NCBI GenBank assembly: GCA_024641245.1
Contig: JAHEDK010000002.1
Coordinates: forward strand, 167,136-231,135
From: Actinomycetes bacterium
GTDB lineage: Bacteria; Actinomycetota; Acidimicrobiia; Spongiisociales; JAHEDJ01
Reading direction: 5' to 3'
Length of the DNA stretch: 64,000 bases
Part shown: positions 1 through 64,000 of the stretch, piece after piece
How the letters are laid out: each line of letters starts with the position of its first letter
Position numbering within the stretch: position 1 is the first letter of the stretch
Translations under genes and position numbers: made by a program
The notes under the pieces: model-generated
The model's database searches: none
The model's input: only the letters and a program-made list of their open reading frames with translations
What the model was told of the DNA's origin: nothing

Positions 1-816
1 GACGCCACACAGGTCGACATCGCTTTCATGGCGGAGTTGCAGCGCGACAACCGCAACCTCGGTGCGGAAGAGGTAACCCCGGCACTGCTGGCAATCCCCA
101 CCGACAAGCCACTCGTTGGAGATGCACAACACATCCTCAACGATTGGGCAACCATCGACGCCTACCAGCAGAGCGCTGATCTCCCGGGCGCCGCCTTGTA
201 TGCCGCGATATGGAGGAACGTGCTCCGGCTCACCTTCCACGACGAGATGCCGGAACGGTTCTGGCCAGACGGAGGCAGTCGCTGGTTCGAAGTGGTCAAC
301 AGCTTGCTCCGGCAACCGGCCAATGCCTGGTGGGACATAGCCTCCACCTCAGATGTGGAGGGTCGAGATGAGATCCTCGAGTTCGCCATCATCGCCGCGA
401 TGAACGAGTTGCGCGACGAACTCGGTGACGACCCGACTGAATGGCGATGGGGCGACCTGCACGAAGCGACCTTCCGGAATGCGACGTTCGGAGAGTCTGG
501 GATCCCTCCCCTGGAGTGGTTGTTCAATCGTGGCCCGTACGCAGTGGGCGGCGGCGGATCGATCGTTAACGCCACGAGTTGGAACGCCGCCGACGGCTAT
601 GAGGTCGTAGCACTGCCTTCGATGCGGATGATCGTCGATCTGTCCAACTTCGAGCGGTCGCGAACAGTCCACCCGACCGGTCAATCCGGGCACATCTACC
701 ACCCCCACTACATCGATATGGCAGAGTCATGGGTGCTCAACGACCTGCACCCGATGCATTGGGATCGCGGCTCGGTCGAAGCCGATGCGGAGGGAACGCT
801 GACGCTGAAGCCTTGA
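1..816 (+). CDS. Penicillin acylase family protein (Ntn-hydrolase), C-terminal part; 5' end outside window
   Basis: ORF runs in-frame from position 1. C-terminal motifs (MRMIVDLSNFERSRTVHPTGQSGH...YHPHYIDM) are typical of penicillin G / AHL acylase beta subunit. Confidence 0.7.
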   Translation, partial: DATQVDIAFMAELQRDNRNLGAEEVTPALLAIPTDKPLVGDAQHILNDWATIDAYQQSADLPGAALYAAIWRNVLRLTFHDEMPERFWPDGGSRWFEVVNSLLRQPANAWWDIASTSDVEGRDEILEFAIIAAMNELRDELGDDPTEWRWGDLHEATFRNATFGESGIPPLEWLFNRGPYAVGGGGSIVNATSWNAADGYEVVALPSMRMIVDLSNFERSRTVHPTGQSGHIYHPHYIDMAESWVLNDLHPMHWDRGSVEADAEGTLTLKP

Positions 817-875
817 GAGCAGTAGGCAGTAGGCAATAGGCAACGGGTGTCTGGTGGATACGCGATACTGGGTGC

Positions 876-1748
876 GTGCGCGAGTACGAATCACCGAAGC
901 CGGCGGAACAGGAATACGGCACCTCGGACCTAGCCGACCGCCTCGACGCGATGAACATGGAGTCGGTCGAGCGGGTATTGCGGCGCGCGATACAGCTTCA
1001 GTTCGACGACGAGCACGGCCCGGACACGCTCAGTCCAGAACACATCGAGCGCATCGCCGGGGAGATCGGCATCGACCCTGCCCACGTCCGCCGGGCTCTC
1101 TTCGAAGAGGCCACCGCCTCCGAGCAAGTCGAAATGACACCTCTCGATCGGTTCCTGGCCCCGGTGCGCATGAAGGAACGCACCATGGTCGTGGGCGACC
1201 TCGCTGAGGTCACCAACACGGTCGACACCTGGCTCGAGAAGCACGAGGGGCTCCAGAAGCGGCGCCTGCACGGACGCGGGATCGTCTGGGAGAAGGATCC
1301 GTCGCCGGTCGCCTCGATTCGCATGGGACTCCACCTCGGCAAGGGCAGCGGAGCCTTGCGGGCGGTCGGACCGGTGACCCATCACGTTCACAGCGTCGAG
1401 CCCGGGAAGCATCTCGTCACGCTCGAAGCCGACACGAGCATCATCGGGAAGACTGCCAAAGGCCTCCTGGCGGCCGGCGCCGGATTGTCGGTTGTGCTGG
1501 CACTGGTGCTCGGCATCATGGGTGCCGGATGGGCCGCGCTTGGCGGCGCGGCGGTGGCGCTCGCCGTGTTCGGTGGCATAGCGGTCACCACGGCCAGACT
1601 GTGGTCCGGTCGCGTTCGCAACGGGCTCAAGCGTGCCCTCGACGCGATTCGCCTGCCGGACGTCAATCGTGTTCACGAATCGATCCTCGATCGGATCGAA
1701 CGGGCGCTCTCCACCGTTCGAGGGCGCGACACTCGCTCCAGGTATTGA
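876..1748 (+). CDS. Hypothetical protein with C-terminal transmembrane segments
   Basis: 290-aa ORF with GC3-rich codon usage and two predicted TM helices near the C-terminus. No recognisable family. Start uncertain: GTG at 876 or internal ATGs. Confidence 0.4.
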   Translation: MREYESPKPAEQEYGTSDLADRLDAMNMESVERVLRRAIQLQFDDEHGPDTLSPEHIERIAGEIGIDPAHVRRALFEEATASEQVEMTPLDRFLAPVRMKERTMVVGDLAEVTNTVDTWLEKHEGLQKRRLHGRGIVWEKDPSPVASIRMGLHLGKGSGALRAVGPVTHHVHSVEPGKHLVTLEADTSIIGKTAKGLLAAGAGLSVVLALVLGIMGAGWAALGGAAVALAVFGGIAVTTARLWSGRVRNGLKRALDAIRLPDVNRVHESILDRIERALSTVRGRDTRSRY

Positions 1749-1795
1749 GACCGAATCAGGCGGCGTACCATGGTGATAACAGAAAGGTCGTCGCC

Positions 1796-1876
1796 GTGAA
1801 GAAGCTACTCATCATCCTCGTCATAGGCGCCATCATTGCCCTCGTCATCAAGAAGGGCTGCGCCGACTCCACCTAG
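1796..1876 (+). CDS. Possible 26-aa hydrophobic micro-protein (VKKLLIILVIGAIIALVIKKGCADST)
   Basis: GTG preceded by AGAAAGG about 9 nt upstream. The product is a single TM-like helix. Speculative. Confidence 0.2.
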   Translation: MKKLLIILVIGAIIALVIKKGCADST

Positions 1877-2032
1877 CAGGGCTGCGAGGGAGACGCACGA
1901 GGTAACCGGCTCGAGTTCAGGAGACCGAGCATCGGGTTCTCACTGAGGTTCCGTGGAAGCCTGTTCACCACAACGTTGCCGGTCGAAGCACCGACCGGAA
2001 TCTCTCGAGACAGATGTGGGTTGACTCCCGAC

Positions 2033-2545
2033 ATGGACGAAAAGACACTTGCGGACTTCCGCCGCTCAAGAGACGAGTTCCTCGGCTCGAGCCGTCGGTC
2101 ACCCCTCCCTCGCCACCTGCGTCGTGACTTTGGCGGCCTGGACTACTTCGAGGGCAACGGTGCACTCGACCTCCATCTCGACTACCACCCGGTGGAGCCG
2201 ACTCCGGTCGAGATAGGAACATCGGACGGACACGTTCGTACGTACTATCGAGCTGCCAAGCTCAGCTTCAACATCGAAGGTGAGCCGGTCGAATTGACTG
2301 CGCTGCGCTCGCCCGGCCATCCCGGCCTATTCCTACCCTTCAGGGACGCTACCTCGGGTAGCGAGAGCTACGGGGCCGGACGCTACCTGGACCTCGAAGA
2401 CCCTGTCGACGGAAAGCTCCACGTCGACTTCAACCTGGCATACAACCCCTACTGCGCCTACTCAGATGACTACTCCTGCGCACTTCCACCCCATGAGAAC
2501 TGGCTGACGGTGCCCATCCGAGCCGGGGAGAGAAGCTTCAAGTAG
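2033..2545 (+). CDS. DUF1684 domain protein
   Basis: C-terminal YNPYCAY...CALPP motif and overall pattern typical of DUF1684. Start set at the internal ATG (MDEKTLADF). Confidence 0.65.
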   Translation: MDEKTLADFRRSRDEFLGSSRRSPLPRHLRRDFGGLDYFEGNGALDLHLDYHPVEPTPVEIGTSDGHVRTYYRAAKLSFNIEGEPVELTALRSPGHPGLFLPFRDATSGSESYGAGRYLDLEDPVDGKLHVDFNLAYNPYCAYSDDYSCALPPHENWLTVPIRAGERSFK

Positions 2546-2718
2546 TGAAGCCACCTGCCATGTAGAGGGATATGAAGCAGAACAACGGCCGCGCCATACG
2601 TGACACGTGAGGGAATTCAACCGCATCACAACGCTGTCCGCGAAGTGATGGTGCTGGCGTGACCAACCCCCGCCGGAAAGCGTAGGGTGAATCGCGTCAC
2701 ACCTTGAGGAGGTAGACC

Positions 2719-3357
2719 ATGGTCACGTCTTCCGAGCCCTTCGCTGCTCGCCTGGACATCGACTACCCCGAAACGCTCGACAGGTTCACGACGTTCTTCC
2801 GGCTGATCTGGATCATCCCGATCGGTATCATCCTTTCCCTGCTCACCGCAACCGGCAACGAAACCGTGGCCGAGACCGGCGAACACATCGAACGGACGGG
2901 CCTCGGTATCACCGGAGGGCTCGCTCTCGCAACGATGCTGATGATCGTGTTTCGGATGCGGTACCCACGCTGGTGGTTTGACTTCGCTCGCGAGCTGACC
3001 CGCTTCGGAGCGCGGGTCGCTGCCTATTTCTTCTTGCTCACCGATCAGTACCCCTCGACCGTTGACGAGCAAGCGGTGCACCTCGAGATCGATTACCCCG
3101 ACGCGGAGCGAGACCTCAATCGCTGGCTGCCACTGGTGAAGTGGCTGCTGGCCATCCCCCACTACATCGTGCTCGCCGTACTGGCAGCCATCGGGATGGT
3201 CGTCTGGGTCATTGCCTGGTTCGCCATCCTCTTCACGGGACGCTATCCCCGCCCGCTCTTCGACTATCTGGTGGGCGTCGGCCGATGGGGACTGCGAGTG
3301 GAGGCGTACGCGTTCCTGCTGGTTACCGACGAATATCCGCCGTTCAGCCTCAAATAG
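2719..3357 (+). CDS. DUF4389 domain membrane protein
   Basis: RLIWIIPIGIIL and WLLAIPHYIVLAVL hydrophobic repeats. GAGGAGG Shine-Dalgarno just upstream of the ATG. Confidence 0.65.
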   Translation: MVTSSEPFAARLDIDYPETLDRFTTFFRLIWIIPIGIILSLLTATGNETVAETGEHIERTGLGITGGLALATMLMIVFRMRYPRWWFDFARELTRFGARVAAYFFLLTDQYPSTVDEQAVHLEIDYPDAERDLNRWLPLVKWLLAIPHYIVLAVLAAIGMVVWVIAWFAILFTGRYPRPLFDYLVGVGRWGLRVEAYAFLLVTDEYPPFSLK

Positions 3358-4285
3358 GCCGTATCTCGCCCCTGTCGCGCCCGAGGAAGGCCTCAATGGC
3401 TCTGATCATGTGACCGGCATGCGTGAGGGGAGCTTCATGGCGAGCTCCGACCAGTTCCACCACCTCTGGATCGCGCAGCAGCGAGGCCAGTTCGTACTGG
3501 ATTTCGGGAAACATCAATTGATCCTCGGTGTTGATTATCACCAGGGCGGGTTGTTCCAGTTTGCCGATCCATGGGCGTGCATCGAAGCGGTTGACGGCTG
3601 CGCCTGCCAGCCAGTAGAGGTCGGGGTCCCGGTTCTGAAACTGCCAGTAGGCCCAGCGCAAGTGCCTGGGAAGCACCGCCCCGACGTTCGCAAGGTAGGC
3701 GGTTCTCGCCCGGGTGCCTTCGGACCTGCTGAGGCGATCGAAGGCCCTGGCCAGCACGATGACTCCCCCTCCCACGAATCGCTCGGCCGCCGAACGAGCA
3801 GGCCCGGCAGACGTGCCGGCCAGGATCAGCTTGTCGACTCGCTGTGGATGCCGGTGGGCCAGTTCGAGGGCGGCCAGTCCGCCCATCGAGTACCCGGCAA
3901 CGGAGGCCTGGTCGATTCCCAGCGCGGTCATGATGCCGGCCAGATCGTCGGCGAGGTCGGCGATCTCATAACGGGCTCGCAACAGATCCGACTTCCCGGT
4001 GTTCCGGCCGTCCGGCACGATCACCCGGTAGTTCTTGGCGAGCCTGCCGATCAACTTCCACCACACGACGAGACCATGATCCCCCCAGCCGTGGACGAGC
4101 ACCAGCGGCGGAGCTACCGGGTTGCCGGCCTCCCGAACGAAGAACTCATTGTCGCCGACGAACACAGACCGCCCGGGCAGGCGGAGCGGGTGTTCTTGCG
4201 CTTCGGCCGGTTTGAGTTGTGGCTCGGGGCCCAGAAGTCTCCAACCGGCCCACAACAAGATGAGCCGCTTCATCCAGCGCATCAT
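3350..4285 (-). CDS. Alpha/beta hydrolase fold protein
   Basis: HGWGD oxyanion motif, GYSMGG nucleophile elbow and a C-terminal His. Start overlaps the stop of the upstream gene (ATGA). Confidence 0.75.
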
Positions 4286-4731
4286 CGTGGCCCGCCCAGC
4301 GCGTCGCGGGCAAACACGTACTCATCCACAGGCCGGCCTTCAATCAGGTGCTCCTGGATGATCCGTTCCATGACCTCGGTCGTGACCGACCGGTACCAGA
4401 CGCCATCCGGATAGACGACGGCGATGGGTCCTTGCTCACAGATGCGGAAGCAGTCGGCCTTGGTCCTCAGCGCCACGGCCCCCCCGTCGATTCTTCCGAC
4501 CGGGGGCGGTTCGCCCATCGACCCCCGCCACGGGGGAGGCGCACTCGCCAACTCCAGGTCCTTCATGCGCCGCTTCACGTACTCCCATACCCTCGATGAC
4601 TCCTCATACGTCGAGCAGCGCGGCGTCGTCTGTTCTGCGCACAGGAACAAGTGGCGGCGCAAACCGCCGATGGATAGTGCCGAGGCGATCTTCTGCAGCC
4701 GTTCGTCGAGATGAAGCGGTCGGTCACTCAT
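4282..4731 (-). CDS. Thioredoxin-like [2Fe-2S] ferredoxin family protein
   Basis: Cys pattern [13 protein letters not shown] ... [20 protein letters not shown] matches (2Fe-2S) ferredoxin / NuoE-like thioredoxin fold. Confidence 0.55.
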
Positions 4732-4859
4732 GAGCCGTTCACGATACCGGGTTGACGGCGGGGCCTCGCCGGGTCTTGATGAAAAGCCGAGCGACTGACG
4801 GAGACGGTCGCGATCCGACCCGGCCGACTGCGCGGCCGATCGGTCTGATCGCAGCCCCT

Positions 4860-5906
4860 TCAGCTCAGGAGGCGGATGCCCGCTCCGGCCACGATTGACC
4901 CGATCACGGCCGCCGCTTCGGTCCGTTCGGCCTCGAGGGCAGCGAGAAGGAAGTCCAGACGATCGGGGTGGACCGAGATCAGCAGACCTCCCGACGTCTG
5001 TGCGTCGGCGAGTACATCTCTGAGTGGTGACCCGACGTCGCCGAAATCCACGTGATCGATCACGGCGGACATATTCCGTATGGACCCACCCGGCAGGATG
5101 CCCTGGGTGGCGAGGTCGAGCACCCCTTCGATCAGTGGAACCGAGGCGGCGTGGACCTCGGCGCCCACTTCCGCCGCCGATACCATCTCATGCAGATGGC
5201 CGAGCAGTCCGAAGCCGGTGACGTCCGTAGCCGCGTTGACCCCGACCGACGTCATGGCTCGGGCGGCCCCTTCATTGAGGGCGGCCATCACTTCGATGGC
5301 CCGCCTCTCCACCCCGGGATCCACACGGCCGTTCTTGATCGCTGTGGCGATGATGCCGGTACCCAGCGGTTTGGTCAGGACGAGTACATCGCCGGGTTGG
5401 GAGCCGGAGTTGGTGACGAGGCGGTCGGGCTCCACGATCCCGGTGATGGCAAAGCCGTACTTCGGTTCCGGATCGTCGATCGAGTGACCACCGACGAGCG
5501 TGCACCCCGCCAGTTCGAGCACAGCCGCGCCGCCGGCGATCACCTCTTCGAGCAAGTCGAAAGGCAGCGTGTCACGGGGCCATCCGACCAGCTGCAGGGC
5601 GGTGAGCGGAGTCCCTCCCATCGCGTACACGTCGGATAGGGCGTTGGCAGCCGCAATACGGCCCCAATCGTAAGGATCATCGACAACCGGGGTGAAGAAG
5701 TCGACCGTCTGGACGAGAGCCGTACCGCCGGGCTCGACGAACACGGCCGCATCGTCACTGGTCTCGAAGCCGACCAGGAGGTCCGGATGACGGGTGACCG
5801 GTGAGTTGCGCAAACGGCGCAGGACCTGCGCCAGCTCGTCAGAACCGAGCTTGCACGCTCAGCCGCTTCCGTGTGAGTACTGGGTCAGACGCGGTTTCAA
5901 GTCCAT
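4860..5906 (-). CDS. selD: Selenide, water dikinase (selenophosphate synthetase) with in-frame UGA selenocysteine codon at 5859-5861
   Basis: The track ORF (4860..5813) lacks the SelD N-terminus. Extending upstream in the same frame gives ATG 5906 (AGGAGG SD) - [15 protein letters not shown]-[TGA]-ACKLGSDEL..., i.e. the conserved SelD GxG(C/U)xxK active site with UGA in the Cys/Sec position. A stem-loop (AGCUCG-GUUCUGA-CGAGCU) follows 11 nt after the UGA. Confidence 0.8.
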
Positions 5907-6067
5907 CTTGGGCACCTCCTTCCTGGTCGCGAGCTGCTGGTCGCTCGTCAAGATGCCAGTTTGGCACGGCCCGGGAATACGGATGCCGTTTGCCTCTGGT
6001 CCCACTCGCTCGGTCTTGAGAAGCTGATCAGGTCATGTCGCCTTTTTCACGCGCTCGAGGCTCTCTC

Positions 6068-6553
6068 ATGGTGAAGGGAGAGTTGCAGGTGCAGGCAGAT
6101 GACGAGCAAGCCTTCACTCGTTTCGTCAAAGAGACGGAACCGCGGCTCTCCTATGCGCTGGCCGCCGCCTACGGGCCGGAGGTCGGCGCGGATGCAACCG
6201 CGGACGCCCTCACCTATGCGTGGGAGAACTGGGACAAGGTTCGGGTCATGAACAATCCAGCCGGCTATCTCTACCGGGTCGGCCAGAGCCGCTCTCGAAT
6301 CTACAGACGGCCACACCTGCTGTTTCCGGGCGTGGCGCCGTTGGAAATTCACGATGTGGAACCCGGACTACCCGGCGCACTCGAGTCCCTCACCCGCAAC
6401 CAGCGGGTGGCGGTAGTACTACTCAACGCACTCGAATGGACCGAGAACGAGGCCGCCGAGTTCCTCGGGGTCTCCCGTTCGACCGTTCGCACCCATGCAG
6501 AACGTGGAATGAACCGGCTGCGTGCCGCCCTGGAGGTGACCGTCGATGCCTGA
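6068..6553 (+). CDS. RNA polymerase sigma-70 factor, ECF subfamily
   Basis: Region 2 (AYGPEVGADATADALTYAW) and region 4 HTH (NQRVAVVLLNALEWTENEAAEFLGVSRSTVRTHAERG). Possible earlier start at 6035. Confidence 0.8.
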   Translation: MVKGELQVQADDEQAFTRFVKETEPRLSYALAAAYGPEVGADATADALTYAWENWDKVRVMNNPAGYLYRVGQSRSRIYRRPHLLFPGVAPLEIHDVEPGLPGALESLTRNQRVAVVLLNALEWTENEAAEFLGVSRSTVRTHAERGMNRLRAALEVTVDA

Positions 6554-7433
6554 CGTCGAAGTTCAACTGCGCACGTACTTCGATTCGAACGTCGAACGAA
6601 TCGACGCCGAAGATGTGGTAGCCGGAACTCGAGTCACCAGTCAGCTGAAGCGCTGGGACGTCCGGGCACGACACCCAATCCGGGTCGCTTCCGCATCTGC
6701 CGTGTTGATGACGGCCGCTATCGGCGCAGTCGCCGTCGGAGCCTGGGCGCTCGGGCGAGGGGGAAGCCGGATTGGAGAGGCCGTTACCACCCCCACTGCT
6801 GCACAACCGTTCGACACCATCGTCTGGCCCATATCGCTGATTGCCGCAGGCGTGGCGATTGCCGCGGCCGTTGTACTGATGACGAAGATGAGAAAGGGAA
6901 ACTCCATGGATACTCTGGAACGCCAAACACCCGAGGTGCGCATCGAGCACCTCCGCAAATCGAATCGCGGCCTGATAATCGCGCTGGTCGTGACAGTGCT
7001 GGCCCTGGCCGGCCTGGGCGGCTGGGTATTGTTCGACAAGGTGCTCGACACCGGCATCGAAGCCGACGTCCAGGCGCTGCTGGACGAGTTCCTCGCCAAC
7101 GCCAACGCGGGCGATCTCGAGGCGAACACCGATCTGTTCACATCCAGGGCGGCCTACATCGAGGGAGACGGCACCGTCTACCCGGCGCAGGACATCCCCG
7201 CGCACTGGGCAGACCTCGAAAGCCGCCTCGGGCAGTTCACCGGTGAGCAACTCGGTGATCCGCTGATCATCGAGGATCCCGATGCCAATCGCTACTTCGT
7301 TTCCATGCCGGGACAAGTCGGCTGGGGACGGGATCCCTACTTCAAGCACTTCCTGACGTTCGTCCTCACCGAGGTCGATGGGGAACTGAAGATCATCAGC
7401 CAGATGGTCAGTCCCCTCGACAACTGGCGCTAA
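6546..7433 (+). CDS. Putative membrane anti-sigma factor with C-terminal SnoaL/NTF2-like domain
   Basis: Start overlaps the sigma factor stop (ATGCCTGA). Three predicted TM helices, then a soluble C-terminal domain. Pairing with the ECF sigma is by position. Confidence 0.45.
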   Translation: MPDVEVQLRTYFDSNVERIDAEDVVAGTRVTSQLKRWDVRARHPIRVASASAVLMTAAIGAVAVGAWALGRGGSRIGEAVTTPTAAQPFDTIVWPISLIAAGVAIAAAVVLMTKMRKGNSMDTLERQTPEVRIEHLRKSNRGLIIALVVTVLALAGLGGWVLFDKVLDTGIEADVQALLDEFLANANAGDLEANTDLFTSRAAYIEGDGTVYPAQDIPAHWADLESRLGQFTGEQLGDPLIIEDPDANRYFVSMPGQVGWGRDPYFKHFLTFVLTEVDGELKIISQMVSPLDNWR

Positions 7434-7441
7434 TCCGTCCA

Positions 7442-7471
7442 GAGCCCGGTGGAAGGGGGTCCACCGGGCTC
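7442..7471 (+). terminator. Perfect 12-bp stem hairpin (GAGCCCGGTGGA-AGGGGG-TCCACCGGGCTC) 9 nt after the anti-sigma stop
   Basis: Read directly from sequence. GC-rich stem without a clear U-tract, between convergent genes. Confidence 0.4.
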
Positions 7472-7525
7472 TTCTCGTTCTTGCGTCAGAGCCAGGCGCC
7501 ACGCGCCCAGAATTGACGCAAGAAC
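7471..7525. repeat. REP-like palindromic element (GTTCTTGCGTCAG - 25 nt - TGACGCAAGAAC)
   Basis: Inverted-repeat arms share the core TTCTTGCGTCA also found at 51746-51794 and 52754-52872. 19 nt (CTTCTCGTTCTTGCGTCAG) are identical to 52818-52836. Confidence 0.5.
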
Positions 7526-7538
7526 GGTTAGGCGAGAG

Positions 7539-8435
7539 TCACCGGCCGGCGTCGAGCGGCACCTCCACCTCCGCTACCCCCCTCAGCTGAACCGACGCCA
7601 CCGCTCCCACGATCAGGACCATGCCGGCAATCTGAACAGAGGCCATCTTCTGGGCAAACATCATCCAGGCGGCGACGGCACCGATGACGGGTTCGGCCGT
7701 TGCGATGACGCCGACGAAGCCGGCGGAAGCTCGCCGCAATGCCTGGAGTTCGAGCATGAAGGGAATCGCCGTTCCGATGATGCCCAACCACGCCAACTCG
7801 ACCCAGACCCTCGGCGACAGGTCGGTCGGAAAGGACCACACCGGCTGAATTCCGGCCCACATCAGCGCCGAAATGGCGAACCCGTAGGCCATGATGCCTG
7901 ACGGCGGCATCGTTTGGCCGAGCCTCTCACCGATAATCAGATACGCGGCGAACGTCAGCGCTGCTGCCAACCCGGCCCCGACGCCGATGAGGTCGATGTC
8001 GGACACCCGCCACACCTCGGCAATGAGACCGGTCCCGATCAGCGCCACGTATGCCGCCCACCAGGTCGACCGACGAATGACTCTTCGTTCAACCCATCTC
8101 ATCCACAACAACACAACGATCGGCGCCAGGAACTGAAGTGTCATACCGGGCCCCACGCCGATGCGGTCGACCGCCTCGTAGTAAGCCGCGTTCACCGCCG
8201 TGAGACTCGCCCCGAACAGAAGCAACAGGGTCCACGAGGCTCGTGCATCCAGCTTTCCCCGAAACCACGCGTACGGCAGCAGTACGACAACGGCCACCAT
8301 CGCCCTCGACTGGGCTGCCCTCGCCGCGCTGATTTCGACGAGGGCGTCGCTGGCGATCGCACCGCTCACGCCGAAGAGCAGCGCGGCGGTAAACGCGTAC
8401 GCAAAGGCCGAACCTCGGATGTTTGTCTCGTGCAC
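7539..8435 (-). CDS. EamA/DMT family transporter
   Basis: Ten predicted TM helices in two halves typical of EamA. Start moved to internal GTG (VHETNIRGSAFAYAF) because the track ATG overlaps the divergent greA start. Confidence 0.7.
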   Translation of the reverse strand: MHETNIRGSAFAYAFTAALLFGVSGAIASDALVEISAARAAQSRAMVAVVVLLPYAWFRGKLDARASWTLLLLFGASLTAVNAAYYEAVDRIGVGPGMTLQFLAPIVVLLWMRWVERRVIRRSTWWAAYVALIGTGLIAEVWRVSDIDLIGVGAGLAAALTFAAYLIIGERLGQTMPPSGIMAYGFAISALMWAGIQPVWSFPTDLSPRVWVELAWLGIIGTAIPFMLELQALRRASAGFVGVIATAEPVIGAVAAWMMFAQKMASVQIAGMVLIVGAVASVQLRGVAEVEVPLDAGR

Positions 8436-8454
8436 AGGGCTATCCTGCCCCGCC

Positions 8455-8931
8455 ATGACCGATCAGACCACTTGGCTCACTCCTGCTGCACACAAGAAAC
8501 TCCAGGAGGAGTTCGAATCCCTCACCACCGAGGGCCGCATACACATCGAAGAACGCATCGCGGAAGCCCGCTCGCACGGCGACATCCGAGAGAATGCCGA
8601 CTACGACGCGGCGAAGAACGAACAGGGGATGATGGAAGCGCGGATTCGGCAACTGCGCCACCTGCTCGACACGGCCGAGATCCGTGAAGCCGAGGACAGT
8701 GGCGTTGTGCAGGTCGGCACGATCGTCACGGTCGTCGATTCAGATGGCAGTTCGACGGAGTATTTCGTCGCGCCGACCGAGAATCGAATCCCCGGGTTTC
8801 TGCTCGCCTCACCAACCGGACCGCTCGGAAGCGCTCTACTCGGTGCCGCGATCGGCGACCAGGTCAGCTATAAGGCCCCCGGCGGAACCTTCACCGTCAC
8901 AGTGGAAGCCGTTCGACCGTTCGAAAATTGA
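8455..8931 (+). CDS. greA: Transcription elongation factor GreA
   Basis: MTDQTTWLTPAAHKKLQEEF...GDIRENADYDAAKNEQG...: the GreA N-terminal coiled-coil and FKBP-like C-domain are conserved. Confidence 0.9.
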   Translation: MTDQTTWLTPAAHKKLQEEFESLTTEGRIHIEERIAEARSHGDIRENADYDAAKNEQGMMEARIRQLRHLLDTAEIREAEDSGVVQVGTIVTVVDSDGSSTEYFVAPTENRIPGFLLASPTGPLGSALLGAAIGDQVSYKAPGGTFTVTVEAVRPFEN

Positions 8932-9054
8932 ATTACCGAGCGGTTCTAGGTTCCAACACTGCACGGAGAGATCCCCCGCCCAGGGTCAATTGCCAAGGGC
9001 CTCCTGCTGCCCGGTTAGCCTGAACCCGATCGACCCCGGCTTTGAGGCCCGCGT

Positions 9055-10461
9055 ATGAAACTTCGTCTCCACAGTCCCCGCGAGCTCGCCACCAGGCTCA
9101 GATTGACCGCGCGCCGCAACCCCGAAGAGGTAGAGGAATACCTCGATACCCACCATGAGGAATGGGAAGCGCTGGCGGAGGCGGACCCGCACGATGCCGC
9201 CGACATCCTCGAGGAACTAGGCGAACAAGCGGCCACCGACCTCATCGCCGATCTCGATCCGGACGACGCCGCCGACGTCCTCGAGGAAATGCGGGACGAC
9301 CTAGCTGCCGACATCCTCGAGGAGATGGACCCGGAGGATGCAGCTGATGTCCTCGAGGAGATGCCCGCCGACGAGGCAGTCGACATCATTCATCGCCTCG
9401 ATCCGGAAGCGCGGATGGAGCTCATCGCCAAGCTCGAGCCGTACTTCACCGACGAAGTCAGACAGTTGCTCGAGTACCCGACGGACACCGTCGGGGGCCA
9501 TATGACTTCATCGTTCGCCTCGCTGCCGCTCGGCATGACCGCAGGTGAGGCGATCGAGCGCATCCGGCAGCTGAACGAAGAGCTCGAAGATCTCTCCTAC
9601 GTCTACATCGTCGATGACGACCGCAAGCTCGTTGGTGTCTTGTCGTTCCGGGAACTGGTGTTCAATCGGCCGGGTGCCGGCCTCGCCGACGTGATGATCC
9701 CGAATCCCATTGGCGTCACTCCCCTCACCGATCGCGAAGAGGCCGCAGAGCTGGCCCAGCGCTACCACCTCTTCAGCCTCCCCGTCGTCGACGACAGTGG
9801 ACGGCTGATCGGCCGGCTCCCCAATGAGGAAATCATGGAGGCGATCCAACTGGAGGCCTCCGAGGACTTCGCGCTGGCGACCGGTGCCGGTGCCCACGAG
9901 ACGGTCTTCACGCCCGTGTTGGGCTCGGTCCGGATGCGGCTCCCCTGGCTCAGTCTCAACCTACTCTTCGCCCTGGTGGTCACATTCGTGATCGAACACC
10001 AAACAGGGATCATCAGTGAGGAGCCCATCCTGGCGGCGTTGATGCCCGTGATCGCCGGGCTCGGCGGCAACAGTGGGTTCCAGAGCCTGGCCGTGGTGAT
10101 CAGGGCCCTCGCCACCGATGACGTCCCGGGTGCTCAGATCTTTTCGGTGATGGGTAGACAACTCGCCATTGGTGTCCTGAACGGAGTGAACCTGGCGGTA
10201 ATCGCCGGGGCCCTCGCCATGTTCCTGATCAACACCGGCGTCTTCAACTCCAACTCGTCGCCCATCACGATGGGGCTTGCGGTGGGCATCGCCGCCTTCG
10301 GAAACGTGACTGTTGCCGGCTTCGCAGGGTCCGGCATACCACTTCTGCTGAGGAAACTTGGACTCGATCCTGCCCAGGCCTCGAGCATCTTCCTGACGTT
10401 GATCACCGACGTCGTCGGCTTCGGTGGGTTCCTGGCCATATCGGCCGCGATCTTGAGCTGA
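9055..10461 (+). CDS. mgtE: Magnesium transporter MgtE
   Basis: Acidic N-domain (DAADILEE repeats), tandem CBS domains, and a C-terminal MgtE membrane domain (GNSGFQSLAVVIRALA...). Confidence 0.9.
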   Translation: MKLRLHSPRELATRLRLTARRNPEEVEEYLDTHHEEWEALAEADPHDAADILEELGEQAATDLIADLDPDDAADVLEEMRDDLAADILEEMDPEDAADVLEEMPADEAVDIIHRLDPEARMELIAKLEPYFTDEVRQLLEYPTDTVGGHMTSSFASLPLGMTAGEAIERIRQLNEELEDLSYVYIVDDDRKLVGVLSFRELVFNRPGAGLADVMIPNPIGVTPLTDREEAAELAQRYHLFSLPVVDDSGRLIGRLPNEEIMEAIQLEASEDFALATGAGAHETVFTPVLGSVRMRLPWLSLNLLFALVVTFVIEHQTGIISEEPILAALMPVIAGLGGNSGFQSLAVVIRALATDDVPGAQIFSVMGRQLAIGVLNGVNLAVIAGALAMFLINTGVFNSNSSPITMGLAVGIAAFGNVTVAGFAGSGIPLLLRKLGLDPAQASSIFLTLITDVVGFGGFLAISAAILS

Positions 10462-10602
10462 ACGCGGAAATCCGGGTCTCGGGGACCCGTTCATAGTTCT
10501 GGTTACAGAACCCGAGTTGATTGCTTCGACGTGAAGAGGTGTTTTCAGCGTGCCGGCACTCGCAAGCCTGAGCCGTTGCCCTCCGAATCGGCGTTATCCC
10601 TT

Positions 10603-12186
10603 CTAGCCCGTACGGCCCGGGAATTCCACAATGTCGGCGGTTCGGCTCATCAATCGATCGACCTCGATCATGGCTCGCACGACATTGGCATCGAACCGGC
10701 TGCCGGCGTGGGCACGCAACTCGGCAAATGCCTGCTCCGGCACCATCCGCGGCCGGTGTGGGCGGTCGGAGGTCATCGCGTCGTACGCGTCCGCCACCAA
10801 AACGATTCTGGCGAACAGCGGAATGTCCGCTTCCTTCAACCGGCGTGGATACCCCTCGCCGTCAAGTTGTTCGTGATGACATAACACGGCATTGGCAACG
10901 TCTTCGTGCACAGCTTCGGCTATCAAATCGAACCCGCTGGCCGCATGCGCGCGGATAGCCGCCCAATCCTCATCATTGAGTGATTCGGTCTTGAGTAACA
11001 CCGAATCGGGAACGGCTAGCATCCCGACATCGTGAAGTAGCCCCGTCAATCTGAGCCGTTCGAGCTCGAAAACCTTCAGTTCCAGAACCGTTCCAATCTG
11101 TGTCGACAGCTCCGCAACCCGCACCGAGTGATCGGCCAGCCACGGCGCCCGCATGCGCAAGGCGGCGAGCAACGTTCCAACAACGGGCGTCATCGAGGTG
11201 AGCGACCGGCCCGAGCCGGCAAACGCCGGGGCGCCACCACTCAGCTTCGTGCAATTCTTGCCCGCCCGCTTGGCCGAGTACAGCGCCCGGTCGGCGGCTT
11301 CGACGATGTCCTTGGCCGACTGTGCATCATGTGGGAAGACCGAAACACCGAGGCTGACCGTCACCTGCCCGACACCAGACATGGGCTGGTCGGCAACTGC
11401 CAGACGGATACGCTCTGCCGCCTGGATCGCCCCTTCGGCATCCGTTTCCGGCATGATGATCCCGAATTCTTCACCTCCAACACGGCAGGCGATGTCGACC
11501 TCCCGGATCTGCCTCCGAAACGCTTCACCCATTCCCCGCAGCACAGCATCGCCGGTGCTGTGACCGTAGTTGTCGTTGACCGCCTTGAAATCATCGATGT
11601 CTGCCATGACTACGGCCAGCGGACGGTCGTAGCGACGGGCGCGCTCGAGTTCCTCACTCAGTCGATCAAAGAAGTATCCATGATTCTTGAGGCCGGTTAG
11701 CCAATCGGTGACTGAGAGCGCCTGCAACTGCGTTACCGATTGTTCGAGTTCCTCGTTCCGCTCCCGCTCACGCTCATAGAGCCGGCTGATCTCCTCGAGC
11801 ACCGGTCTACTGGCCTCGGCCGAGAGAAGGCCGGAACCACTGGAAACAGCCCGGATCGCGCCGATCAGATCTGCAGGCTTGCCTTTCACGACATAGGCGG
11901 CAGTGCCGGTGGATACCATTTCGCCGAGATGGGCTACATCACCGAACGAGGCGATCGCGACAATCTCGAGGCGTTGAGCTGAGAGGTCGCGCAACCGCCT
12001 GGCTGCCGTAACAGCCCCCATACCGGGGAGCGCGACGTCGATGACGGCCACCGTCGGGGACATGACGCGAGCGCGCTGGATGGCTTCCTCACCGGTGGAG
12101 GCTTCCCCAACGACTTCGAAACCGGCTCCTGCCAGCACACTTGCCGTGGCGGCACGAGCAGTTGCATCGTCGTCGACGAGCATCAC
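10603..12186 (-). CDS. Response regulator with receiver, GGDEF (diguanylate cyclase) and HD-GYP (c-di-GMP phosphodiesterase) domains
   Basis: REC N-terminus (MMLVDDD...), GGDEF motif (VGGEEFGIIMP), HD-GYP motifs (LLHDVGM ... HHEQLDGEGYP). Confidence 0.85.
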   Translation of the reverse strand: MMLVDDDATARAATASVLAGAGFEVVGEASTGEEAIQRARVMSPTVAVIDVALPGMGAVTAARRLRDLSAQRLEIVAIASFGDVAHLGEMVSTGTAAYVVKGKPADLIGAIRAVSSGSGLLSAEASRPVLEEISRLYERERERNEELEQSVTQLQALSVTDWLTGLKNHGYFFDRLSEELERARRYDRPLAVVMADIDDFKAVNDNYGHSTGDAVLRGMGEAFRRQIREVDIACRVGGEEFGIIMPETDAEGAIQAAERIRLAVADQPMSGVGQVTVSLGVSVFPHDAQSAKDIVEAADRALYSAKRAGKNCTKLSGGAPAFAGSGRSLTSMTPVVGTLLAALRMRAPWLADHSVRVAELSTQIGTVLELKVFELERLRLTGLLHDVGMLAVPDSVLLKTESLNDEDWAAIRAHAASGFDLIAEAVHEDVANAVLCHHEQLDGEGYPRRLKEADIPLFARIVLVADAYDAMTSDRPHRPRMVPEQAFAELRAHAGSRFDANVVRAMIEVDRLMSRTADIVEFPGRTG

Positions 12187-12264
12187 TCGAATGTCCAGTG
12201 CAGTCCTCCGCGTCGATAGCTTCTGTGTTCCTATCGGCGCGAAACCGGCGATCGTTGAGGAACT

Positions 12265-12801
12265 CTATGAACCGATCTCGTAGCCTGGCACATCCTGGAA
12301 TGGGCCTTCGAAAGAGACCGACGTCCCGTCGACGAGCTTCAGCAGATAGTGGGCCTCGAGATCGGCCTTCTGGTCGTCGGTGAGATCGGCCGGGTCGGCG
12401 AGTACTAGTTCGAGCACCGAAGCGTCGTCGATCACGTGTGCCTCGGCGACGGGGCCGAACGTGTCAACGACATCGAGGATGAGCTGTTCTAGGTCGTGGT
12501 CCGTCACACCACTGCTGACGTCATCCAGGACGATCACGAGAAGATCACCGTTGTCACCGGGACTCCGATGGACGATCTCGTAAGTCGGCAGCGCGGCGAC
12601 CTCGAGCGTAGTAGTGGTCGAGTCACCTTCGTCTCCCTGTGTGTCGACTCCGTCCGCGTCGCCGGAGGTGTCGCCGCTCAGGATGCTCGTAGACGTCGCA
12701 GACGCCTCATCCGTGAGGGTCGTCGTGCTCTCGTCGTCTCCGCTGCACGCGGCTGCTGCCAGGAGAGCGATCAGAAATGGGATCAGAATTCGTATGCGCA
12801 T
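12265..12801 (-). CDS. Hypothetical lipoprotein, acidic and Thr/Asp-rich
   Basis: Signal peptide with lipobox LAAAAC|SG. Start set at MRIRILIPF. Confidence 0.5.
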   Translation of the reverse strand: MRIRILIPFLIALLAAAACSGDDESTTTLTDEASATSTSILSGDTSGDADGVDTQGDEGDSTTTTLEVAALPTYEIVHRSPGDNGDLLVIVLDDVSSGVTDHDLEQLILDVVDTFGPVAEAHVIDDASVLELVLADPADLTDDQKADLEAHYLLKLVDGTSVSFEGPFQDVPGYEIGS

Positions 12802-12873
12802 GACCCTCCAACGTACACGACCATCGCCAAAGTTCCCTATCAACCTGCGTGCGGGAGGGGTAGGATCTGACAG

Positions 12874-14187
12874 GTGAGGCGGATTTGCTGGGAATTCGTG
12901 CTGGTTTTACTCGTGTTTGTTGCGTCGACGGGTCCTGTTGTCGCGCAAGAAACGACAGATCTGCCGACCTGCGCCCCGATCACGCTTGAGGACCTGTTTC
13001 CCGAGTTGTATGCACCGGAGGAACCGGCGGCGGATGACTCGGCTGCCGAAGCCCCGGTGGCGGCGGAAGAACCGCCCGCTGATGCACCGCCGGTAGAGGA
13101 GCCACCCGCGGATATACCGCCGGCAGGCGAGCCTCCTGCCGAAGCTCCACCCCCCGTCGAGGAACCGGCTGAACCCGCCTGCACGCCATTCGTCTACAAC
13201 CTCGACTACCCGGTGGCCGGCAAGTCGGTGGCGGTGTCCTCGTTCGGCGCAGATCGCTCCGACCACCAGCACGCCGGCAACGATATCGCGGCGGCGTCTC
13301 TCACCCCGGTAGTGGCTGCGGCAAGCGGACGGGTTTCCTGGGTCGCTCCGGAGTGCTGCGCGCTGGCCATCCGCCATGACGACGGCTGGACGACCTGGTA
13401 CATCCACCTCAACAACGATACGTTCGGCACAGATGACGGCCTCGGGTGGGGGATCGCGCCGGGGCTGGCGGTGGACACACCGGTTGTGGCCGGACAAATC
13501 ATCGGCTGGGTCGGCGATTCCGGCAATGCCGAAGACTCGCAGCCGCATCTCCATTTCGAGTTGCGGGATCCGTCGGGAACTGCAGTCGACCCGGCGTCCA
13601 GCCTCTCGGCAGGCCGGCAGCGAACGGAGACCCAGGACTTCCGGGGACCATTCGCCGACGACGATGGAAGCCCGTTCGCAGAGGCGATCTCGACACTGAC
13701 ATCGGTGGGGCTTCTAGCGGGATGTGGCGACGATCCGGCCGCCTTCTGCCCCGATACACCGATGACCGGCCTCGAGATTGCCACTCTGGTAGAGCGCATC
13801 ACCGACCTCGACATCACCAACGTACGCCTGGCGAGAAGTCCGGAAGGTCCCTGGCAAGACAGGATGAGGGCGCGAACCGGTTTCGTCCGGCCACCCCGCG
13901 CGTTGTCATCGTGCGCCCTCAGGGCGTTCTGCACCGACGCTCTCATCACCTTTGAAGATCTGAGAGAGCTTGCGGCCCTCCTACAGGAAATGACCTCAAC
14001 CGACCTCGACACGCTCATGACCGTCGAGGATCTGGCGGGTTCGCTGTTGGAGCAGAGCGATGGCAGCACACCGCTCGCCTACTGCAACGCCTCTCTCACC
14101 CGCTACGTTACGAATGGAGAAATGGCAGAGATGATCGCCAGGGCGCTGGGACTGGTCGGCCCACCGCCGTGTGATCAGATCGAGTGA
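12874..14187 (+). CDS. Secreted M23 family metallopeptidase with Pro/Glu/Ala-rich linker and C-terminal SLH-like repeats
   Basis: Signal peptide; HQHAGNDI ... HLHFELR M23 zinc motifs. The C-terminal segments (FADDDGSPFAEAISTL..., YVTNGEMAEMIARAL) resemble S-layer-homology motifs. Confidence 0.65.
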   Translation: MRRICWEFVLVLLVFVASTGPVVAQETTDLPTCAPITLEDLFPELYAPEEPAADDSAAEAPVAAEEPPADAPPVEEPPADIPPAGEPPAEAPPPVEEPAEPACTPFVYNLDYPVAGKSVAVSSFGADRSDHQHAGNDIAAASLTPVVAAASGRVSWVAPECCALAIRHDDGWTTWYIHLNNDTFGTDDGLGWGIAPGLAVDTPVVAGQIIGWVGDSGNAEDSQPHLHFELRDPSGTAVDPASSLSAGRQRTETQDFRGPFADDDGSPFAEAISTLTSVGLLAGCGDDPAAFCPDTPMTGLEIATLVERITDLDITNVRLARSPEGPWQDRMRARTGFVRPPRALSSCALRAFCTDALITFEDLRELAALLQEMTSTDLDTLMTVEDLAGSLLEQSDGSTPLAYCNASLTRYVTNGEMAEMIARALGLVGPPPCDQIE

Positions 14188-15008
14188 GCAGCTGCCAGAA
14201 CGCGCTCCCTGAACGCTGCTCCCAATGCAGGCGTCACCGATCCGCCGGCGAACCTACGCTCCCCCACCCGGCTGACCGGCATCACCTCTTTCACGGTCGA
14301 CAGGACGAAGAACTCTTGCGCACGCTCGAGTCGTACGATCGGGAACCGGCCCTCCCGCACTTCGATACCGAGATCGGCAGCCACCTCCATGGTCACCGTT
14401 CGAGTGATCGAGCTGAGAATGCCGAGATCGAGTGAAGGGGTCTCAACCACTCCGTCGACGACCCAGCCGACCGAATTCGTCGGACCCTCGAGCATGATCC
14501 CTTCCCGACTGATCAGCAATGCGTCGTCGAATCCTGCGGATTTCGCCATGCGCACGGACGCCATGTTTGGTCCGTATGACAGGCCCTTCACTCCTGCCAG
14601 CTCCCATGGAAACCCACCAGAGTGCCATGGGGCTGATATCTCAATCAGCGCCATGGACGGCGGAAGGATCGGCAGTTCCTCCCAAAAGACGATCAGCCTC
14701 GGTGGGGCGTCGATGTGGGCATCGGTACCGCCCCTGGTGGCGATCACGCGCACCACACAGTCCCCACCGTCGGCGGCGGCAGTCGCTACCCAATCGGTGA
14801 TCAAGCTTCGATCCGGCAGCATCGCCTCCATACCGAGAACAGCCGCGCTGTTCATGAGCCGATCGAGGTGAGCGTCGACGGCGAAGGCGACACCATCGTA
14901 TGACCGGAGAGCCTCAAAGCAGCCATCACCTCGTACGACTCCCCAGTCGAACACGGAGATGGAGGCAGTAACGGGGTCGACCTCTTTGCCATCGATCAGG
15001 ACTCGCAT
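14175..15008 (-). CDS. Aminotransferase class IV (branched-chain / D-amino-acid aminotransferase or aminodeoxychorismate lyase family)
   Basis: Fold-type IV PLP pattern (FDWGVVRGDGCFE ... LSTVKEVMPVSRV). Start set at MRVLIDGKEV. Confidence 0.75.
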   Translation of the reverse strand: MRVLIDGKEVDPVTASISVFDWGVVRGDGCFEALRSYDGVAFAVDAHLDRLMNSAAVLGMEAMLPDRSLITDWVATAAADGGDCVVRVIATRGGTDAHIDAPPRLIVFWEELPILPPSMALIEISAPWHSGGFPWELAGVKGLSYGPNMASVRMAKSAGFDDALLISREGIMLEGPTNSVGWVVDGVVETPSLDLGILSSITRTVTMEVAADLGIEVREGRFPIVRLERAQEFFVLSTVKEVMPVSRVGERRFAGGSVTPALGAAFRERVLAAAHSI

Positions 15009-15111
15009 GCGTGAGAGGCTAGCGCTGGTGGGGAAGAGGCAGAAGGCCATCAGCCCCACGGAGGTGGCGGAGGAACTCGGTACTGCGGCGATCTCCGTGT
15101 GTTCGGAATCA

Positions 15112-16821
15112 CTAGCGGCCCTGATACCCGTTCGTGATCGGGAGCCTGCGGTCCTTTCCGAACGCTTTCGTCGTGATCTTCACGCCCGGGGCAGCCTGCC
15201 GCCGTTTGTACTCGTTCTGGTCGACCAAGCGCGCCACGCGGGCAACGACGTCCGGGGCGAAGCCACGAGCAACTACACCGGCTACCGACAGGTCATCCTC
15301 GACGTATGCTCTCAGAATCCCATCGAGCTCGTCGTAATCGGGAAGGCTGTCGCTATCCAGTTGGTCGGGACGCAACTCAGCCGACGGAGGTTTCTCGATG
15401 ATGGAAGGAGGGATCACCTCGCGCTCAGTGTTACGCCATAAGGCCAGGCGGTAGACAAGGGTCTTGAGGACGTCTTTCAGGACCGCGTATCCGCCTGCCA
15501 TGTCCCCGTAGAGAGTGGCATAGCCGACCGCCATCTCAGACTTGTTTCCGGTCGCCACGACCATCCCTCCGAATTTGTTGGAGACCGCCATGAGGATGGC
15601 GCCCCGGATCCGGGCCTGCAGGTTTTCCTCGGCCACTCCAAACGGCTCTCCTGCAAACACGGGCATCAGCGTGCGGAGATAGGCCTCGAACACGTCGTCC
15701 ATCGGCACGACCTCAAAGCGAATCCCCAATCGTTCGGCGAGGTCACGTGAGTCGGTAACCGAACCATCGGAACTGAAGCGAGAAGGCATTGAGATCCCCA
15801 GCACATGCTCTGGCCCCAGGGCATCGGCGGCGATGACTGCAGTCAGTGCGGAATCGATGCCCCCGGAGAGCCCGATTACTACATGGTGGAAGCCGTTCTT
15901 GCGTACATAATCACGCAGTCCAACCACAAGCGCCCCGTAGACCTCCGCCTCGGGTGGTTCGAGTAGCGGGACCGGCGCAACCGGTTCGAGTGGGCGACGT
16001 TCGGCCCGGTCGGATGAGATCGAGTCGATGACGCGATTCGATCGCCTGTCGGAGATCGGCACGTCAACGACAAAGAAGTGCTCGACGAACTGGGGTGCCC
16101 TGTAGAGAAGAGTCCCGTCGGCTGTCAGCACGAGACTGGCACCATCGAAGACCAACTCGTCCTGCCCCCCGACCTGATTGACGTATACCAGAGGAACGCC
16201 TGCCTCGAGGGCGCGCTGCCGCAACATCTCTTCGCGCTCGGTGGCCTTGCCGTAATGGAACGGCGAGGCGTTGATGTTCAGCAAAACCTGTGCCCCACCG
16301 GCTGCTTGTTGCGCTGGAGGCCCGTCGGCAACCCAGATGTCCTCGCAGACGGAGACGCCCGCGGCAACTCCGTCCAATCCCCACAGGGCAGCTTCGTTGC
16401 CGCCGCGGATGAAGTAGCGGGTCTCGTCGAATACGCCGTAATCGGGCAGCAGGACCTTGTGATACACCCCCCGCACCGCGCCGTCGTACAGAAGTCCTGC
16501 TGCATTGGCCAGCGTTCGCTCCATTGCATCGCCGGTGGGAACGCGTCCGCCCCCTGCCCTATCGACGAATCCGACCACCGTCACTGCTCGGCGGGAAGCC
16601 GAAGCCAGACGGTGGAGCACCTCGAGGTTGGCGTCGATGAACCCCTGCCGCAGCAACAGGTCCTCGGGCGGGTAGCCGGTGATGGCCAGCTCAGGCAGGA
16701 CCAGCACATCTGCCTGCTGTTCCTCGGCCCTGGACATTGCTTCGAGGATCTTCACTTCATTGCCCGGGAGGTCGCCGACAACCAGATCGAGTTGCGCACC
16801 CGCTACGCGAAGGTTTTGCAT
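15112..16821 (-). CDS. nadE: Glutamine-dependent NAD+ synthetase
   Basis: N-terminal carbon-nitrogen hydrolase domain (LVLPELAITGYPPED) and NAD synthetase PP-loop (GLSGGIDSALTAVIAADALG). Confidence 0.9.
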   Translation of the reverse strand: MQNLRVAGAQLDLVVGDLPGNEVKILEAMSRAEEQQADVLVLPELAITGYPPEDLLLRQGFIDANLEVLHRLASASRRAVTVVGFVDRAGGGRVPTGDAMERTLANAAGLLYDGAVRGVYHKVLLPDYGVFDETRYFIRGGNEAALWGLDGVAAGVSVCEDIWVADGPPAQQAAGGAQVLLNINASPFHYGKATEREEMLRQRALEAGVPLVYVNQVGGQDELVFDGASLVLTADGTLLYRAPQFVEHFFVVDVPISDRRSNRVIDSISSDRAERRPLEPVAPVPLLEPPEAEVYGALVVGLRDYVRKNGFHHVVIGLSGGIDSALTAVIAADALGPEHVLGISMPSRFSSDGSVTDSRDLAERLGIRFEVVPMDDVFEAYLRTLMPVFAGEPFGVAEENLQARIRGAILMAVSNKFGGMVVATGNKSEMAVGYATLYGDMAGGYAVLKDVLKTLVYRLALWRNTEREVIPPSIIEKPPSAELRPDQLDSDSLPDYDELDGILRAYVEDDLSVAGVVARGFAPDVVARVARLVDQNEYKRRQAAPGVKITTKAFGKDRRLPITNGYQGR

Positions 16822-16862
16822 AGGCGTAGCTTAGGAACGCGTCAACCAACGCAAGGGCGGGA

Positions 16863-19790
16863 ATGAACGGCAATCGGTCACCATCGCGATACGGCATCTG
16901 GCCTGAACTCGCCCTGCGCCTTGCGCGGGCCGGGTGGCTCACCAACGGTGTGGTCGACGAACCGGCCGTTCCCCTCTTGCGCGCCGTCCGTTCTGGGCCC
17001 GATCCGGAGGGTGCACTCGAGCGGATCGCCGCCATCCTCGAGCGAGATCCGGGGGTCGCCGCCCGGACCCTGGAGGATCTCCAGTTCGGTCTCGCACTGG
17101 TGGCTGTGGCAGGAGCCAGCCGGGTTCTCTCTCAACGAGTGCTGCTCGAGCCGGCCATGCTGCCGGGACCGCACGATTCCTCTCCCCGGCCGCCCGATTT
17201 GCATGACATGCATCCCGAAGCCCTGAGAGCCGTCCGGCGCTTTGTTCAGACCTCGATGCTCGGAATCGCCGTGCGCGACCTCATGGGCTACGACGACCTG
17301 CCCGCCGTCGGTAGAGCACTGGCGGTGCTGGCAGACTCGGCGGCGACGTTCGCACTCGAATCCGCCCATAACCAGGTGCGCACAGCGCCGCGCTACGCAG
17401 ATATGCCACCCGTCCCTATCGCGGTCATAGCTATGGGGAAATGGGGTGGCCTGGAACTCAACTACTCCTCGGATATCGACGTTCTGTTCGTTCACGGCAA
17501 CCCCTCGTCCCTGGATGCCGGGCGCGCAACTGAGTACGCCGGAAGAGTCAGCGCGACCTTCATGGCCACACTCTCCCAGGTCACCGCCGATGGTTCCGCC
17601 TATCGAGTCGACGCCGATCTTCGACCGGAAGGGAAGAACGGTCCGCTGGTGCGCACCGTGGAGTCGTACCGCGCCTATTACGAGCGCTGGGCCAGCACCT
17701 GGGAGTTCCAGGCCCTCATCAAAGCCCGCCCGGCGGCCGGTGATGTGGCGCTCGGTGCTTCCTTCCTGGCCGCCATCGAACCGTTTGTCTATCCGGAGAC
17801 ACTCGACCCATCGGCCGTGCGAGAGGTCCGGGAGATGAAGGGACGCATCGAGGGACGAGCCGCCGAACAGGGAATCGACGAGGCCGAGATCAAGCGTGGA
17901 ATCGGGGGAATCCGGGACGTCGAATTCGCGGTGCAACTGCTGCAGTTGGTGCACGGGAGATTCGATCCCCACTTGCGTTCGCCCAACACGCTGAGGACCC
18001 TTCGCACACTCGCCGATGAAGGGTATGTCGGCCGGCCAGACGCAGAGGCAATGGCAACCGCCTACGTGTGGTTGCGCACCCTCGAACACCGGATCCAGCT
18101 GGTGGACCTTCGCCAAACCCACATGCTCCCCATACCCGCCTCTGAGCGCGAACGTCTCGCCAAGGCGATGACCTACCGGGACGGCGCCGCGGGATCCGCC
18201 CTAGCCTCATTCGAGCGTGATCTCGTCACGCACCGGAGCGTGGTGCGAACCATTCACGAGCGCCTGTTCTACCGCCCGCTGCTCGAGGCCTTTGCCGCCT
18301 CCCCGACCATCGCACTCACACCAGAAGGTGTGGCGCGCCAACTCTCGGCCCTCGGGTTCCGGGACGTTTCCGGGGCGCGTCGGGCGGTGGTGGATCTAAC
18401 CGCAGGTCTGTCGAGGCGTTCGAAGCTCATGCAGCAAACGCTCCCTCTGTTGCTCGAGTGGCTGTCACGGTCGCCGGATCCCGATCTGGGTCTCGAGCAA
18501 CTTCGCGTTCTAGTCACGACCACGAAGGACAACGCACCGCTGGTCGCGATACTTCGTGACAATCCGGTGGCGGCGGAGCGACTGTGCTATCTGCTCGGGG
18601 CCAGCCGCGTTGCCGGTAGGTTCATCGACCGCATCCCGCGCTTCCTCCCGGAACTCGGTGACGACAGTCGCATTCGCCGACCTATGAACCCGGCTGAGGT
18701 GAGAACGGACGCAGTCGAGTACGTCATGTTGCGTCCGACACATGAACGCCGATTGAACGCATTACGGAGATACGTCCGCAGCGCAACGCTGCGCATTGTG
18801 GCCAGGGATCTGCTCGACCTGGGCGGGGAACTACCGCCGGCCAGGGAGCTCTCGGACCTGGCGGACGGAGCCGTCGGCGCTGCCTTGCAGATTGCAGGGG
18901 ATGAATTCAGAGGTACGCCAAGTGCCGGGCTTCCATTCTCAGTCATTGCCATGGGCAAATGGGGAGGTCGGTTTCTCGACTACCCATCTGATCTCGATGT
19001 TCTCTTCGTCTACGAGGCCGCCGAAAACCTCCACGGGGAGCCTGCTCGCAGAGCTGCCGACGAACTCGCCCGCCGGTTCAGCGCCGCGCTGGGAAAGGTG
19101 ACCCCGGAAGGCATTGCCTTTAGAGTCGATCCCGGGCTGCGGCCCGAGGGCAAGGACGGCCCCCTCGCCCGCACACTGGACGGATACCGACAGTATTACG
19201 AGCGCTGGTCGGCGGTGTGGGAACACCAGGCGCTCATCAGGGCCCGCTGTGTGGGCGGCGATGCGGAACTTGGCGAACGATTCGTTGCCATGGCAGGGGA
19301 ATTCGCATTTCCGGATCGACTCTCATCGGAGGCCGTCCGCGAGATCCGCACGATGAAGGCTCGTATCGAGGCCGAGCGGATACCTCCCGGCGAGGATCCC
19401 GACTTCCATTTCAAACTGGGCAGAGGAGGTCTGGTCGATGTCGAATTCCTCGTGCAACTACTGCAGATGCGCCGCGGAGCGGTGGTGCCGGCCTTGCGCG
19501 CTCCGGCGACGCTCGAGGCTATAGCCGGAGCCGTCGACGCGGATCAGCTGACTGCCCAGGAAGGCGACAGCCTCACGGCGGCCTACCAGTTCTGCACGAA
19601 GATCCGCAACCGCCTCTACATCCAGACGGGCAGGGACATCGGCTCGCTGCCGACCGATCCGACCGAGCTCGCCCGCCTCGCCTTGTCACTCGGCTATCGA
19701 GGAGGCTCGGTCGGCAAGCTGCGTGAGGACTACCGCAGGGTGACGCGCCGGGCCCGTCGAGTCTTCGAACGACGATTCTATGAGGATTGA
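16863..19790 (+). CDS. glnE: Bifunctional glutamine synthetase adenylyltransferase / adenylyl-removing enzyme
   Basis: 975 aa with two nucleotidyltransferase repeats (VIAMGKWGG...DIDVLFV occurs twice), typical GlnE architecture. Confidence 0.9.
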   Translation: MNGNRSPSRYGIWPELALRLARAGWLTNGVVDEPAVPLLRAVRSGPDPEGALERIAAILERDPGVAARTLEDLQFGLALVAVAGASRVLSQRVLLEPAMLPGPHDSSPRPPDLHDMHPEALRAVRRFVQTSMLGIAVRDLMGYDDLPAVGRALAVLADSAATFALESAHNQVRTAPRYADMPPVPIAVIAMGKWGGLELNYSSDIDVLFVHGNPSSLDAGRATEYAGRVSATFMATLSQVTADGSAYRVDADLRPEGKNGPLVRTVESYRAYYERWASTWEFQALIKARPAAGDVALGASFLAAIEPFVYPETLDPSAVREVREMKGRIEGRAAEQGIDEAEIKRGIGGIRDVEFAVQLLQLVHGRFDPHLRSPNTLRTLRTLADEGYVGRPDAEAMATAYVWLRTLEHRIQLVDLRQTHMLPIPASERERLAKAMTYRDGAAGSALASFERDLVTHRSVVRTIHERLFYRPLLEAFAASPTIALTPEGVARQLSALGFRDVSGARRAVVDLTAGLSRRSKLMQQTLPLLLEWLSRSPDPDLGLEQLRVLVTTTKDNAPLVAILRDNPVAAERLCYLLGASRVAGRFIDRIPRFLPELGDDSRIRRPMNPAEVRTDAVEYVMLRPTHERRLNALRRYVRSATLRIVARDLLDLGGELPPARELSDLADGAVGAALQIAGDEFRGTPSAGLPFSVIAMGKWGGRFLDYPSDLDVLFVYEAAENLHGEPARRAADELARRFSAALGKVTPEGIAFRVDPGLRPEGKDGPLARTLDGYRQYYERWSAVWEHQALIRARCVGGDAELGERFVAMAGEFAFPDRLSSEAVREIRTMKARIEAERIPPGEDPDFHFKLGRGGLVDVEFLVQLLQMRRGAVVPALRAPATLEAIAGAVDADQLTAQEGDSLTAAYQFCTKIRNRLYIQTGRDIGSLPTDPTELARLALSLGYRGGSVGKLREDYRRVTRRARRVFERRFYED

Positions 19791-19877
19791 TCCCGGCGAC
19801 GCGGGCCGACCCTGAAGCCGATACCATTGCGTCCCCGCCGGTTTTGTCACTCCGTCGGCGCGGTCAGGAAGGCAGCG

Positions 19878-21053
19878 ATGAATACCGATGTGAAGCGACT
19901 ACAGAAGATCGTCCGCGAGATCGCTCCGACCGCCATTGATCTCCGCAGGAAGATCCACGCCAATCCCGAACTGGGAAATGCAGAGCACGAAACGACGGCG
20001 CTGGTTGATGCGACACTGCGCGACGTCGGTATCCGGCCACGAGTCCGACTCGGGCACACCGGACTGACGGCTGATCTCGGAGAAGGAGGCACCCTGGTCG
20101 GGTTCCGTGCAGATCTCGACGCGTTGCCGATCACCGAGGCAACCGGCCTTTCGTTTGCCTCGACCAACCCCGGCGTGATGCACGCATGCGGACACGACGG
20201 CCACACCGCCATCGGCCTCGGCATTGCCCTCGCCTTGTCGGAGTACGGGAAGTTGCCGGGGCGAGTCCGATTCATATTCCAGCCTGCTGAGGAGATCTTC
20301 CCGGGTGGTGCCTTCGACATGGTGCGCGAGGGCGTGGTCGAAGATGTCTCTGCGCTGATTGCCTTTCACATGGATCCGACGCTGGCTGCCGGAAAGGTGG
20401 GCCTCAAGATTGGAGCCATCACGAGCTCGTCTGATCGCTTCGAGATCACGATCAGCGGACCGGGAGGTCACACAGCACGACCTCATGAAACGGTCGACGC
20501 CGTATATGCCGCCGGACGGGTGGTGACCGAACTGCCAACGCTCCTCAACCGGACGCTCGATGCCAGGACGCCGATGTCGCTCGTTTTCGGGACAATCCAC
20601 GGAGGCAAGGCCGACAACGTCATACCGACCAGCGTGACAATGACGGGAACGGTTCGCATCCTGGACAAGGGCACGTGGGATTCAATGCCGGATCGCGTGC
20701 AGACGCTTGTTCGGGAGATCGTGGCACCGGTCCACGCCACCGCAGATGTGCACTACCAACGGGGAATACCCCCGGTGATCAACGATGCCGGCGTGCTGTC
20801 CGAGGTCGAGTTCGCCATTCACGAGGTACTCGGGACCCAGGCTGTAGCGGCGACGCATGCCAGCCTCGGGGCGGAGGATTTCGCTCGCTTCCTCGACCTC
20901 GTGCCCGGAGCGTTGCTTCGCCTCGGTTCTGCGGGATACGACGGGAAGGTCGACCTGCACTCCGCCGCATTCGACATCAACGAAGACGCAATCGAGCACG
21001 GAATCCTGGTCGGCGCGGCGAGCCTGCTGCGATTGATGCAGTGCAAGTGGTAG
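19878..21053 (+). CDS. M20D family amidohydrolase (N-acyl-amino-acid amidohydrolase / hippuricase-like)
   Basis: ACGHDGH metal-binding motif and M20 dimerisation domain. GGAAGG SD upstream of ATG 19878. Confidence 0.8.
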   Translation: MNTDVKRLQKIVREIAPTAIDLRRKIHANPELGNAEHETTALVDATLRDVGIRPRVRLGHTGLTADLGEGGTLVGFRADLDALPITEATGLSFASTNPGVMHACGHDGHTAIGLGIALALSEYGKLPGRVRFIFQPAEEIFPGGAFDMVREGVVEDVSALIAFHMDPTLAAGKVGLKIGAITSSSDRFEITISGPGGHTARPHETVDAVYAAGRVVTELPTLLNRTLDARTPMSLVFGTIHGGKADNVIPTSVTMTGTVRILDKGTWDSMPDRVQTLVREIVAPVHATADVHYQRGIPPVINDAGVLSEVEFAIHEVLGTQAVAATHASLGAEDFARFLDLVPGALLRLGSAGYDGKVDLHSAAFDINEDAIEHGILVGAASLLRLMQCKW

Positions 21054-21170
21054 GGAATCGCGTCACCACTCGTTCATCGATTGCCATTGTCGTTTGGCGA
21101 CTGGGCCTGCCAAACCCCAGAACCCAGAACCTAGAACTCAGAACGGGCTCCAGGTACCAGGTACCAGATG

Positions 21171-22193
21171 TCAATCCGCCAGCTTGAACCCCTCCGCGGA
21201 TAGGGCATGGCTCAGAGCTTCCGCCTCGCCGGGGCGAACAGAAAGCGTCAAGACACCTCCGCCACCCTGCGGACCGTGGCGAAGTTGGAGGTCACGCACA
21301 TCAACGGAGCTGAGGGCAAGTGCGCGGCCGACCGCCGCCAGTTCACCGGGATGGTCTTCGAGAATCACCCGTACTGCCATGACCGGCGGGGCGAGTGTCC
21401 GGCGCAAATCCCTCGCTCGCTCCAGGAACTGCATCACGCTCGACTCCGACTCCACATCGTCTGCGATTTCGCCGAGGCGGAGCGCGAAACTCCGGAGTTC
21501 GGAAACAACCGCCGCTCGGTTCTCCCCCAACAACTCCGACCACAGCGCCGGATCTGACAACGCCACCCGCGTCAAGTCGCGGAAGCTACCGGCCGCTAGG
21601 GGAAGAGCCTCGGTATGGCGCTCGGCCTCACCGAGCAGGGTGGCGGCGAGGACCTGCGGGAGGTGACTGACGATCGCCACGGCTAGATCGTGATCGGCAG
21701 CAGACATGCGAACCGGGTTTGCACCCAGCGACACAACGAGGTTCTCCACCCGACTCAGATCGTCGGGGTCGGCGCCATCCTCGACAACGACCCAGCTCGC
21801 CCCACGAAACAAGGCACCCGAGGCGGCACCGGGACCCGATTGTTCGCGCCCGGCCATCGGGTGGGTGCCGACGAAATGATCGAGATGGTTCGCCGCCCGG
21901 CAGATCGGATCCTTCACACCGGCAACGTCGATCACCAGCCCATCCGTGGAGAGGTCGCCGATAGTGGCGATGACGGCGCGGGGTGGACCGGCCAGCACGA
22001 TCAAGGCCGCGCCCTGGATCGCGGCAACCGTCGATGGGGCGGAGGCATCGAGCGCGCCCGCCTCGAGGGCGGTGATGAGCGCTGAGTCGTCCGGGTCCCA
22101 GCCCGTCACATTCCATCCGGTCTGCCGCAGCGCCAGGCCGATTGATGCGCCGATCAAACCCGTTCCGACCACGGCTGCCGATCGAGCCGTCAC
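21171..22193 (-). CDS. tyrA: Prephenate dehydrogenase with C-terminal ACT-like regulatory domain
   Basis: Rossmann GxGxxG (VVGTGLIGASIGLAL), catalytic HPMAG motif, C-terminal ACT-like fold. Confidence 0.8.
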   Translation of the reverse strand: MTARSAAVVGTGLIGASIGLALRQTGWNVTGWDPDDSALITALEAGALDASAPSTVAAIQGAALIVLAGPPRAVIATIGDLSTDGLVIDVAGVKDPICRAANHLDHFVGTHPMAGREQSGPGAASGALFRGASWVVVEDGADPDDLSRVENLVVSLGANPVRMSAADHDLAVAIVSHLPQVLAATLLGEAERHTEALPLAAGSFRDLTRVALSDPALWSELLGENRAAVVSELRSFALRLGEIADDVESESSVMQFLERARDLRRTLAPPVMAVRVILEDHPGELAAVGRALALSSVDVRDLQLRHGPQGGGGVLTLSVRPGEAEALSHALSAEGFKLAD

Positions 22194-23212
22194 CCCTGGA
22201 GACCGACCGCCGCAACAAGCTTGCGGATCGACACCATCAACTCGGCGAACTCCTCGGGCAGCAAGGCCTGGGCTCCATCGACTTTGGCGAGTTCCGGATC
22301 GGGATGAACATCCACCATGAACCCGTCGGCGCCGGCCGCCACCGCCACCCTCGAAAGTGGAGCGACGAGATAGCGATGACCGGCTGCGTGGGACGGATCG
22401 ACGATCACAGGGAGATGCGAAAGGCTCTTCAATATCGGCACCGCCGTGATGTCCAGCGTGTTGCGCGCCGCAGTCTCGAAGGTTCTGATTCCGCGCTCGA
22501 CCATGATGATCTCGTGATTGCCCTCTTTATAGATGTATTCGGCGGCGTTCAACCACTCCTCGATCGTGGCGGTGAACCCTCGCTTGAGCATCACCGGTCT
22601 GGCTTGCCGCCCTACCTCGGTGAGCAGCGTGTAATTGGCCATATTGCGGGTCCCAACCCGCAGAATGTCGGCATACGAGGACACCAGCTCGATGTCGCGC
22701 GGATCGAGTATCTCGGCGACGAACGGCATGTCGAATTCCTCGCGAGCTTCGGCCAGCATCTCGAGCCCGGCCTCGCCGAGACCCTGAAACGAGTACGGCG
22801 AAGTGCGGGGTTTGAACGCATCTCCGCGCAGGACCGTCGCCCCCGCCTTCTTCACGGCCTCGGCGGCCCTGAACAGGAGGTCGCGGCTCTCAACCGCACA
22901 CGGGCCCGCAATCGCCGTGAAGGTACCGCCCCCGATCGCAACGCCGCGCGTATCGATCACCGTGTCTTCCTCCTGGAAGTCACGGCTCACGAATTTGAAG
23001 GGTTTGAGAACGGGCACGGCTCGCTCGACACCCGGCATCGCCTCCCAGGGGAGCTGCTGGATGAGGACGCGATCACCGAGTGCTCCGATGACGGTCCTCA
23101 GTCGACCCTCAGAAATATGCGCCTGTGAGTCGATACTCTCCAAACGCTCCACTACGTGGGCGATGTCGGCAGGGGTCGCGTCTTTCTTCATGACGATGAT
23201 CATGGCGCTCAT
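22190..23212 (-). CDS. 3-deoxy-7-phosphoheptulonate (DAHP) synthase, type I-beta, with N-terminal regulatory domain
   Basis: KDO8P/DAHP-synthase TIM-barrel motifs ([26 protein letters not shown]). Overlaps tyrA start by 4 nt. Confidence 0.85.
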
Positions 23213-23532
23213 TGTCGCAGCGTTTCATCACCTGCGGGATCGCCGAACCCGCTGTCGGCCAGTGCAAGTGCGCGTATAGTCGCTCCGTGCGGCATCGCGG
23301 CCCGGAGCCCCTCGGCCACTTCATCGACAACGCGTGGATCCCACAGGCTGAACAACACAGCTCCGGTTTCATCACCACCAAACAATGCCAGCCTGCATTG
23401 CGGATCTTCGACGAACTCGTCGGTCAACTCCTGCAGCCAATCGGCCGGCAGATCGGGAGGTGACTCGAGAAGGAGCGCTCGCATCTGCGGCATGGTAACG
23501 ACCGAATGAACCCGTCGTCCGGACACGTACAC
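23209..23532 (-). CDS. Hypothetical protein (translationally coupled to DAHP synthase gene)
   Basis: ORF with matching codon bias and ATGA overlap with the downstream gene. No family recognised. Start may be at 23490. Confidence 0.35.
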   Translation of the reverse strand: MYVSGRRVHSVVTMPQMRALLLESPPDLPADWLQELTDEFVEDPQCRLALFGGDETGAVLFSLWDPRVVDEVAEGLRAAMPHGATIRALALADSGFGDPAGDETLRQ

Positions 23533-23540
23533 TTGAGCGC

Positions 23541-24488
23541 ATGAGGCGGATCATGGTGACGGGAGCGGCGACGTGGACGGGCGGCCGCCTCATTCAGAGA
23601 CTCGAGGGTCAACCCGACGTCGAGGTCATCGCAGTCGACGAGTTGCGCCCGAGCGTCGAGTTCAGCTCGCCGATGCACGAACTGGCCATCGACGAACTCG
23701 AGTTCGCTCACTTCTTCCTGGACGCCCGGCCACATGCGTTGGTCCATCTGCAAGCCGTCGATCGGGCGGCGATCCTCGGGCGAGAGAAATCGCACAGCCG
23801 CGTCGTGATGGGTGCACATGGATTGTTCGGCGCCCTGCAGCGATGCACAACGGTCGAGACGGTAGTCATGAAGTCTGATTCCGCGTTCTACGGATCGGGA
23901 CCACGGCAACCCTCCATCCTGACCGAATCAACCGAACCGAGGCGCACAGCCAGCGCCCACACCAGAAGTATCCGCGACATCGAGGAGCTCCTCGCCGAGG
24001 TAGCCGGCGACCTTCCCGCGGTGACCTTCACGACTCTGCGCATCGCCCCCATCATCGGAGCGGAGATCGGGAACCCGATCAGCCGATACCTCCAACTGCC
24101 CGTCGTTCCAACCCTCCTGGGATACGACCCGCGGATGCAGGTCATCTTCGAAGAGGACGCAGTCTCAGCCCTCTTGCATGCTGTGGCCCGGCCGGTTTCC
24201 GGGACCTTCAATATCGCCGCCGATGGTCAGCTGTACCTCAGCCGGATCCTCAGATTGGGCCGCCGCCTCGCCCAACCGCTTCCCGCCCCGCAGCATCGGG
24301 CAACCATGCGGGCACTGCGAGCACTCGGCAACCCATTCCCCGGCAATCTCGAGGACTACCTTCGAAACGGCCGCGTCATGGACACGACGCTGATGAAAGA
24401 ATCGTTCGGGTGGAAACCAAAGCTCACCGCCCGTCAAGCCGTCCTGGCCTCCTATGGGCGCGTCCGCAGTCCCGGGACATCGTCGTGA
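23541..24488 (+). CDS. NAD-dependent epimerase/dehydratase family protein
   Basis: N-terminal Rossmann motif (MVTGAATWTGGRLI) and extended SDR-like layout. Confidence 0.65.
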   Translation: MRRIMVTGAATWTGGRLIQRLEGQPDVEVIAVDELRPSVEFSSPMHELAIDELEFAHFFLDARPHALVHLQAVDRAAILGREKSHSRVVMGAHGLFGALQRCTTVETVVMKSDSAFYGSGPRQPSILTESTEPRRTASAHTRSIRDIEELLAEVAGDLPAVTFTTLRIAPIIGAEIGNPISRYLQLPVVPTLLGYDPRMQVIFEEDAVSALLHAVARPVSGTFNIAADGQLYLSRILRLGRRLAQPLPAPQHRATMRALRALGNPFPGNLEDYLRNGRVMDTTLMKESFGWKPKLTARQAVLASYGRVRSPGTSS

Positions 24489-25684
24489 GCGACTCAATCT
24501 CCGGTCTGCTAGGACGTTTGAGCCGGGACGAACTCAGGGCATTCGCTCGCGCCGCCGATATTCGCGGGCGCTCAACGATGACGAAGGAACAGCTCATTGC
24601 TGCACTGCAACTGGCCCTGCAGCCCCCACCCGAGGAATCCGAGAGAGTGCGAGCTTCGATGCCGTCACTGCCGGATCTGTCCGAAGCGCGCCGCCGCCGG
24701 ATTTCCGCCGGCCGTCGGTTCGAGTGGATGGTTGACAGGCGCAGATCGTGCACGCTGCGGACTATCGAGGGCTTCTCCTGCGGCCTTCCTGCCATTGCCG
24801 AACACGAGCGCTGCGCACTCCATGGGGGGATCGACATCTCCGACCTGGCGGTGCCGGCCGCCGGCCATCTCGGGGCAGACACCTGGCCCGCCCTAATCCG
24901 CCATCTCCTGCTTGCTTCGTACGACAACGATGCCCTCGGGCTCGACCCCGTCGTATCGGAGATGATCTGGCACATTGCCAACTTCCTCTACTTCGAGTAC
25001 TTCAGGGTGGAGGTCGAGGGAATCGAGAACGTGCCGGCAAAGGGGGCAGGCGTCCTGGTGAGCAACCATGCCGGCGCCTTCATCCCCTACGACGGGATGA
25101 TGCTGCAACTCGCCGTCGTCAACGAGGCCGAACTCCCCAGGCGGGTCCGCGTGGTCGGGACCGAGATCCTCAACCTCGTTCCCTTCCTCTCGCACCTCTA
25201 CCGGAAGGCCGGGGCGGCCTTTGCCAGCAAAGAGGACGCTCGCTGGGTACTCAATCACGGCTACCTGCTCGGTGCCTTTCCTGAGGGCGTTCCGGCCTTC
25301 CAGAAACCGCACGCCGAGGCATACCAACTCCGCAGGTTCGGCCGGGGAGGGTTCGCCGCGCTCGCTATCGAGGCCGGAGCTCCGATCATCCCGGTCGCCA
25401 TCGTCGGATCTGAAGACGTCCATCCGGCGCTCTTCAGCTCTCGTCGCCTGGCTCAGTTGTTCAAGCTGTTCTTCCCGCAGCAGCGGGTCGAGGAGATCGG
25501 TGTATTCCTCAACCCGATTCCTCTGCCCGTCAAGTGGCGAATCAGATTTCTCGAGCCCATCGAGATGCCAGGACCCGGCGTCCCGACCGATCGGCTCACA
25601 GTCCTCGAAATCGCCGAGCAGACTCGCGAGGTCATTCAGCTTGCCCTCGACGACATGCTGGAAGACCGCGGTTCGGTCTTCTGA
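24485..25684 (+). CDS. Lysophospholipid (1-acyl-sn-glycerol-3-phosphate) acyltransferase family protein with Rho-N-like N-terminal segment
   Basis: GTG overlapping the upstream stop (GTGA). HxxxxD-type acyltransferase block (SNHAGAFIPYDG), FPEG block, AIEAGAPIIPVAIVGSE. Confidence 0.7.
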   Translation: MSDSISGLLGRLSRDELRAFARAADIRGRSTMTKEQLIAALQLALQPPPEESERVRASMPSLPDLSEARRRRISAGRRFEWMVDRRRSCTLRTIEGFSCGLPAIAEHERCALHGGIDISDLAVPAAGHLGADTWPALIRHLLLASYDNDALGLDPVVSEMIWHIANFLYFEYFRVEVEGIENVPAKGAGVLVSNHAGAFIPYDGMMLQLAVVNEAELPRRVRVVGTEILNLVPFLSHLYRKAGAAFASKEDARWVLNHGYLLGAFPEGVPAFQKPHAEAYQLRRFGRGGFAALAIEAGAPIIPVAIVGSEDVHPALFSSRRLAQLFKLFFPQQRVEEIGVFLNPIPLPVKWRIRFLEPIEMPGPGVPTDRLTVLEIAEQTREVIQLALDDMLEDRGSVF

Positions 25685-25736
25685 ACCGGTTCGGGAGCAG
25701 CTCACGGCCTTAGTCGGGTCGCTGTACGGGCGCCGC

Positions 25737-25770
25737 TTGCAATAGTTAGCAGCCTGCGTTATATTGCTAA
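25737..25770 (+). promoter_or_regulatory. Sigma-70-like promoter TTGCAA-17nt-TATATT. The -10 overlaps a TTAGCA/TGCTAA inverted repeat; predicted leaderless start for the XRE gene
   Basis: AT-rich island in a GC-rich genome. Near-consensus -35/-10 hexamers with 17-nt spacer. The -10 lies about 7 nt upstream of the GTG start codon at 25772. Approximate coordinates. Confidence 0.4.
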
Positions 25771-25771
25771 T

Positions 25772-26155
25772 GTGAGTGATAAACAGGAAGAGAGCTCGGG
25801 AATAGCCGAACTCGGGACGTTCATCCGCCAGCAACGCGAACGTTCCAAGATGTCACTTCGAAGACTGGCCGACCGGGCGGGGATTTCGAATCCTTACCTC
25901 AGCCAGATCGAACGAGGGTTACGGAAACCATCGGCCGAAATCCTGAAATCACTCGCACGGGAGTTGTCGATACAGGCGGAATCGATGTACGTGAGGGCAG
26001 GATTGCTCGACGAAGGCTTCTCACCCCCGACGGTTGTCGAGGCGGTCGAGGCAGACCCGACATTGAGCACCCGTCACAAACAAGTATTGCTCGAGCTCTA
26101 CCGGACTCTCATCGAGGTCGGTGGGGTCGAGCCGGACAATAAGGAGACACCATGA
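25772..26155 (+). CDS. XRE family helix-turn-helix transcriptional regulator
   Basis: HTH_XRE core (MSLRRLADRAGISNPYLSQIERG). Confidence 0.8.
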   Translation: MSDKQEESSGIAELGTFIRQQRERSKMSLRRLADRAGISNPYLSQIERGLRKPSAEILKSLARELSIQAESMYVRAGLLDEGFSPPTVVEAVEADPTLSTRHKQVLLELYRTLIEVGGVEPDNKETP

Positions 26156-26712
26156 TCGAAACGAAGAAGGCGTTCTACGCCGCCGTCGGCGCCCCGCTGG
26201 TCGGTTTGAAGCGGACCGGTGATGCACTGAAGGAACTCTCAGACAAGCTGACCGAGCGGTTTGGTGACGTGAGCGAGAAGCTCACCGACGATGCTCGCAA
26301 GGAGTTCGACCTCTGGGCCGACGAAGGCGAGAAACTCATCGGCAAGATCTCCGAGCAGAAGGTCGTTGAAGACCTGAGTGCCCGGGTCGATCTCGACGAG
26401 ATCCAGGAACGCGTCGGAAAGCTGCGGGACCAACTCGAGGACATCCTCACCTCGTGGCGCGAATCGTTCTCACCGAGCGAGACGATCGAGAAGCCGGTGG
26501 TCGAGGTCGAGAAGAAGCCGGTTGCCAAGAAGCCGGCGGCCAAGACCGCGGCGGCGAGAAAGCCGGCCGCCAAGACGGCTCCGACCAGGAAACCTGCTGC
26601 CAAGAAGGCTCCCGCGTCGAAACCCGCCGCCAAAAAGCCCGTAGCCAAGGCAACCACAGCCAAGAAGCCCGTAGCCAAGAAGCCGGCCGCCAAGGCAACC
26701 GCAGCCAAGTAG
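26152..26712 (+). CDS. HbhA-like coiled-coil protein with lysine/alanine-rich histone-H1-like C-terminal repeats
   Basis: ATGA overlap with the XRE gene. C-terminal AKKPAAK/PAAKTA repeats resemble mycobacterial heparin-binding haemagglutinin / histone-like tails. Confidence 0.5.
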   Translation: MIETKKAFYAAVGAPLVGLKRTGDALKELSDKLTERFGDVSEKLTDDARKEFDLWADEGEKLIGKISEQKVVEDLSARVDLDEIQERVGKLRDQLEDILTSWRESFSPSETIEKPVVEVEKKPVAKKPAAKTAAARKPAAKTAPTRKPAAKKAPASKPAAKKPVAKATTAKKPVAKKPAAKATAAK

Positions 26713-26817
26713 CGGATCGTCCCGGCATGAACGTTGTTGAGGGCCCCTCGGGGCCCTCAACTCGAAGAGAGTGTGCCGTCGATGCACGGCCGGTGCCAGA
26801 CGGGCACCGGCCCGTTT

Positions 26818-27222
26818 CTAATGCTTGACCAGAGGATCGAGGTCTTTGGCGAACTCGATCCAGCGTGAGACCATCGATTCGGTGGGAAGCCGCCGGACGA
26901 GCTTCTTCTTCTCGTTGATCTCGACCATCTTGTTCGTGAGAGAGGTCGCATTCCGGCGGCGGAGTTCCTTGATCGTGTCGACACCAGCAGCCTCGAGCAG
27001 ATCGGAGTACTCGCCGCCGATTCCTTTGCATCTCATCAAGTCGGCGCGGTTGACCCATTCGAGGATCTGCTTCTCGGTGAATCCGGTGGCGGCGGCCAAC
27101 GCTTTGCGACCATTGCGATCGGCGGCTCGCTTCATGAGCGCTTCGGTCGTTCGTATCCCGTTCTTCCTCAGCTTCGTAGCAGTGCGTTGCGCGATCCCCT
27201 CAACGGCGTCGATTGACGGCAC
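26818..27222 (-). CDS. DUF4332 domain protein
   Basis: Overall pattern (GIGGEYSDLLEAAGVDTIKELR) matches DUF4332. Confidence 0.6.
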   Translation of the reverse strand: MPSIDAVEGIAQRTATKLRKNGIRTTEALMKRAADRNGRKALAAATGFTEKQILEWVNRADLMRCKGIGGEYSDLLEAAGVDTIKELRRRNATSLTNKMVEINEKKKLVRRLPTESMVSRWIEFAKDLDPLVKH

Positions 27223-27315
27223 TCCCGCTCCTTTCCCGGTGACTCATCGAGATAGCTCCTCGCCTCGCCGAGGCCTCTTCTCGCCGGCCAGCCTACCGAA
27301 TTCGCCAACCACCCG

Positions 27316-27906
27316 TCAGCTGCGTGGTTGGAGTTCGGCGACGTCGTCCGGCGTGTCGACGTCGCGTGGTGGCATGTGCTCGACCCATACCTCACGTACC
27401 CATTCCGGGTGGGCCTGCAAGAGCCGCTGCGCTCCGGTGTCGCCTTCGAGGCTCATCAGCCGGGTCCAAAGTGAGCGGTCGACGATGACCGGGTTCGACC
27501 ACGTGTACCGGTACCTGGGGACAACGGCCGGCCGTTTCTCTCGTTTGACCACGGTGAGCATCTCAGCGACAACGTCTGCACGAATATCGGGCTGGTCGCC
27601 CATCACGAGCAAGACCTTGTCGGCTCGCGAATCCCTCGTCAGGGAGTCCAGACCCACTCGAAGCGACGAGGCGATGCCTTCCTCGTACTCATCGTTGATC
27701 ACCACGGAAGAATCGCCGAAGGCTACACCATCGAGCACAGCCTCAGCTTCGTGACCGATCACAACCCAGATCTCATCGATTCCAAACGATCGCGTACGCT
27801 CTATAACATGCCCGAGCAACGTTCCCTCTCCCCATGGAAGCAGTTGCTTGGGCGACCCCAGACGGGTGGAGGAGCCTGCGGCGAGAATGAGCGCGGCGAC
27901 CGACAT
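27316..27906 (-). CDS. MobA-like NTP transferase (molybdenum cofactor cytidylyltransferase, MocA-like)
   Basis: LILAAGSSTRLGSPKQLL nucleotide-binding motif. Start set at MSVAALILAAG. Confidence 0.7.
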   Translation of the reverse strand: MSVAALILAAGSSTRLGSPKQLLPWGEGTLLGHVIERTRSFGIDEIWVVIGHEAEAVLDGVAFGDSSVVINDEYEEGIASSLRVGLDSLTRDSRADKVLLVMGDQPDIRADVVAEMLTVVKREKRPAVVPRYRYTWSNPVIVDRSLWTRLMSLEGDTGAQRLLQAHPEWVREVWVEHMPPRDVDTPDDVAELQPRS

Positions 27907-27961
27907 CGAATCCCTTCGGTGTGACGAGGCACCACTATACGGCCGGCGCAACCACCCGGAA

Positions 27962-29014
27962 TCAGTCGGCGGATGGCAGGCTCGACGACCTGCCCGTGCC
28001 GGTGGCGTGCCGGACGAGGACCATCTCCGCCAGAATCTCCACCGCCGTTTCGCGGGCACCATTGGCTCCGAGGTCGAGTCCGATCGGCCCGTGAATCCTT
28101 TCCAGCGCAGATGGTGGTACTCCAGCCCCGGCTAAACGTTCCAGTCGCTTGGCGTGCGTTTTGCGGCTGCCCATCGCGCCCAGATATCGAACATCTCTGG
28201 CAAGCGCAGCCTGGACCACCGGATCTTCGTACCGGGGATCGTGCGACAGTACAACCACGAAGGTGCGCTCATCAAGGGCCAGCCGGTCCACGACTTCCTC
28301 GGGCCAGGCGGTGATGACTTCCCGAGCATCAGGAAACCGATCTGGAGTTGTGAACGCCGACCGCGGATCGCACACGGTCACGGAGAAACCGGCGCAAGCC
28401 GCCAGCGCACTCAGAGTCTGGCCGATTTCAACGGCACCGAAGATCACCAACCTCGGCGGCGGAGCAACGGGTTCGACGAACACTTCACTTCCGGCCACCG
28501 AGGTGATCGTGGGATGCTCGGTGTCCATCACGAGCCGGACCAAGGGCAGGATCGCCTCCACCACCTCCTCGGAGAGGTCCGTCGCGATCAGACCGAGTTC
28601 GTGATCGAAAATACCCCGCGTTCCTGCGCTCGGCCCGTCGACGACGGAGGCGAGCGACCCGGACCGCTGAGAAGCAACGTATTTCCCGACCTCGTCGATC
28701 CGAAACCGATCTATGAACACATCGATGACGCCGCCACAGGACAACCCGACCTCGAATGCAGCCTCATCCGATATGCCGTAGCCGACGAGCTTGCTTTGGC
28801 CGCTCTCGAGCACCTGCTGAGCATGTAGGAACACGTCGTTCTCGACGCATCCGCCCGAGACGGAGCCCTCCATGTCACCGGCCGACGACACCAGGAATCT
28901 GCTGCCGAGCGGTCGGGGCGCCGGACCCTGAACGCGAACGAGGGTGGCGGCCGCGACGGCCTTCCCTTCGGCCTCCCACCGCCGGGCCACCTCGACGCTC
29001 CGTACGAGGTCCAC
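27962..29014 (-). CDS. XdhC/CoxI family molybdoenzyme maturation factor
   Basis: XdhC N-domain (GSVSGGCVE) and Rossmann-like C-domain. Start uncertain. Confidence 0.7.
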   Translation of the reverse strand: MDLVRSVEVARRWEAEGKAVAAATLVRVQGPAPRPLGSRFLVSSAGDMEGSVSGGCVENDVFLHAQQVLESGQSKLVGYGISDEAAFEVGLSCGGVIDVFIDRFRIDEVGKYVASQRSGSLASVVDGPSAGTRGIFDHELGLIATDLSEEVVEAILPLVRLVMDTEHPTITSVAGSEVFVEPVAPPPRLVIFGAVEIGQTLSALAACAGFSVTVCDPRSAFTTPDRFPDAREVITAWPEEVVDRLALDERTFVVVLSHDPRYEDPVVQAALARDVRYLGAMGSRKTHAKRLERLAGAGVPPSALERIHGPIGLDLGANGARETAVEILAEMVLVRHATGTGRSSSLPSAD

Positions 29015-29019
29015 CCGGA

Positions 29020-30225
29020 TCAGCCCTCGAGGAGATGATCGGGGACGTGGTTCCACTCGAAATGACCGCCGTCCGTGTAGGTCCAACCGCCACCCCAGGC
29101 AAAACCCCATTTCTGAAAGATGGCGGCGATATCAGGATCCATACCGATCCGGCCCCCATATGGGTTGTCACTCGGATTGATGTCGATGGCTATGCCCCAC
29201 GTGTGGCGGGAGACGGCGCCCCCTTTGTCCCCCCCACGGATCAGGCGCGGGTTGAAGCAACCGCCGGCGATCTGGAAATCCTGCCGATCGATGTGCGCCC
29301 ACAGGCCTTCATTGATGAGCTCATCGATAGCGGAGCGCAGATAGGGGACGACGACACGATGGCAGCGGAACGGCCCGAGTAGCGGGAGGGTGACGTTGAC
29401 GATGTTCTCGTCTTTCCATGTCTGGTCAATCACGACCCGATCGCCGTCGCCGGTGGGTCGGTAGGAGAACTCACCGAACTTCTCTTTGACGAGCACCGTC
29501 GGCATGACCCCGTCTGGGTCGGCCGGATCATCGCGACTTGAAATCCTCAGCCTGATGTCGGGAAGGCGTGTCCAGAGATCGATCACGATTTCGTCCTGAG
29601 CGCGAAATCCCCATACCGCCATCGACGACTTGCGCTCGAATCCAAAGGACGCCGCAACGGCCTCTGAGAAGACGAGTTCGCTCCACCAGACGGCCTCGTC
29701 CGGGGCGATGGCGCCTACGACCAATCGCTGCCTCGAGCCGTCCCATCCGACGAACTCGACATCGTCGCCGACCTGTGCACCGCGCAGATTCGCCGACGTC
29801 TCCCCGAATACGAGGGTGCCCGCGCGCAGCGCGGCGGCGACGTCACCTCCGATCAGCGGCGCAGCACGGCCCGGGTCGACCGCCAGCGAGGACATGGGGA
29901 TGAAGTAGCCGGGATCGGGCTCCTGTACGACAACTCCGGCGCGATAGACGCCGGTGAGCTGAATCGTCCCACGATGGAGCGCAACAGATCGAGCACCGTG
30001 CTCCGCTGCCACGCCGACGACAGCCAGTTCGGCTTCTGTTGACAGTCCCCCCGGCTCAGTTACACCGATCACCGCGGATCCCAGGGTCCCGCTGGCGGCG
30101 ACCGCGGGAGCCAGCGGTAGACCGAGAACCATCGCCAGCACCATGGCCACGGAAATCGTCGCACGTAAGTGGATGCCCACCGGACGGGCGAAAGCAGCCG
30201 CCCCGGCTGAAGTCCCGAGTTTCAC
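29020..30225 (-). CDS. Secreted M15 family metallopeptidase (D-Ala-D-Ala carboxypeptidase / VanY-like)
   Basis: Signal peptide. C-terminal HxxxxxxD...H zinc signature (SRHTWGIAIDIN ... GGHFEW). Confidence 0.6.
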   Translation of the reverse strand: MKLGTSAGAAAFARPVGIHLRATISVAMVLAMVLGLPLAPAVAASGTLGSAVIGVTEPGGLSTEAELAVVGVAAEHGARSVALHRGTIQLTGVYRAGVVVQEPDPGYFIPMSSLAVDPGRAAPLIGGDVAAALRAGTLVFGETSANLRGAQVGDDVEFVGWDGSRQRLVVGAIAPDEAVWWSELVFSEAVAASFGFERKSSMAVWGFRAQDEIVIDLWTRLPDIRLRISSRDDPADPDGVMPTVLVKEKFGEFSYRPTGDGDRVVIDQTWKDENIVNVTLPLLGPFRCHRVVVPYLRSAIDELINEGLWAHIDRQDFQIAGGCFNPRLIRGGDKGGAVSRHTWGIAIDINPSDNPYGGRIGMDPDIAAIFQKWGFAWGGGWTYTDGGHFEWNHVPDHLLEG

Positions 30226-30264
30226 AAGGCCAGCGTACCCTCCACCAAGTCGACAAGAACTGTT

Positions 30265-30375
30265 TTCTCAGCAATACAAGAGCGCGAAAACGCGCCACAG
30301 CATTGCGGAGAAAGCGTGTAGGAGATTCTCAGCAATACAAGAGCGCGAAAACGCGCCACAGCATTGCGGAGAAAG
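30265..30375. repeat. Two perfect tandem copies of a 50-bp element (11-bp spacer), each with a GCGCG-AAAA-CGCGC hairpin nested in a GCAAT...ATTGC stem
   Basis: Copies at 30265-30314 and 30326-30375 are identical. They lie 4 nt downstream of the rlmD-like stop on the transcribed (minus) strand. Confidence 0.6.
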
Positions 30376-30378
30376 TGT

Positions 30379-31551
30379 CTATCTCAGGCGGAATCGGGCG
30401 ACCGTCTCAACATGGAATGATTGCGGGAACATGTCGACCGGAACCGCGTAATCGAGGTTGTAACCCATCTCCCCGAGCAGCCGGGCATCACGGGCCAGGC
30501 TGGCAGGATCACAGGCAACGTACGCGATCGTCCGCGGCGTCGATCTGGTGATCGAAGCAACGCCGTCGGCGCCCAGACCCGACCTAGGTGGATCACAGAC
30601 GACCACCGTCCACTCGCCCCGGGTGAATCCATCAACCGTCGAAGCCACGACCTCCACCTCGATGCCTGCCGTTGCGCGGTTGTGAACAAGGTCGTCGACA
30701 GCCATTCCTGCGGACTCGACCGCCAGCACGCGTCCTGCGCTCCGCCCCACCGTCAAGCTGAAGAGGCCTCCGCCGGCATACGCATCGAGCAATGTGTCAG
30801 CAGGCGTGACCCCGAGGGCAGCACGTACGAGGTCCACCAGAACTTCCGCGCCCGCAGTGTTGTTCTGAAAGAAAGCCGAAGCCGTCACCCGGAACGCCGT
30901 GTCACCAATCGTCTCTCTGAGAAAGGGATCACCGCTGATCGCTTCGGGGCGCCCCCGCCTGACCCTGCACACCGGGAACGACCAATCGTGTGCGGCCTCA
31001 GGAACGGGGCCCGACACGACCGCCAACCGATCACCGGTATTGATCCCCGCCCGAAGAGTGACGCGATGCATCGGACTGAGGTCGCCCATCTCATCGAGCA
31101 TGGCGCGGAGGGGCTCCGCCAGCAGCGGGCATTCATCCAGCATCTCGAGCTCGCGCGTGCGCCGAAGGTGCAGGGCGGGTCGACCTTGTTGAACGCGGAA
31201 GTCCATTCGATTTCGATAGCCGAACGCAGGGCCGGGCGTCACCGTCTGGCGAACATCGGGATCGTCGATCTTCCCGAGGTGGCGCAGTTGGCCGATCACA
31301 ACGCCGCGTTTCCACACCGCCTGGATCTCACGGGCGGCGAACTGCCACTGGCACCCACCGCAGCGACCGAAGTGCCGACAGGCCGGGGCTATTCGATCTT
31401 CGGAAGGTTCCACGATCGACAGGAGCGCAGCTCGCGACCAGGAACCGCGCTCTTCGAGGACCTCGACATCAACGACTTCCTCGGGAAGCGCGCCGTCCAC
31501 AAACACGGCTTTTCCGTCGAGGCGGCCGACGGCCTCACCTCCGTGCGCCAT
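30379..31551 (-). CDS. 23S rRNA (uracil-5)-methyltransferase RlmD-like (TRAM + SAM MTase)
   Basis: 4Fe-4S Cys cluster (CRHFGRCGGCQWQ), SAM motif (DAYAGGGLFS), catalytic Cys (AYVACDP). Start uncertain (31551-31620). Confidence 0.75.
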   Translation of the reverse strand: MAHGGEAVGRLDGKAVFVDGALPEEVVDVEVLEERGSWSRAALLSIVEPSEDRIAPACRHFGRCGGCQWQFAAREIQAVWKRGVVIGQLRHLGKIDDPDVRQTVTPGPAFGYRNRMDFRVQQGRPALHLRRTRELEMLDECPLLAEPLRAMLDEMGDLSPMHRVTLRAGINTGDRLAVVSGPVPEAAHDWSFPVCRVRRGRPEAISGDPFLRETIGDTAFRVTASAFFQNNTAGAEVLVDLVRAALGVTPADTLLDAYAGGGLFSLTVGRSAGRVLAVESAGMAVDDLVHNRATAGIEVEVVASTVDGFTRGEWTVVVCDPPRSGLGADGVASITRSTPRTIAYVACDPASLARDARLLGEMGYNLDYAVPVDMFPQSFHVETVARFRLR

Positions 31552-31571
31552 GTCGTGAATGCGGATCGTGG

Positions 31572-32024
31572 TCAGGGCAACACCTCGTCGAGGATCTCCA
31601 CCAGCGAACCCTGCAGCCACGACAAGTAGTCGAAGAGCGCCTGATCCGATTCCCGCTCAGCGCCGCCGGGTAGCTCTGCGCGCGCCGATTGCACGAGACG
31701 CGCTTCGGTCAATACCCGAAGCCACGCCTCCGCCTCCGCGGTGGAAAGCACAACACCCTCGACGCCTCCTTCCACGGTCAGCGCGAAGGCGGATCGATCG
31801 GCCGCCCGACCGTGCTGCAGTTCGCTCTCCAACAGCCGGCAGAACTCGGCGTCGGCTTCGTCATCAAGGGGATACGCCCGCAACGCCAGGCGCTCGGCCG
31901 CCGGATCCGGGTCGAACCTGCCAACAGAATCGAGCAAGGTCGGGACGAGTGATAGCAACTCGACTTCCCAGGGAGCCAGCGTCATTCGGACCCCACCCGC
32001 GCACGGCGCAAAAGGTTCACTCAT
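31572..32024 (-). CDS. DUF2017 domain protein
   Basis: Conserved actinobacterial partner of ClpS. The MSEPFAPC N-terminus fits DUF2017. Confidence 0.6.
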   Translation of the reverse strand: MSEPFAPCAGGVRMTLAPWEVELLSLVPTLLDSVGRFDPDPAAERLALRAYPLDDEADAEFCRLLESELQHGRAADRSAFALTVEGGVEGVVLSTAEAEAWLRVLTEARLVQSARAELPGGAERESDQALFDYLSWLQGSLVEILDEVLP

Positions 32025-32251
32025 GCCCGCTCCAGCGTTGCGTCTAGGCCATGGACTCTTAGCCGGAAGCAGGTCAGTTCAACGTGTTCGCGGGCACCGG
32101 CGGCCACGGCGGCGCTCCCGCGGCGGTGAATGTCGAGCATCAGAGAAGTGGCATCGCTCCTGGTCAGATTGAGAAGGCGCCGGAAAACATAGGCAACGTA
32201 GGCGGCCAGATTGACCTCGTCGTTCCACACGATCACATTCCACGTTTCCAT
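32021..32251 (-). CDS. clpS: ATP-dependent Clp protease adaptor ClpS
   Basis: VIVWNDEVNLAAYVAYVFRRLL core. ATGA overlap with DUF2017. Confidence 0.85.
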   Translation of the reverse strand: METWNVIVWNDEVNLAAYVAYVFRRLLNLTRSDATSLMLDIHRRGSAAVAAGAREHVELTCFRLRVHGLDATLERA

Positions 32252-32260
32252 ACCGCGACG

Positions 32261-32515
32261 CTAGTGGACTGGTGGGCGGCGGGTCGCCGGCTGCGCCGGC
32301 GGCTGTAGGCATCTCGCCACCGCCCGCACCCGCGACTCTTCGATCGACATCTCGAAATCGACGCGCGCCACCCGCCATTCCCGGCCGAACTTGACGGCAG
32401 GCAGACGACCGGAACGCAGCACACCGGACACGACGAAGGTCGACACATCCATGCAGTAACAGATATCGGCAACCGACAACCATTCTCTGGCAATAGCAAC
32501 CTCGATGTGATTCAT
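32261..32515 (-). CDS. Excisionase-family / MerR-like helix-turn-helix DNA-binding protein
   Basis: LSVADICYCMDVSTFVVSGVLRSGRLPAVKFGREWRV resembles the HTH_17 excisionase domain. Start at MNHIEV. Confidence 0.5.
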   Translation of the reverse strand: MNHIEVAIAREWLSVADICYCMDVSTFVVSGVLRSGRLPAVKFGREWRVARVDFEMSIEESRVRAVARCLQPPAQPATRRPPVH

Positions 32516-32648
32516 AGCGCCAGGCGCAGTCCCGCCGGCGGCTCTACGGCAAGCGCCGCTCACCTCGCGAAAACCCACCTTCACTCATTCCTCATCGACA
32601 CTGTTGTATATCGTATTCTATCGCTATCTGCCCTCAAGGATGCACAGC

Positions 32649-32957
32649 ATGGATCCACTAAGACATCCGGACCTCATCGAAGTATCTCGCCACCTTCGCC
32701 GGCAATGGGAACGAGTAGTCGAAGCAGAGCAGGCGGCCGCCCGGGCAACGTGGTTACGCCGGCGCACGCTGAGAGATCGCCTGATCGACGCCGAGGACCG
32801 TGGAGAGCAAGCAACCCTTTGGTGCATTGACGGCCGGGCCTCCACCGGCCTCGTGGGTGCGGTCGGTTCGGATCATGTCGTGTTACTCACAGGCGATCGG
32901 AGCCGTTTCGTCCTCCTGCACCAGATCGTCGCGGCCGGATTCGAAGCCGCCGAATGA
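32649..32957 (+). CDS. Hypothetical protein (coupled to the downstream CpaE-like gene)
   Basis: ORF whose stop overlaps the next start (ATGA). No family recognised. Confidence 0.3.
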   Translation: MDPLRHPDLIEVSRHLRRQWERVVEAEQAAARATWLRRRTLRDRLIDAEDRGEQATLWCIDGRASTGLVGAVGSDHVVLLTGDRSRFVLLHQIVAAGFEAAE

Positions 32958-33988
32958 ACCGCCCACGCATGGCCACGGTCCTGTCGGCGCGGGAATGGGA
33001 GCCGAGGCTGGTAGATGCAGCCCGGCGCGATCCGATCGTGAGGATCGTGCGTCGGGCGTATGAACCACAAGACCTGGAGCGCGCCGCACCACTCGACATC
33101 GTGGTGGTTGGATCCGAAACCTCATGGATAACATCCAATCGGATCCGGTTGATACGCCGGAGCGGAACGCACGTCATCGGCGTCTATCCAACAGGCGACG
33201 GACCTGGGCACGAACTCCTTCGTCGAGGCGGCGTCGACGTCGCATTGCCGGACACAACCACCCCGGAAGACCTGTTGAGTGCAGCGTCGGTGGTCGCGGC
33301 GCAGTCCCTAGCTCCGGTAGGCCGGGGCCGGCTCATCTCAGTCACGGGCCCGAGGGGGGCTCCGGGTCGAACAGAAATCGCCGTCTCCGTCGCGTACGCC
33401 ATCGCCGAACGCATCTCGACCGCGATCGTCGACCTCGACACCGAAGCCCCCGGGGTCACCTTCCGGATGGGGTTCGAACCCGGCGCCAACCTCATTGATA
33501 TCGCCGACGCCATCCGCACGACAGATCGACTCGTGGCACGGGATATCCGCCCGAACCTGACGGCGATCGGTGGGCCCGTCCCGCTCCGGACCGACCCCTC
33601 AAACAGGCTCGGAATCGCCGCACTCCTCGACGCCGTCCTGGCAGCATTCCCAGTCACCGTTGCGGATATCGGGCCGTGGAGGCCGGATCACTCGATCCTG
33701 GCCACCAGCGACGCGGCCGTCGTTGTATGTGACGCCTCCCCCATGAGTCTCATCAGAGCAGTGCAGTTCGTTCGCGACTGGGAGGGGCCAATTCCATACG
33801 TTGTCATCAATCGCGTCGGATCTGCGCAGGAGGAGGACATTCTTCGTTCTGCAAGAAGAGCAATGGGATTGGAGCCCCACACCCTCATTCCTGAGCTCTC
33901 GATTATCGATGGACGGGAAGGGCCGGCGCTCCGGCATCTCCTCGAATCCCTCGCAATCGACCTCCTGGCCGGCCCGCTCGATCTATGA
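32954..33988 (+). CDS. Ssd / helicase-secretion-neighborhood CpaE-like ParA-family protein with degenerate P-loop
   Basis: N-terminal receiver-like region, then ISVTGPRGAPGRTEIAVSVAYAIA, a variant deviant Walker A as in actinobacterial CpaE-like (Rv3660c-type) proteins. Confidence 0.55.
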   Translation: MNRPRMATVLSAREWEPRLVDAARRDPIVRIVRRAYEPQDLERAAPLDIVVVGSETSWITSNRIRLIRRSGTHVIGVYPTGDGPGHELLRRGGVDVALPDTTTPEDLLSAASVVAAQSLAPVGRGRLISVTGPRGAPGRTEIAVSVAYAIAERISTAIVDLDTEAPGVTFRMGFEPGANLIDIADAIRTTDRLVARDIRPNLTAIGGPVPLRTDPSNRLGIAALLDAVLAAFPVTVADIGPWRPDHSILATSDAAVVVCDASPMSLIRAVQFVRDWEGPIPYVVINRVGSAQEEDILRSARRAMGLEPHTLIPELSIIDGREGPALRHLLESLAIDLLAGPLDL

Positions 33989-34110
33989 TCGGCGACGGCC
34001 CGGAGTCACAACTTCAAGGGCCGTTGGACCCTGTGCCGCGTTGACCTTTGGCAATACGGTGAAGGGCGGAGAGGAACAACTCAACTACATCGGGAGCCGC
34101 TGTGGCAGGA

Positions 34111-34584
34111 ATGAGCCGTCGGACTTTCTTGAGTCGCGCCACCGCGTCGATTGTCGGCGGGATCGGCGCGCTGATGGGCATCCCCACGGTTGCCTATCTC
34201 ATTTCTCCTGCCAAGGCTCGCGGTGGTCTTGGAGTCGAGGCGATCCCGCTCGGGCCTACCAACAAAGTGCCAATCGGGGAACCCACCCTCTTCAAAGCAA
34301 CCATCGAGCGCAAGACCGGATGGGTCACGCAGGCCGAAGAGCTCGCCTTCTACGTCTTCACAGAAGACGGGCGCAACTTCACGGCACTGTCCAACGTTTG
34401 CACGCACCTTGGCTGCCGGGTGCGGTGGGTCGGCAACGAGAAACAGTTCTTCTGCCCTTGCCACAATGCCGTCTTCACCGAAACCGGGAAAGTGGTTTCG
34501 GGCCCACCGCCCAGAGCCCTAGACCAGTACGAGCTGTCGGTTGAAGGTGACCAGTTGTTCGTCGTCGGGAAGGTCGAAGCATGA
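34111..34584 (+). CDS. Rieske [2Fe-2S] iron-sulfur subunit of a cytochrome b6-type complex (module 1), Tat-targeted
   Basis: MSRRTFLSRA twin-arginine signal. CTHLGC ... CPCHNAVF Rieske boxes. An alternative GTG lies 9 nt upstream (34102). Confidence 0.85.
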   Translation: MSRRTFLSRATASIVGGIGALMGIPTVAYLISPAKARGGLGVEAIPLGPTNKVPIGEPTLFKATIERKTGWVTQAEELAFYVFTEDGRNFTALSNVCTHLGCRVRWVGNEKQFFCPCHNAVFTETGKVVSGPPPRALDQYELSVEGDQLFVVGKVEA

Positions 34585-35270
34585 TCCAGAAGCTCAGTGC
34601 TTGGTTCGAAGAGCGGATGGGATGGAAGCCGATCTGGACGGCACTGGCGCTCCGCAACATCCCCAAGGTCAACTGGCTGTACACGCTGGGCAGCGCCACG
34701 CTCCTCGTCACAGTGAACCAGATTCTGACCGGCATCCTCCTCACCATCTACTACGTCCCCAGCCCTCAGGATGCCTACAACAGCGTTGCCTTCATAACGA
34801 ACGAGATCACTGCCGGCTGGCTCATCAGAGGGCTGCATCATTGGGGTGCCAGTGCGATGGTCGTCCTGGCCGGACTCCACATGCTGCGGGTGGTCTTCCA
34901 CGGCGCCTATAAGTTCCCCCGCGAAATCACCTGGTTCACCGGACTCGGCCTCCTGGCCGTGACGATGGCCTTCGGATTCACCGGGTACTTGCTGCCGTGG
35001 GATCAGAAGGCTTACTGGGCTACCACGGTGGGTACCCGAATGCTGGAGGTGACACCCGTCATCGGTGATTGGCTGCTCCGGATCGCCCGCGGTGGGGAAG
35101 AGCTGTCGGCCGTGACGCTCACCCGGTTCTACGGAACCCATGTATGGGTGCTCCCGTCGGTGCTCCTGCTACTCCTGGGTATCCACCTCTTTCTGGTCGT
35201 CCGCGTCGGCATCAGCGCACCTCCGACACCCAAGGAGACAGACGAGAAGCCCAAAGTGTGGTTCGAATAA
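34581..35270 (+). CDS. Cytochrome b6-like (N-terminal four-helix di-heme b subunit), module 1
   Basis: ATG overlaps the Rieske stop (ATGA). His pairs on helix B (HHWGASAMVVLAGLH) and helix D (THVWVLPSVLLLLLGIH). Confidence 0.85.
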   Translation: MIQKLSAWFEERMGWKPIWTALALRNIPKVNWLYTLGSATLLVTVNQILTGILLTIYYVPSPQDAYNSVAFITNEITAGWLIRGLHHWGASAMVVLAGLHMLRVVFHGAYKFPREITWFTGLGLLAVTMAFGFTGYLLPWDQKAYWATTVGTRMLEVTPVIGDWLLRIARGGEELSAVTLTRFYGTHVWVLPSVLLLLLGIHLFLVVRVGISAPPTPKETDEKPKVWFE

Positions 35271-37669
35271 TGAAACGCGAAGAACGCTCCAAATACCTCG
35301 AGGAGTACGCAGAGGACAAGAAGAAGGGCATCCCGTTCTTCCCGGACGCCGTGTTCAAGGACGTCCTGGTTGCATTGATCGTGTTGATCATTCTCATCGG
35401 CCTCGCCTACTTCGCAGGCGCCCCGCTCGAAGAACGTGCGAATCCATCCGACAGCGACTACACACCTCGACCGGAGTGGTACTTCCTCTGGCTCTTCCAA
35501 CTGCTCAAGTACTTTCCGGGCAACCTCGAGTTCGTCGGCGTCATCCTCCTGCCTGCCCTCGGATTCGCCATCCTCTTCGCCATGCCGTACCTGGACAGGA
35601 CCAAGCTCCGTCACTTCCGCAACCGCAGTTGGGTGATGGCATCAACCGGCGTCGCCGTGGTAGCCATGGGGTTTCTCACAGTCCAATCCATCAGGGAGAC
35701 CCCGGCGCCGGCCGACGTGAGCGGCACCATCAACGCCGCCGTTCTCTTCACCGAGAATTGCTCCGTATGCCACGGCACATCGATCGATGTCCCGACCGGG
35801 ATAAACCTGCATGAGACGATTGCCGGGGGTCACGAGGGGATGCCGGCCTTCGCAGCCACTCTGTCGACCGATGAAATCGATGCCCTCGCAGGATTCCTGG
35901 TCTCTCCGCAGGGAGGGGCGATATTCACCGCCAACTGCGCGGCATGCCACGATTCGAGTGACCTCGCCGCCGCCACCCCGTTCCAGCTCCAGGACGCCCT
36001 GAATCAAGGCACCGCCTACGCGCCGCATGATGGACTCGACATACCCGACTGGTCCGAGGTCCTCTTCGGCCAGGATCGAACCGCGCTCCTCAACTTCTTG
36101 CTTGCTCCGGACGGCCAGCGCCTCTACACGCTCTACTGCTCCGAATGTCACGGAACCTCGATCAGCTGGGAAGGGGAACGAGACGAACTCGAAGCGCTCA
36201 TCCGCCAGGGCGGCAACCACCTCGAGATGACCCAGTGGAGGGACGTGCTGCCGGAGGACCAGATCACCGAACTCGCTCTGTTCGTCGTCGAACCATCCAC
36301 GGCTCCCGGGGGCGAGCAACTGTTTGCACAGCACTGCTCGAGTTGTCACGGCGTGCGGGTGCCGAGCGCTCCCGACATAGAAACCGCCTACAACATCATC
36401 GCCGACGGTGCAGAGCACCGATCGATGCCTGTCTGGGGCGACGTTCTCACCGAGGAGCAGCTAACCGCACTCACAACCTACACGCTCGAAGCCAGTCGCG
36501 GCACACCGGTCATCGTCGGCCAGCAACTGTTCGGTCAATTGTGCTCGTCGTGCCACGGTGACTTCGGTGAAGGCGGCCCGAACCCCGCCGACCCCATCAG
36601 AATCATCCCTCCGATCAGTACGGCGAGCTATTTGGAGACCCGGGACGACGCCACGTTGCGCGCCATCATCTCAAAGGGTCAGTCGGACCAGGGCATGTCG
36701 CCTTTCCTGGAGAGCGAAGGTGGACCGCTGACCGAGGACGAGGTGAATGCCGTGGTTGCGTTCCTCCGTTCGTGGGAATCGGATCCGCCGGTCGATTTGC
36801 CGCCCGATCTTGCCCGTGGACCCGTCGCGGGTGGAAGCGTGCAGGTGTATGCGGCGTTCTGCGCCCAATGCCACGGAGCAGATGGGGCAGGCGGCCCCGA
36901 TTTGGTCGGTCCTTCCTTGACCTCGGCAGAATTCCAGGATTCCTTCACCGATGAGCAACTGCACGAGGCCATCGACCTCGGCCATGCTGCTACTTCGATG
37001 ATCGCCTGGGGCGAGGTCCTCACCGCCGATCAGATCCAGGGACTCGTCGACCACATCCGCTCGCTGGGCGGACGCGGTACCCTGCAGACGATCGTCTACG
37101 AACGCGACATTGCTCCGATCTTCCAGGCGTCTTGCGCCGGTTGCCACGGGTCGTCGGGGGGTTGGGATGCATCCACCATGGAGTCCGTGATCGGCAGCGG
37201 AAGCAGCGGGCCGGCCGTCGTCGCCGGCGATCCCGACGGGAGTCATCTCGTGCAGCGCCTTCGTGGCGAGGGCAACTTGATGCCCCCGGCCGGAGCGCTG
37301 CCGGACAACCAACTCGATCTGATCGTGCAATGGATTGCCGGGGGAGCAACCGCCGAAGTGACAACAGGCGACGCGCAATCCGGCGGCGGCGACATCGGTG
37401 ATTACACGTGGACGAAGGATGTCCAGCCGATCCTGCAGGCCAGTTGCGCGGCCTGCCACGGATCGTCCGGGGGTTGGTACGCGGGGACGTACAGCTCCAC
37501 GATCAACAGCGGCGACAGCGGTCCGGCCGTCGTCCCTGGGAATGCCGACGACAGTTCGATGATCCAACGACTGCTCGGCAACGGCAACCTGATGCCGCCG
37601 GGAGCTCCGCTTTCGGAAGAACAGATCGCCGTCCTGATCTACTGGGTCAACAGCGGCGCCAAGGAATAG
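35270..37669 (+). CDS. Cytochrome b subunit IV-like domain fused to an octaheme c-type cytochrome (two C-terminal PSCyt1-like domains)
   Basis: TAATG overlap with cyt b6. Three TM helices with Qo-site PEWYF motif, then 8 CxxCH (CSVCH, CAACH, CSECH, CSSCH, CSSCH, CAQCH, CAGCH, CAACH). The last two sit in CxxCHG..GG-containing repeats. Confidence 0.8.
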   Translation: MKREERSKYLEEYAEDKKKGIPFFPDAVFKDVLVALIVLIILIGLAYFAGAPLEERANPSDSDYTPRPEWYFLWLFQLLKYFPGNLEFVGVILLPALGFAILFAMPYLDRTKLRHFRNRSWVMASTGVAVVAMGFLTVQSIRETPAPADVSGTINAAVLFTENCSVCHGTSIDVPTGINLHETIAGGHEGMPAFAATLSTDEIDALAGFLVSPQGGAIFTANCAACHDSSDLAAATPFQLQDALNQGTAYAPHDGLDIPDWSEVLFGQDRTALLNFLLAPDGQRLYTLYCSECHGTSISWEGERDELEALIRQGGNHLEMTQWRDVLPEDQITELALFVVEPSTAPGGEQLFAQHCSSCHGVRVPSAPDIETAYNIIADGAEHRSMPVWGDVLTEEQLTALTTYTLEASRGTPVIVGQQLFGQLCSSCHGDFGEGGPNPADPIRIIPPISTASYLETRDDATLRAIISKGQSDQGMSPFLESEGGPLTEDEVNAVVAFLRSWESDPPVDLPPDLARGPVAGGSVQVYAAFCAQCHGADGAGGPDLVGPSLTSAEFQDSFTDEQLHEAIDLGHAATSMIAWGEVLTADQIQGLVDHIRSLGGRGTLQTIVYERDIAPIFQASCAGCHGSSGGWDASTMESVIGSGSSGPAVVAGDPDGSHLVQRLRGEGNLMPPAGALPDNQLDLIVQWIAGGATAEVTTGDAQSGGGDIGDYTWTKDVQPILQASCAACHGSSGGWYAGTYSSTINSGDSGPAVVPGNADDSSMIQRLLGNGNLMPPGAPLSEEQIAVLIYWVNSGAKE

Positions 37670-37811
37670 TCAATACGAAGCACTCAACACGAGGTGCGGC
37701 GTTCGGCCCGTCGCGATTCGACACTCCGTCGGGTCGGGTTGCTACTCTCCACCGCACCCCGGCGCCGAGCCGGGAGTCGTACAGTAGGGTGTCGACGACG
37801 GAGCATCTGGT

Positions 37812-39608
37812 ATGGAGAAACTTCACTTCTTCGACGAGAACATCCCCTGTCTCGCCGCCTGTCCGGTCAACACGAATGCCGGCATGTACGTTGCCGCCAT
37901 CGCAGACGGACAGGATGAACTGGCCTATCTAACCGCTCGCCTCCCCAACCCGTTCGCCTCCGTCTGCGGTCGGGTTTGTGCGGCGCCATGCGAGGACGCC
38001 TGTCGGCGCGGCGAAATCGACAAGCCCATCGCCATCCGGGCGCTCAAGCGATTCGTCACCGATCAATTCGGCGTCGAATCCGGCATGGATACCTACCGGC
38101 AGGTCGCCGCCCCTGCTCTCGAGTCGCGATCACAAAGCGTCGGGATTGTCGGAGGGGGCCCGGCCGGCCTGGCCGCCGCCCACGACCTCCGCCGCCTCGG
38201 CTACGGCGTCACGCTGTACGAAGCCACCGGTCAGCTCGGCGGCATGATGCTGCTGGGGATCCCCGAGTACCGCCTTGATCGATCCCTCCTGGCGGCGGAG
38301 ATCAAGGCCATCACCGACCTGGGCGTCGAGGTTCGGTTGAACACGAAACTCGGCGATGGCATCACGCTCGATGACCTCCGCCGGCAGCACGATGCCCTAT
38401 TCGTGGCCATCGGGGCGACCCTCGGACGCGGACTCGACCTCGAAGGCCACGACGCAGACGGGGTGTTGAAGGCGATCGAGTACCTGATCAACGCCAACCA
38501 GGGGTTCGCAACCGACGTCGGTCAGAAGGTGGTCGTAATCGGTGGCGGCGACGTGGCGATGGATGCAGCAAGGACCGCGCTACGAGCTGCAACCTACGAT
38601 GAGATCGCCCGCCGCCATGCCGAATACGACGAAGAGGACGGGCGCTCATCCATGACGGAAGCCCTCGACGTGGCTCGCACGGCTGCCCGGACTGGTGCTC
38701 AGGACATAACCATCATGTCACTCGAGGCCAAACACGAGATGCCGGCGTCGGAGTTCGAGGTCGAAGAGGCCGAGCACGAGGACATCAAGTTTGTCAACCG
38801 GCGCGGTCCCGCCCGGATACTCACCGCCGATGGCAAGGTCACCGGCATCGAGACGATCGGGGTCACGCGCGTTTTCGACGAGAACGGCCGGTTCTCCCCT
38901 GAATTCGACGATGCAGATCGGCTGACGCTGGAGGCAGACACCATCATCATGGCTATCGGCCAGGCGATCGATGTTGAGGCACTGGGAGCGAACGGCCCTG
39001 AGTTGAGTCCTCGCAAGACAATCCAAGTGGGTGAGGACAGCCTGGCGACTTCGCTTCCGATGGTATGGGCCGGCGGCGATGCAGCCAGGGGCCCGCGCAC
39101 TCTCATCGATGCGATCGCAGACGGCCGGATTGCGGCCCGTGAGATCCACGAGGCGTTTGGCGGCAGCTTCGCCGAGCAGGATACCGGAACCATGGTGCAA
39201 CTGGACCAGTTCCACCGTCTCGACGACATCTACGACCGGGTCCCCCGGGTCGCCGTGCCCACGCTGCCGACGGACCGGCGCATCGGTCTGGCAGAAGTCG
39301 AAACAGGGTTCACCGTCGAAGAGGCCAGGTGTGAGGCACAGAGGTGTCTGCGCTGCTTCGCCAACATCCTGCTCGATACCGACATTTGTGTTTTATGCGC
39401 GCTGTGCGCCGACGTCTGCCCGCTCGACCTGATTTCGCTGGTTCCCTCGGAGGACATTCACCCAGACGAGCCGGGTGGCACGGCGTTAATGTTGAACGAG
39501 CAAAGCTGCATCCGTTGCGCGCTGTGTATTGAGCGATGCCCGACAGATGCACTGTCGATGGGACTGTGGACCGGAGTGGGAGTGCCGAAATTGGGAGCAC
39601 CGGTATGA
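37812..39608 (+). CDS. GltD-like NAD(P)H-dependent FAD/iron-sulfur oxidoreductase with C-terminal 2x[4Fe-4S] ferredoxin domain
   Basis: N-terminal Cys cluster (CLAACPVNTN, CGRVCAAPCEDAC). Two dinucleotide-binding GxGxxG motifs (VGGGPAGLAAA, VIGGGDVAMDAA). C-terminal CLRCF...CVLCALCADVCP and CIRCALCIERCP. Confidence 0.8.
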   Translation: MEKLHFFDENIPCLAACPVNTNAGMYVAAIADGQDELAYLTARLPNPFASVCGRVCAAPCEDACRRGEIDKPIAIRALKRFVTDQFGVESGMDTYRQVAAPALESRSQSVGIVGGGPAGLAAAHDLRRLGYGVTLYEATGQLGGMMLLGIPEYRLDRSLLAAEIKAITDLGVEVRLNTKLGDGITLDDLRRQHDALFVAIGATLGRGLDLEGHDADGVLKAIEYLINANQGFATDVGQKVVVIGGGDVAMDAARTALRAATYDEIARRHAEYDEEDGRSSMTEALDVARTAARTGAQDITIMSLEAKHEMPASEFEVEEAEHEDIKFVNRRGPARILTADGKVTGIETIGVTRVFDENGRFSPEFDDADRLTLEADTIIMAIGQAIDVEALGANGPELSPRKTIQVGEDSLATSLPMVWAGGDAARGPRTLIDAIADGRIAAREIHEAFGGSFAEQDTGTMVQLDQFHRLDDIYDRVPRVAVPTLPTDRRIGLAEVETGFTVEEARCEAQRCLRCFANILLDTDICVLCALCADVCPLDLISLVPSEDIHPDEPGGTALMLNEQSCIRCALCIERCPTDALSMGLWTGVGVPKLGAPV

Positions 39609-40342
39609 CATTGGGCCAACGAATCCGCGAAAGCACGATAGGTCGTTCGATCTGGCGCGCCACCGACCGAACCACCGAACGCGACCAGGCGGCCGGTCAC
39701 TGGGCGAACTTCTTTCTGCACATCTACCCGGTGAAAGTGCGCAAGAAGGAGATCACGTTCCGCTATTCCTGGTATCTAGGTGTGGCGTCGGTGGTCCTGT
39801 TCGGATCGCTGATCGTTTCGGGCATCTACCTGATGTTCTTCTACGTCCCGTCGCCTGCCCAGGCCTACGGCGACATCCTCAACCTGCAAACGCGGGTCGC
39901 GTTCGGACAGTACATCCGCAACGTGCACCGCTGGTCGGCTCACCTCATGGTGCTGGTGGTGGCCGCGCACATGGCCCGGGTGTTTTATCGAGGGGCATAC
40001 AAGAAACCCCGCGAATTCAACTGGGGTATCGGCGTGATCCTCCTCGTGCTCACGCTGCTCCTTTCGTTCACCGGCTACCTGCTCCCCTGGGACCAGCTCG
40101 CCTACTGGGCGGTCACGGTCGGCACCGAGATGGCCGCCTTCGTCCCGCTGATCGGGGACACCGTCAAGGAAATGATGCTGGGTGGGCCGGTGGTTGCTTC
40201 GTCGACGCTGCTGCGGTTCTACGTTCTGCATGTCGCCGTTCTGCCCACGGCTGTCGTTCTCCTCATCACAATCCATATGTGGAGATGGCGCAAAGACAGC
40301 ATGCTCGACGCGGCGAAGGAGGGTGTTGATGTCGACGCCTAG
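39605..40342 (+). CDS. Cytochrome b6-like di-heme b subunit, module 2
   Basis: ATGA overlap with the GltD-like gene. Heme-ligand His pairs (HRWSAHLMVLVVAAH; LHVAVLPTAVVLLITIH). PWDQLAYW motif. Confidence 0.85.
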   Translation: MTLGQRIRESTIGRSIWRATDRTTERDQAAGHWANFFLHIYPVKVRKKEITFRYSWYLGVASVVLFGSLIVSGIYLMFFYVPSPAQAYGDILNLQTRVAFGQYIRNVHRWSAHLMVLVVAAHMARVFYRGAYKKPREFNWGIGVILLVLTLLLSFTGYLLPWDQLAYWAVTVGTEMAAFVPLIGDTVKEMMLGGPVVASSTLLRFYVLHVAVLPTAVVLLITIHMWRWRKDSMLDAAKEGVDVDA

Positions 40343-40865
40343 ACCAGATCAGGAAAATCCTGAGATCGTCGCCGGACAACGGGTGCTCGGGGTTGTTCCA
40401 GGCAAGCCGCCGGGCGGCGACCGCAAGGTTCTGAGCGAGCAGGAACCGGTCATGGTCTGGCCGCACCTACTCGTCCGCCACGGGGTGGCGGCGCTGGTGG
40501 TCATCGCCGTCGTTCTGGTGCTTGCCATATTCTTCGATGCCCCGCTGCGTGAGATCGCCAACCCCACGCTGACGCCCAACCCGGAAAAGGCCCCCTGGTA
40601 TTTCGCGGCGCTCCAGGAGCTGCTCTCGATGTTCCATCCGCTGGTGGCCGGTGTGCTGGTCCCGGGCGCCATCGTCCTCGGGCTCTTCGCGCTTCCGTAT
40701 GTGGATCGGACTTCGACGATCGAGCCGCGGTTCCGCAAGGTGGCGGTGGCGACGTTCACGATCTTCATGGTCGTGTGGATAGTCCTGACGGTTATCGGAT
40801 TCGCCTTCCGCGGCCCCAACTGGGGTTGGGTGTGGCCATGGCAAGAGTGGTACGGAGAGCTATGA
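40329..40865 (+). CDS. Cytochrome b subunit IV-like protein, module 2 (variant Qo motif APWY)
   Basis: Start overlaps the cyt b6 stop. Three TM helices. TPNPEKAPWYF replaces the PEWY box. Confidence 0.75.
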   Translation: MSTPRPDQENPEIVAGQRVLGVVPGKPPGGDRKVLSEQEPVMVWPHLLVRHGVAALVVIAVVLVLAIFFDAPLREIANPTLTPNPEKAPWYFAALQELLSMFHPLVAGVLVPGAIVLGLFALPYVDRTSTIEPRFRKVAVATFTIFMVVWIVLTVIGFAFRGPNWGWVWPWQEWYGEL

Positions 40866-41368
40866 GCAACGGAATCGGTCGGAGAGAATTCCTATCCCGG
40901 GCCTGGAAGTGGGGTGCCGCCCTCATCGGTGTCGCCGGCGGTTGGACCACGTGGGATATCCTGCAGCCCCGGGTCACCGGAGGCTTTGGTGGCGTCATCA
41001 AGACCAAGGCAGCCGACACAGTGCCGGACACCAACGTCGAATCCATCCGGGCCGCCAGAACCTACCTGACGAAGATCGACGGGCAGGTTGTAGCCCTCTC
41101 CGAGAAATGCCCGCACCTCGGTTGCCGGGTGCCGTGGTGTGATTCGTCCGGACAGTTCGAGTGCCCGTGCCACGGCTCGGTCTTCAACCGGGCGGGCGAG
41201 TACCGCGCAGGGCCCGCTCCCCGCGGAATGGACCGCTACGAGTTCGAGACGATCGACGGCATCGTCTACGTAGACACCGGAGCACCGGTATCCGGGCCGG
41301 CAATCGGTGTGGAGACCCTCAACGAACCCGTACGAGGGCCATCGTGTGAGGACAGCTCCCATGGGTGA
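40862..41368 (+). CDS. Rieske [2Fe-2S] protein, module 2, Tat-targeted
   Basis: ATGA overlap. RREFLSRA signal. CPHLGC ... CPCHGSVF boxes. Confidence 0.85.
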   Translation: MSNGIGRREFLSRAWKWGAALIGVAGGWTTWDILQPRVTGGFGGVIKTKAADTVPDTNVESIRAARTYLTKIDGQVVALSEKCPHLGCRVPWCDSSGQFECPCHGSVFNRAGEYRAGPAPRGMDRYEFETIDGIVYVDTGAPVSGPAIGVETLNEPVRGPSCEDSSHG

Positions 41369-41825
41369 GCGTCCGGTTGACCAGGAACTCGAACAGTCGA
41401 CCGTCAGATGGATGCAGGCCGGACTGGCCCTGATGGTCGTCCTGGTGCTGGCGTTTCCCGCCTACCGGCTCCTCGAACCTACCAACCGCGAAGAAGCACG
41501 CGACCTCTTGACGGAAGAACTCGCCGTCCAGGGCGAAGAGCTATTCGCGGGGCAGTGCGCCTCCTGTCACGGCGAAAAGGGGCTGAATGGACCGATCGGT
41601 CCGTCGCTCAACTCGAAGCAGTTCCTGGAGGCGGCCACCGACAGCCAGATCATCAGCCTCGTCTCGGTCGGCGTCCCGGGCTCTCAGATGGGCGCCTACT
41701 CGATCGACTTCGGAGGCCCACTGACACTCGAGCAAATCACCGGCATCGCAACCTATCTGCGCTCGCTGGAGAAAGACGCCCCGGACAATCCTGACTGGCG
41801 AGCAGTAGTAACGCCGGGGAGCTAG
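41361..41825 (+). CDS. Membrane-anchored monoheme c-type cytochrome (c6/c553-like)
   Basis: Start overlaps the Rieske stop. N-terminal TM helix. Single CASCHG heme site. Confidence 0.7.
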   Translation: MGERPVDQELEQSTVRWMQAGLALMVVLVLAFPAYRLLEPTNREEARDLLTEELAVQGEELFAGQCASCHGEKGLNGPIGPSLNSKQFLEAATDSQIISLVSVGVPGSQMGAYSIDFGGPLTLEQITGIATYLRSLEKDAPDNPDWRAVVTPGS

Positions 41826-41879
41826 TCGCGGGTTGCTAGTCGCGGGTTGCTAGCTCACAGGCGACCCTCTCGCGCGTTT

Positions 41880-41901
41880 CTCCCCCGCACCGGCGGGGGA
41901 G
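41880..41901. terminator. Possible bidirectional terminator hairpin (CTCCCCCGC-ACCG-GCGGGGGAG) between convergent cytochrome c and ccmE genes
   Basis: Perfect 9-bp GC stem. Preceded by a 14-bp direct repeat (TAGTCGCGGGTTGC x2 at 41823-41850). No U-tract. Confidence 0.3.
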
Positions 41902-41948
41902 ATGCCGAGGTCCACGAGGCAGAGGGGGTTACTCGCGACCGCGACCCG

Positions 41949-42371
41949 CTACGCGTCCGTCGGGACCTCGTAGGGGTGCCCTTCGTCCTCGGGCGCTTGG
42001 TACTGCTCGTCGTGTTTGACGACCAGCTGGTCGCTGCGGAAGACGTCACCGTCCCAGGCGCCTTCGACGATCGCACCGACGCCTTCGCGGAACAGTTCCG
42101 GTGGGGCTCCCTGGTGCACGATGTGCACTTCATGGGCACCGTCGGACACGGTGAACTCGACTCCATCCGAGGTGGCAACCAGTGTCCCGACTTCGACCTG
42201 ACCGCCGAGCCGGAACCGCTCACCATCGGGGAACTGAGCCCTCTGCTCGATAGCTTCGTTGGGGGTCAAGTAGTAGACGAGGTTCTCGCCGAGGCTGAGA
42301 AACACCATCCATCCGATGATCACAACGATCGCTCCGATGGCGGGAAGTACGAACCAGCGATATCGAGTCAT
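41949..42371 (-). CDS. ccmE: Cytochrome c maturation heme chaperone CcmE
   Basis: N-terminal anchor, OB-fold, C-terminal VVKHDEQY heme-binding motif. Confidence 0.85.
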   Translation of the reverse strand: MTRYRWFVLPAIGAIVVIIGWMVFLSLGENLVYYLTPNEAIEQRAQFPDGERFRLGGQVEVGTLVATSDGVEFTVSDGAHEVHIVHQGAPPELFREGVGAIVEGAWDGDVFRSDQLVVKHDEQYQAPEDEGHPYEVPTDA

Positions 42372-42372
42372 G

Positions 42373-42486
42373 TCAGCCCTCCACCCGGCGGCGGACGCTG
42401 CGCAGGCGCACAGTCAAGAACACCGCATATCCGATCATGAAGCCGTACACCACCGTGTAGGCAAAAACGACCCATCCGTTAGACAT
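42373..42486 (-). CDS. ccmD: Heme exporter protein CcmD (37 aa, single TM)
   Basis: Not in the ORF track. Translation is MSNGWVVFAYTVVYGFMIGYAVFLTVRLRSVRRRVEG. Its start overlaps the ccmC end, and its stop abuts the ccmE start. Confidence 0.55.
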   Translation of the reverse strand: MSNGWVVFAYTVVYGFMIGYAVFLTVRLRSVRRRVEG

Positions 42487-43204
42487 CTCGCACCTTCTCG
42501 AGGTTGGGAGCCGTGATGGCGGCACCGGCGGGCGTGGCATCAGCGGCGGCGGATTGTTCTTCGAGTTGTTCCTCGCCCCTGGCGATGGCCGTCTTGACGC
42601 TCATGAAGGCGAGATAGACCACGGTGAACGCTCCAACGTTGCTGAGCAACGCCAGCAGGATCTCTCCATCGATCGGAGAATCCGGTCGCACCACCGTGAT
42701 CCCCTGGTGCAACGTGCGAACGATGATCACCGAAACGTAGGACAGCGGCACGAGGAAGAAGGCCACGATGCCCAGCACCGCGGATCTCGTCGCCCGCATG
42801 GCCGGGTCGGGAATGCTGCGGCGCAAAGCCAGGTAACCGAGGTAGACGAAGAACATGAGGGCCGTCGTCATCATGCGGGCATCGCCCCAGTCCCAGAACG
42901 TCCCCCACACCGGGTAACCCCAGATCATGCCGGTCATGAGCGCCAGCGCGGTGAAGAACACGCCGACCGAGACGCTGGACTCGGCGATTCGATCGTAAAC
43001 GGGCTTGCGTCTCGCCAGCCACAGGATCGAGGCGGCGAACGTCACAAGAAACGAGAGGTAGGCAAGCCACGCCGAAGGTACGTGCACGTACATGATGCGG
43101 GTGTAGTCGCCCTGCAACTGATCGAGCGGCGCCTGGCCACCGAAGTAGAAGCCGACCAGCACCGCTGCCAGTGCGATCAACCCGAGTATTCGATGTCTAT
43201 TCAA
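42479..43204 (-). CDS. ccmC: Heme exporter protein CcmC
   Basis: WWD domain (GYPVWGTFWDWGD) and conserved His. Confidence 0.85.
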   Translation of the reverse strand: MNRHRILGLIALAAVLVGFYFGGQAPLDQLQGDYTRIMYVHVPSAWLAYLSFLVTFAASILWLARRKPVYDRIAESSVSVGVFFTALALMTGMIWGYPVWGTFWDWGDARMMTTALMFFVYLGYLALRRSIPDPAMRATRSAVLGIVAFFLVPLSYVSVIIVRTLHQGITVVRPDSPIDGEILLALLSNVGAFTVVYLAFMSVKTAIARGEEQLEEQSAAADATPAGAAITAPNLEKVRDV

Positions 43205-43881
43205 CGTGAGGCCTCCTCGAGGAATCGGGCGGTCAGCACACCTACCACTGCCAGCCCGAGTACCACGGCAAGTAGCAGAAGGATGGGAGTGAGGATACTT
43301 GACTTCTGAGCCAACGCTTCATACGTCTGTGATGCTCCGACGAGCAGCGGCAACGCCAGCGGTGCCACCAGCAGCGGTGCCAGCGTGTTACGAGAGCGCA
43401 GACCGGCCGTGATACCGGAGGCGAGCGTACCGATGAGCGCCAGGCCGACGGCCATCAGCAGAAGGACCAAAATCAGGATCGCCCACCCCTCTACCGGGTC
43501 CGGGTTGTAGAGGATGATCGTGGCGGGCGCAAGCACTCCTTCGAACACGAGCAACAGGAGGACGCTCGCCACAACCCTGCCCGCGAACTGCGCGGCCGGG
43601 TCCACGCCGAGCAACACCATCATCTCGCGATTGGCCGAACTCTCTGTGGCCGACTGGCGGAACGTGACCAGCATCCCGAACAGCAGGGTCACGACCCAGA
43701 ACATGCCCGGTCCGATCGAGGCGATGAGTGGACGGTCGGTCCCGATCGCCAGCGGGATGAGCAGCAGCGCAACCGCTCCAAACGGGATCGTGATGTTCAG
43801 GACCTCGCCGGTCCGTCCTTCGACCCGCAGATCCTTCAACCCGATCTCATATGCCTGGCCCCAGAACGACGGACCGCTCAT
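43201..43881 (-). CDS. ccmB: Heme exporter permease CcmB
   Basis: Six-TM ABC-2-type permease in a ccm context. Overlaps ccmC and ccmA by 4 nt each. Confidence 0.8.
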   Translation of the reverse strand: MSGPSFWGQAYEIGLKDLRVEGRTGEVLNITIPFGAVALLLIPLAIGTDRPLIASIGPGMFWVVTLLFGMLVTFRQSATESSANREMMVLLGVDPAAQFAGRVVASVLLLLVFEGVLAPATIILYNPDPVEGWAILILVLLLMAVGLALIGTLASGITAGLRSRNTLAPLLVAPLALPLLVGASQTYEALAQKSSILTPILLLLAVVLGLAVVGVLTARFLEEASR

Positions 43882-44534
43882 GATGAGCTCCCCGCGATCA
43901 CGATCCCACCCGTCAGCTCATAGGTCGATTGCACCAGCGGCAGCATGCGATCGAGTTCGTGGGACACGAAGACGGCGGCGCCACCACGGGAACGGACGTT
44001 CTCGACAACTGCGTCGACGAGTTGTCCGGCCTCTCGATCTAGTCCGGCGTGGGCCTCATCGAGCAGCAGTAGGTCGGGCCTGGTGAGAATCACCCTGGCG
44101 AACTCAACTCGCCGCTGCATACCATGCGACGACTGCTCCGCCCGCCGGTGCTTCGCCCCACCCAGCCCGACCACGTCGAGCATCTCATCTACCCGCTCGT
44201 CAGTGTGGCCCGACAACCGGGCGACGAAGGCGAGATTCTCACGCAGCGTCAACTGCGGGTAGAGCGCCGGTTGATGGCCGATCAGCGCGATCCGGCGCCG
44301 GATCGCAAACGCCGTCGCTTCGCCCATCTCGGTGCCGAACACCGCCACCGAGCCCTCCGTCGGTCGCAGCAACGTGGCCAGCACCCGGAGCAGCGTCGAC
44401 TTTCCCGAACCATTCGGCCCAACGATCCCGGCTGCCTCCCCGGACGGTACCGCCAGCTCCACGCCCTTCAATACCGGCACCCGGCCGTATCGAACGGCGA
44501 CGCCGTGCAGCTGCACTGTGGGAGGTGTGGACAT
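43878..44534 (-). CDS. ccmA: Heme exporter ATP-binding protein CcmA
   Basis: Walker A (GPNGSGKST), ABC signature (SHGMQRR), Walker B (LLLLDEA). Start at MSTPPTVQL. Confidence 0.8.
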   Translation of the reverse strand: MSTPPTVQLHGVAVRYGRVPVLKGVELAVPSGEAAGIVGPNGSGKSTLLRVLATLLRPTEGSVAVFGTEMGEATAFAIRRRIALIGHQPALYPQLTLRENLAFVARLSGHTDERVDEMLDVVGLGGAKHRRAEQSSHGMQRRVEFARVILTRPDLLLLDEAHAGLDREAGQLVDAVVENVRSRGGAAVFVSHELDRMLPLVQSTYELTGGIVIAGSSS

Positions 44535-44804
44535 GACAGACGAGTGTACGCACGCAGCTTCGGGCGCCGAAACGCGACCCCGGATAAACACCACCCGTTC
44601 TCTCCCTTTCGCCACCTTTTCAGGGTTTTATGGCGGGTTTCAACCCAGGCAGGGCCCAAGTGCCCCAGGGCGCGAGGACTTTGCGCTGTTGGTGTGTTTC
44701 CGATATACCCGTATCCTCTGCAATGAGAAACGGGGGACCGACCCTGAATCGCCGCCGGAACGGCTCATTCACACGGTGATCCCCATGGAGGAAGGCACAG
44801 CAAA

Positions 44805-46844
44805 ATGAACGCGACCCTCGGGTATCTCTCGATCCTGGCCGCAGTGGTGGGAGCGCTCGGTATCACCGTGCGGGGTTTCATCGCGATGCGTGATCCGGAG
44901 CGGGCGAACAAAGGGTATCTGGGGTTGCCCGTCATACTGTTCGTGTCCGGAGCCGTCGGCGCAATGTTCTTCCTGGAACTCGGGCTTCTCACCGACGACT
45001 TCTCGATCAAGTACATCGCCAACAACTCCTCGACCACCACCCCGTTTCTCTTCAAGGTCGCCTCTGGATGGGCATCGCTGGAGGGATCGATCGTTTTGTG
45101 GGGTCTGGTCCTGGCCGGCTTCACATTCGCCGTATACGCACGGTTCTTCAGAAGCGAAAGCGGCGACCGGCTCGCAGCAGGGGCTCTGGCGATCATGGGG
45201 CTCATCTCTCTTTACTTCTTCGGGCTAATGGCCACAATCTCCGACCCATTCGCTCGCTGCGTGCAAACGTTCAGCGACGGTGTCGGTTGTGTGACCGGCG
45301 AGAACGCGATCCTCGCCAACGTGATCTCCTCCCCGATCGAAGGGCGCGGCGCCAACGCACTGCTCCAGAACCATTGGCTCATGGCCCTGCATCCACCAAC
45401 GCTCTACGTCGGCTATGTCGGGCTCAGCGTCCCCTTTGCGTTTGCCATCTCGGCGCTCCTCCTCAAAACCACCGGGGCGGCCTGGCTGACCCGGACCCGC
45501 AACTGGACGGTGTTCGCCTGGATGTTCCTCACTGCCGGCATTGTTCTCGGTGGGCTCTGGTCGTATGAGGTGCTCGGCTGGGGCGGCTACTGGGCATGGG
45601 ACCCGGTTGAGAACGCCTCCTTCATGCCGTGGCTGGTCGCGACTGCCTTCTTGCACTCGTCTGTCGTGCAGGCGAGGCGCGGGATGCTGCAGTCGTGGAA
45701 CTTCGTCCTCGTCATCACGACCTTCGCGCTCACGATTCTCGGCACCTTCTTGACCCGCTCCGGCGTAATCGTTTCGGTTCACAGCTTCTCGCAGTCCGCC
45801 ATCGGGCCTGCCCTGTTGATCTTCCTGGTGGTCGTGCTGCTGGGATCGCTCGGGCTCTTCGCGTCAAGGGCTCACACCATCGCCTCTTCTCCCCGGCTCG
45901 ATTCACTCAGCAGCCGGGAAGGGGTGTTCTTGTTCAACAACCTTCTGCTCACCGTGTTCGCGTTCATGGTGCTGACAGGGACGCTCTACCCGCTCTTCGT
46001 TGAGGCGTTCTCCGACTCGACGGTGGGCGTCGGTCGTCCGTTCTTCGATCGCATGGCGATCCCGTTGTCCTTCCTGTTGCTGCTGGCGATGGGCATCGGA
46101 CCGGTCTCGCCCTACCGGGCGGCGAGCGCCCGCGTCGTGTGGGAGCGGATTCGCTGGCCCGTCCGGGTTGCCCTCGGCGCCGCCGCGCTGGCCGTCGTGT
46201 TCGGCTATCGGAACTCGTTCCTGCTGCTCGGTGTTCTGGCCGCCGTGTTCGTCATGGGCGTGATCATCCGCAACCTCTACGACGCCGCCCGGACCAGGGC
46301 AGACAAACTCGGTATCGGACGGAGACAGGCCGCCGCCCGGATCATGCGCGGCGACCCGCACTATTGGGGTGGCCAGATCTCCCACCTGGGCGTTGCGATA
46401 CTGGCACTGGGCATCGCCTTCTCAGCCAACCTGTCGGAGACCGCCACGGTGACCATCGACGCCGGAGATACGGTCAACTTCGCCGGCTTCGAGGTGACCT
46501 ACGAACAGGAGTTCAGCCGCCAGGAACCGGGCCGGTTCGTCACCGGAGCAGACATCACGGTGACCCGGGACGGGTCGGTCGTCGGTACGTACCAGCCACG
46601 GCTGAATCAGTACGGCAACACGCGGGAATCGATCGCCACCCCAGAGGTCGACACCATGTTCTCAGGCGACCTGTACCTCTCGCTCCGCAGCATCGATCCT
46701 TCATCCGTGACCCTCGAGGTCTATTGGTTCCCGTTCATCTGGCTCATCTGGGTTGGAGGCTTCCTGGCGGCCGCCGCCGGGGTCTGGGGATTCGCGGTCA
46801 AGAAGCCCGAACGTTCGGTTGCACGGGACGACACGCGTGTCTGA
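44805..46844 (+). CDS. ccmF: Cytochrome c-type biogenesis heme lyase CcmF
   Basis: About 15 TM helices, WWD domain (WGGYWAWDPVEN), conserved periplasmic His. Confidence 0.9.
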   Translation: MNATLGYLSILAAVVGALGITVRGFIAMRDPERANKGYLGLPVILFVSGAVGAMFFLELGLLTDDFSIKYIANNSSTTTPFLFKVASGWASLEGSIVLWGLVLAGFTFAVYARFFRSESGDRLAAGALAIMGLISLYFFGLMATISDPFARCVQTFSDGVGCVTGENAILANVISSPIEGRGANALLQNHWLMALHPPTLYVGYVGLSVPFAFAISALLLKTTGAAWLTRTRNWTVFAWMFLTAGIVLGGLWSYEVLGWGGYWAWDPVENASFMPWLVATAFLHSSVVQARRGMLQSWNFVLVITTFALTILGTFLTRSGVIVSVHSFSQSAIGPALLIFLVVVLLGSLGLFASRAHTIASSPRLDSLSSREGVFLFNNLLLTVFAFMVLTGTLYPLFVEAFSDSTVGVGRPFFDRMAIPLSFLLLLAMGIGPVSPYRAASARVVWERIRWPVRVALGAAALAVVFGYRNSFLLLGVLAAVFVMGVIIRNLYDAARTRADKLGIGRRQAAARIMRGDPHYWGGQISHLGVAILALGIAFSANLSETATVTIDAGDTVNFAGFEVTYEQEFSRQEPGRFVTGADITVTRDGSVVGTYQPRLNQYGNTRESIATPEVDTMFSGDLYLSLRSIDPSSVTLEVYWFPFIWLIWVGGFLAAAAGVWGFAVKKPERSVARDDTRV

Positions 46845-47250
46845 TTCGATTCGCAAGATCGCGGCGGCGGTGGTGACTATCGGCCTGGCGGTTGTCGTCG
46901 TAATCGGCCTCATCCAGGGCGACCGAACCGATGAAGATCGCGCCCGGTCCATCGGCTCCAGAGTGAAGTGTCCCGTTTGCCAGGGCGTAGCCATTGCCGA
47001 TTCTCCTTCGGAAACTGCCAGAGCGATGATGGACGTCGTCGAAGAGCGAATCGCAGACGGGTGGTCGGACAGACAGATCATCGACTACTTCGCGGAGCGC
47101 TACACCGACAGCATCGTCATCGACCCGCCCTTCAGCGGGAATACGCTGCTCGTCTGGCTGCTGCCGATCCTGGCAGTAGTCGCAGGCTTCTTCATGATCT
47201 TCTCCCGGCGCAAGACGCCGGTGCCAAAACCCGATGAGGTGAAACAGTGA
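46837..47250 (+). CDS. ccmH: Cytochrome c-type biogenesis protein CcmH
   Basis: GTG overlaps the ccmF stop (GTGTCTGA). CPVCQG motif, then a TM anchor. Confidence 0.75.
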   Translation: MSDSIRKIAAAVVTIGLAVVVVIGLIQGDRTDEDRARSIGSRVKCPVCQGVAIADSPSETARAMMDVVEERIADGWSDRQIIDYFAERYTDSIVIDPPFSGNTLLVWLLPILAVVAGFFMIFSRRKTPVPKPDEVKQ

Positions 47251-48080
47251 GCAACTTCAACCAGGAGTCATACGATCGGGCGGTCGCCCGCAAGGAACTG
47301 GCCTTGACCGATCTCGAAGAGCTGGCCCAGCAGGTGGACGACGGTGAGATCGACGCGCCCACCGCGGCAGGACTCCGGAGCGGCTACGAGGCTGAACTCG
47401 GCGCGGCCGAAGCCGAACTGGCCAGACTCGGTCCACCGCCCACTCCCAAGAAGTCGCCCGGTCAAGCGTCGACCAAACGTGCGCCGAGCGAGAACGGACG
47501 GCCGGCCCGGAAGTCGAGCGACTTGAATACTCGTCTGCTGGTCGGCGCCGGCATTCTCATCGTCGCCCTCGTCGTGATTCTCATCTCGGTCCAGAATTCG
47601 GCGCAGCCGGATCCGGCCGCGATGGGCACCCAGGTGACGACGGCAAGCGGCGAGGACCCCTGCGCGGAGCTGGCCGACGCGTTGACCAGTCACTCCGACA
47701 ACGGCTTTCGTCTCGCACTGGCCGACTGCTACGCAGACGTCGGAAACGCCATGTCGGCGATCGAGCACTACCGGGCCGTCGCCGATGCCGAAGGTGCCGC
47801 CGACGGCGAGGTCGCACGGGCAAACGTGGGACTCGGCTTCCTCAACCTTCAAATCGGTGAGCTCGCCAAGGCCGCCGACTACATGCGCGTGGCGCTCGAG
47901 CGCGACGCCGCCAACGTCGAAGCTCAATACTTCCTGGGCATGATGCTCGTCTACGACCTCGGCGATCCGGCCGCAGGAGCCCCATATCTCGAGTCGGTAC
48001 TCGCAACTCCCGACCTGCCGGAGACGGTGATCCTCGAAATCCAGGCAGCGCTCGATGTCGCGGCGGGCGAGGGCTCATGA
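47247..48080 (+). CDS. CcmI/CycH-like TPR-containing cytochrome c biogenesis accessory protein
   Basis: ATGA-type overlap with ccmH. N-terminal coiled region, a TM helix, C-terminal TPR-like helices. Confidence 0.45.
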   Translation: MSNFNQESYDRAVARKELALTDLEELAQQVDDGEIDAPTAAGLRSGYEAELGAAEAELARLGPPPTPKKSPGQASTKRAPSENGRPARKSSDLNTRLLVGAGILIVALVVILISVQNSAQPDPAAMGTQVTTASGEDPCAELADALTSHSDNGFRLALADCYADVGNAMSAIEHYRAVADAEGAADGEVARANVGLGFLNLQIGELAKAADYMRVALERDAANVEAQYFLGMMLVYDLGDPAAGAPYLESVLATPDLPETVILEIQAALDVAAGEGS

Positions 48081-48685
48081 CCAACACGGACCTCGCCGTC
48101 GAGCCGACCCCGGAAGCACCGCAACGCAACCTCAAACTGTGGATAACGACCGGCCTGGCGGCGGTGGCCTTCATCGCGCTCGCCCTCGTGTTCAACAGCC
48201 GGTTTGGCGTTGACCCCCGGGTCGTCGAATCCCCGCTCATCGGGCAACCCGCCCCGAACCTCGAACTCGAGGTTCTCGAGCAGGACGCCATCTCTGGCCC
48301 CATGGCAATGTCGGAATTTCGCGGCAGCGTGGTCGTGGTCAACTTCTTCGCCTCTTGGTGCATCCCCTCCTGTCGCGATGAGCACCCCCATCTCACCGCG
48401 GCCGCCGCCGACTACGCCGACCGCGGCGTCCGGTTCGTTGGAATAGCCACCAGCGACACACCCGAAGACACACGCGGGTTCCTCGACGCGCTCGGGTGGG
48501 GAACCAACTACACCTACCTCAACGATCCCGATGCCAGGGCAGGAGTCGAGTTCGGCACATTCGGAGTTCCCGAAACGTTCGTGATCGACCGGGAGGGGCT
48601 CGTCACGCACAAGTTCACGGGGCCGGTCACATACGATGAACTGGTCGTCGAGTTGGAGAAGGCGTTGACCGAGACGGGTTCATGA
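48077..48685 (+). CDS. ccmG: Thiol:disulfide interchange protein CcmG/DsbE (TlpA-like thioredoxin), unusual CxxxC (WCIPSC) active site
   Basis: Membrane anchor plus thioredoxin fold. The active-site DNA reads TGG TGC ATC CCC TCC TGT. Confidence 0.75.
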   Translation: MTNTDLAVEPTPEAPQRNLKLWITTGLAAVAFIALALVFNSRFGVDPRVVESPLIGQPAPNLELEVLEQDAISGPMAMSEFRGSVVVVNFFASWCIPSCRDEHPHLTAAAADYADRGVRFVGIATSDTPEDTRGFLDALGWGTNYTYLNDPDARAGVEFGTFGVPETFVIDREGLVTHKFTGPVTYDELVVELEKALTETGS

Positions 48686-48794
48686 CGGCGTGCCCGGGAC
48701 AAATGGCCCCACCGTCGAGGCACTAGGCTCCTATGCGCCGCCGGAAGGTCGGGCGAACATTGGTCCGGCGTAGGATCCTGCAGGGGAGACAGGG

Positions 48795-49484
48795 ATGCAG
48801 AGAACAAACGAGCTGACACAAGGCGCGCGGCGGCTGGCCTGGTTGACACTTTTGACGCTCGCATGGTTGTTGTGGATGAGTCAGGCGGCCGCCCACGCCC
48901 AGGAACTCCCGGTACGGGATGATCCGTTCTGGAAGACGGACACCTGCCTCGGCTGCCATCAGCAGTCGGACCTGTCGGTGACGCTGCCATCCAACGAGAC
49001 GCTGCGCCTCGCCGTGTATAGAGGCGCGTACGAAGATTCGGTGCATGGTCGAACAGGAGTGGCCTGCCGCAATTGCCATCTCGACATCACGGGGTATCCG
49101 CACCCTGATCTCACCGCCGGAAGCCTGGCCGAGTTCTCAGAACAGCAGGCCAGTTCTTGCGAGATGTGTCACCGTGACCACTACGGCAAAGTGGCGGATG
49201 AGCTGCATGAGGAGTCCGGTGGGTTGCTGTGCTTCGAGTGTCATGATCCGCACACCACCGGCACCGGCTCCGTCTCGGCAGAAGTGCAAGCCTCCTGCAA
49301 CGCCTGCCACTCCGAGGGTATCGCCATTCCTGTCGAGGGGATTCATGCCGCGCCCGAGGTACCTGTCGCGGAGACCACAAGCGGCGTTACAATCCTGCTC
49401 ATCCTCGGCGGAATCTTCGTCGGTTTCGTCGTCCTCGTCTGGCTGGCGACGGTGGCTTGGCGTGTCGTGCGCGACCGAAGCTGA
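48795..49484 (+). CDS. Pentaheme c-type cytochrome with signal peptide and C-terminal TM anchor
   Basis: CLGCH, CRNCH, CEMCH, CFECH, CNACH. C-terminal hydrophobic helix (ILLILGGIFVGFVVLVWLATVAW). Confidence 0.8.
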   Translation: MQRTNELTQGARRLAWLTLLTLAWLLWMSQAAAHAQELPVRDDPFWKTDTCLGCHQQSDLSVTLPSNETLRLAVYRGAYEDSVHGRTGVACRNCHLDITGYPHPDLTAGSLAEFSEQQASSCEMCHRDHYGKVADELHEESGGLLCFECHDPHTTGTGSVSAEVQASCNACHSEGIAIPVEGIHAAPEVPVAETTSGVTILLILGGIFVGFVVLVWLATVAWRVVRDRS

Positions 49485-49625
49485 TCGGGCCCGTTTCCGC
49501 AGGTTAGCTTGTAGCAATTCCCAATCTTGTGCGCCCTTTCACATGGGTCGAATGACCCTACGCGATCTGCGCGCGGATCCGTCATCATGTCGGTACACGA
49601 GTCGAGTAGCTCCCGGGGAGGAAGC

Positions 49626-51698
49626 ATGAGTCGATTTCGACACACACGCTTGGTTGTGCTTGTCGCCCTGCTGATGGTCTTAGCGGCCTGCACGAGCAGC
49701 GCCGACGACACCACCACTACGGGAGCGGAAGGGTCAACGCCCACGACAGCTCCACCGGTCGTCGAGCCGGCGGAATCCGAGCTCGTGGTTCCGTTCCTAG
49801 CGGCCTGGGTCGGTTCTGGACACAACGACGCGACTGCTGAAGCCTTCGTGCACTGGAATGAGGACGACCCCCAGGTCATTCCGACCAGTTGCGCGAAGTG
49901 CCACAGCACCCCCGGTCACCTCGATTTCCTCGGAGCCGACGGCAGCCCGTTCGGCAGCGTTGAAGCCGACGCCCCCATCGGGACCACGATCCAATGCGAA
50001 GCGTGCCACAACGATGTCACGATCTCCCTGGACAGCGTCGTGATGCCATCGGGTCTCGAACTCACCGGCCTCGGCGACGAATCCCGTTGCATGAACTGCC
50101 ACCAGGGCAGGGAGTCCAAGATCAGCGTGGACGCATCGATTACCGAAGCGGGCGTCGAAGAGGACACCGTCTCCGAGGATCTGGGTTTCCGGAACATCCA
50201 CTACTTCGCGGCTGCCGCCACCAAATACGGTACCGAAGCCAAGGGTGGCTATGAGTACGAGGGCAAGACGTACGATGCGTTCTTCGTCCACGTCGAGGGA
50301 TACTCGACCTGTATTCAGTGCCATGATCCGCACACGCTGGAACTGAAGATCGCCGAATGCTCGACATGCCACACCGGTGTCGCCACGGTTGAGGATCTCC
50401 GAGATGTCCGTATGCCGGGATCACTCGTCGACTTCGACGGAGACGGGAATCTCGAAGAGGGCATCTACTACGAACTCGAGGGCGTGCGGGGACTCTTGCT
50501 CCAGGCCATTCAGGCGTATGCCTCCGAGGTGGCGGGAACCGGCATCACCTACGATGCCAACGCCTACCCGTACTTCTTCGATGAGGCCGGCAAGGGCTTT
50601 GGCGCGTGGACCCCGCGTCTGCTCAAAGCGGCGTACAACTATCAGGTGTCCCTCAAGGACCCGGGAGCATTCGCGCACGGTGGCAAGTACATCCTCGAGT
50701 TGATGTACGACTCGATCGAGAACCTCAACGAAGCCATCTCGTCGCCCATCGACATGACGGCGATGCACCGAATCGACCACGGGCACTTCGCCGGGTCCGA
50801 GGAAGCCTTCCGGCACTGGGACGAGGATGGCGCCGTGCCGGCTTCGTGCTCACGGTGCCACTCGGCTGGAGGCGTGCCGCTGTATCTGCAGGAAGGCGTG
50901 ACGATAACCCAGCCAACTTCCAACGGGTTCAACTGCTCGACGTGCCACAACAGCACGAGCGAGTGGACCCGGTATGAGGTCCTCGATGTGACCTTCCCGA
51001 GCGGTGCGACTATCGACAGCGGCGACCAGAACGCCAACCTTTGCATGACCTGTCACCAGGGCCGTGAATCCGGCGCAAGCGTCGACCGGCGGATCGGAGA
51101 CACCGGGGCGGATACCGTCAGCGACACACTTGGCTTCATCAACGTGCACTACCTGCCGGCGGGCGCCACGCTCTTCGGCAGCGAGGCAGCGGGTGGCTAC
51201 CAGTACGCCGGGCAGACCTATGCCGGAGCCAACGATCACCCCATCGCCACGTGCACGGGTTGCCACAGCGCCCACACACTACAGGTTGAGGTTGAGGCCT
51301 GCGGGGGTTGCCATCAGGGGACGAACTCTGAAGAAGACCTGCAGGACATCCGCATCACCGCCGGCGACTTCGATGGTGACGGCGACGAGGCCGAGGGCAT
51401 CGCCGGAGAGGTCGAGACCATGCGCGAAGCCCTGCTGGCGGCGATGCAGGCGTATGCGGACGCCACGGACGGCGTGAGCCCGATCGTGTACGACGCCCAC
51501 GCCTATCCGTACTTCTTCAACGACGCCGGTGAGAGCTATTCGACCTGGACGCCGCGTCTGCTGAGGGCCGCCTACAACTACCAGTACGCAACGAAGGACC
51601 CTGGTGCGTTCGCCCACAACCCGGCCTACGTGCTCGAGTTGTTGTATGACTCGCTGGCGGACATCGGCGCCGACGTGACGGGGCTGATCAGGCCGTAG
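49626..51698 (+). CDS. Decaheme c-type cytochrome lipoprotein with internal pentaheme duplication
   Basis: GGGAGGAAGC SD before the ATG. Lipobox LAAC. 10 CxxCH. Repeated blocks (NIHYFAAAATKYGTEAKGGYEYEGKTY / NVHYLPAGATLFGSEAAGGYQYAGQTY; AYPYFFDEAG...TPRLLKAAYNYQ occurs twice). Confidence 0.8.
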   Translation: MSRFRHTRLVVLVALLMVLAACTSSADDTTTTGAEGSTPTTAPPVVEPAESELVVPFLAAWVGSGHNDATAEAFVHWNEDDPQVIPTSCAKCHSTPGHLDFLGADGSPFGSVEADAPIGTTIQCEACHNDVTISLDSVVMPSGLELTGLGDESRCMNCHQGRESKISVDASITEAGVEEDTVSEDLGFRNIHYFAAAATKYGTEAKGGYEYEGKTYDAFFVHVEGYSTCIQCHDPHTLELKIAECSTCHTGVATVEDLRDVRMPGSLVDFDGDGNLEEGIYYELEGVRGLLLQAIQAYASEVAGTGITYDANAYPYFFDEAGKGFGAWTPRLLKAAYNYQVSLKDPGAFAHGGKYILELMYDSIENLNEAISSPIDMTAMHRIDHGHFAGSEEAFRHWDEDGAVPASCSRCHSAGGVPLYLQEGVTITQPTSNGFNCSTCHNSTSEWTRYEVLDVTFPSGATIDSGDQNANLCMTCHQGRESGASVDRRIGDTGADTVSDTLGFINVHYLPAGATLFGSEAAGGYQYAGQTYAGANDHPIATCTGCHSAHTLQVEVEACGGCHQGTNSEEDLQDIRITAGDFDGDGDEAEGIAGEVETMREALLAAMQAYADATDGVSPIVYDAHAYPYFFNDAGESYSTWTPRLLRAAYNYQYATKDPGAFAHNPAYVLELLYDSLADIGADVTGLIRP

Positions 51699-51707
51699 CG
51701 TGACAGA

Positions 51708-51733
51708 GGGGGCCGGGCACACACCCGGCCCCC
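51708..51733 (+). terminator. Hairpin GGGGGCCGGG-CACACA-CCCGGCCCCC 10 nt after the decaheme stop, followed by TCGTTGTT
   Basis: Perfect 10-bp GC stem, then a T-rich tract, between convergent genes. Confidence 0.45.
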
Positions 51734-51745
51734 TCGTTGTTCCCC

Positions 51746-51794
51746 CTTCTTGCGTCACTTTGGGGCTCGATGTGCCCGGAAGTGACGCAAGAAG
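51746..51794. repeat. REP-like palindromic element (CTTCTTGCGTCAC - 23 nt - GTGACGCAAGAAG)
   Basis: Same TTCTTGCGTCA core as 7471-7525. It abuts the DUF559 stop codon. Confidence 0.5.
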
Positions 51795-51796
51795 TC

Positions 51797-52720
51797 TCAA
51801 GCAGCCTGGTGGATCGCGGCCAGGACTTCCGCAACAACGGAATCCGGCCGGCCAATCAGGTCCCACCAGGTGTATCGAAGCGTTCTCCAGCCGAGTAGCT
51901 CTGTCTGGTTCTGGATCACGCGGTCTCTGCGAAACGTGGGGCGATCCATGTGAAACGCTTCGGAGTCGAGTTCGATCCGCAGGCGGTGCTCGATGAAGGC
52001 GAAGTCGGCCCGGCATACGAACGTCCCGTCAGGGTTTCTGATCTCCACCTGTGGCGTCGGTTGCGGCGTACGGAGCCCCCACGACCGGCGAAACAGATCT
52101 TCCAGTTCGCTCTCGGTGACGCCATCCCAGTGGAGCCGCTGCTCGACGAACGGCCGTATGACCCCGACTCCCCTGCGGCCGCGCCTGGCGACCCGGCCGA
52201 CCAGCGCGGCAACACCTTCGAGCGTAAAGCTCCGAGTTCTCAGACCTCTATCGAGAGCCGACTCGACCAGCCACGGCGCGCTGGCGCCCAGATCGACGAC
52301 CGTTCGGACCGGAGTGGTCACCGGGATACCCGAGACCTCCGCCGAGTCCTCGGGAGCGAGATCGGTCGACTCGTGAACGACGAACTCCTGATGCGCCCGA
52401 TTCCAGCGGGGCATCACTACCTCGATGCGCGGAGGCTTGCGATCAACCAGGCCGTGCAGGAATGCAGCGGTCTGGTGGGAGGCCAGCGCCAGATCGCCTG
52501 CGGTCGTGGTCGCGATGAGCACGGCCTGATGCCAGTCGCGCGGCACGGCGGGGAAAACGTACGTGCGGTAGGCCACCCGCTCGAGCACTCCGCGGGACGT
52601 CAAACCTTTCAACTGATCTGAGCTGAGCCCTGCCTCAATGACAGCAGCACGATCGACTACGCCGTGTCGCAAGGCGGCCCTCTGAGTGAGAATCTGCAAC
52701 GGTGTCATGCCCAACACCAT
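51797..52720 (-). CDS. DUF559 (Vsr-like endonuclease fold) protein with N-terminal AbiEi-like HTH region
   Basis: C-terminal DUF559 pattern (FVCRADFAFIEHRLRIELDSEAFH). The track ORF extends to 52912 through the REP elements. Start placed at MVLGMTPLQIL. Confidence 0.55.
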   Translation of the reverse strand: MVLGMTPLQILTQRAALRHGVVDRAAVIEAGLSSDQLKGLTSRGVLERVAYRTYVFPAVPRDWHQAVLIATTTAGDLALASHQTAAFLHGLVDRKPPRIEVVMPRWNRAHQEFVVHESTDLAPEDSAEVSGIPVTTPVRTVVDLGASAPWLVESALDRGLRTRSFTLEGVAALVGRVARRGRRGVGVIRPFVEQRLHWDGVTESELEDLFRRSWGLRTPQPTPQVEIRNPDGTFVCRADFAFIEHRLRIELDSEAFHMDRPTFRRDRVIQNQTELLGWRTLRYTWWDLIGRPDSVVAEVLAAIHQAA

Positions 52721-52753
52721 CAAGGTTGGGTGTGACAAATCCCGAACCCAGTG

Positions 52754-52872
52754 AACTTGCGTCAGAAACGGGCGCCGGCCGCCCCAAACTGACGCAAGAA
52801 AGGGATAGGGGCGCCACCTTCTCGTTCTTGCGTCAGTGTTCCGAGCAACGGGCCCAGAAGTGACGCAAGAAT
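52754..52872. repeat. Two tandem REP-like palindromic units (arms at 52754-65/52789-801 and 52823-36/52859-72)
   Basis: Four copies of the TTGCGTCAG/CTGACGCAA core in alternating orientation, upstream of the DUF559 gene. Confidence 0.5.
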
Positions 52873-52939
52873 GAGGAGAGACAGAGAAGTGGGGAGCCTT
52901 TCGGCTCCCCACTTCGGGTGTTCGTTAAGCGACTCTTGT

Positions 52940-53935
52940 CTACGGCAGGCGGCCTGCTCCGTGGCAACTCACGCAGAGGGCATCCGGGATGTTCTTCAGC
53001 AAGTACGCCTTGGTAGACGTATGCGGATAGTCGAAGGATGTCCCATCATCGGGATTGCCGTGGCAGCGCGTGCAGCGCGGATGGTTGTTGTGCGTTTCCG
53101 AGTCCACTCTTGGCTCGTGGCACGATCCGCACCACGCATCCGACCCATCCCGTCCGTCCCACACCAGTGGTGCGTTGGCGAACTGGAAGTTCGGGTTGCG
53201 CGACAACAGCTTGTACCCGTAGGCGTACGAAGTGAAGGCATCACCGTCGGAGTCCTCGAGCGTCGCGTAAGCACAGGCAGCGTTGAATCCGTCTCCAAGC
53301 ACCACCGCGCCATCAGCGGCTGCGCACCAATGCCAGACACCTTCGGCCCCGTCGAAATCGAGGGCCAAAGGAGCACCCCTGCTACCAGCGGCAACAGTTG
53401 TGCCCTCATCGGCAGGGTATACCCACTTGTTGATCAATTGGCCGAAGTCACCGTGTGGCGTGTGGCAGGTGCCGCACGACAACGAGCCTTCGACGGCCGA
53501 GTTCGTAGTACGGCCGTCATACCCGAAAATGAACGCACCATCAGGGCTCACCGAAGCCCCCGGCGTGTGTCCGTTCCCCAGGTTGGAGCTGTACACAGCC
53601 CGATCCGAGGCGGTACCCGACGGCGCTGCCGCCGACCAACCAGGTCGCGGACCTGTGGGATCGGCGCCCATATAGCTATGGCAGGTCGCACAGACGGCCT
53701 CGATGCTGGACAACGCCATCAACGCGTAGGCGCCGGCGGCGTCGTGCACGTCGTGACACTGCAGGCAGAAGTCCGTCGAGGCGCTGTAGCCACCGTGGGG
53801 CGACACGTTGCCGTCATAGGGATCTCCTAGTGCTGGTGGCTCCGTCGGCGTCTGCGCGACGGCAGCCGTCATCGGCACCAACAACGCAGCCACCATGCAG
53901 ACAACGAGACCGACGGTTCGTATTCGTCGTCTCAA
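52940..53935 (-). CDS. Secreted hexaheme c-type cytochrome
   Basis: CLQCH, CATCH, CGTCH, CGSCH, CTRCH, CVSCH. Start taken at TTG 53935 (GGGAGGAGG SD 5 nt upstream), giving signal peptide LRRRIRTVGLVVCMVAALLVPMTAAVAQ. Alternative ATG at 53896. Confidence 0.7.
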   Translation of the reverse strand: MRRRIRTVGLVVCMVAALLVPMTAAVAQTPTEPPALGDPYDGNVSPHGGYSASTDFCLQCHDVHDAAGAYALMALSSIEAVCATCHSYMGADPTGPRPGWSAAAPSGTASDRAVYSSNLGNGHTPGASVSPDGAFIFGYDGRTTNSAVEGSLSCGTCHTPHGDFGQLINKWVYPADEGTTVAAGSRGAPLALDFDGAEGVWHWCAAADGAVVLGDGFNAACAYATLEDSDGDAFTSYAYGYKLLSRNPNFQFANAPLVWDGRDGSDAWCGSCHEPRVDSETHNNHPRCTRCHGNPDDGTSFDYPHTSTKAYLLKNIPDALCVSCHGAGRLP

Positions 53936-54249
53936 TTCACCCTCCTCCCGATCGGGCGCTAGCCCGACGTCATGGGAGCCGACCGCTCCCTCCAGTCCCT
54001 TTCCAAACCGTTCCCCGTGCCGCCCTGCGACTCGGGGTGCCCAATCAACGATCAGGATAATCAGACCTTTTAGGTCAAAATATGCCGATAGCACTTGGCG
54101 TATTCATCACTCTATGTGTTTGTCGACACGGCGTCAAGTTGGAGAAGGGCCCCATAACGACAGGGCCGTTCGGCCCTATCAACGAGGCACACCGCACTAC
54201 CGAAATCGGCCGGAACAGGTATTATTTATCTCAGGGTGGCGGAGGATAA

Positions 54250-55752
54250 TTGACCAAACTCGTCAAGTTTCGAGTAATGGGTGTATTTCGTCAGCGGATC
54301 GTGCTTGCGACCACGCTGAGCGTTTTCTTCGGCGTTCTCACGTTCCTGCCGGCTGCAGCCGGGCCCGGCCAACCCGCGGACGCAGCAGCAAGTTCGATGC
54401 CCCTCACAATCCTTGCGATGGCGCAGGCAGCTGAGTTCCCGGATCCCCACGGCCTCCTCAACGCCAACAGCAACGGGTGTCTCTCCTGCCACGACACACA
54501 CGACGCGCCCGGGCCGGCGTTGCTGGCAACTGCCACCGAAAAGGAAGCCTGCTACCGGTGTCACGATGGGAGCGGTGCCACGGCCAACATCCGGGCAGCA
54601 TTCGGTGAGTCGATACTCGGGGAGAGTACCCAACGTTCATACCATCCCCTCCCCCACGCGCTCGACGGATACTCGGTAACTTGTGGCGACTGCCACACGC
54701 CGCATCAGGCTCGATCCGAGTTCACGAAGCTCCTGCGTATCAACGACGGTTCCGGCGGCTGGGTCTACTCGCCGACCGACACACCGATTGGCAACACCTA
54801 CTGCTACCGGTGCCACGGCACCGATTCTCCATTCCCCGCACCATTCGGCGATCAGACCACGTTCGAGGGAGGCGTACACCAGGTGCTCGGTGGCGATCCT
54901 CCCTCGGGATCGGGCATCCAGTGCGTGAACTGTCACGACGGCCACGGTTCGGCCTACCCGGGCCTCTCGCAACAAGAGGCCACCTGCTTCACCTGCCACA
55001 ACACGGCAACGCCCAACACCAACCCCGATCTGCCCTTCGACACCACCGAACTCGAGTACGCCTTCACGGCCGTAGCCAACGACTACGACGCCACCGACGC
55101 CGACGGCTTGATTCGCATCTACCACCACCCCATCGGCGACGATGAACAAGACGGCGGGAGCCGTCGGGTCGAGTGCGCCTCATGCCACAACGCTCATCGA
55201 GTTGACCGCGACTACTCAGGAACTGGGAGCAAGATTTCGAATCCGGGAGACACCCGGGGGGACGTCGCCATTACGTGGACGGACGGCACGTTCACCCGGG
55301 GCACCATCTCACAGTTTTGCGTTGCGTGTCACCAGGACCCGGCCACGACCGCTCCAATCAACGCCGGCACCTGGGTCCCCTACGACATACGGCTCACCGA
55401 CGACTCAGCCGTCCTCAACGGGAGCGGCGGACCCCACGACACTTTCGACGCAACGTACTATTTCACCAACGAACGGTCTGACCACGGTGCGGGCGCCCAA
55501 CTCGCCTGCACCGCCTGCCACGACCCGCATGGCTCATCGAACGCCTACATGTTGCGCGAGAATGTGATCAGCCCTGGCGGAGCGGGTGTGCCCGCCGGCA
55601 CCGTCGGCCCTCGGGTGACCGGATTCGTCGATGAGGACACCCCAGAACAACAGACAATCCTCTCGGGCTTCTGTGGCAGCTGCCACGGCGATCACCACAC
55701 CCCCAACAGGCTCTGCACACAGTGCCACAATCACGGATCGCCGCGGTTCTGA
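54250..55752 (+). CDS. Secreted undecaheme c-type cytochrome
   Basis: 11 CxxCH (CLSCH, CYRCH, CGDCH, CYRCH, CVNCH, CFTCH, CASCH, CVACH, CTACH, CGSCH, CTQCH). TTG start with GGAGG SD and signal peptide. Alternative ATG at 54277. Confidence 0.75.
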   Translation: MTKLVKFRVMGVFRQRIVLATTLSVFFGVLTFLPAAAGPGQPADAAASSMPLTILAMAQAAEFPDPHGLLNANSNGCLSCHDTHDAPGPALLATATEKEACYRCHDGSGATANIRAAFGESILGESTQRSYHPLPHALDGYSVTCGDCHTPHQARSEFTKLLRINDGSGGWVYSPTDTPIGNTYCYRCHGTDSPFPAPFGDQTTFEGGVHQVLGGDPPSGSGIQCVNCHDGHGSAYPGLSQQEATCFTCHNTATPNTNPDLPFDTTELEYAFTAVANDYDATDADGLIRIYHHPIGDDEQDGGSRRVECASCHNAHRVDRDYSGTGSKISNPGDTRGDVAITWTDGTFTRGTISQFCVACHQDPATTAPINAGTWVPYDIRLTDDSAVLNGSGGPHDTFDATYYFTNERSDHGAGAQLACTACHDPHGSSNAYMLRENVISPGGAGVPAGTVGPRVTGFVDEDTPEQQTILSGFCGSCHGDHHTPNRLCTQCHNHGSPRF

Positions 55753-55936
55753 TGACAGACCCGACCTCCATCACCCGGCGAATGCCATTGGGCCCTACAG
55801 GACACAATTCGACCGCGGGTACCGTCGCGTTAGGACCCGCGGGTGCTGTCAGGAACCGCGGATTGGGCCACATGGGAGAGAGGCGAGGGCCCGCAATGGT
55901 TTGTGAATGCCGTGAGTGGTCGAGAGGGGGCCCACG

Positions 55937-56362
55937 GTGTTGATCACCCGCGAGGTCGACTACGCCGTGCGCTGTGTTCTCGACGTAGCCCGCACCGGGC
56001 ACACCTCCACCGGAGCAGTCGCCGAACGGGCCGGGATACCCCCATCGATCCTCGGGCGCATCGTGGCGGCTGTATCGAAAGCCGGCATACTCACTACCAG
56101 ACGAGGAGTCAAAGGCGGCATCGATCTTGCGCGCGATCCAAGCGAGATCAGCCTGCTTGACGTCATAGAGGCGGTGCAAGGTCCGCTCTTCGTCAACATC
56201 TGCTGCGAGCATCCCGAAACCTGTGACGCCGCTACCAACTGTCCGATCCGACCCGTCTGCGAGGACGCCTTCGACGAGCTGAGACGGGTCTTCTCGGTGA
56301 CCTACGACACATTGCTCAACGGCGGCCACGTTCCTCTCCGCCCGTTCGTCCAAGAGGAGTAG
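55937..56362 (+). CDS. Rrf2 family transcriptional regulator (IscR/NsrR-like, three conserved Cys)
   Basis: N-terminal wHTH (LITREVDYAVRCVLDVA). Cys triad (NICCEHPETCDAATNCPIRPVC), the spacing of Fe-S-binding Rrf2 proteins. Confidence 0.75.
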   Translation: MLITREVDYAVRCVLDVARTGHTSTGAVAERAGIPPSILGRIVAAVSKAGILTTRRGVKGGIDLARDPSEISLLDVIEAVQGPLFVNICCEHPETCDAATNCPIRPVCEDAFDELRRVFSVTYDTLLNGGHVPLRPFVQEE

Positions 56363-56423
56363 GCGTGTATTACCTGGGGACCATTGCGGCCTATAGCGCA
56401 CCCCATCTCGTCGGGTTTTCGCG

Positions 56424-57296
56424 ATGAAGCGACGAACCCAGCTTTACGCGCTCGGCGGACTCCTCATTGTTGTTTCGTTTGCCGCCTGGCGGTTGACGGA
56501 CGATCCGGCAATCGAACCACCGCTGATCCCGATCGCAGCAACCGCCGTGGTCGCAGACTCCGACTTCGACGCGTGCCTCGAGTGCCACGACGACATCGAG
56601 CAATCCCTCCAAGCCGGACTGGTGCAACTCATCGGATTTCGACACGAAGAGCACTTCTCGAATTCCGGCGACGTCGGTTGCGGCAACTGCCACGGTCTCG
56701 ACACGCACGATCGCACCCCGCCGCAGGCACCGACCATGGAGGATTGTTTTTCGTGCCACCTCGACGCCGGGCCGGCTGCCGAGTTGCCGTGTCTCCGCTG
56801 TCACGACAACGCCACTGTGCCACCGCCGCAGAGCCACTTCACCTCAGAGTGGCGCGACGTTCACGGCTCCGGCGCCCTGCTCAGCCAGTCGCTGTGCGAG
56901 ACCTGCCACTCGCGACAAGATTTCTGCACGGCGTGCCACGGTGTCGATATTCCGCATCCAGACGGATGGACCGGCTATCCACACGCACGTGCGACGTTCG
57001 ATTCGGGCATCGAGTCGTGTGCACGCTGCCACGAGCGCGGTCCGGAACTGACGGCTCGCGACGAATGTGACGGCTGCCACCATCCGCAGAACCCCGCAGA
57101 ACCCATCTGGAAGGATGCTCACCCAGAGGTGGTCCGAAGCCAGGGTGGCTCGACGTGCTTCGAGTGCCACGACCCCAACACATGCGCCACATGTCACACA
57201 TCGGGAGTTGAAGACTTCTCCGCCGATCTCAACCGGCTCGAAGTGCCCGGCCCACCAAAGGTCACGGAGTCACCGCCCGAGGACGGTGACTCGTGA
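56424..57296 (+). CDS. Membrane-anchored decaheme c-type cytochrome
   Basis: N-terminal TM helix. 10 CxxCH (CLECH, CGNCH, CFSCH, CLRCH, CETCH, CTACH, CARCH, CDGCH, CFECH, CATCH). Confidence 0.8.
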   Translation: MKRRTQLYALGGLLIVVSFAAWRLTDDPAIEPPLIPIAATAVVADSDFDACLECHDDIEQSLQAGLVQLIGFRHEEHFSNSGDVGCGNCHGLDTHDRTPPQAPTMEDCFSCHLDAGPAAELPCLRCHDNATVPPPQSHFTSEWRDVHGSGALLSQSLCETCHSRQDFCTACHGVDIPHPDGWTGYPHARATFDSGIESCARCHERGPELTARDECDGCHHPQNPAEPIWKDAHPEVVRSQGGSTCFECHDPNTCATCHTSGVEDFSADLNRLEVPGPPKVTESPPEDGDS

Positions 57297-58309
57297 GTCT
57301 GTCCCCGGTACCCATCGGACCGGCGGGACGCTCGCCCGGAATCCCATTCCCGGCACCACCGACCGCCCTCCGGCGATTCTCAACGCAACCACCGCCACCT
57401 CCCGACGGCGAGCCATCTCGCCGTCCCGAGCTTCGTGCCCTCGGTGACGGGGCGGGCTCGGGAAGGGACAACAGGGCATCGGAGCCACGCGGGTCTCGCT
57501 GGCTTCGGCGCCTCGTCATCATCGTCGCGACCGTCGGCGCCCTCGTATTCGTCGCCTCCTGGAGCTACGCCTCGTCATCGCGCAACATGTGCGGAAGCTG
57601 TCATAGCGTCTCGGCGGCTGCAGAATCCGCCGGTGATTCGGTGCACGCAGATATCCCGTGCCTCGCCTGCCACAGGCAAGCGGGCATCGTCGGAGCGTTC
57701 ACCTACCTCCCTGTGCTGCTGCGCGAGTCTGTTCACGAGCTGACTGGACTCTCTATCGCCGAAGGAGTGCTCGACCCCGTCGGATGTGGTTCTTGTCACT
57801 CTTTCCTATCCGACGCGGCGGCGCGAGGCGATCATCCGGACGAGACAGCAGAATGCTCGTCCTGCCACGGCAACGTAGCCCACCCGGGAGCCGGGACGGC
57901 TCCGGAAGGGGACGGCCATCCGTCCGGGTTCTTCGCTTTCCACGGCCGGGATTCCGTCGCTTCGCCCGGATCATGCGCAGAATGCCATAAGAACGACTTC
58001 TGCTCGGCCTGCCACTTCCGCACGGAGTATCCGCATCCGGAAACCTGGACGTCGCTCCATGGTCCGGCGTCAATCGAAGGCGGCCCCGCTGCTTGTGTGA
58101 TGTGCCACGAGCCCACGTACTGTTCGAGCTGTCACGGCGCCGACATCCCCCATCCGGACAACTGGTTCGAGATCCATCATCGGGCAACCGACCCGGCAGT
58201 CGGGTCGGCCTGCCTATCGTGCCATGCAGCCTCCGAGTGCTCCTCCTGCCACGTCCGGCACTCAGTTCACAACGAGCAAGGGCTCTACCAGTGGGACCTC
58301 AAGCCATGA
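57293..58309 (+). CDS. NapC/NirT-like membrane-anchored decaheme c-type cytochrome (candidate quinol dehydrogenase)
   Basis: GTG overlaps the upstream stop. TM helix, then SSRNMCGSCH...CLACH, typical of NapC/NirT N-termini. 10 CxxCH in total. Confidence 0.75.
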   Translation: MSLSPVPIGPAGRSPGIPFPAPPTALRRFSTQPPPPPDGEPSRRPELRALGDGAGSGRDNRASEPRGSRWLRRLVIIVATVGALVFVASWSYASSSRNMCGSCHSVSAAAESAGDSVHADIPCLACHRQAGIVGAFTYLPVLLRESVHELTGLSIAEGVLDPVGCGSCHSFLSDAAARGDHPDETAECSSCHGNVAHPGAGTAPEGDGHPSGFFAFHGRDSVASPGSCAECHKNDFCSACHFRTEYPHPETWTSLHGPASIEGGPAACVMCHEPTYCSSCHGADIPHPDNWFEIHHRATDPAVGSACLSCHAASECSSCHVRHSVHNEQGLYQWDLKP

Positions 58310-59157
58310 AAGGCATCCGGGTGCTCATGACTGTGGTCCTCACTCTCGTACTCGCTGAGGTGACGCTCGTGGCCTTCGTGACCTTCTCCGAGGATGCCCG
58401 GGGCGCGGTCACCGACGCGTGGGCCAAGACCGTGAACGCGTGGGCCGGCTCGGAGGAGCGGGCAGGCAATTTCGAGCTGCTCCTGTCGTCTGCAGACGAG
58501 TTCGCTGCTGAATGGGTCCAGCCATTGTGGAGCGCGCCGGAGGCGGCTCCGGCCGGCACCGGATTCTCCGAATGCGTGACCTGCCACACGGATTACGCCG
58601 AACGTCGCCTGTTCACCGGCGTCTTCATGAATCATCCACTGCATTCGGAGTTGGGAATCGCGTGCGCCGAATGCCACACCGACGTTGCGCATCCCCTCCC
58701 TCTCCCTCCGGCCGAAGAGACTTGTGCAGGGTGCCACAATCAAGTCGAACGAGACGGCCCGGCCTCCGACTGTAGCTATTGCCACAAACCTGGCTCGCTG
58801 GCGCACTATCAGTCACTTGGCGTTCCCGACGGAGCCGCCAACTGCAGCACCTGCCACCTTCCGGATTCGTTCGGGCACACCGATCAGCACGCCTTGACGG
58901 TTACTCCAAGCTTCGATGGAACCGATTCCGCCGTCTGCCTCAACTGCCATCAGGCGGCCGCCTGCGCTCGATGCCATGATTCCTCCCACCCGGCCGACTG
59001 GGTATCCCTTCACGGCGCAGAGGTCCAGGACGCCGGTACCGGCGCCGGCTCCTGCGCGGCGTGTCATTCGACAAACTGGTGCGCTGGAGCCTGCCACCTG
59101 AGTGGAACTCTCCAGGGCGGCAGGCTGCTCCCCCTACCGATCGGAGACGATGACTGA
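58306..59157 (+). CDS. Membrane-anchored octa/nonaheme c-type cytochrome
   Basis: ATGA overlap. N-terminal TM helix. 8 CxxCH plus one CxxxCH (CAGACH). Confidence 0.75.
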   Translation: MKGIRVLMTVVLTLVLAEVTLVAFVTFSEDARGAVTDAWAKTVNAWAGSEERAGNFELLLSSADEFAAEWVQPLWSAPEAAPAGTGFSECVTCHTDYAERRLFTGVFMNHPLHSELGIACAECHTDVAHPLPLPPAEETCAGCHNQVERDGPASDCSYCHKPGSLAHYQSLGVPDGAANCSTCHLPDSFGHTDQHALTVTPSFDGTDSAVCLNCHQAAACARCHDSSHPADWVSLHGAEVQDAGTGAGSCAACHSTNWCAGACHLSGTLQGGRLLPLPIGDDD

Positions 59158-59819
59158 TGGCGAATCGACGAACCTTGCTCGTGCTCGTGGGCACGATCGG
59201 TGCGGTGGCAGCTGCTGCGGCCATCTGGATCGTAGGCGGCGCCGATCCGGATCCACTCATCGCCGAGGTGGATGGGATTCCGATCCGGCAATCACAAGCG
59301 GACTCGCGGATTGAAGGCATCGCCTCGATTCACGGCGACATCACGACGACGCTCGGTAGCGAGTGGAGAGCCACCGTGCTGCAGTCCCTCGTCGATGACG
59401 TGATCGTTCAGATCGAAGCCGACCGGAGATCCCTCGAACCGACCGATGCCGATCTCGAACAAGCAGTCGCCGATACCAAGGCAATGGTGGGTACCGATGC
59501 GGACTGGGAGATCTGGCTTACGGACCAGGGGCTCGACGACGAGGAAGTTGAGCGGCGCCTGACCACCCAGATCAGGACCAACCGTGTGTACGACGCGGTC
59601 ACCGCCGATGTGACTATCGCGCGCACCGACCTCGAGGCCTACTACGAGGCGAACCTCGACCAGTTCACCGTCGACGGCGCCGTCAGAGAACTCTCCGAGG
59701 TCGAAGAGCAAATCAAGGTGGCCGTTGAAAGCATGATGCGAGATCGCGTCTACGCCGAGTGGATCGACGCCCGCCGGGCCGAAGTCATCCTGGAGGTGGT
59801 GCACGATGACTGGCGATAG
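59157..59819 (+). CDS. SurA-N-like membrane-anchored chaperone domain protein
   Basis: Overlaps the upstream stop by 1 nt. Signal-anchor, then an acidic helical domain resembling the SurA N-terminal chaperone region. No PPIase domain seen. Confidence 0.45.
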   Translation: MANRRTLLVLVGTIGAVAAAAAIWIVGGADPDPLIAEVDGIPIRQSQADSRIEGIASIHGDITTTLGSEWRATVLQSLVDDVIVQIEADRRSLEPTDADLEQAVADTKAMVGTDADWEIWLTDQGLDDEEVERRLTTQIRTNRVYDAVTADVTIARTDLEAYYEANLDQFTVDGAVRELSEVEEQIKVAVESMMRDRVYAEWIDARRAEVILEVVHDDWR

Positions 59820-60480
59820 GCAACCCGCCGACAGGGAGCAGAATGTCAACGTCCTCCTGGTCATTGTCGGCTTGTTGACGCTCCTCGTGGTCGGGCTCGG
59901 TGCAGCCGTTGTCTTCATCCAACTCAACTCCGATCCGGTCCCCCAGACGGTTGCCGAACGGGACCTCAATCTCTGGCTGCGCCTCGCCGACGACAATCCT
60001 GATGCCGTATGGGCACAGGTCGGCCTGGGGCAAGCACACCTGGCAGGCCAGGATATGGAGGCCGCCCGGGCTGCCTTCGCAGCGGCCCTGGCCATCGATC
60101 CGGCTTCGCCGGAAGCACTGTTCCAGATGGGGCTCCTCGTCCGAGCAGAGGATCCGAATCTGGCCGTCGATTACCTTCGGCGAGCCGTCGAAGCCGCAAC
60201 GGGAGCAGACAAGGCGCGCCCGAACCTGGCGCTCGGAGATCTTCTGATGGAGCGAGGCGACTGGGAAGCGGCGCGGCTGGCCTATGAGTCGTCCATAGCC
60301 AATCTCCCCTTCCTATTGCCCGCGCACCTGGGACTTGCCCGGTCCCTCGAAGCGCTCGGTGACTCCGACGGTGCCCTTGCCGCCTACCTCCAGGCCTCGG
60401 CCTTCGATCCGACGGATCCCGAGATCAAGGAGGCGATCACTCGCCTCGGAGGCACCCAACCCGAGACAACGAACCCGTAG
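59806..60480 (+). CDS. Membrane-anchored TPR repeat protein
   Basis: TM helix, then three or four TPR-like repeats (AQVGLGQAHLAGQDMEAARAAFAAALAIDP...). Confidence 0.55.
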   Translation: MTGDRQPADREQNVNVLLVIVGLLTLLVVGLGAAVVFIQLNSDPVPQTVAERDLNLWLRLADDNPDAVWAQVGLGQAHLAGQDMEAARAAFAAALAIDPASPEALFQMGLLVRAEDPNLAVDYLRRAVEAATGADKARPNLALGDLLMERGDWEAARLAYESSIANLPFLLPAHLGLARSLEALGDSDGALAAYLQASAFDPTDPEIKEAITRLGGTQPETTNP

Positions 60481-60488
60481 GAGCACCG

Positions 60489-61655
60489 ATGGACAGACCA
60501 CCACCAGGACCGATTGCGCACCAGCCACCGCCGTCTCCAGCGCCGGAATCGGGCAATGCCACCCAGACCACTCGCCGCCTAATGATCGGCATGATCATCG
60601 TGCTGTCACTCGCTGCCATCGGCCTGCTCATCCTCCTCCTGTTGCTCCTTCGATCCGGGGAGGAGCCCCAGTCGCTGGCGATGCCCGACGATTGCCCGCT
60701 CGACATCTCCCGCTCGGTATACGGATACGGAGCGGAGTTGGATCAGTTGCTCAACAAGCCGCTGGCCGTCACATTCGACGGCAGTGAGAACCTCTGGGTC
60801 TCCGATACCGGGAACGGGCGGGTCCTGGCACTCGACACCGATGGGAACCTTCTCAGAATCATCGGCACCGAGGAGGGGGCCGGCCGAATGTTCAGCCCGT
60901 ATGGCCTCGCCTTCGATGAGACCTACCAACGGCTCTACGTTGCCGACTGGACAGCCCGATTCGTGTTCATCTATTCGCCGGACGGGCGGTACATCGAGCG
61001 CATACCCGCAGATGACCAGGATTTGACGATCTTCGGCGAAGCCGGGTTCACGCCGTTCCATGTCGAGGTATGGGGGGCGCAGATAATCGTCTCCAGCAAC
61101 GATGGGCTGTATTTCTTCGACCGGGCGGGGCATGTCACCGACCACTGGGGCCAACGTGGGGCTGAGGCCGGGGAGTTTGCGTTCCCCGATGCCTTCGACA
61201 TCGACCGCACCGCCGGAACGTTCTACGTCGCGGACACTCTCAATCGTCGGGTCGTCGCACTCGATTCCGCAGGCGAAGTCCTGTGGATCTCCGGCCGGCC
61301 AGACCAGGCAGGGGCAATCACCGGGTTCTGGCAGCTCCCGCGGTCTATCACCGTCGGGCAGGACGGAAATGTGTACGTCGTCGACACATTCAGGGCGCAG
61401 GAGAAGTGCTCCGGGATGGGACACGTTGTGGTGCTCGATCCCGGCGGCGAACTCGTCTCCGAATTTGGAGCGGCCGGCAGCCAGGAATGGGCGTTCAGTT
61501 TCCCGGAGAAGCTCGCAATCGGTCCAAACGGTACATTCGGGCTCGCTGACCGAGAAAAGGGTCGCGTGGTGGTGTTCGACGTTGGACAGCTTCCACCGGC
61601 CGACGAGTCCGAGGCGGACAAGTACCTGCAATCGTTCACCCGCTTCGATGATTGA
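60489..61655 (+). CDS. Membrane-anchored NHL-repeat (six-bladed beta-propeller) protein
   Basis: Leucine-rich TM helix, then repeated NHL-like blades (NLWVSDTGNGRVLALD; RLYVADWTARFVFIYS; TFYVADTLNRRVVALD; NVYVVDTF...; RVVVFD). Confidence 0.65.
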   Translation: MDRPPPGPIAHQPPPSPAPESGNATQTTRRLMIGMIIVLSLAAIGLLILLLLLLRSGEEPQSLAMPDDCPLDISRSVYGYGAELDQLLNKPLAVTFDGSENLWVSDTGNGRVLALDTDGNLLRIIGTEEGAGRMFSPYGLAFDETYQRLYVADWTARFVFIYSPDGRYIERIPADDQDLTIFGEAGFTPFHVEVWGAQIIVSSNDGLYFFDRAGHVTDHWGQRGAEAGEFAFPDAFDIDRTAGTFYVADTLNRRVVALDSAGEVLWISGRPDQAGAITGFWQLPRSITVGQDGNVYVVDTFRAQEKCSGMGHVVVLDPGGELVSEFGAAGSQEWAFSFPEKLAIGPNGTFGLADREKGRVVVFDVGQLPPADESEADKYLQSFTRFDD

Positions 61656-61799
61656 GGGTGACGGACCCGGGCCGAAGGCCCAATCATCAAAGGTGTTCCT
61701 GACCCTTTAGTAAGTGACTCAGGTCCCTGGAGCGGCCGGCAGGTCATGCGATAGCTTGACGAGGAGAGATCGGACCAACAACCGATCCCGGAGAGATCG

Positions 61800-62909
61800 A
61801 TGCGCACCAAGCTGCAAGGGTTCGCTCTGTGGGGGATGCTGTTCTTTGCCGTCGTCGGACTCACGGCCCTGTCGGCCGACCCGGCCTCAGCGCAGGATTC
61901 CGCCGACTCGGAAGTCAACAACTACTGCCTGGGATGCCACGAATCCGGGAACATCATTCTCACGTTCCCGTCGGGGGAGATGCTTCCCGCCGTGGTGCCG
62001 CGTACCGTTTTCGACGCCTCTATCCACGGTCAGGTCGGCCTCACCTGCATCGCCTGTCATACCGATATCGGGCAGTACCCACACGACCCCATGTCGGCCG
62101 TCACCCGGCGAGACCTGGCGATCGAGTTGTACACCACGTGCTTCAACTGCCACGAGAGCGAATACACCGACACGCTCGACAACATGCACACCGAAGCTCT
62201 CGCCGGCGGCAACCGGGAAGCCGCCGTCTGCACCGACTGCCACGGCGCTCACAACGTCACCCACCCCAGCGTCGACACAACGGCCATCCCGCGCACCTGC
62301 CGGAACTGCCACTCCGAGATCTACGACCTGTACGCCGGCAGCATCCACGGTGCCGCCCTACTCGAACACGACAATCAGGACGTTCCAAGCTGCACGAGTT
62401 GTCACGGCGTCCACAGTGTTGAAGGACCCTCGCACTCGCAATTCCACCTGTTCTCACCGAAAATCTGCGAGGACTGCCACGCCGATGAAGCTCTCATGGG
62501 CAAGTACGGGATCAGCACGGCGGTCTTCGACACCTACGTAGCCGATTTCCACGGCACGACGGTCATGCTCTTCGAGGAACTGGCGCCCGACCAGAAGACC
62601 AACTCGCCGGTCTGTATCGACTGCCACGGCGTGCACAACATCCTGGCCGCCAACGAGGTCGACTCGACCGTCTACAAGGAGAACCTGCTCCTCACCTGTC
62701 AGCGGTGCCACCCAGACGCCACCGCCAACTTCCCCGACTCGTGGATGAAGCACTACCAACCGACCTCCGACCAGGCGGTCCTTGTCTGGCTGGTCAATTG
62801 GTTCTACCGACTCGTCATCCCCGGCGTCGTGGGGGGCATGCTCGTCTGGGTGACGATCGACGGCATTCGCCACTTGCAGCATCGACGGAAGGCGGCCGAG
62901 AGTGTCTGA
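61800..62909 (+). CDS. Nonaheme c-type cytochrome with signal peptide and C-terminal TM anchor (CbcL periplasmic-domain-like)
   Basis: 9 CxxCH (CLGCH, CIACH, CFNCH, CTDCH, CRNCH, CTSCH, CEDCH, CIDCH, CQRCH). C-terminal helix WLVNWFYRLVIPGVVGGMLVWV. Confidence 0.8.
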   Translation: MRTKLQGFALWGMLFFAVVGLTALSADPASAQDSADSEVNNYCLGCHESGNIILTFPSGEMLPAVVPRTVFDASIHGQVGLTCIACHTDIGQYPHDPMSAVTRRDLAIELYTTCFNCHESEYTDTLDNMHTEALAGGNREAAVCTDCHGAHNVTHPSVDTTAIPRTCRNCHSEIYDLYAGSIHGAALLEHDNQDVPSCTSCHGVHSVEGPSHSQFHLFSPKICEDCHADEALMGKYGISTAVFDTYVADFHGTTVMLFEELAPDQKTNSPVCIDCHGVHNILAANEVDSTVYKENLLLTCQRCHPDATANFPDSWMKHYQPTSDQAVLVWLVNWFYRLVIPGVVGGMLVWVTIDGIRHLQHRRKAAESV

Positions 62910-64000
62910 CGTCCTTGAGCGCGCAGCAGTCGACGTCGAACTGGACGATCGGATACTGCGTTTTGGAAAGGCGGATCGCATCGAGCATGCGGTCCAGGTA
63001 ATCAGCTTCGCCGGCCTCGGCCTCACTGGGCTGATCCAGAAGTTCTTCGAGTCGGCGATTTCTCAGTGGTGGATTGAGTTCCTTGGTGGGTTGCCACAGG
63101 TGCGCGTCATTCATCGCTGGCTGGCGACCATCCTCATGCTCGCCGTCATCTGGCACTTCGGTAAAGCCGGATATCGCACGTACGTCGAACGGCGACCGCG
63201 AGCCATGGTCCCGAGCAAGCGCGACTGGATTGCCATCAAGGAATCGATCGCGGTGCTGGCGGGACGGCGTCACGAACCTGTGAAACAAGGTCGATTCACG
63301 TTCGCGGAGAAGGTCGAGTACTGGTCGTTCGTCTGGGGCACCGTCTTGATGATCGCCACCGGCTATATGCTGTGGAACCCGATTTCCACCGCCAAGTTCC
63401 TCCCCGGTGATTTCATCCCGGCCGCCAAAGCGGCACACGGTGGAGAAGCGATCCTGGCTGTGCTGGCCATCCTCGTCTGGCACATCTACCACGTGCACAT
63501 CAAGCATTTCAACAAGAGCATCTTCACCGGCTACATCAGCCGGGCAGAGATGATCGAAGAACATGGCCTCGAACTCGAGGCGATGGAGGCGGGCAAGACC
63601 GGTCCGCAGGCGACACAAGCCGAGATTGTGGAGCGGCGGCGCAAGTTCCTTCCCGCCTTCGGTGTTGTGGCGGTCCTCATGATGGCCGGCATCTACTGGT
63701 TCGTGAGCTTCGAGGATACGTCGATCGCCACCATCGAGCCCATCGAAAACGTGGTGGCATACAAGCCACTGCCTCCTGAACAGCAGAGCGGCCCGGCGCT
63801 TTCTGGTGACAATCCGCTCCCGACCATCGTCATCCCCGACACCACCCTCCCCACCGAGACGACGGTGCCGCAGGGTGAAGTCACATGGGCCACGGTTGGG
63901 CCCGTTCTGGCCGATAGCTGCGGTACGTGCCATTCGGCCTCGAACTCCATGGGCGGGCTCGACCTTTCGTCGTACGAGGGGGCGCTGGGTTCCGAGGGAG
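62902..64000 (+). CDS. Di-heme b-type cytochrome (FdnI/HydC cytochrome b561 family) with C-terminal c-type heme domain; 3' end outside window
   Basis: Not in the ORF track because it has no stop in the window. GTG overlaps the upstream stop (GTGTCTGA). Four TM helices with His ligands (HRWLATILMLAVIWH; HGGEAILAVLAILVWHIYHVH). The C-terminal soluble region has CGTCH. Confidence 0.6.
   Translation, partial: MSDVLERAAVDVELDDRILRFGKADRIEHAVQVISFAGLGLTGLIQKFFESAISQWWIEFLGGLPQVRVIHRWLATILMLAVIWHFGKAGYRTYVERRPRAMVPSKRDWIAIKESIAVLAGRRHEPVKQGRFTFAEKVEYWSFVWGTVLMIATGYMLWNPISTAKFLPGDFIPAAKAAHGGEAILAVLAILVWHIYHVHIKHFNKSIFTGYISRAEMIEEHGLELEAMEAGKTGPQATQAEIVERRRKFLPAFGVVAVLMMAGIYWFVSFEDTSIATIEPIENVVAYKPLPPEQQSGPALSGDNPLPTIVIPDTTLPTETTVPQGEVTWATVGPVLADSCGTCHSASNSMGGLDLSSYEGALGSEG

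What the first reader, a model, noticed from the sequence alone, without database searches (positions are those of the whole stretch)
41949..48685. Complete System I (Ccm) cytochrome c maturation locus in an actinobacterial-type genome, as divergent ccmABCDE / ccmF-H-I-like-G operons
Seen: all System I components including the tiny ccmD (42373-42486, not in the ORF track), with WWD domains in CcmC and CcmF, the CcmE heme-binding motif, and CcmH CPVCQ. Established knowledge: Actinobacteria and most Gram-positives normally use System II (CcsBA/ResBC). System I is typical of proteobacteria and some deltaproteobacteria-like and archaeal lineages. Its presence, immediately between the bc supercluster and the multiheme island, suggests the whole respiratory island may have been acquired laterally. 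It may also provide the capacity to load the multiheme cytochromes listed above.
Basis: partly seen in the sequence, partly recalled or inferred. Interest (0 to 1): 0.6.

Follow-up and report, generated by a model that had tools for sequence, protein, structure and literature searches.

The report
Ordinary cytochrome c maturation locus, Acidimicrobiia
This is a complete, normal-looking System I (Ccm) machine for attaching haem to c-type cytochromes in an Acidimicrobiia genome; such loci are common in that class and look inherited rather than recently imported, so the locus is real but not very surprising.

Summary
Window 41949-48685 encodes ccmE-D-C-B-A on the minus strand and ccmF-H-(TPR/ccmI-like)-G on the plus strand. 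The known catalytic residues are present in CcmA, C, E, F and H.

The genome is Acidimicrobiia, but System I is not exotic there. Of the best 80 CcmF loci among species-representative genomes, 59 carry Actinomycetota labels, four of them cultured Actinomycetes. The window's CcmF sits in a clade made only of Actinomycetota (100/100 bootstraps). CcmF and the housekeeping enzyme NadE lose identity in the same tiers (98/97, about 80, about 66%). Tetranucleotide and codon usage are uniform across the window. No sign of recent lateral acquisition of ccm was found.

The divergent layout is a derived inversion. Relatives at 66-67% CcmF identity and 20 other loci have one colinear ccmABCDEFHIG operon.

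Two side results stand out. CcmG has a conserved one-residue insertion in its active site (WCIPSC, CxxxC instead of CxxC), which is rare. The neighbouring decahaem cytochrome, unlike ccm, has 62-65% identical homologues labelled Chloroflexota.

Whether System II is also present could not be tested.

The parts
41949..42371 (-). ccmE, membrane-anchored haem chaperone (140 aa), histidine type: K-H120-D-E-Q-Y124
   Evidence: PF03100 2.6e-25. It aligns to E. coli CcmE (8ce8_E, 4e-15) with the haem-binding His and the Tyr conserved.
42373..42486 (-). ccmD-like small membrane protein (37 aa): MSNGWVVFAYTVVYGFMIGYAVFLTVRLRSVRRRVEG
   Evidence: No Pfam or PDB hit. Assigned from its conserved position, size and pattern (W-x-V-x-x-[GA]-Y-x-x-x-Y-G, then an R/K-rich tail) in related loci. 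Gene callers call a 37-aa gene here in L081-L083 and L086. It overlaps ccmC by 8 nt.
42479..43204 (-). ccmC (241 aa): H41, WWD motif W100-GTFWDWGDAR-110 (one extra residue relative to E. coli), H166
   Evidence: PF01578 8.8e-26 and TIGR01191 9.8e-43. Alignment to E. coli CcmC 7f02_C, 2e-21.
43201..43881 (-). ccmB, ABC permease (226 aa)
   Evidence: PF03379 3.7e-26 and TIGR01190 8.9e-15. 4-nt overlaps with ccmA and ccmC.
43878..44615 (-). ccmA, ABC ATPase (245 aa): Walker A 66-73, signature SHGMQR 163, Walker B LLLDE 183
   Evidence: TIGR01189 143.4 bits, above the 131.6 cut-off. Motifs.
44616..44804 (.). 189-bp divergent intergenic region between ccmA and ccmF, created by the inversion. It holds a block of about 50 nt (about 44645-44695) conserved in the 79-82% relatives.
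   Evidence: Alignment with L082 and L085. No sigma-70 consensus match, so promoter function is inferred only.
44805..46844 (+). ccmF, haem lyase (679 aa): WWD 259-270; His196, His284, His326, His527
   Evidence: PF16327 1.4e-66, PF01578 5.1e-32 and TIGR00353 1.1e-124. Thermus thermophilus CcmF 6zmq_A 3.5e-106 over residues 5-660. These histidines are invariant across 12 homologues.
46837..47250 (+). ccmH (137 aa from GTG 46837): signal anchor, RVK-C45-PV-C48-Q, C-terminal transmembrane helix
   Evidence: PF03918 4.7e-28. PDB 2kw0 3.4e-10 and 2hl7 4.3e-08. The start is set from gene calls of 135-137 aa with an 8-nt overlap in relatives.
47247..48080 (+). ccmI-like membrane-anchored TPR protein (277 aa)
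   Evidence: Only sub-threshold TPR hits (TPR_16 4.1e-4). A homologous gene lies between ccmH and ccmG in type-1 operons.
48077..48685 (+). ccmG/dsbE-type thioredoxin-fold protein (202 aa) with a non-canonical active site, W94-C95-I-P-S-C99 (48356-48373), and the GVPETF fingerprint
   Evidence: Redoxin/AhpC-TSA and TIGR00385 1e-26 (93.6 bits, below the 123.15 cut-off). Best PDB hit is CycY 1kng, 1.1e-25, with a one-residue gap at the CxxC. Motif survey.
48795..51698 (+). Immediately downstream client genes: a pentahaem (48795-49484) and a decahaem (49527-51698) cytochrome c
   Evidence: Pfam multihaem families. CXXCH counts of 5 and 10. The same two genes follow ccmG in L082-L085.
41307..41825 (+). 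Upstream client: monohaem cytochrome c at the end of a cyt b / subunit IV / Rieske cluster, convergent with ccmE
   Evidence: PF13442 and PF00034. One CXXCH. Same arrangement in L082 and L083.

Best explanation
This is a functional, canonical (histidine-type) System I cytochrome c maturation pathway of an Acidimicrobiia bacterium. It was inherited within that lineage and is split into two divergently transcribed, translationally coupled operons. By homology with E. coli and Thermus, the steps are as follows. CcmA2-B-C-D presents haem at the outer face of the membrane, using CcmC H41, H166 and the WWD motif. The complex loads haem covalently onto CcmE His120 and releases holo-CcmE on ATP hydrolysis. 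CcmF, with CcmH and the TPR protein, takes the haem and ligates it to the reduced CXXCH of apocytochromes. CcmG and CcmH keep those cysteines reduced, with electrons from a CcdA/DsbD-type transporter encoded elsewhere. The clients are the cytochromes encoded on both sides, with 68 CXXCH sites. The divergent layout arose by inversion of the ccmABCDE module in the window's genus-level clade. What is shown here: gene identities, catalytic residues, conservation, phylogenetic placement and compositional homogeneity. What is inferred: activity, client range, promoter location and electron supply.
For: Family and motif evidence for every component. Gene overlaps of 4 or 8 nt within each operon.

Lineage evidence:
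- More than 100 CcmF clusters at 56-83% identity, many named Acidimicrobiia. A member more than 90% identical is already annotated as MDF1596105.1, 'heme lyase CcmF/NrfE family subunit [Acidimicrobiia bacterium]'.
- 59 of the best 80 CcmF loci among species representatives carry Actinomycetota labels.
- The window lies in an Actinomycetota-only clade with 100/100 bootstrap support. The nearest non-actinobacterial CcmF is at most 43% identical.
- NadE from the 0-34 kb part shows the same identity tiers, and its 97% match is on a 94,273-bp contig, the same length as the contig carrying the 98% CcmF match.
- Composition and codon usage are homogeneous.

Inversion: there is a colinear ccmABCDEFHIG in 20 type-1 loci and in the 66-67% relatives L081 and L086. 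The divergent layout occurs only in the relatives at 79% identity or more, and in L019.
Against: No experiment was done. The tree is neighbour-joining on the best 80 of more than 600 hits, with no species-tree reconciliation, and the taxon labels are the submitters' own. Actinobacterial CcmFs form two separate clades that are not sisters in the midpoint-rooted tree, so at least one ancient transfer or deep paralogy is possible. CcmG departs from the defining CxxC. No CcdA/DsbD is in the window. The ccmD and ccmI assignments rest on position and architecture, not on family models. The presence of a System II elsewhere in the genome is untested.
Confidence: 0.85

Rival explanations
1. One reading: the ccm locus, together with the bc clusters and the multihaem island, is a laterally acquired respiratory island in a lineage that otherwise uses System II.
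For: Model Actinomycetes use System II (PMC9145763). The decahaem cytochrome next to ccm has 62-65% identical homologues labelled Chloroflexota, in different gene contexts and with a transposase nearby. An AbiEi-like gene interrupts the multihaem island.
Against: Composition and codon usage are indistinguishable from the 0-34 kb part. CcmF is nested in an Actinomycetota-only clade. CcmF and NadE show the same identity tiers. ccm operons occur in many Acidimicrobiia with no adjacent multihaem genes. No non-actinobacterial CcmF exceeds 43% identity.
Confidence: 0.05
2. System I reached Actinomycetota by one or more ancient horizontal transfers of the whole pathway and was then inherited vertically. 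On this view the locus is 'foreign' only on a very deep time scale.
For: There are two distinct actinobacterial clades with different gene orders: type 1 is F-H-I-G, type 2 is F-G-H. Type 2 groups nearer Deinococcales, Chloroflexota, Gemmatimonadota and Myxococcota. Whole-pathway transfer of ccm has been proposed in the literature (my recollection of Goldman & Kranz 1998, not read here). Distribution in the class Actinomycetes is patchy: Tersicoccus, Amycolatopsis, Pseudonocardia and Haloechinothrix.
Against: The tree is unrooted apart from the midpoint, and sampling was limited to the nearest 80 loci. Deep paralogy or loss in most Actinomycetes explains the pattern equally well.
Confidence: 0.4
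3. ccmF-H-I-G is a dedicated NrfEFG-type lyase for unusual haem motifs rather than the general lyase.
For: The NCBIfam hits to CcmF and CcmH include NrfE and NrfF models.
Against: All of these hits are below the curated cut-offs. The best is the generic CcmF/NrfE subfamily model. Only one non-standard motif (of CXXXCH, CXXXXCH or CXXCK type) was counted in the neighbouring cytochromes, against 68 CXXCH. This is the only lyase seen, and it is operon-linked to ccmABCDE in relatives.
Confidence: 0.04

Closest known systems
System I (CcmABCDEFGH/I) of E. coli, Rhodobacter capsulatus and other Proteobacteria
   Same: The same nine components. CcmE is of the HxxxY type. WWD motifs and the histidine ligands are present in CcmC and CcmF. 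CcmH has the (L)RCxxCQ-type motif, and CcmH and the TPR protein are separate, as in Rhodobacter.
   Different: The host is an actinobacterium and presumably has a single membrane. The gene order is F-H-I-G and the locus is split into two divergent operons. CcmD is only 37 aa and matches no family model. CcmC has one extra residue in its WWD motif. CcmG has CxxxC.
Thermus thermophilus CcmF (PDB 6ZMQ) and System I of Deinococcus-Thermus
   Same: The best solved relative of CcmF (3.5e-106, near full length), with the WWD motif and the histidine positions aligned.
   Different: Deinococcales CcmF is only about 41% identical and lies outside the window's clade. Its operon order is F-G-H with no TPR gene.
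System I* (archaea, Desulfovibrio): CcmE with CxxxY, no CcmH
   Same: A CcmABCEF core.
   Different: The window has the histidine-type CcmE (H120) and a CcmH, so it is not System I* (definition from PMC3601427).
System II (ResB/ResC or CcsB/CcsA plus CcdA and ResA) of model Actinomycetes and Bacillota
   Same: The same end product. CcmC and CcmF share the Cytochrom_C_asm/WWD domain with CcsA.
   Different: No ResB, CcsA or CcdA gene is in the window. Whether the genome has one elsewhere is unknown.
Sco/SenC copper chaperones (thioredoxin fold with CxxxC)
   Same: This is the thioredoxin-fold group that the fold atlas illustrates as having the CxxxC active site (PMC2757866). The window's CcmG shares that cysteine spacing.
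   Different: There is no Sco family hit. The window protein matches DsbE, CycY and ResA and keeps the GVPETF fingerprint.

Membership tests
System I (Ccm) | CcmA ABC ATPase of the haem-exporter type | tested here: met
   TIGR01189 143.4 bits against a 131.6 cut-off. Walker A, signature and Walker B motifs are present.
System I (Ccm) | CcmB and CcmC permeases, with CcmC carrying a WWD motif and two haem-ligand histidines | tested here: met
   PF03379 3.7e-26. CcmC aligns to 7f02_C with H41, the WWD motif (one-residue insertion) and H166.
System I (Ccm) | CcmD small membrane subunit | tested here: inconclusive
   No Pfam or PDB match. A conserved 34-45 aa gene with a transmembrane helix and basic tail lies between ccmC and ccmE in related loci.
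System I (Ccm) | CcmE with the haem-binding HxxxY | tested here: met
   K-H120-DEQ-Y124 aligned to E. coli KHDENY.
System I (Ccm) | CcmF with a WWD motif, four conserved histidines and the CcmF_C domain | tested here: met
   PF16327 and PF01578. WGGYWAWDPVEN at 259-270. H196, H284, H326 and H527 are invariant in alignment A1.
System I (Ccm) | CcmH with a CxxC in the RCxxCQ context | tested here: met
   VK-C45-PV-C48-Q aligned to PDB 2kw0 and 2hl7.
CcmG/DsbE | WCxxC active site | tested here: not met
   The window has W-C-I-P-S-C. There is a one-residue gap against CycY, E. coli and Pseudomonas CcmG. 71 of 75 related loci and 139 of 150 representatives have CxxC.
CcmG/DsbE | Membrane-anchored thioredoxin fold with the GVxGxPETF fingerprint and an acidic residue after the active site, encoded in a ccm operon | tested here: met
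   FGTFGVPETFVID and CRDEHP are present. TIGR00385 1e-26, though at 93.6 bits it is below the 123.15 cut-off. It is the last gene of ccmFHIG.
CcmI/CycH | Membrane-anchored TPR protein that works with CcmF and CcmH | tested here: inconclusive
   Only sub-threshold TPR hits. There is one predicted transmembrane helix. Its position between ccmH and ccmG is conserved in type-1 operons.
System I (Ccm) | Produces holocytochrome c in vivo | not testable with these tools
   Requires expression or complementation experiments.
Laterally acquired genomic island | Composition or codon usage that deviates from the host, or a phylogeny nested in another phylum | tested here: not met
   Tetranucleotide r = 0.957 between halves. 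The ccm segment scores 0.906 against 0.925 +/- 0.025 for all segments of that size. Codon-usage (RSCU) r = 0.977 against a null of 0.964 +/- 0.010. The clade contains only Actinomycetota, with 100/100 bootstraps.
System II (ResBC/CcsBA) | ResB/CcsB and CcsA genes | tested here: not met
   None among the window's ORFs scanned with Pfam.

The most novel reading that the evidence does not exclude
In the window's genus-level clade, the apocytochrome thioreductase CcmG has fixed a one-residue insertion that turns the defining CxxC into CxxxC (C-I-P-[S/A/N]-C). That spacing is otherwise typical of Sco copper chaperones. The same change recurs independently in a ccm operon of a Chloroflexota genome. 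It could therefore be a functional variant with an altered redox potential, client range or metal binding, in lineages that mature very haem-rich cytochromes. More broadly, Actinomycetota would hold two old, separate System I lineages, so the rule that Gram-positives use System II fails for the class Acidimicrobiia.
Probability: 0.45. Interest if true: 0.45.

Novelty: new member of a known kind. Interest (0 to 1): 0.25.

Why it matters
The result corrects an over-generalised rule. System I cytochrome c maturation is widespread in Acidimicrobiia and occurs in some cultured Actinomycetes, so finding it there is not evidence of gene transfer. It also shows that in one Acidimicrobiia subclade the ccm operon has become the hub of a cytochrome-rich respiratory neighbourhood, possibly for extracellular electron transfer. 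Finally, it flags a rare CxxxC form of CcmG that could be tested biochemically. None of this changes how System I is understood to work.

Tried and rejected
- Rfam (gathering threshold) and a tRNA scan of the whole window found nothing.
- The sigma-70 promoter and terminator scan of 41700-48900 gave no promoter match, and terminator-like sites were at or below the shuffle expectation. This is uninformative for a high-GC actinobacterium.
- A search for inverted repeats at the ends of the inverted ccmABCDE block found none at the junctions.
- CcmD against the PDB (E up to 10) and Pfam gave no hits.
- A single-sequence AlphaFold2 model of CcmG was too poor to use (mean pLDDT 52), so no fold search was run.
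- Literature searches for System I or ccm in Acidimicrobiia found no dedicated treatment. The only relevant item is a note that Actinospongicola halichondriae has 'CcmABC' read as a haem exporter.
- Attempts to fetch the source contig through exact-protein look-ups of P0271 and P0391 failed.
- One Pfam call failed on a bad frame.
- The NrfEFG reading and the System I* reading were considered and rejected (see the rival explanations and closest known systems).
Full report
**1. What is there**

ORF listing and family scans confirm nine genes.
- Minus strand: ccmE 41949-42371, ccmD 42373-42486, ccmC 42479-43204, ccmB 43201-43881, ccmA 43878-44615.
- Plus strand: ccmF 44805-46844, ccmH (best start GTG 46837, ending 47250), a membrane-anchored TPR protein (ccmI-like) 47247-48080, and ccmG 48077-48685.

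E-values range from 1e-25 to 1e-125, so chance is excluded. Neighbouring genes overlap by 4 or 8 nt within each block. This indicates two translationally coupled operons diverging from a 189-bp spacer.

Alignments to solved structures show the catalytic residues in place.
- CcmC: H41, a WWD motif and H166, against E. coli 7f02_C.
- CcmE: H120 and Y124, against 8ce8_E.
- CcmF: the WWD motif and four conserved histidines, against Thermus 6zmq_A at 3.5e-106.
- CcmH: C45-PV-C48, against 2kw0 and 2hl7.

ccmD has no model hit. It is still a conserved 34-45 aa gene with one transmembrane helix and a basic tail, found at the same position in dozens of related loci, and gene callers call it at 37 aa in relatives.

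**2. Context**

Upstream are two Rieske/cytochrome b clusters, one of them with a subunit IV fused to a cytochrome c domain carrying eight CXXCH motifs, followed by a monohaem cytochrome c. Downstream are seven multihaem cytochromes. Together they hold 68 CXXCH motifs. No ResB, CcsA or CcdA gene is in the window.

**3. Whose genome**

CcmF has a 98% match on a 94,273-bp JGI contig. It also has more than 100 clusters at 56-83% identity, many named 'Acidimicrobiia bacterium'. The window's own CcmF is on an NCBI contig of 231,876 bp. A cluster mate more than 90% identical is already annotated as MDF1596105.1, 'heme lyase CcmF/NrfE family subunit [Acidimicrobiia bacterium]'.

The housekeeping NAD synthase from the other half of the window (15112-16821) gives matching tiers. 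It has 100% identity on a 231,876-bp contig, 97% on a 94,273-bp contig (the same lengths as the CcmF contigs), then 94%, 78-83% and 64-69%, again with Acidimicrobiia names. CcmF decays in the same way: 98%, 79-83%, 64-68%.

**4. Is System I unusual here?**

A scan of one genome per species (GTDB) with a CcmF alignment hit more than 600 places. Of the best 80, 59 carry Actinomycetota labels.
- Most are Acidimicrobiia, including Ilumatobacteraceae, Iamia, Microthrixaceae, Acidimicrobiaceae and Poriferisodalaceae.
- Four are cultured or named Actinomycetes: Tersicoccus phoenicis, Haloechinothrix sp. LS1_15, Amycolatopsis ultiminotia and Pseudonocardia sp. 73-21.

tblastn of all window Ccm proteins against these loci shows two operon types.
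- Type 1 (CcmF 47-61% identical) has ccmA-B-C-(D)-E-F-H-TPR-G.
- Type 2 (39-44% identical) has ccmABCE-F-G-H and no TPR gene.

In a neighbour-joining tree of 82 CcmF sequences, type 1 forms a clade made only of Actinomycetota that contains the window (100/100 bootstraps). The actinobacterial type-2 sequences form a second such clade (100/100). Gemmatimonadota, Deinococcales, Limnocylindria, Myxococcota and Acidobacteriota lie outside both. The window groups with L082 and L081 (83/100), and then with L019 and L001 (76/100). No non-actinobacterial CcmF exceeds 43% identity.

**5. Composition**

- GC content is flat at about 0.63.
- Tetranucleotide usage correlates at r = 0.957 between 0-34 kb and 34-64 kb.
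- The ccm segment scores 0.906, against 0.925 +/- 0.025 for all segments of that size.
- Codon usage of the ccm genes correlates at 0.977 with the 0-34 kb genes. The null from random gene subsets is 0.964 +/- 0.010.

**6. The divergent layout is derived**

Twenty type-1 loci have one colinear operon, and so do the 66-67% relatives L081 and L086 (on 308-kb and 241-kb contigs). In L081 and L086 a Rieske/cyt b/multi-c cluster diverges from ccmA, and multihaem cytochromes follow ccmG. The relatives at 79-82% (L082-L085) share the window's inverted ccmABCDE and the same flanking cytochromes.

L019 (58% identical) also has a divergent layout, although L081 is closer to the window in the tree. The break between the haem-delivery module and the haem-ligation module has therefore probably occurred more than once. 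In L008 (Microthrixaceae) the two modules are separated altogether. No inverted repeats mark the junctions.

**7. Link to multihaem cytochromes**

ORFs with four or more CXXCH motifs lie next to ccm only in the window's subclade (the window, L081-L086, L019 and L002), in L008, and in a few Gemmatimonadota. They are absent from the other type-1 loci. ccm is therefore older and more widespread than the cytochrome neighbourhood around it.

The decahaem protein at 49527-51698 has a broad plateau of 60-70% identical homologues. At 62-65% identity, these include proteins labelled Ardenticatenaceae (on a 517-kb contig, in an NrfD/FeS context with a transposase nearby), Anaerolineales and Chloroflexota. 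Chloroflexota CcmF, by contrast, is only about 41% identical. If any part of the 'island' has moved between phyla it is the multihaem genes, not ccm, and the homogeneous composition says this did not happen recently.

**8. An oddity**

CcmG reads W-C-I-P-S-C.
- Against CycY (1kng) and against the E. coli and Pseudomonas CcmG structures, this is a one-residue insertion inside the CxxC.
- Independent assemblies at 94-98% identity, and the relatives at 79-82% CcmF identity, read WCIPAC. One truncated representative reads WCIPNC.
- The 66-67% relatives read WCIPC or WCFPC.

The insertion is thus real and fixed, and it arose on the same branch as the inversion. Only 4 of 75 related loci carry CxxxC: L082-L084 and a Limnocylindria ccmF-G-H operon with YCIPSC. 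Among the best 150 cluster representatives, only 5 do.

The thioredoxin-fold atlas illustrates the CxxxC active site with Sco1 (PMC2757866). The window protein has no Sco hit, and it keeps the CcmG fingerprint GVPETF. NCBI names the 94% relative only 'redoxin domain-containing protein'. This fits the protein scoring below the DsbE cut-off.

**9. Verdict**

The locus is a genuine, complete and ordinary System I pathway. Its presence in Acidimicrobiia is common, and it is already annotated in public records. The inference of lateral acquisition is not supported for ccm.

Open points are whether a System II coexists, whether System I entered Actinomycetota anciently once or twice, and what the CxxxC form of CcmG does.

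Noticed in passing
window 48356-48373 (CcmG residues 94-99): The CcmG active site is W-C-I-P-S-C (CxxxC), a one-residue insertion in the canonical CxxC. It is fixed in all relatives at 79% CcmF identity or more (WCIPAC, WCIPNC) and absent at 66-67% (WCIPC, WCFPC). It recurs in a Limnocylindria ccm operon (L077, YCIPSC) and in 4 other cluster representatives (WCYPAC, WCFPAC).
   Followed up: partly
window 49527-51698: This decahaem cytochrome has 62-65% identical homologues labelled Chloroflexota (Ardenticatenaceae on a 517-kb contig, Anaerolineales) and 52% in Candidatus Abyssubacteria. That is far closer than CcmF is across the same phyla, which suggests the multihaem gene family moves horizontally.
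   Followed up: partly
window about 44645-44695: A block of about 50 nt (CAGGCAGGGCCCAAGTGCCCCAG...GCG.GG.CTTTGCGC) in the ccmA/ccmF divergent spacer is conserved in the 79-82% relatives L082 and L085, while the rest of the spacer drifts. It may be a regulatory site.
   Followed up: partly
window 42776-42808 (CcmC residues about 100-110): The CcmC WWD motif reads WGTFWDWGDAR, with one extra residue (G) relative to E. coli WGTWWVW-DAR.
   Followed up: no
window 51797-52912 (-): An AbiEi-antitoxin-like / REase_MTES_1575 gene sits inside the multihaem cytochrome island, on the opposite strand to the preceding cytochrome genes. It looks like a small inserted element.
   Followed up: no
window 34102-41825: There are two separate Rieske/cytochrome b clusters. 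One has its subunit IV fused to a cytochrome c domain with 8 CXXCH motifs (about 35267-37669). They are separated by a GltD-like FAD/FeS oxidoreductase (37812-39608). The fused cluster is also present next to ccm in L081 and L086.
   Followed up: partly
window 55916-56362: An Rrf2-family (iron-sulfur or iron-responsive) regulator is embedded among the multihaem cytochrome genes.
   Followed up: no
L010, L011, L016, L017 (about 7300-13900 in each): Cultured or named Actinomycetes (Haloechinothrix sp. LS1_15, Tersicoccus phoenicis, Amycolatopsis ultiminotia, Pseudonocardia sp. 73-21) carry complete colinear type-1 ccm operons. Their CcmFs form a 100/100 bootstrap clade. Whether they also keep System II was not checked.
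   Followed up: no
L008 10001-13900: A Microthrixaceae genome has ccmF-H-G but no ccmABCE within 10 kb upstream, so the two Ccm modules are unlinked there.
   Followed up: no

Follow-up and report, generated by a model that had tools for sequence, protein, structure and literature searches.

Within the window, by which we mean the whole 64,000-nucleotide stretch analysed, we found that ~30 kb of an Acidimicrobiia chromosome (34.1-64 kb) form a respiratory block, most likely encoding a multihaem route that links the menaquinone pool to the exterior of the cytoplasmic membrane. On balance, we consider this block most likely to be used for extracellular electron transfer (EET), the electrons passing to, or else coming from, redox partners that are insoluble or polymeric. 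EET systems are already known in other Gram-positive metal reducers; this set of parts is a previously undescribed one. The source is the MAG of an uncultured organism. For three of its cytochromes (g2, g5 and g7), the closest named relatives are proteins from MAGs assigned to Acidimicrobiia or Actinomycetota, consistent with the Gram-positive-type host proposed in a first-pass annotation of the same DNA. That annotation had described 48795-64000 as an island of at least nine multihaem genes. The cluster is indeed dense, but strictly it holds eight multihaem genes and g14, and it is the distal half of a cytochrome-related block that starts upstream at 34.1 kb and contains, beyond a Ccm maturation system, two Rieske/cytochrome b6 complexes:

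34102..37669, plus strand: Rieske/cytochrome b6 complex no. 1 (Pfam Rieske, Cytochrome_B, Cytochrom_B_C and seven Cytochrome_CBB3 stretches), with Rieske at 34102-34584, cytochrome b6 at 34581-35270 and, in ORF 35069-37669, subunit IV fused to eight monohaem class-I c domains
37812..39608, plus strand: GltD-like FAD/NAD(P)-binding oxidoreductase with two [4Fe-4S] motifs (Pfam Pyr_redox_2, Fer4_20, Fer4)
39536..41825, plus strand: Rieske/cytochrome b6 complex no. 2 (Pfam; starts approximate), with cytochrome b6 at 39536-40342, subunit IV at 40182-40865, Rieske at 40775-41368 and a monohaem cytochrome c at 41307-41825
41949..44615, minus strand: ccmE, ccmC, ccmB and ccmA, System I maturation (Pfam CcmE, Cytochrom_C_asm, CcmB, ABC_tran)
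44805..48685, plus strand: ccmF at 44805-46844 and ccmH at 46753-47250 (Pfam CcmF_C, CcmH), a TPR protein in a CcmI-like position at 47247-48080 (Pfam TPR_16) and a thioredoxin-like CcmG/ResA-type protein at 48077-48685 (Pfam AhpC-TSA/Redoxin)

The first-pass annotation had left the island unlinked to these Ccm and Rieske/b6 genes; of the latter it had recorded no more than the octahaem fusion and the monohaem cytochrome c. The fusion, whose true start lies near 35270-35310, carries its eight CxxCH motifs in frame. Complex no. 1, of which complex no. 2 is a paralogue, is the closest match to a Rieske/b6/subunit IV-c trio found directly 5' of the g7 homologues in three relatives (L010-L012); only there do such genes directly adjoin the g7 module, and in the window they lie 19 kb from g7. 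Between the two complexes sits the GltD-like oxidoreductase, whose role here is putative. The Ccm system is a full set that ends 110 nt before g1, and CcmF is likewise encoded 5' of the g7-g12 module in L008-L012. Housekeeping genes adjoin the block's other side. The block is kept in a sister Acidimicrobiia MAG (locus L017).

The distal half comprises the following features:

g1, 48795..49484, plus strand: pentahaem cytochrome (5 CxxCH, 12 His, TM at 191-209)
g2, 49527..51698, plus strand: decahaem lipoprotein (lipobox LAAC)
g3, 51797..52912, minus strand: AbiEi_1/DUF559 (REase-like) protein, not a cytochrome (Pfam)
g4, 52940..53935, minus strand: secreted hexahaem cytochrome (6 CxxCH)
53936..54249, no strand: divergent g4/g5 promoter region (314 nt, 56.5% GC against ~63% for the window)
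g5, 54250..55752, plus strand: secreted undecahaem cytochrome of the doubled-CXXCH (CxxCHxxH) type (11 CxxCH)
g6, 55916..56362, plus strand: Rrf2-family regulator (Pfam Rrf2, 95.8 bits)
g7, 56424..57296, plus strand: decahaem cytochrome with N-terminal TM anchor (10 CxxCH, ~26 residues per haem)
g8, 57293..58309, plus strand: TM-anchored decahaem cytochrome (NrfH/NapC-like tetrahaem module plus six more haems)
g9, 58306..59157, plus strand: TM-anchored cytochrome (8 CxxCH plus one CX3CH)
g10, 59157..59819, plus strand: TM-anchored SurA_N_3 protein, PpiD/SurA N-domain-like (Pfam 33.6 bits, cut-off 27.2)
g11, 59806..60480, plus strand: TM-anchored TPR protein (Pfam TPR families)
g12, 60489..61655, plus strand: TM-anchored six-bladed NHL beta-propeller (Pfam NHL)
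g13, 61800..62909, plus strand: nonahaem cytochrome with signal peptide and C-terminal TM anchor, resembling MtrA/DmsE/NrfB
g14, 62902..64000, plus strand, cut by the window edge: FdnI/HydC-type cytochrome b with c domain (Ni_hydr_CYTB)

A six-frame count gave 79 CxxCH motifs across the window, in line with the earlier estimate of about 80, and 70 of these fall at 48795-64000, each within a long ORF of coding-type GC3 (0.70-0.84). The same count returned none in any frame at 1-35,700 and none at all in two of the three minus frames, which thus serve as an internal control and place the motif density far above chance. Since GC content is flat over the window (0.61-0.65), the cytochrome region is no compositional island. 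Every cytochrome offers at least two His or Met per haem. Placement beyond the membrane is indicated by signal peptides, single TM anchors and one lipobox among the cytochromes, confirming the anchors and the lipobox (LAAC) noted at first pass. No porin-like ORF, beta-barrel gene or partner enzyme was found among the window ORFs scanned.

The decahaem lipoprotein g2 probably starts at 49626, giving 690 aa. Its LAAC lipobox is followed by a Thr/Pro-rich linker of ~35 aa and then by two five-haem units of the NrfA/OcwA/OmhA fold, each closed by a three-helix bundle. The best Foldseek match of the structure model (pLDDT 80) was OcwA, which has been characterised as the terminal reductase at the Thermincola surface (PMC6703420), and the modelled fold matches OcwA and OmhA, the two solved Gram-positive surface reductases. 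At the sequence level g2 gave no match to OcwA and none of NrfA grade (best E 0.057), and among the block's cytochromes Pfam matches to MtrC/MtrF domain II/IV were weak. All ten CxxCH motifs are invariant across 38 sequences, as are six non-motif His per five-haem repeat, enough for bis-His ligation of all five haems. The lipobox followed by a low-complexity linker of 30-55 residues recurs in 32 of the 38 homologues, and some variants carry Big_2 domains.

The two secreted cytochromes, g4 and g5, are paralogues (27.5% identity) transcribed divergently. For g4, with signal peptide MRRRIRTVGLVV...AVA cleaved before Q, a start at 54094 had been proposed; the most likely start is instead TTG 53935, a codon served by a GGAGG Shine-Dalgarno site and in agreement with the start in the sister genome. 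This places the region between the divergent genes at 53936-54249 rather than 54095-54250, and although the divergent pair stands, the region is only mildly AT-rich. It contains a perfect palindrome, AGGGCCGTTCGGCCCT, at 54162-54177, a putative regulatory element. Among 24 homologues of g5, seven of its 11 CxxCH motifs are fully invariant and the other four have at least one position conserved in at least 90%. The family is mostly actinobacterial (Actinomycetota), and many members bear N-terminal Ig-like, fn3 or InlB-repeat domains, the added domains being FlgD_ig, ZU5, fn3 or InlB-repeat. Inspection by eye of the C-terminal ends of g4 and g5, the two ends considered, revealed no sortase motif.

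Downstream, the neighbours among g7-g12 overlap or stand 8 nt apart, as expected for the overlapping operon described earlier. In g7, which belongs to a small full-length family, ten CxxCH, nine further His and one Met are invariant (8 sequences). The N-terminus of g8 consists of a cytoplasmic low-complexity tail, a TM helix and an NrfH/NapC-like tetrahaem module; residues 73-197 match NrfH (PDB 2j7a_C, E 3.7e-4), while Pfam Cytochrom_NNT scores 21.7 bits, under its 24.1 cut-off, and the NapC/NirT match is also under the NCBIfam cut-off. From its sequence, g8 is a candidate quinol dehydrogenase. The third anchored cytochrome, g9, had been assigned 8-9 haems; in addition to eight CxxCH it has a CX3CH site (WCxxxCH) kept in all eight homologues, so it is probably a nonahaem. 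Together g7, g8 and g9 provide 29 haem sites at 24-32 residues per haem. Of the non-haem proteins, g10 lacks a parvulin domain and is a putative extracytoplasmic chaperone, g11 weakly matches the CcmH/CycH TPR domain, and the positions of both are conserved in relatives; g12, 45-51% identical in relatives, matches NHL propellers in the PDB, one of them the extracellular PknD sensor domain of M. tuberculosis.

The order g7-g8-g9-SurA_N-TPR-NHL, with the upstream Rrf2 gene, recurs in synteny in L005-L012, Actinomycetota MAGs among which are Solirubrobacterales, the proteins being 35-50% identical. This synteny in at least seven MAGs besides the source genome, overlooked in the first-pass annotation, identifies g7-g12 as a real module. 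The regulator g6 is kept 5' of it in seven relatives (48-64% identity), and its three invariant Cys (Cx6Cx5CP) suggest an Fe-S-sensing type. In a Coriobacteriaceae MAG (L013), TPR, NHL and g8/g9-like genes occur in a different order.

The flanking cytochromes g1 and g13 are related, g1 being a paralogue of the N-terminal half of g13 (33% identity, E 1e-23) with a cleavable signal peptide (AHA before QE) and a C-terminal TM anchor. g13 matches the MtrA structure (6r2q_A, E 2e-7) and is 45% identical to a Chloroflexota homologue that adjoins cytochrome b and g2 homologues; the g13-g14-g2 trio is contiguous in a Chloroflexota genome. g14 matches Ni_hydr_CYTB (47.5 bits, cut-off 30.1) and formate dehydrogenase gamma models, and its full-length form, read from L003 (500 aa), comprises cytochrome b, a Pro/Thr-rich linker and two monohaem c domains with two CxxCH. 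These sequence matches support a split CbcL-like arrangement in g13 and g14, an MtrA/NrfB-like nonahaem with an FdnI-type cytochrome b.

We infer from these parts an order and direction of electron transfer, a crossing of the wall and roles for the accessory proteins. Quinol would be oxidised by a Rieske/b6 complex with haem-bearing subunit IV, by g8, through its membrane-anchored NrfH/NapC-like tetrahaem and six extra haems, and/or by g13 and g14, the nonahaem being anchored beside a dihaem FdnI-type cytochrome b. The anchored g7, g8 and g9, with g1, could gather electrons and carry them along the outer membrane face, from where g2 on its flexible linker, with secreted g4 and g5, may feed an external partner. 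The adjacent Ccm system would attach the haems, and g6 would govern expression. By analogy with the PpiD/YfgM pair, which works at the Sec translocon, g10, g11 and g12 may form a dedicated chaperone/scaffold set that exports and arranges the cytochromes. A relay from membrane quinol oxidases through the wall to the surface had been suggested before; the g8 and g13-g14 modules, the anchors and the lipobox agree with it, whereas passage through the wall finds no support in the sequence.

The closest known systems share some of these parts and differ in others. Relative to the Thermincola potens/T. ferriacetica pathway (ImdcA, PdcA, CwcA, OcwA) and OmhA of Carboxydothermus ferrireducens, g2 is a lipid-anchored tandem of two five-haem units with 10 haems, whereas OcwA has nine, two of them high-spin; no Thermincola counterparts of the anchored g7-g9 were detected, no S-layer link was seen, and the host is an actinobacterium rather than a Firmicute. 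The earlier statement that NHL, TPR and SurA-like proteins do not form a described EET module proved overstated. In the Gram-positive iron reducer Dethiobacter alkaliphilus, NHL and TPR proteins are encoded in multihaem clusters expressed on ferrihydrite, and the repeat proteins were proposed to help secrete and arrange cytochromes (PMC10376724). At the level of gene repertoire those clusters also share several multihaem cytochromes and a CymA/NapC-like quinol oxidase with our block; they have flavoproteins and ABC transporters, both absent here, while the SurA_N-type protein, Rrf2 regulator and adjacent Ccm and Rieske/b6 genes present here are not in that report. The Uet cluster of Ca. Tenderia electrophaga likewise encodes a peptidyl-prolyl isomerase, a TPR protein and two NHL proteins along with its multihaem cytochromes (bioRxiv 10.1101/2022.05.06.490989), and in Tenderia and Gallionella (PMC10734462) an undecahaem, PPIase/SurA-type, NHL, TPR and maturation genes share one conserved block, a likeness again of repertoire. 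Uet is a diderm system with the beta-barrel UetC, trihaem c7 proteins, a cupredoxin and CcsAB (System II), in contrast to our block with no barrel or cupredoxin, Ccm (System I) and a g10 lacking the parvulin domain. Within the CymA/NapC/NrfH family, g8 resembles NrfH in its TM helix and initial four haems but has ten haems in all and scores below family cut-offs. In architecture, g13 and g14 share with Geobacter CbcL nine c-type haems and a HydC/FdnI-type cytochrome b, but are two unfused genes, g14 with two extra c domains. MtrCAB and other porin-cytochrome conduits have decahaem-type wires in common with the block, and differ in that the host here is monoderm and scores lie far under the DmsE/MtrA and OmcA/MtrC cut-offs.

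Because g2 has the NrfA fold, there is some chance, though a small one, that the block serves respiration or detoxification of a soluble substrate. Here g13, g14 and g2 (with g1) would form an Nrf-like system in which a quinol dehydrogenase and an NrfB/MtrA-like wire feed g2 as a tethered enzyme; immediately beyond the membrane, this would reduce or oxidise a small molecule, for instance nitrite, hydroxylamine, NO or a sulfur oxyanion, with the remaining cytochromes as auxiliary carriers. Conservation in the g2 family is unusually high: mean column identity is 60%, and members from Actinomycetota and Chloroflexota are 60-70% identical, a level that one would sooner expect of an enzyme than of a simple electron wire. 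The family's invariant CxxCHQGR, NxHY and DxDGDG-type loops could make a pocket. Chloroflexota g2 homologues adjoin NrfC/NrfD-like genes in multihaem, Fer4 and NrfD modules resembling NrfBCD, the three-Cys pattern of g6 also occurs in NsrR-type Rrf2 proteins, and OcwA slowly reduces nitrite and hydroxylamine (PMC6703420). However, NrfA of the Nrf systems (with NrfB/NrfCD or NrfH) has a CxxCK active-site haem, and neither this nor any other catalytic haem motif occurs in any cytochrome of the block; the invariant His of the tandem-duplicated g2 suffice for bis-His ligation, and its lipobox, long flexible linker and Big_2 variants point to a surface protein that reaches out. The scanned window ORFs, which comprised all but a few shorter upstream ones, yielded no gene for an enzyme of the N or S cycle, and 29 extra anchored haems, two secreted cytochromes and a conserved chaperone/scaffold set would go unexplained.

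It is also rather unlikely that the same hardware works inward, with Fe(II), minerals or a partner supplying electrons, part of which a reversed Rieske/b6 complex and the GltD-like NAD(P) oxidoreductase would push uphill to yield reducing power. Reverse flow has parallels in the Acidithiobacillus petI bc1 complex and the anammox Rieske/b complexes, and several cultured Acidimicrobiia are Fe(II) oxidisers. The flanking of the GltD-like gene by both complexes, the single gene string of Rieske/b6 and g7-g9 homologues in L010-L012, and the PPIase-like, NHL, TPR and undecahaem proteins shared with Uet, a proposed electron-uptake cluster, would fit. Haem potentials, and hence the direction of flow, are unreadable from sequence; the closest solved relatives of g2 are reductases, carbon-fixation genes are absent nearby, and Cyc2, cupredoxin or other iron-oxidation markers were absent among the scanned window ORFs. 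We regard as improbable a purely internal wiring, in which the anchored and tethered cytochromes do no more than join b6c-type complexes to outer-face terminal oxidases or reductases, or store charge; they would replace a soluble cytochrome c, which Actinomycetota lack, and all electrons would stay within the cell. Such wiring would suit the membrane anchoring of most cytochromes, the eight c domains fused to subunit IV of complex no. 1, the Rieske/b6 genes adjoining the module in three relatives and the lack of any wall-binding domain seen. Yet no terminal oxidase is encoded in the block or adjoining it, ~72 haem sites and two unanchored secreted cytochromes far exceed the need of an oxidase link, and both the adhesin-type Ig/fn3 domains in g5 and g2 relatives and the fold that g2 shares with known surface reductases argue against such wiring.

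Inside the island lies one gene that the first-pass annotation did not mention, g3, which is probably a mobile or defence-type insertion. It had no blastp match in the related loci L005-L012, and the sister locus L017 stops ~860 nt past g4. Elsewhere in its block, L017 carries an ISL3 transposase.

A six-frame translation of the window returned 79 CxxCH motifs, with none in any frame of the first 35.7 kb and none in two of the three minus-strand frames. Judged against the rest of the window as a control, the density reflects neither chance nor composition. Seventy of the 79 lie within 48795-64000, all in long open reading frames with coding-type third-position GC, and the CxxCH-dense cytochrome island described in the first-pass annotation is thus real. 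Its per-gene haem numbers were confirmed by motif counts on the translated genes, and Pfam matches backed its assignments of Rrf2, SurA-like, TPR, NHL and cytochrome b (b561/FdnI-type) proteins. The limits it had drawn need revision, since the cytochrome cluster is present but the coordinates take in only half of a larger block that starts upstream. The genes of the island are named g1 to g14 in order.

Features of the cytochrome block (window positions; haem numbers for g1-g14 are CxxCH counts)
34.1-37.7 kb: complex no. 1, with Rieske protein, cytochrome b6, and subunit IV with eight monohaem c domains
37.8-39.6 kb: GltD-like FAD/Fe-S oxidoreductase
39.5-41.8 kb: second set, with cytochrome b6, subunit IV, Rieske protein and cytochrome c
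41.9-48.7 kb (41949-48685), both strands: complete System I cytochrome c maturation (Ccm) set
48795-49484: g1, 5 haems
49527-51698: g2, 10 haems
51797-52912, minus strand: g3, AbiEi_1/DUF559 (REase-like) gene, not a cytochrome, between g2 and g4
minus strand: g4, 6 haems
54250-55752: g5, 11 haems
56424-59157: g7, g8 and g9, with 10, 10 and 8 CxxCH
61800-62909: g13, 9 haems
cut by the window end: g14, 1 CxxCH in the visible part

Neighbouring genes of the g7-g12 stretch overlap by 1-14 nt or stand 8 nt apart, which makes a single operon plausible. The most likely start of g4 is the TTG codon at 53935, as it is preceded by a GGAGG site and the same start is found in the sister genome, an Acidimicrobiia MAG. 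With this start, the divergent region between g4 and g5 that had been called AT-rich is indeed there and spans 314 nt, but its AT-richness is only mild (56.5% GC versus 63% in the window). Beside g3 lies an inverted repeat, CTTCTTGCGTCACTT/AAGTGACGCAAGAAG, at about 51747-51793. The corresponding locus of the sister MAG (L017) keeps g4 and g5 in divergent orientation, followed by Rrf2, g8, g9, SurA, TPR, NHL, g13 and g14; it lacks g7 and carries an ISL3 transposase (9889-11148) at a different spot of the same block. Given g3 in the window and both the transposase and the missing g7 in the sister genome, the cytochrome block seems to tolerate insertions and gene loss. GC content is flat along the whole window, so the island is not a compositional one; an origin as a horizontal-transfer island was rejected in view of this flat composition together with the housekeeping genes that flank it, which fill the first 34 kb and include those for SelD, MgtE, NadE, GlnE, TyrA, AroG and RlmD. 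Among named relatives, those closest to g2, g5 and g7 are proteins from MAGs of Acidimicrobiia or Actinomycetota, in agreement with the taxonomic assignment made earlier.

In the upstream half of the block, the Ccm set comprises ccmECBA on the minus strand and ccmF, ccmH and genes for a TPR protein and a thioredoxin-like protein on the plus strand, and stops 110 nt upstream of g1. CcmF also accompanies the g7-g12 genes in related Actinomycetota loci. Because System II is the normal route of cytochrome c maturation in Actinomycetota, the System I set of the window may have been acquired together with the multihaem genes. The subunit IV of complex no. 1 (35069-37669, plus strand) bears eight tandem class-I c domains, seen as seven Cytochrome_CBB3 stretches and eight CxxCH, where its relatives have one such domain; a chain this long is unusual on a bc-type complex. 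Between the two Rieske/b6 gene sets, the GltD-like FAD/NAD(P) oxidoreductase (37812-39608, plus strand) carries two [4Fe-4S] motifs and is reminiscent of the NAD(P) oxidoreductase subunits in anammox Rieske/b complexes.

We found relatives of g7 to be scarce, with only 11 in a word-indexed search of 5.8 billion proteins and 77 at E<1e-30 in a profile search of 1.84 billion representatives, some 15-20 of which are full-length while the others are larger cytochromes that have a repeated haem-pair unit in common with g7. Scanning species-representative genomes (best match 41% identity) led to eight Actinomycetota MAGs, namely uncultured Actinomycetes, Solirubrobacterales and one Coriobacteriaceae. 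Scored wherever the contig reaches far enough, the order g7 (one or two copies)-g8-g9-SurA_N-TPR-NHL is shared by six of these MAG loci and a metagenomic contig, at identities of 35-51%. The Coriobacteriaceae locus places its TPR and NHL genes ahead of g8/g9-like genes, indicating that the association survives rearrangement. Judged by this conservation of sequence and order, the g7-g12 operon is a real module. Its usual 5' string consists of CcmF, a CarboxypepD_reg protein, Rrf2, HemA and a NapC/NirT hexahaem cytochrome, and in three loci (L010-L012) a trio of Rieske protein, b6 and subunit IV fused to c-type haem domain(s), most similar to complex no. 1 of the window, lies directly between the NapC-like gene and g7. 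HemA, the glutamyl-tRNA reductase that catalyses the first step of haem synthesis, is encoded between Rrf2 and the NapC-like gene at 396-1712 of L005 and also in L006 and L008-L012, and a small TM protein of 106-124 aa is encoded between the g7 and g8 homologues of related loci. HemA, the NapC/NirT hexahaem and the small TM protein are absent from these positions in both the window and the sister genome. The accessory proteins g10 (SurA_N_3), g11 (TPR) and g12 (NHL) each have one N-terminal TM helix. The pairing of a TM-anchored SurA/PpiD N-domain with an adjacent, likewise TM-anchored TPR protein is reminiscent of PpiD and YfgM at the Sec translocon, an analogy drawn from the Pfam SurA_N_3 match, as g10 gave no match in the PDB.

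The three anchored cytochromes of the module, g7, g8 and g9, are distant paralogues (26-29% identity) with one haem per 24-32 residues. All ten CxxCH motifs of g7 are invariant among its homologues, as are nine further His and one Met, which would supply axial ligands enough for ten six-coordinate haems. In g8, a variable cytoplasmic tail is followed by one TM helix (residues 69-94), a stretch aligned with NrfH and six more haems; the helix and the four closely spaced CxxCH after it (at 100, 123, 165 and 188), a trait of the NapC/NirT/NrfH family, are kept in eight homologues. The PDB match was to NrfH, which serves the nitrite reductase complex as its membrane quinol dehydrogenase, at E 3.7e-4 over the whole NrfH chain. 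Since g8 scores below the curated cut-offs of both Pfam Cytochrom_NNT (21.7 bits against 24.1) and NCBIfam NrfH (27.4 against 134.2), we call it NapC/NrfH-like, a resemblance by which family membership is not established. For g9 (58306-59157), credited earlier with eight to nine haems, eight sites are CxxCH; the ninth is a non-canonical C-terminal CX3CH, which reads WCAGACH in g9, and the CX3CH motif is conserved in all of the eight homologues.

A further candidate for the quinol side is the overlapping pair g13 and g14. In the product of g13, nine haems lie between a signal peptide and a C-terminal TM anchor, and the protein is partially similar to MtrA in the PDB (E 2e-7). It is not a DmsE/MtrA decahaem cytochrome, as shown by its haem number, its C-terminal anchor and a TIGR03508 score of 51.4 bits against a cut-off of 192.2, and the block holds no beta-barrel gene that could provide a partner of the DmsE/MtrA type. 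The product of g14 matches Ni_hydr_CYTB (47.5 bits against a cut-off of 30.1) and FdnI models (E 9e-15), and thus contains the HydC/FdnI-type dihaem cytochrome b domain characteristic of CbcL. Its full-length version of 500 aa, taken from another assembly of the same organism, consists of a b-type membrane domain followed by two monohaem c domains. Geobacter CbcL is made of the same parts as g13 plus g14, nine c-type haems and a HydC/FdnI-type cytochrome b; in CbcL, however, the haems are fused to the b domain in one polypeptide, whereas here the nine haems sit in the separate g13 and two other c domains on g14. The product of g1, with five haems, is paralogous to the first half of g13 and has the topology of g13. 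In one Chloroflexota genome, homologues of g13, g14 and g2 (45%, 42% and about 64% identity, respectively) stand side by side, pointing to a second functional unit that in the window is split around the g7-g12 module.

The lipoprotein g2 has the lipobox LVLAAC, conforming to a signal peptide that ends in [LVI][ASTVI][GAS]C, and continues with a Thr/Pro-rich linker of about 35 residues and two five-haem repeats that are 44% identical to each other. Its family numbers at least 4,998 sequence clusters, includes variants with 15 haems or Big_2 domains, and retains 60-70% identity among Acidimicrobiia, Anaerolineales, Ardenticatenaceae and Abyssubacteria; 32 of 38 members have a lipobox at residues 17-25. 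All ten haem motifs are CxxCH and invariant in 38 sequences, with no CxxCK in g2, and the family alignment shows six invariant non-motif His per repeat. In g2, read from its probable start (49626-51698), both repeats also contain invariant CxxCHQGR, NxHY(F/Y)AA and DxDGDG-like loops. The predicted structure (pLDDT 80) has an NrfA-type pentahaem core and three long helices forming a bundle at the end of each repeat, and its best Foldseek match is OcwA, the outer cell-wall cytochrome of Thermincola; on this model g2 is a tandem of NrfA/OcwA-fold units. OcwA differs in having nine haems, two of them high-spin, where g2 has ten in two repeats, and the likeness does not extend to sequence, as phmmer against the PDB gave no OcwA match to g2 at E<=1.

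The secreted cytochromes g4 and g5, paralogues of each other, each have a signal peptide and lack an anchor. Most members of the small g5 family come from Actinomycetota, and many have FlgD-Ig, ZU5, fn3 or InlB-repeat domains at the N-terminus, of a kind typically found in surface proteins. An AF2 model of g5 from a 24-sequence alignment reached a pLDDT of 39.8. We rejected OmcS-type or other nanowire cytochromes as an identity for g4 and g5, as neither matches any solved nanowire cytochrome in sequence; for g4, phmmer against the PDB gave no match to OmcS at E<=10.

The best-supported reading of the gene content, to which we give slightly better than an even chance, is that the block would link the quinone pool to the outer side of the cytoplasmic membrane by a path of multihaem cytochromes. 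Electrons would enter through a Rieske/b6 complex, the NrfH-like g8 or g13 with g14, pass along the anchored g7-g9 and g1, and leave by way of g2 on its tether and of the secreted pair g4 and g5. The neighbouring Ccm system would attach the haems, and g10, g11 and g12 would act as chaperones and organisers of the cytochromes that are exported. The sequence and direction of the transfer steps and the passage through the wall are what we infer. Electron transfer as against catalysis, and a site outside the membrane, are favoured by the presence of enough axial ligands for every haem and the lack of a catalytic motif, by the lack of any partner enzyme or porin encoded in the block, by the lipobox and long linker of g2 and the adhesin-type domains in relatives of g2 and g5, and by the fold that g2 shares with two characterised Gram-positive surface reductases.

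The strong constraint on the g2 family between Actinomycetota and Chloroflexota may mean that g2 is an enzyme, that it has a partner in a tight complex, or that its gene spread recently. A Nrf-like system for a soluble substrate could be built around this protein. We consider such a system unlikely, since CxxCK is missing and the other 60 or so haems would be left unexplained. The proposed path to the outside could also run inward on the same hardware, a variant for Fe(II) or electrode oxidation, with reverse flow through a Rieske/b6 complex and the GltD-like protein, to which we assign a similarly low probability. By analogy with the anammox complexes, the location of the GltD-like gene between the Rieske/b6 sets might indicate reverse or bifurcating electron flow. 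Purely internal wiring from b6c complexes to oxidases appears very improbable to us in view of the two secreted cytochromes without an anchor and the sheer number of haems.

Multihaem extracellular electron transfer (EET) is established in the monoderms Thermincola and Carboxydothermus. High numbers of multihaem cytochromes have been reported from actinobacterial MAGs, among them a Coriobacteriales genome with 37 (PMC7399161). The earlier statement that the combination with NHL, TPR and SurA-like proteins is not a described EET module proved too strong: on ferrihydrite, Dethiobacter alkaliphilus expresses clusters that join multihaem cytochromes to a CymA-like protein and to NHL and TPR proteins (PMC10376724), and in the Uet cluster multihaem cytochromes occur together with maturation genes and with genes for a peptidyl-prolyl isomerase, a TPR protein and two NHL proteins (bioRxiv 10.1101/2022.05.06.490989). 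NHL proteins also occur in cytochrome clusters of Desulfovibrio ferrophilus. Compared by domain type, the block bears a tentative resemblance to Uet, in that it encodes an undecahaem, NHL and TPR proteins and a maturation set and, on the isomerase side, g10 with the SurA N-domain only; a domain scan of the open reading frames of 48.8-64 kb revealed no UetC beta-barrel, UetF cupredoxin or trihaem c7 protein. Our literature search on the module or the g2 family in Acidimicrobiia and Chloroflexota returned only general statements on multihaem cytochromes. As far as this literature goes, three things appear new: a module conserved across Actinomycetota and tied to HemA, NapC-like, b6c and Ccm components; g2 as a very widely distributed family of lipoproteins with a predicted tandem OcwA/NrfA fold; and a g13-g14-g2 trio shared with Chloroflexota.

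More tentatively, the arrangement Rrf2-(HemA-NapC hexahaem)-[Rieske/b6/subunit IV-c]-g7-g8-g9-SurA_N-TPR-NHL could be an undescribed conduit across Actinomycetota and, with the g2 family, a third Gram-positive EET architecture beside the Thermincola and flavin-based (FLEET) types. This joint claim, which we regard as possible but rather doubtful, would have about 30 anchored haems coupled directly to a b6c-type complex, assembly by a PpiD/YfgM-like chaperone pair of its own and an NHL scaffold, and, in the monoderm phyla of sediments (Actinomycetota and Chloroflexota), the g2 family as chief external oxidoreductase. These phyla are among the most abundant bacteria of soils, aquifers and sediments, where the cycling of iron, manganese and humics is commonly attributed to Proteobacteria and Desulfobacterota. 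Should the block serve EET, then the g7-g12 module, the g13-g14-g2 trio and the g2 family make up a concrete, searchable conserved gene set that could flag electroactive monoderms in metagenomes. The block further suggests ideas, open to testing, on the bridging of a thick wall in the absence of a porin and on the recurrence of NHL, TPR and SurA-like proteins next to multihaem cytochromes. Should g2 prove to be an enzyme instead, it would represent a large uncharacterised branch of the NrfA superfamily with relevance to the nitrogen or sulfur cycle.

The Rrf2 protein g6 (Pfam Rrf2, 95.8 bits) combines the winged helix with three putative cluster-ligand Cys, invariant in seven of seven sequences, as in regulators of the IscR/NsrR/RirA type, and may sense iron, redox state or NO. 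In the divergent region between g4 and g5 we noted a perfect palindrome, AGGGCCGTTCGGCCCT, at 54162-54177, with near copies (one or two mismatches) upstream of Rieske no. 1 (34017-34032), between ccmA and ccmF (44651-44666) and upstream of Rrf2 (55781-55796). Four of the eight window-wide matches to the pattern fall in these intergenic promoter regions. A shared operator is not borne out by window-wide enrichment (8 observed against 5.0 +/- 2.4 in shuffles), and its being conserved in the sister genome tells nothing more, as an identity of about 88% extends over the whole intergenic region; the palindrome could be an operator, for example for Rrf2, or a chance occurrence. Scans for sigma-70 promoters and terminators gave results at chance level. 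Among the housekeeping genes, that for SelD (selenide, water dikinase; 4860-5813, minus strand) suggests that the organism uses selenium, as selenocysteine or selenouridine.

Follow-up and report, generated by a model that had tools for sequence, protein, structure and literature searches.

An Actinomycetes bacterium carries three genes for membrane-anchored multiheme cytochromes followed by genes for SurA-like, TPR and NHL-propeller proteins, and this arrangement raises the question of what non-redox proteins do in a cytochrome operon. The genes (g1 to g6, Table 1) lie at 56424-61655 of the window, the 64,000-nucleotide stretch of contig JAHEDK010000002.1 that was analysed. Our best explanation is that g1 to g6 form a single functional cassette, conserved in uncultured Actinomycetota, whose products make up an electron conduit of about 29 hemes tethered to the membrane and the non-redox helpers that serve it; we give this reading as a whole a probability of about 0.5.

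Table 1. Features of the cassette and its surroundings (positions in the window)
Feature	Position	Strand	Description	Evidence
Ccm cluster	41949..48685	both	System I cytochrome c maturation; - strand: ccmE, ccmC, ccmB, ccmA; + strand: ccmF, ccmH, TM+TPR protein in CcmI position, TlpA/CcmG-like thioredoxin	Pfam CcmE 2.6e-25, CcmC-type 8.8e-26, CcmB 3.7e-26, CcmF_C 1.4e-66, CcmH 2.4e-28, AhpC-TSA/Redoxin
Divergent pair	52940..55752	- and +	Multiheme cytochromes: 384 aa on -; 500 aa, 11 hemes on +	CxxCH counts, Pfam
Rrf2	55916..56362	+	Rrf2-family regulator, Cys-rich C-terminal part, 61 nt upstream of g1	Pfam Rrf2 3.1e-27
g1	56424..57296	+	Decaheme c-type cytochrome, membrane-anchored, 290 aa	10 CxxCH
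g2	57293..58309	+	Decaheme cytochrome, 338 aa	10 CxxCH; NrfH profile match (NCBIfam 2.8e-6)
g3	58306..59157	+	Membrane-anchored cytochrome, 283 aa	8 CxxCH + 1 C-terminal CX3CH
g4	59157..59819	+	Membrane-anchored SurA/PrsA-type chaperone core without parvulin domain, 220 aa	Pfam SurA_N_3 4.3e-8, 33.6 bits (cut-off 27.2)
g5	59806..60480	+	Membrane-anchored TPR protein, 224 aa, ~4-5 repeats	Several Pfam TPR families above their cut-offs
g6	60489..61655	+	Membrane-anchored six-bladed NHL beta-propeller, 388 aa	Pfam NHL 2.1e-16, 59.5 bits (cut-off 20)
g7	61800..62909	+	Nine-heme cytochrome, signal sequence + C-terminal TM helix	9 CxxCH; DmsE-family 9.8e-14
g8	62902..64000 (cut by window end)	+	Diheme cytochrome b, FdnI/HydC type, C-terminal c-type domain	Pfam Ni_hydr_CYTB 5.6e-12, PSCyt1 5.1e-14; NCBIfam formate dehydrogenase gamma 9e-15

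All six ORFs of the initial annotation are present on the plus strand, and neighbouring genes overlap or nearly touch. Independent calls on four Logan contigs gave identical boundaries, a public protein collection contains the exact sequences of all six products, and third-position GC favours the plus-strand frames over the shadow ORFs of the minus strand. As read from the sequence, the genes overlap by 4 nt at g1/g2 (GTGA, 57293-57296) and g2/g3 (ATGA, 58306-58309), by 1 nt at g3/g4 (TGATG, 59157) and by 14 nt at g4/g5 (59806-59819), and a spacer of 8 nt (60481-60488), not 9 nt as annotated, separates g5 from g6. These junctions agree with the proposed translational coupling, which is also kept in relatives: g4 and g5 overlap by 4-26 nt in all 11 genome loci with both genes, and g6 usually adjoins the TPR gene, with a spacer of 3-42 nt. 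Each product has one N-terminal hydrophobic stretch, as annotated, the weakest being that of g1 (Kyte-Doolittle 1.64), and the AlphaFold2 models have a helix at residues 4-26 in g4 and at residues 24-55 in g6; one N-terminal helix anchors each of the six proteins in the cytoplasmic membrane. The description of g1, g2 and g3 as membrane-anchored multiheme cytochromes was confirmed, except that the CX3CH motif of g3 (CAGACH, residues 259-264) was absent from the earlier listing. No CxxCH motif occurs in g4, g5 or g6, and the claim that they are free of redox motifs is supported.

The cytochrome g2 has a cytoplasmic Pro/Arg-rich tail, a TM helix C-terminal to it (approximately residues 69-90), a tetraheme quinol-dehydrogenase module of the NrfH/NapC/NirT type and a six-heme extension; the GTG at 57293 is the sole canonical start codon upstream of the helix. 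The family profile matches NrfH (PDB 2j7a_C) with E=3.6e-11 and covers residues 4-151 of 159, that is, nearly the whole of a solved quinol dehydrogenase, bearing out the NapC/NirT signature noted before, while Pfam Cytochrom_NNT reaches 21.7 bits, under its cut-off of 24.1. Like NrfH (PDB 2j7a), NapC and CymA, g2 has a single N-terminal TM helix directly followed by four CxxCH; it differs from NrfH in carrying six additional hemes on the one chain and a cytoplasmic tail that is variable. The methionine of the CxxCHxM motif of NrfH heme 1 is found in around half of the g2 orthologues and is missing in g2 of the window (CGSCHSV). Judged by these profile matches, g2 begins with a quinol-dehydrogenase module of the NrfH/NapC type that is complete and continues into a fused six-heme extension. 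The oxidation of (mena)quinol by modules of this type takes place on the outer side of the membrane.

The six-heme extension is common to the three cytochromes by hhalign homology (99.8% between the C-terminal six-heme parts of g1 and g2, and 99.5% between g3 and g2). All 10 CxxCH of g1 are invariant across 14 orthologues, with nine invariant non-motif His and Met105 as sufficient distal ligands for ten hemes, and the 10 CxxCH and 11 non-motif His of g2 are all invariant as well. Because there are enough invariant His/Met to make every heme six-coordinate, g1 and g2 look like electron carriers and not enzymes. Neither a CxxCK motif nor any other recognisable catalytic heme was found in g1-g3. 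The motifs of g3 are invariant across 15 orthologues; only six conserved His and Met108 are available as distal ligands for its nine heme motifs, and its TM helix has an invariant Glu18. Across relatives, the presence of the g3 CX3CH does not track that of g5.

The product of g4 comprises the N domain and C-terminal helix of a SurA/PrsA-type core. Its family profile matches LIC12922 (3e-9) and SurA (1.6e-6) in the PDB, in both the N and C segments, and the AlphaFold2 model (pLDDT 91.6) has as its best Foldseek matches the SurA core (target-normalised TM-score 0.71-0.76), Cj1289 and LIC12922. The rotamase/parvulin domain is absent throughout the g4 family (members of 215-268 aa), and the next relatives beyond it carry PF00639. 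By profile and model, g4 consists of the SurA/PrsA/PpiD-family chaperone core and lacks the isomerase domain. It is also the least conserved protein of the cassette, with 7% invariant columns.

Regarding g5, similarity is to TPR proteins in general: TPR_CcmH_CycH scores only 24 bits against a cut-off of 42, and hhalign gives probabilities of 8% with E. coli NrfG, 3.7% with YfgM and, for the CcmI-position protein of the same window, 33%. The g6 profile matches TRIM-NHL, PknD sensor, SOQ1 and NHLRC2 proteins, and its AlphaFold2 model (pLDDT 89) has six blades, with TRIM-NHL as the Foldseek match (TM-score of approximately 0.85, target-normalised). Within the cassette, g6 ranks first in conservation (mean pairwise identity 57.5%, versus 47-52% for the cytochromes); its invariant residues make up the structural NHL motif and include neither His nor Cys.

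Among the genome loci, 12 of 13 retain the order g1-g6, as do nearly all of the 32 metagenome loci, at 30-55% identity, and conservation in dozens of loci at this divergence rules out chance adjacency. All relatives compared are metagenome-assembled, and all but one of the named records with the cassette are uncultured Actinomycetota. More distant versions have cytochromes followed by SurA_N, TPR and NHL genes. The proposed tie of the helper genes to multiheme cytochromes stood up to the refutation test set with it, as no SurA-like or NHL orthologue was found away from multiheme cytochrome genes in approximately 55 related loci. In contrast, a strictly six-gene unit was not borne out: a further small membrane protein, the seventh member, is encoded in most relatives, and its loss from the window and its closest relative indicates that the composition is not fixed. 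The cassette consists of two sub-modules, the cytochromes with the SurA-like gene (g1-g4) and the TPR-NHL pair (g5-g6). In the first, g3 lies directly 5' of g4 in all 26 metagenome loci with room, and g4 always accompanies g1-g3 in the loci compared. Of the second, g5 (plus g6) is found downstream of g4 in 21 of 25 metagenome loci; the pair is missing there in a 75%-GC lineage, reduced to a TPR remnant in locus L061 and placed behind a different cytochrome in L011.

The surroundings are rich in genes for cytochromes and their maturation. A complete ccm cluster lies 8 kb upstream of the cassette in the window, ccmF or ccmH also adjoins it in L008, L016 and L022, and System I ccm genes, hemA and the Rrf2 regulator recur beside it in other genomes. 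The Rrf2 gene, found upstream in most related loci, probably encodes the protein that regulates the cassette and may itself be the first gene of the unit. The divergent cytochrome pair travels with the cassette, its homologues coming after g6 in L006 and immediately before a TPR-NHL pair in L011. Downstream, g7 begins 144 nt after g6, and g7 and g8 (500 aa in L003) are frequent, not constant, neighbours of the NHL gene (L005, L010, L011, L020 and L061); together they are a candidate second quinol-oxidising module. Overall, the window has at least five multiheme cytochromes beyond g1-g3, one of them a 723-aa lipoprotein-like protein.

In the mechanism that we propose, electrons would pass from the quinone pool to g2 and on to g1 and g3, and from these to the larger cytochromes encoded nearby and an extracytoplasmic acceptor, although their direction could be opposite. 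On their exit from the Sec channel, the long Cys-rich apocytochromes would be kept unfolded by the SurA-like protein up to the point at which the adjacent Ccm machinery (System I) attaches the hemes. The separable g5-g6 pair may be a protein-binding platform that aids the assembly or stability of multiheme cytochromes at the membrane, with g5 in a role like that of NrfG and SirG, TPR apocytochrome chaperones that are specific to their operons and work beside the general CcmI. In Shewanella, SirG is a second, operon-encoded TPR apocytochrome chaperone that works with CcmI (PMC6976685). With NrfG, SirG and CcmI (PMC6976685), g5 shares TPR repeats, a membrane anchor and a gene that lies with those of specific multiheme cytochromes, and its genome, as in the NrfG and SirG systems, also has ccmFH and a TPR protein in the CcmI position. 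Unlike NrfEFG and SirEFG, g5 has no second, dedicated CcmF/CcmH pair, and its similarity is generic to TPR proteins; both points count against the helper model. The same is true of the variable composition of the cassette, of the tight translational coupling, which suggests stoichiometric production, unusual for chaperones, and of the top conservation of g6, which suits a permanent, multiply contacted subunit at least equally. An assembly-helper role of g4-g6, as predicted from profiles, models and analogy, is plausible.

Of the chaperone or scaffold role initially suggested for these proteins, the chaperone part fits the SurA-core fold of g4; a chaperone and a permanent subunit are indistinguishable with these data. 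The further suggestion, that they place large heme proteins across a thick cell wall, drew no support. We regard as a possible, if tentative, alternative that g4-g6 remain in the mature cytochrome complex as permanent structural subunits, a membrane-tethered non-redox frame keeping the heme domains of g1-g3 (and of other cytochromes) in register, and are not transient assembly factors. The shared topology of all six proteins, the conserved start/stop overlaps and the rank of g6 as most conserved member agree with such a frame, and conserved TM residues in g3 (the invariant Glu18), g5 and g6 suggest helix packing in the membrane. Furthermore, g3 is short of in-chain distal ligands for approximately two of its nine motifs, which a partner could provide. 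A precedent is NrfA, which provides the distal ligand for NrfH heme 4. However, the known relatives of the g4 chaperone fold bind unfolded clients, the low conservation of g4 is unlike that of a rigid structural subunit, and the TPR-NHL pair is dispensable in cis.

It is unlikely that g1-g3 are an ordinary respiratory branch instead of an extracellular electron-transfer conduit, either as a quinol:acceptor oxidoreductase chain serving a soluble compound of nitrogen or sulfur or as a feeder to a nearby Rieske/cytochrome b complex, under the control of an NsrR/IscR-like Rrf2 sensor. NrfH-type modules normally serve periplasmic reductases, an Rrf2 regulator is encoded close by in most related loci, genes for a Rieske/cytochrome b/multi-c complex come directly after the cassette in L060 and before it in L020, and L008 and L016 are without a large surface-type cytochrome within 10 kb. 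On the other hand, the cassette has no reductase gene and no recognisable catalytic heme, g1 and g2 can be fully six-coordinate, and the further multiheme cytochromes of the window are the usual signature of extracellular electron transfer. It is very improbable that g6 is a ligand-binding sensor or adhesin for a wall component or mineral surface and not a cytochrome partner. In favour of this reading, the PknD sensor domain is similar in fold and TM-anchored topology, and an adhesion role has been suggested for the Geobacter NHL protein Gmet_0556 (cited in bioRxiv 10.1101/2022.05.06.490989). Against it, g6 lacks a signalling domain, leaves only some 27 residues in the cytoplasm and shows a strict linkage to cytochrome genes and usually, at the short spacing given above, to the TPR gene; as a tethered propeller, it is unable to extend past the wall.

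The conduit with its own helpers, our preferred reading, can be compared with known systems. The SurA-like protein shares the N-plus-C core fold with SurA and the N-terminal TM anchor with PpiD; it differs from SurA, PrsA and PpiD in having no parvulin domain, and its fold match to PpiD is weak (E=0.055). Together with g5 it resembles the PpiD-YfgM pair at the Sec translocon (PDB 8zht), in which the partner is a TM-anchored TPR-type protein of approximately 220 aa; g5 has no detectable kinship to YfgM, and the Sec link is putative.

The presence of NHL, TPR and PPIase-like genes beside multiheme cytochromes is already published for the Uet cluster, Desulfovibrio ferrophilus and Dethiobacter, and the scaffold or assembly idea for such helpers is also in the literature (PMC10376724; bioRxiv 10.1101/2022.05.06.490989). 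The Uet cluster of Candidatus Tenderia electrophaga and some Gallionella, whose non-redox members have no known function (bioRxiv 10.1101/2022.05.06.490989; PMC10734462), likewise combines multiheme cytochromes with a SurA-type/peptidylprolyl-isomerase protein (UetB), NHL proteins (UetH/UetI), a TPR protein annotated as NrfG and cytochrome c maturation genes, a likeness at the level of shared domain families. Its hosts are diderm Proteobacteria, and it has a beta-barrel porin (UetC), a cupredoxin, triheme c7-type cytochromes and System II (CcsAB), whereas the cassette has no porin, maturation by System I, a SurA-like protein without isomerase domain and every component on the cytoplasmic membrane. 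Dethiobacter alkaliphilus, which is cultured and treated as Gram-positive, has NHL/TPR genes within multiheme cytochrome clusters that include CymA/NapC-like quinol oxidases (PMC10376724), and Desulfovibrio ferrophilus has the NHL proteins DFE_0451/DFE_0463 in such clusters (PMC9769857); secretion, orientation and complex assembly have been proposed there as functions of the NHL/TPR members (PMC10376724; PMC9769857). These clusters belong to other phyla, are loose in composition and have no reported SurA-like gene, in contrast to the fixed, translationally coupled order of the cassette, and their likeness to g5 and g6 is one of gene type. The cassette is a Gram-positive variant of the helper-gene sets known beside electron-exporting cytochromes in other bacteria.

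The cassette is composed of six genes on the forward strand of the window, three multiheme cytochromes (g1, g2 and g3) followed by a SurA-like protein (g4), a TPR protein (g5) and an NHL propeller (g6), and all six ORFs were found. The gene models of the initial annotation proved sound: four Logan assemblies of this organism give identical boundaries, the public protein collection holds the exact sequences of all six products, and third-position GC favors the g1-g6 frames over long shadow ORFs on the reverse strand. Read from the sequence, the junctions are GTGA for g1/g2 and ATGA for g2/g3 (overlaps of 4 nt each), TGATG for g3/g4 (1 nt) and an overlap of 14 nt for g4/g5. The gap that had been annotated between g5 and g6 is present, although its length is 8 nt and not 9. 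The overlapping start of g2 is forced, because the GTG at 57293 is the sole canonical start codon upstream of its helix. Each of the six products has one N-terminal hydrophobic stretch, which is helical in the AlphaFold2 models of g4 (residues 4-26) and g6 (residues 24-55). Consensus scans gave no promoter or terminator on the forward strand inside the block, a result that is uninformative for a 63%-GC actinobacterium, and an Rfam scan of the window from 41 to 64 kb had zero matches. Ahead of the Rrf2 gene, the intergenic sequence (55800-55865) contains three close, partly palindromic boxes with CCGCGG, which may be an operator.

Features of the cassette and of the surrounding cytochrome region in the window
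Feature	Position	Strand	Description
g1	56424-57296	+	multiheme cytochrome
g2	57293-58309	+	multiheme cytochrome
g3	58306-59157	+	multiheme cytochrome
g4	59157-59819	+	SurA-like protein
g5	59806-60480	+	TPR protein
g6	60489-61655	+	NHL propeller
System I (Ccm) maturation cluster	41949-48685	ccmABC and ccmE -; ccmF and ccmH +	complete
Further genes of the Ccm cluster	41949-48685		TM+TPR protein in CcmI position; TlpA/CcmG-like thioredoxin
Further multiheme cytochrome	48795-49484		
Further multiheme cytochrome	49527-51698		
Further multiheme cytochrome	52940-54094	-	
Further multiheme cytochrome	54250-55752		
g7	within 61800-64000		nine hemes; C-terminal TM helix
g8	within 61800-64000		overlaps g7; FdnI/HydC-type cytochrome b with C-terminal c-type domain; cut by window end

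Conservation of the cassette as a unit was analyzed with two scans. The genome scan, with one genome per species and an alignment of NHL homologues as query, returned 15 loci, 13 labelled as uncultured Actinomycetota/Actinomycetes MAGs, one as Planctomycetaceae and one as the unclassified 'Bacterium HR12'. The order g1-g2-g3-g4-g5-g6 is kept in 12 of the 13 genome loci with upstream sequence, at amino-acid identities of 31-55%, and an Rrf2 gene is found upstream of the cassette in most genome loci. The short overlaps and spacers are also conserved, and the g4/g5 overlap measures 4-26 nt in each of the 11 loci with both genes. In metagenomes, a scan with the SurA-like gene as anchor added 32 loci; where the contig leaves room, g3 is directly upstream of g4 (26 of 26) and g5 is downstream of it (21 of 25), followed by g6 where the contig continues. 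Distant versions, with NHL identities of 44-47%, still have the order cytochromes, SurA_N, TPR and NHL, as does the paralogous or related cassette L060. The initial annotation had named widespread helper genes in relatives devoid of multiheme cytochromes as an observation that would refute it. It is not refuted by this test: among the loci retrieved, no g4 or g6 orthologue lacks adjoining multiheme cytochrome genes, retrieval having relied on conserved peptide patterns, which sample orthologues only.

Three variants reveal how the cassette is built. A 75%-GC lineage has the order rrf2-hemA-g1-small-g2-g3-g4 with no TPR-NHL pair downstream; in locus L011 this pair directly follows a homologue of the window's 11-heme cytochrome, without g1-g4; and in locus L061 the NHL gene comes after the SurA-like gene, the TPR gene between the two being reduced to a remnant (8821-9001). 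The cassette is therefore made of two sub-modules, the cytochromes with the SurA-like gene and a more mobile TPR-NHL pair. The contig of L061 also carries a WhiB gene, which fits the Actinomycetota labels. Its TPR remnant comprises a TM-like fragment and, in another frame, a C-terminal one with FDPSSSEV…LKRL, and the upstream cytochromes have no CX3CH motif. The "small" gene encodes a single-pass membrane protein of about 105 aa that is located between g1 and g2 in most relatives (L005-L018, L020-L023, L029-L054), with the conserved sequence ELWLVVLFMALAFGAG...APPLTxEQIQQGLPSGHPD, then a Gly-rich tail, and with no Pfam match. It is missing from the window (57297-57500) and from the closest relative, L056; in the window, a Pro-rich tail of g2 occupies a shorter interval in its place. 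That this N-terminal tail is a relic of the small protein was not established, with local alignments of low-complexity sequence at z = 1-4 against shuffles.

Further cytochrome genes surround the cassette. Cultured actinobacteria are known to use System II (ResBC/CcsBA), which makes the System I cluster of the window unusual. In other genomes the cassette adjoins ccmF/ccmH (close to it in L008, L016 and L022), hemA and Rrf2, and sometimes a Rieske/cytochrome b complex. In the window itself, the stretch 34102-37669 encodes a Rieske protein and then a large fusion protein, in which a C-terminal domain of cytochrome b is joined to about six c domains of the class-I/cbb3 type; this looks like an unusual bc-type complex, and the same arrangement is found directly after the cassette in L060. 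The product of 49527-51698 has 723 aa and ten hemes, and its N-terminus (…LAAC) resembles that of a lipoprotein; judged by eye, it is made of two five-heme halves that are alike, with AYPYFF…WTPRLL[KR]AAYNYQ…KDPGAFAH present twice. Between the multiheme cytochrome genes, a reverse-strand gene (51797-52912) with AbiEi antitoxin C-terminal and MTES_1575 nuclease-like domains may be a defence or mobile-element insertion into the cytochrome island. Downstream of the cassette, g7 and g8 are a candidate second quinol module, which may resemble Geobacter CbcL in split form.

The three cytochromes have 10 (g1), 10 (g2) and 8 (g3) heme motifs, plus one further CX3CH in g3, and these are invariant over 12-15 orthologues per cytochrome. 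The g2 protein has the single N-terminal transmembrane helix of the NapC/NirT/NrfH proteins, with a hydrophobic stretch that spans residues 69-90, a first CxxCH that follows directly at residue 100, and the conserved sequence W-x-R-x-x-S-S-x-x-F-C-x-x-C-H. A profile of 13 orthologues matches NrfH (2j7a_C) with E=3.6e-11, covering NrfH residues 4-151 of 159, and the match spans the TM helix and four hemes with all four CxxCH motifs aligned. The window protein by itself is below the thresholds of Pfam PF03264 (21.7 bits, cut-off 24.1) and TIGR03153 (27.4 bits, cut-off 134), and the match is limited to the N-terminal third of the larger protein. Given the profile match over the NrfH helix and hemes, g2 is, on sequence grounds, a full NrfH/NapC-type module fused to six extra hemes and a candidate for menaquinol oxidation. 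Profile-profile comparison reveals that this six-heme extension is common to g1 (99.8%) and g3 (99.5%). Conserved non-motif His/Met residues, the candidate distal ligands, number 10 for the 10 hemes of g1, 11 for the 10 hemes of g2 and about seven for the nine motifs of g3, and no CxxCK motif was found in the cytochromes. Because these counts suffice for every heme, g1 and g2 look like pure electron carriers, while for two hemes of g3 the ligand might come from a partner protein, or the site might be open. The TM helix of g3 has an invariant Glu, and its invariant terminal CX3CH (59080-59097, residues 259-264) reads CAGACH here and mostly CADRCH elsewhere. The C-terminus of g3 is LP-x-x-GVRP in most orthologues and LPIGDDD in the window.

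The first of the three remaining proteins, g4, has the chaperone core of SurA, PrsA and PpiD, an N-terminal helical domain with a C-terminal helix. A single-sequence search of the PDB gave no useful match and a family profile was required; in both SurA and the SurA-like LIC12922 this matches the N-domain as well as the C-terminal segment, and PrsA and trigger factor are matched too. The AlphaFold2 model, which has a pLDDT of 91.6, finds its best superposition in the SurA core of BAM-SurA complexes, with a TM-score of 0.71-0.76 normalized to the target. The parvulin/rotamase domain is absent from g4 and from all of the approximately 40 family representatives (215-268 aa); the next relatives, of 309-363 aa, carry PF00639. 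Among 1.84 billion cluster representatives, searched exhaustively, there were only 24 relatives at E<=1e-30 and 46 at E<=1e-10, almost all with a length of 215-268 aa; the family is small and specialized. Within the cassette, g4 is the least conserved protein (mean pairwise identity 37.6%). In the representative library, the 1662-aa protein P0180 has 16 separate stretches that match g4 residues 17-68, and is either a highly repetitive relative or an assembly artefact.

Like CcmI, NrfG and SirG, g5 is membrane-anchored with an extracytoplasmic TPR domain; the TM stretch covers residues 11-42 and TPR families match residues 54-206. Its similarity to other proteins is generic to TPR. The window protein reaches 24 bits against PF23914, the CcmH/CycH TPR family, below the cut-off of 42; this family is weakly matched in 12 of 13 orthologues, among many other TPR families, and PF09976 (TPR_21/YfgM) in eight of 13, with a best E-value of 2.3e-5. 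Specific homology to NrfG, YfgM or CcmI was rejected after hhalign comparisons with E. coli NrfG (probability 7.9%), E. coli YfgM (3.7%) and the CcmI-position protein of the window (33%). The ccmF and ccmH genes lie 8-10 kb upstream in the window, with this CcmI-position TPR protein of their own, and no second heme lyase dedicated to g5 was found. A role for g5 as helper for the CX3CH of g3 is not supported by synteny either: the 75%-GC lineage keeps the motif without g5 downstream, and in L011 the TPR-NHL pair follows a cytochrome that has no atypical motif.

The g6 protein is a six-bladed NHL-repeat beta-propeller, with 59.5 bits against Pfam NHL (cut-off 20) and six blades in the AlphaFold2 model. 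Among solved structures, TRIM-NHL domains and the PknD sensor domain come closest to it in fold; Foldseek matches to the NHL domains of TRIM2, TRIM71 and Thin have E-values down to 1e-19 and a TM-score of about 0.85 normalized to the target. An enzymatic function was rejected, as there is no invariant His or Cys and the invariant Asp, Asn and Arg lie within the repeated NHL structural motif. It is better conserved than any other member of the cassette, with a mean pairwise identity of 57.5% compared with 47-52% in the cytochromes.

In the mechanism that is best supported, the quinone pool would deliver electrons to g2, and on the outer side of the membrane the heme chain would be continued by g1 and g3, with g4-g6 as putative non-redox helpers. 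Both its fold and its strict linkage to g1-g3 suggest that g4 is a holdase, which would act on long Cys-rich apocytochromes between Sec export and heme attachment by Ccm. A precedent for g5 is found in NrfG and SirG, TPR chaperones of apocytochromes that are encoded with their client and act beside CcmI (PMC6976685), although the sequence comparisons did not place g5 in that family, and g6 may serve as a protein-binding platform. The helpers could instead be permanent subunits, the main rival explanation, in favor of which are the high conservation of g6, the TM residues that are conserved and the shortage of heme ligands in g3; the chaperone fold of g4 argues against it, however, and so does the finding that the TPR-NHL pair is dispensable in cis. 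A more novel reading is that g4, g5 and g6 are one dedicated extracytoplasmic machine for the assembly of multiheme cytochromes in monoderms, a tentative proposal to which we give roughly one chance in four. Such a machine would have g4 as a membrane-tethered, isomerase-free holdase of the SurA type and g5 as a TPR adaptor, the pair being placed at the Sec exit like PpiD-YfgM, and g6 would deliver apocytochromes to System I as well as dock the proteins once they are complete.

Earlier descriptions of NHL, TPR and isomerase-type genes beside multiheme cytochromes come from the Uet cluster, which is found in Tenderiales and Gallionella (bioRxiv 10.1101/2022.05.06.490989), from Desulfovibrio ferrophilus and from Dethiobacter alkaliphilus, treated as Gram-positive, for which the authors proposed roles in secretion, orientation and complex assembly. 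The suggestion of the initial annotation that the helpers are chaperones or scaffolds is thus a hypothesis that had already been published; a chaperone role fits the fold of g4. Compared with the published cluster description, the cassette is like Uet-type clusters in the co-location of multiheme cytochrome, PPIase/SurA-type, NHL and TPR genes. In contrast, Uet has an outer-membrane beta-barrel porin (UetC), whereas no porin is among the six products; its cytochromes are triheme c7 proteins and the undecaheme UetJ rather than proteins of 10, 10 and 9 motifs; and it uses System II CcsAB where the window has System I. No published account of this actinobacterial cassette was found in a literature of incomplete coverage. 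The new elements are the actinobacterial host, the rigid and translationally coupled gene order, a SurA core that lacks the isomerase and is tethered to the membrane, the fusion of NrfH and decaheme, the link to System I and the modular variants.

These results bear on a question of extracellular electron transfer, namely the way in which very long multiheme cytochromes are folded, loaded and positioned in bacteria that have no outer membrane. Beside such cytochromes, NHL, TPR and isomerase-like genes recur without a demonstrated role, and the cassette is a compact, rigidly ordered and widely conserved form of this association, in a phylum not known for cytochrome-based electron export. The variants with and without the TPR-NHL pair or the small membrane protein offer a natural experiment for comparative genomics, and the small, well-defined gene set is suited to heterologous reconstitution. 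If the helpers are needed for holo-cytochromes, the result would extend to the Uet, Desulfovibrio ferrophilus and Dethiobacter clusters. The assembly machine, if true, would be an unrecognized accessory layer of cytochrome c biogenesis, and would account for the repeated occurrence of NHL, TPR and PPIase-like genes next to multiheme cytochromes in unrelated phyla.
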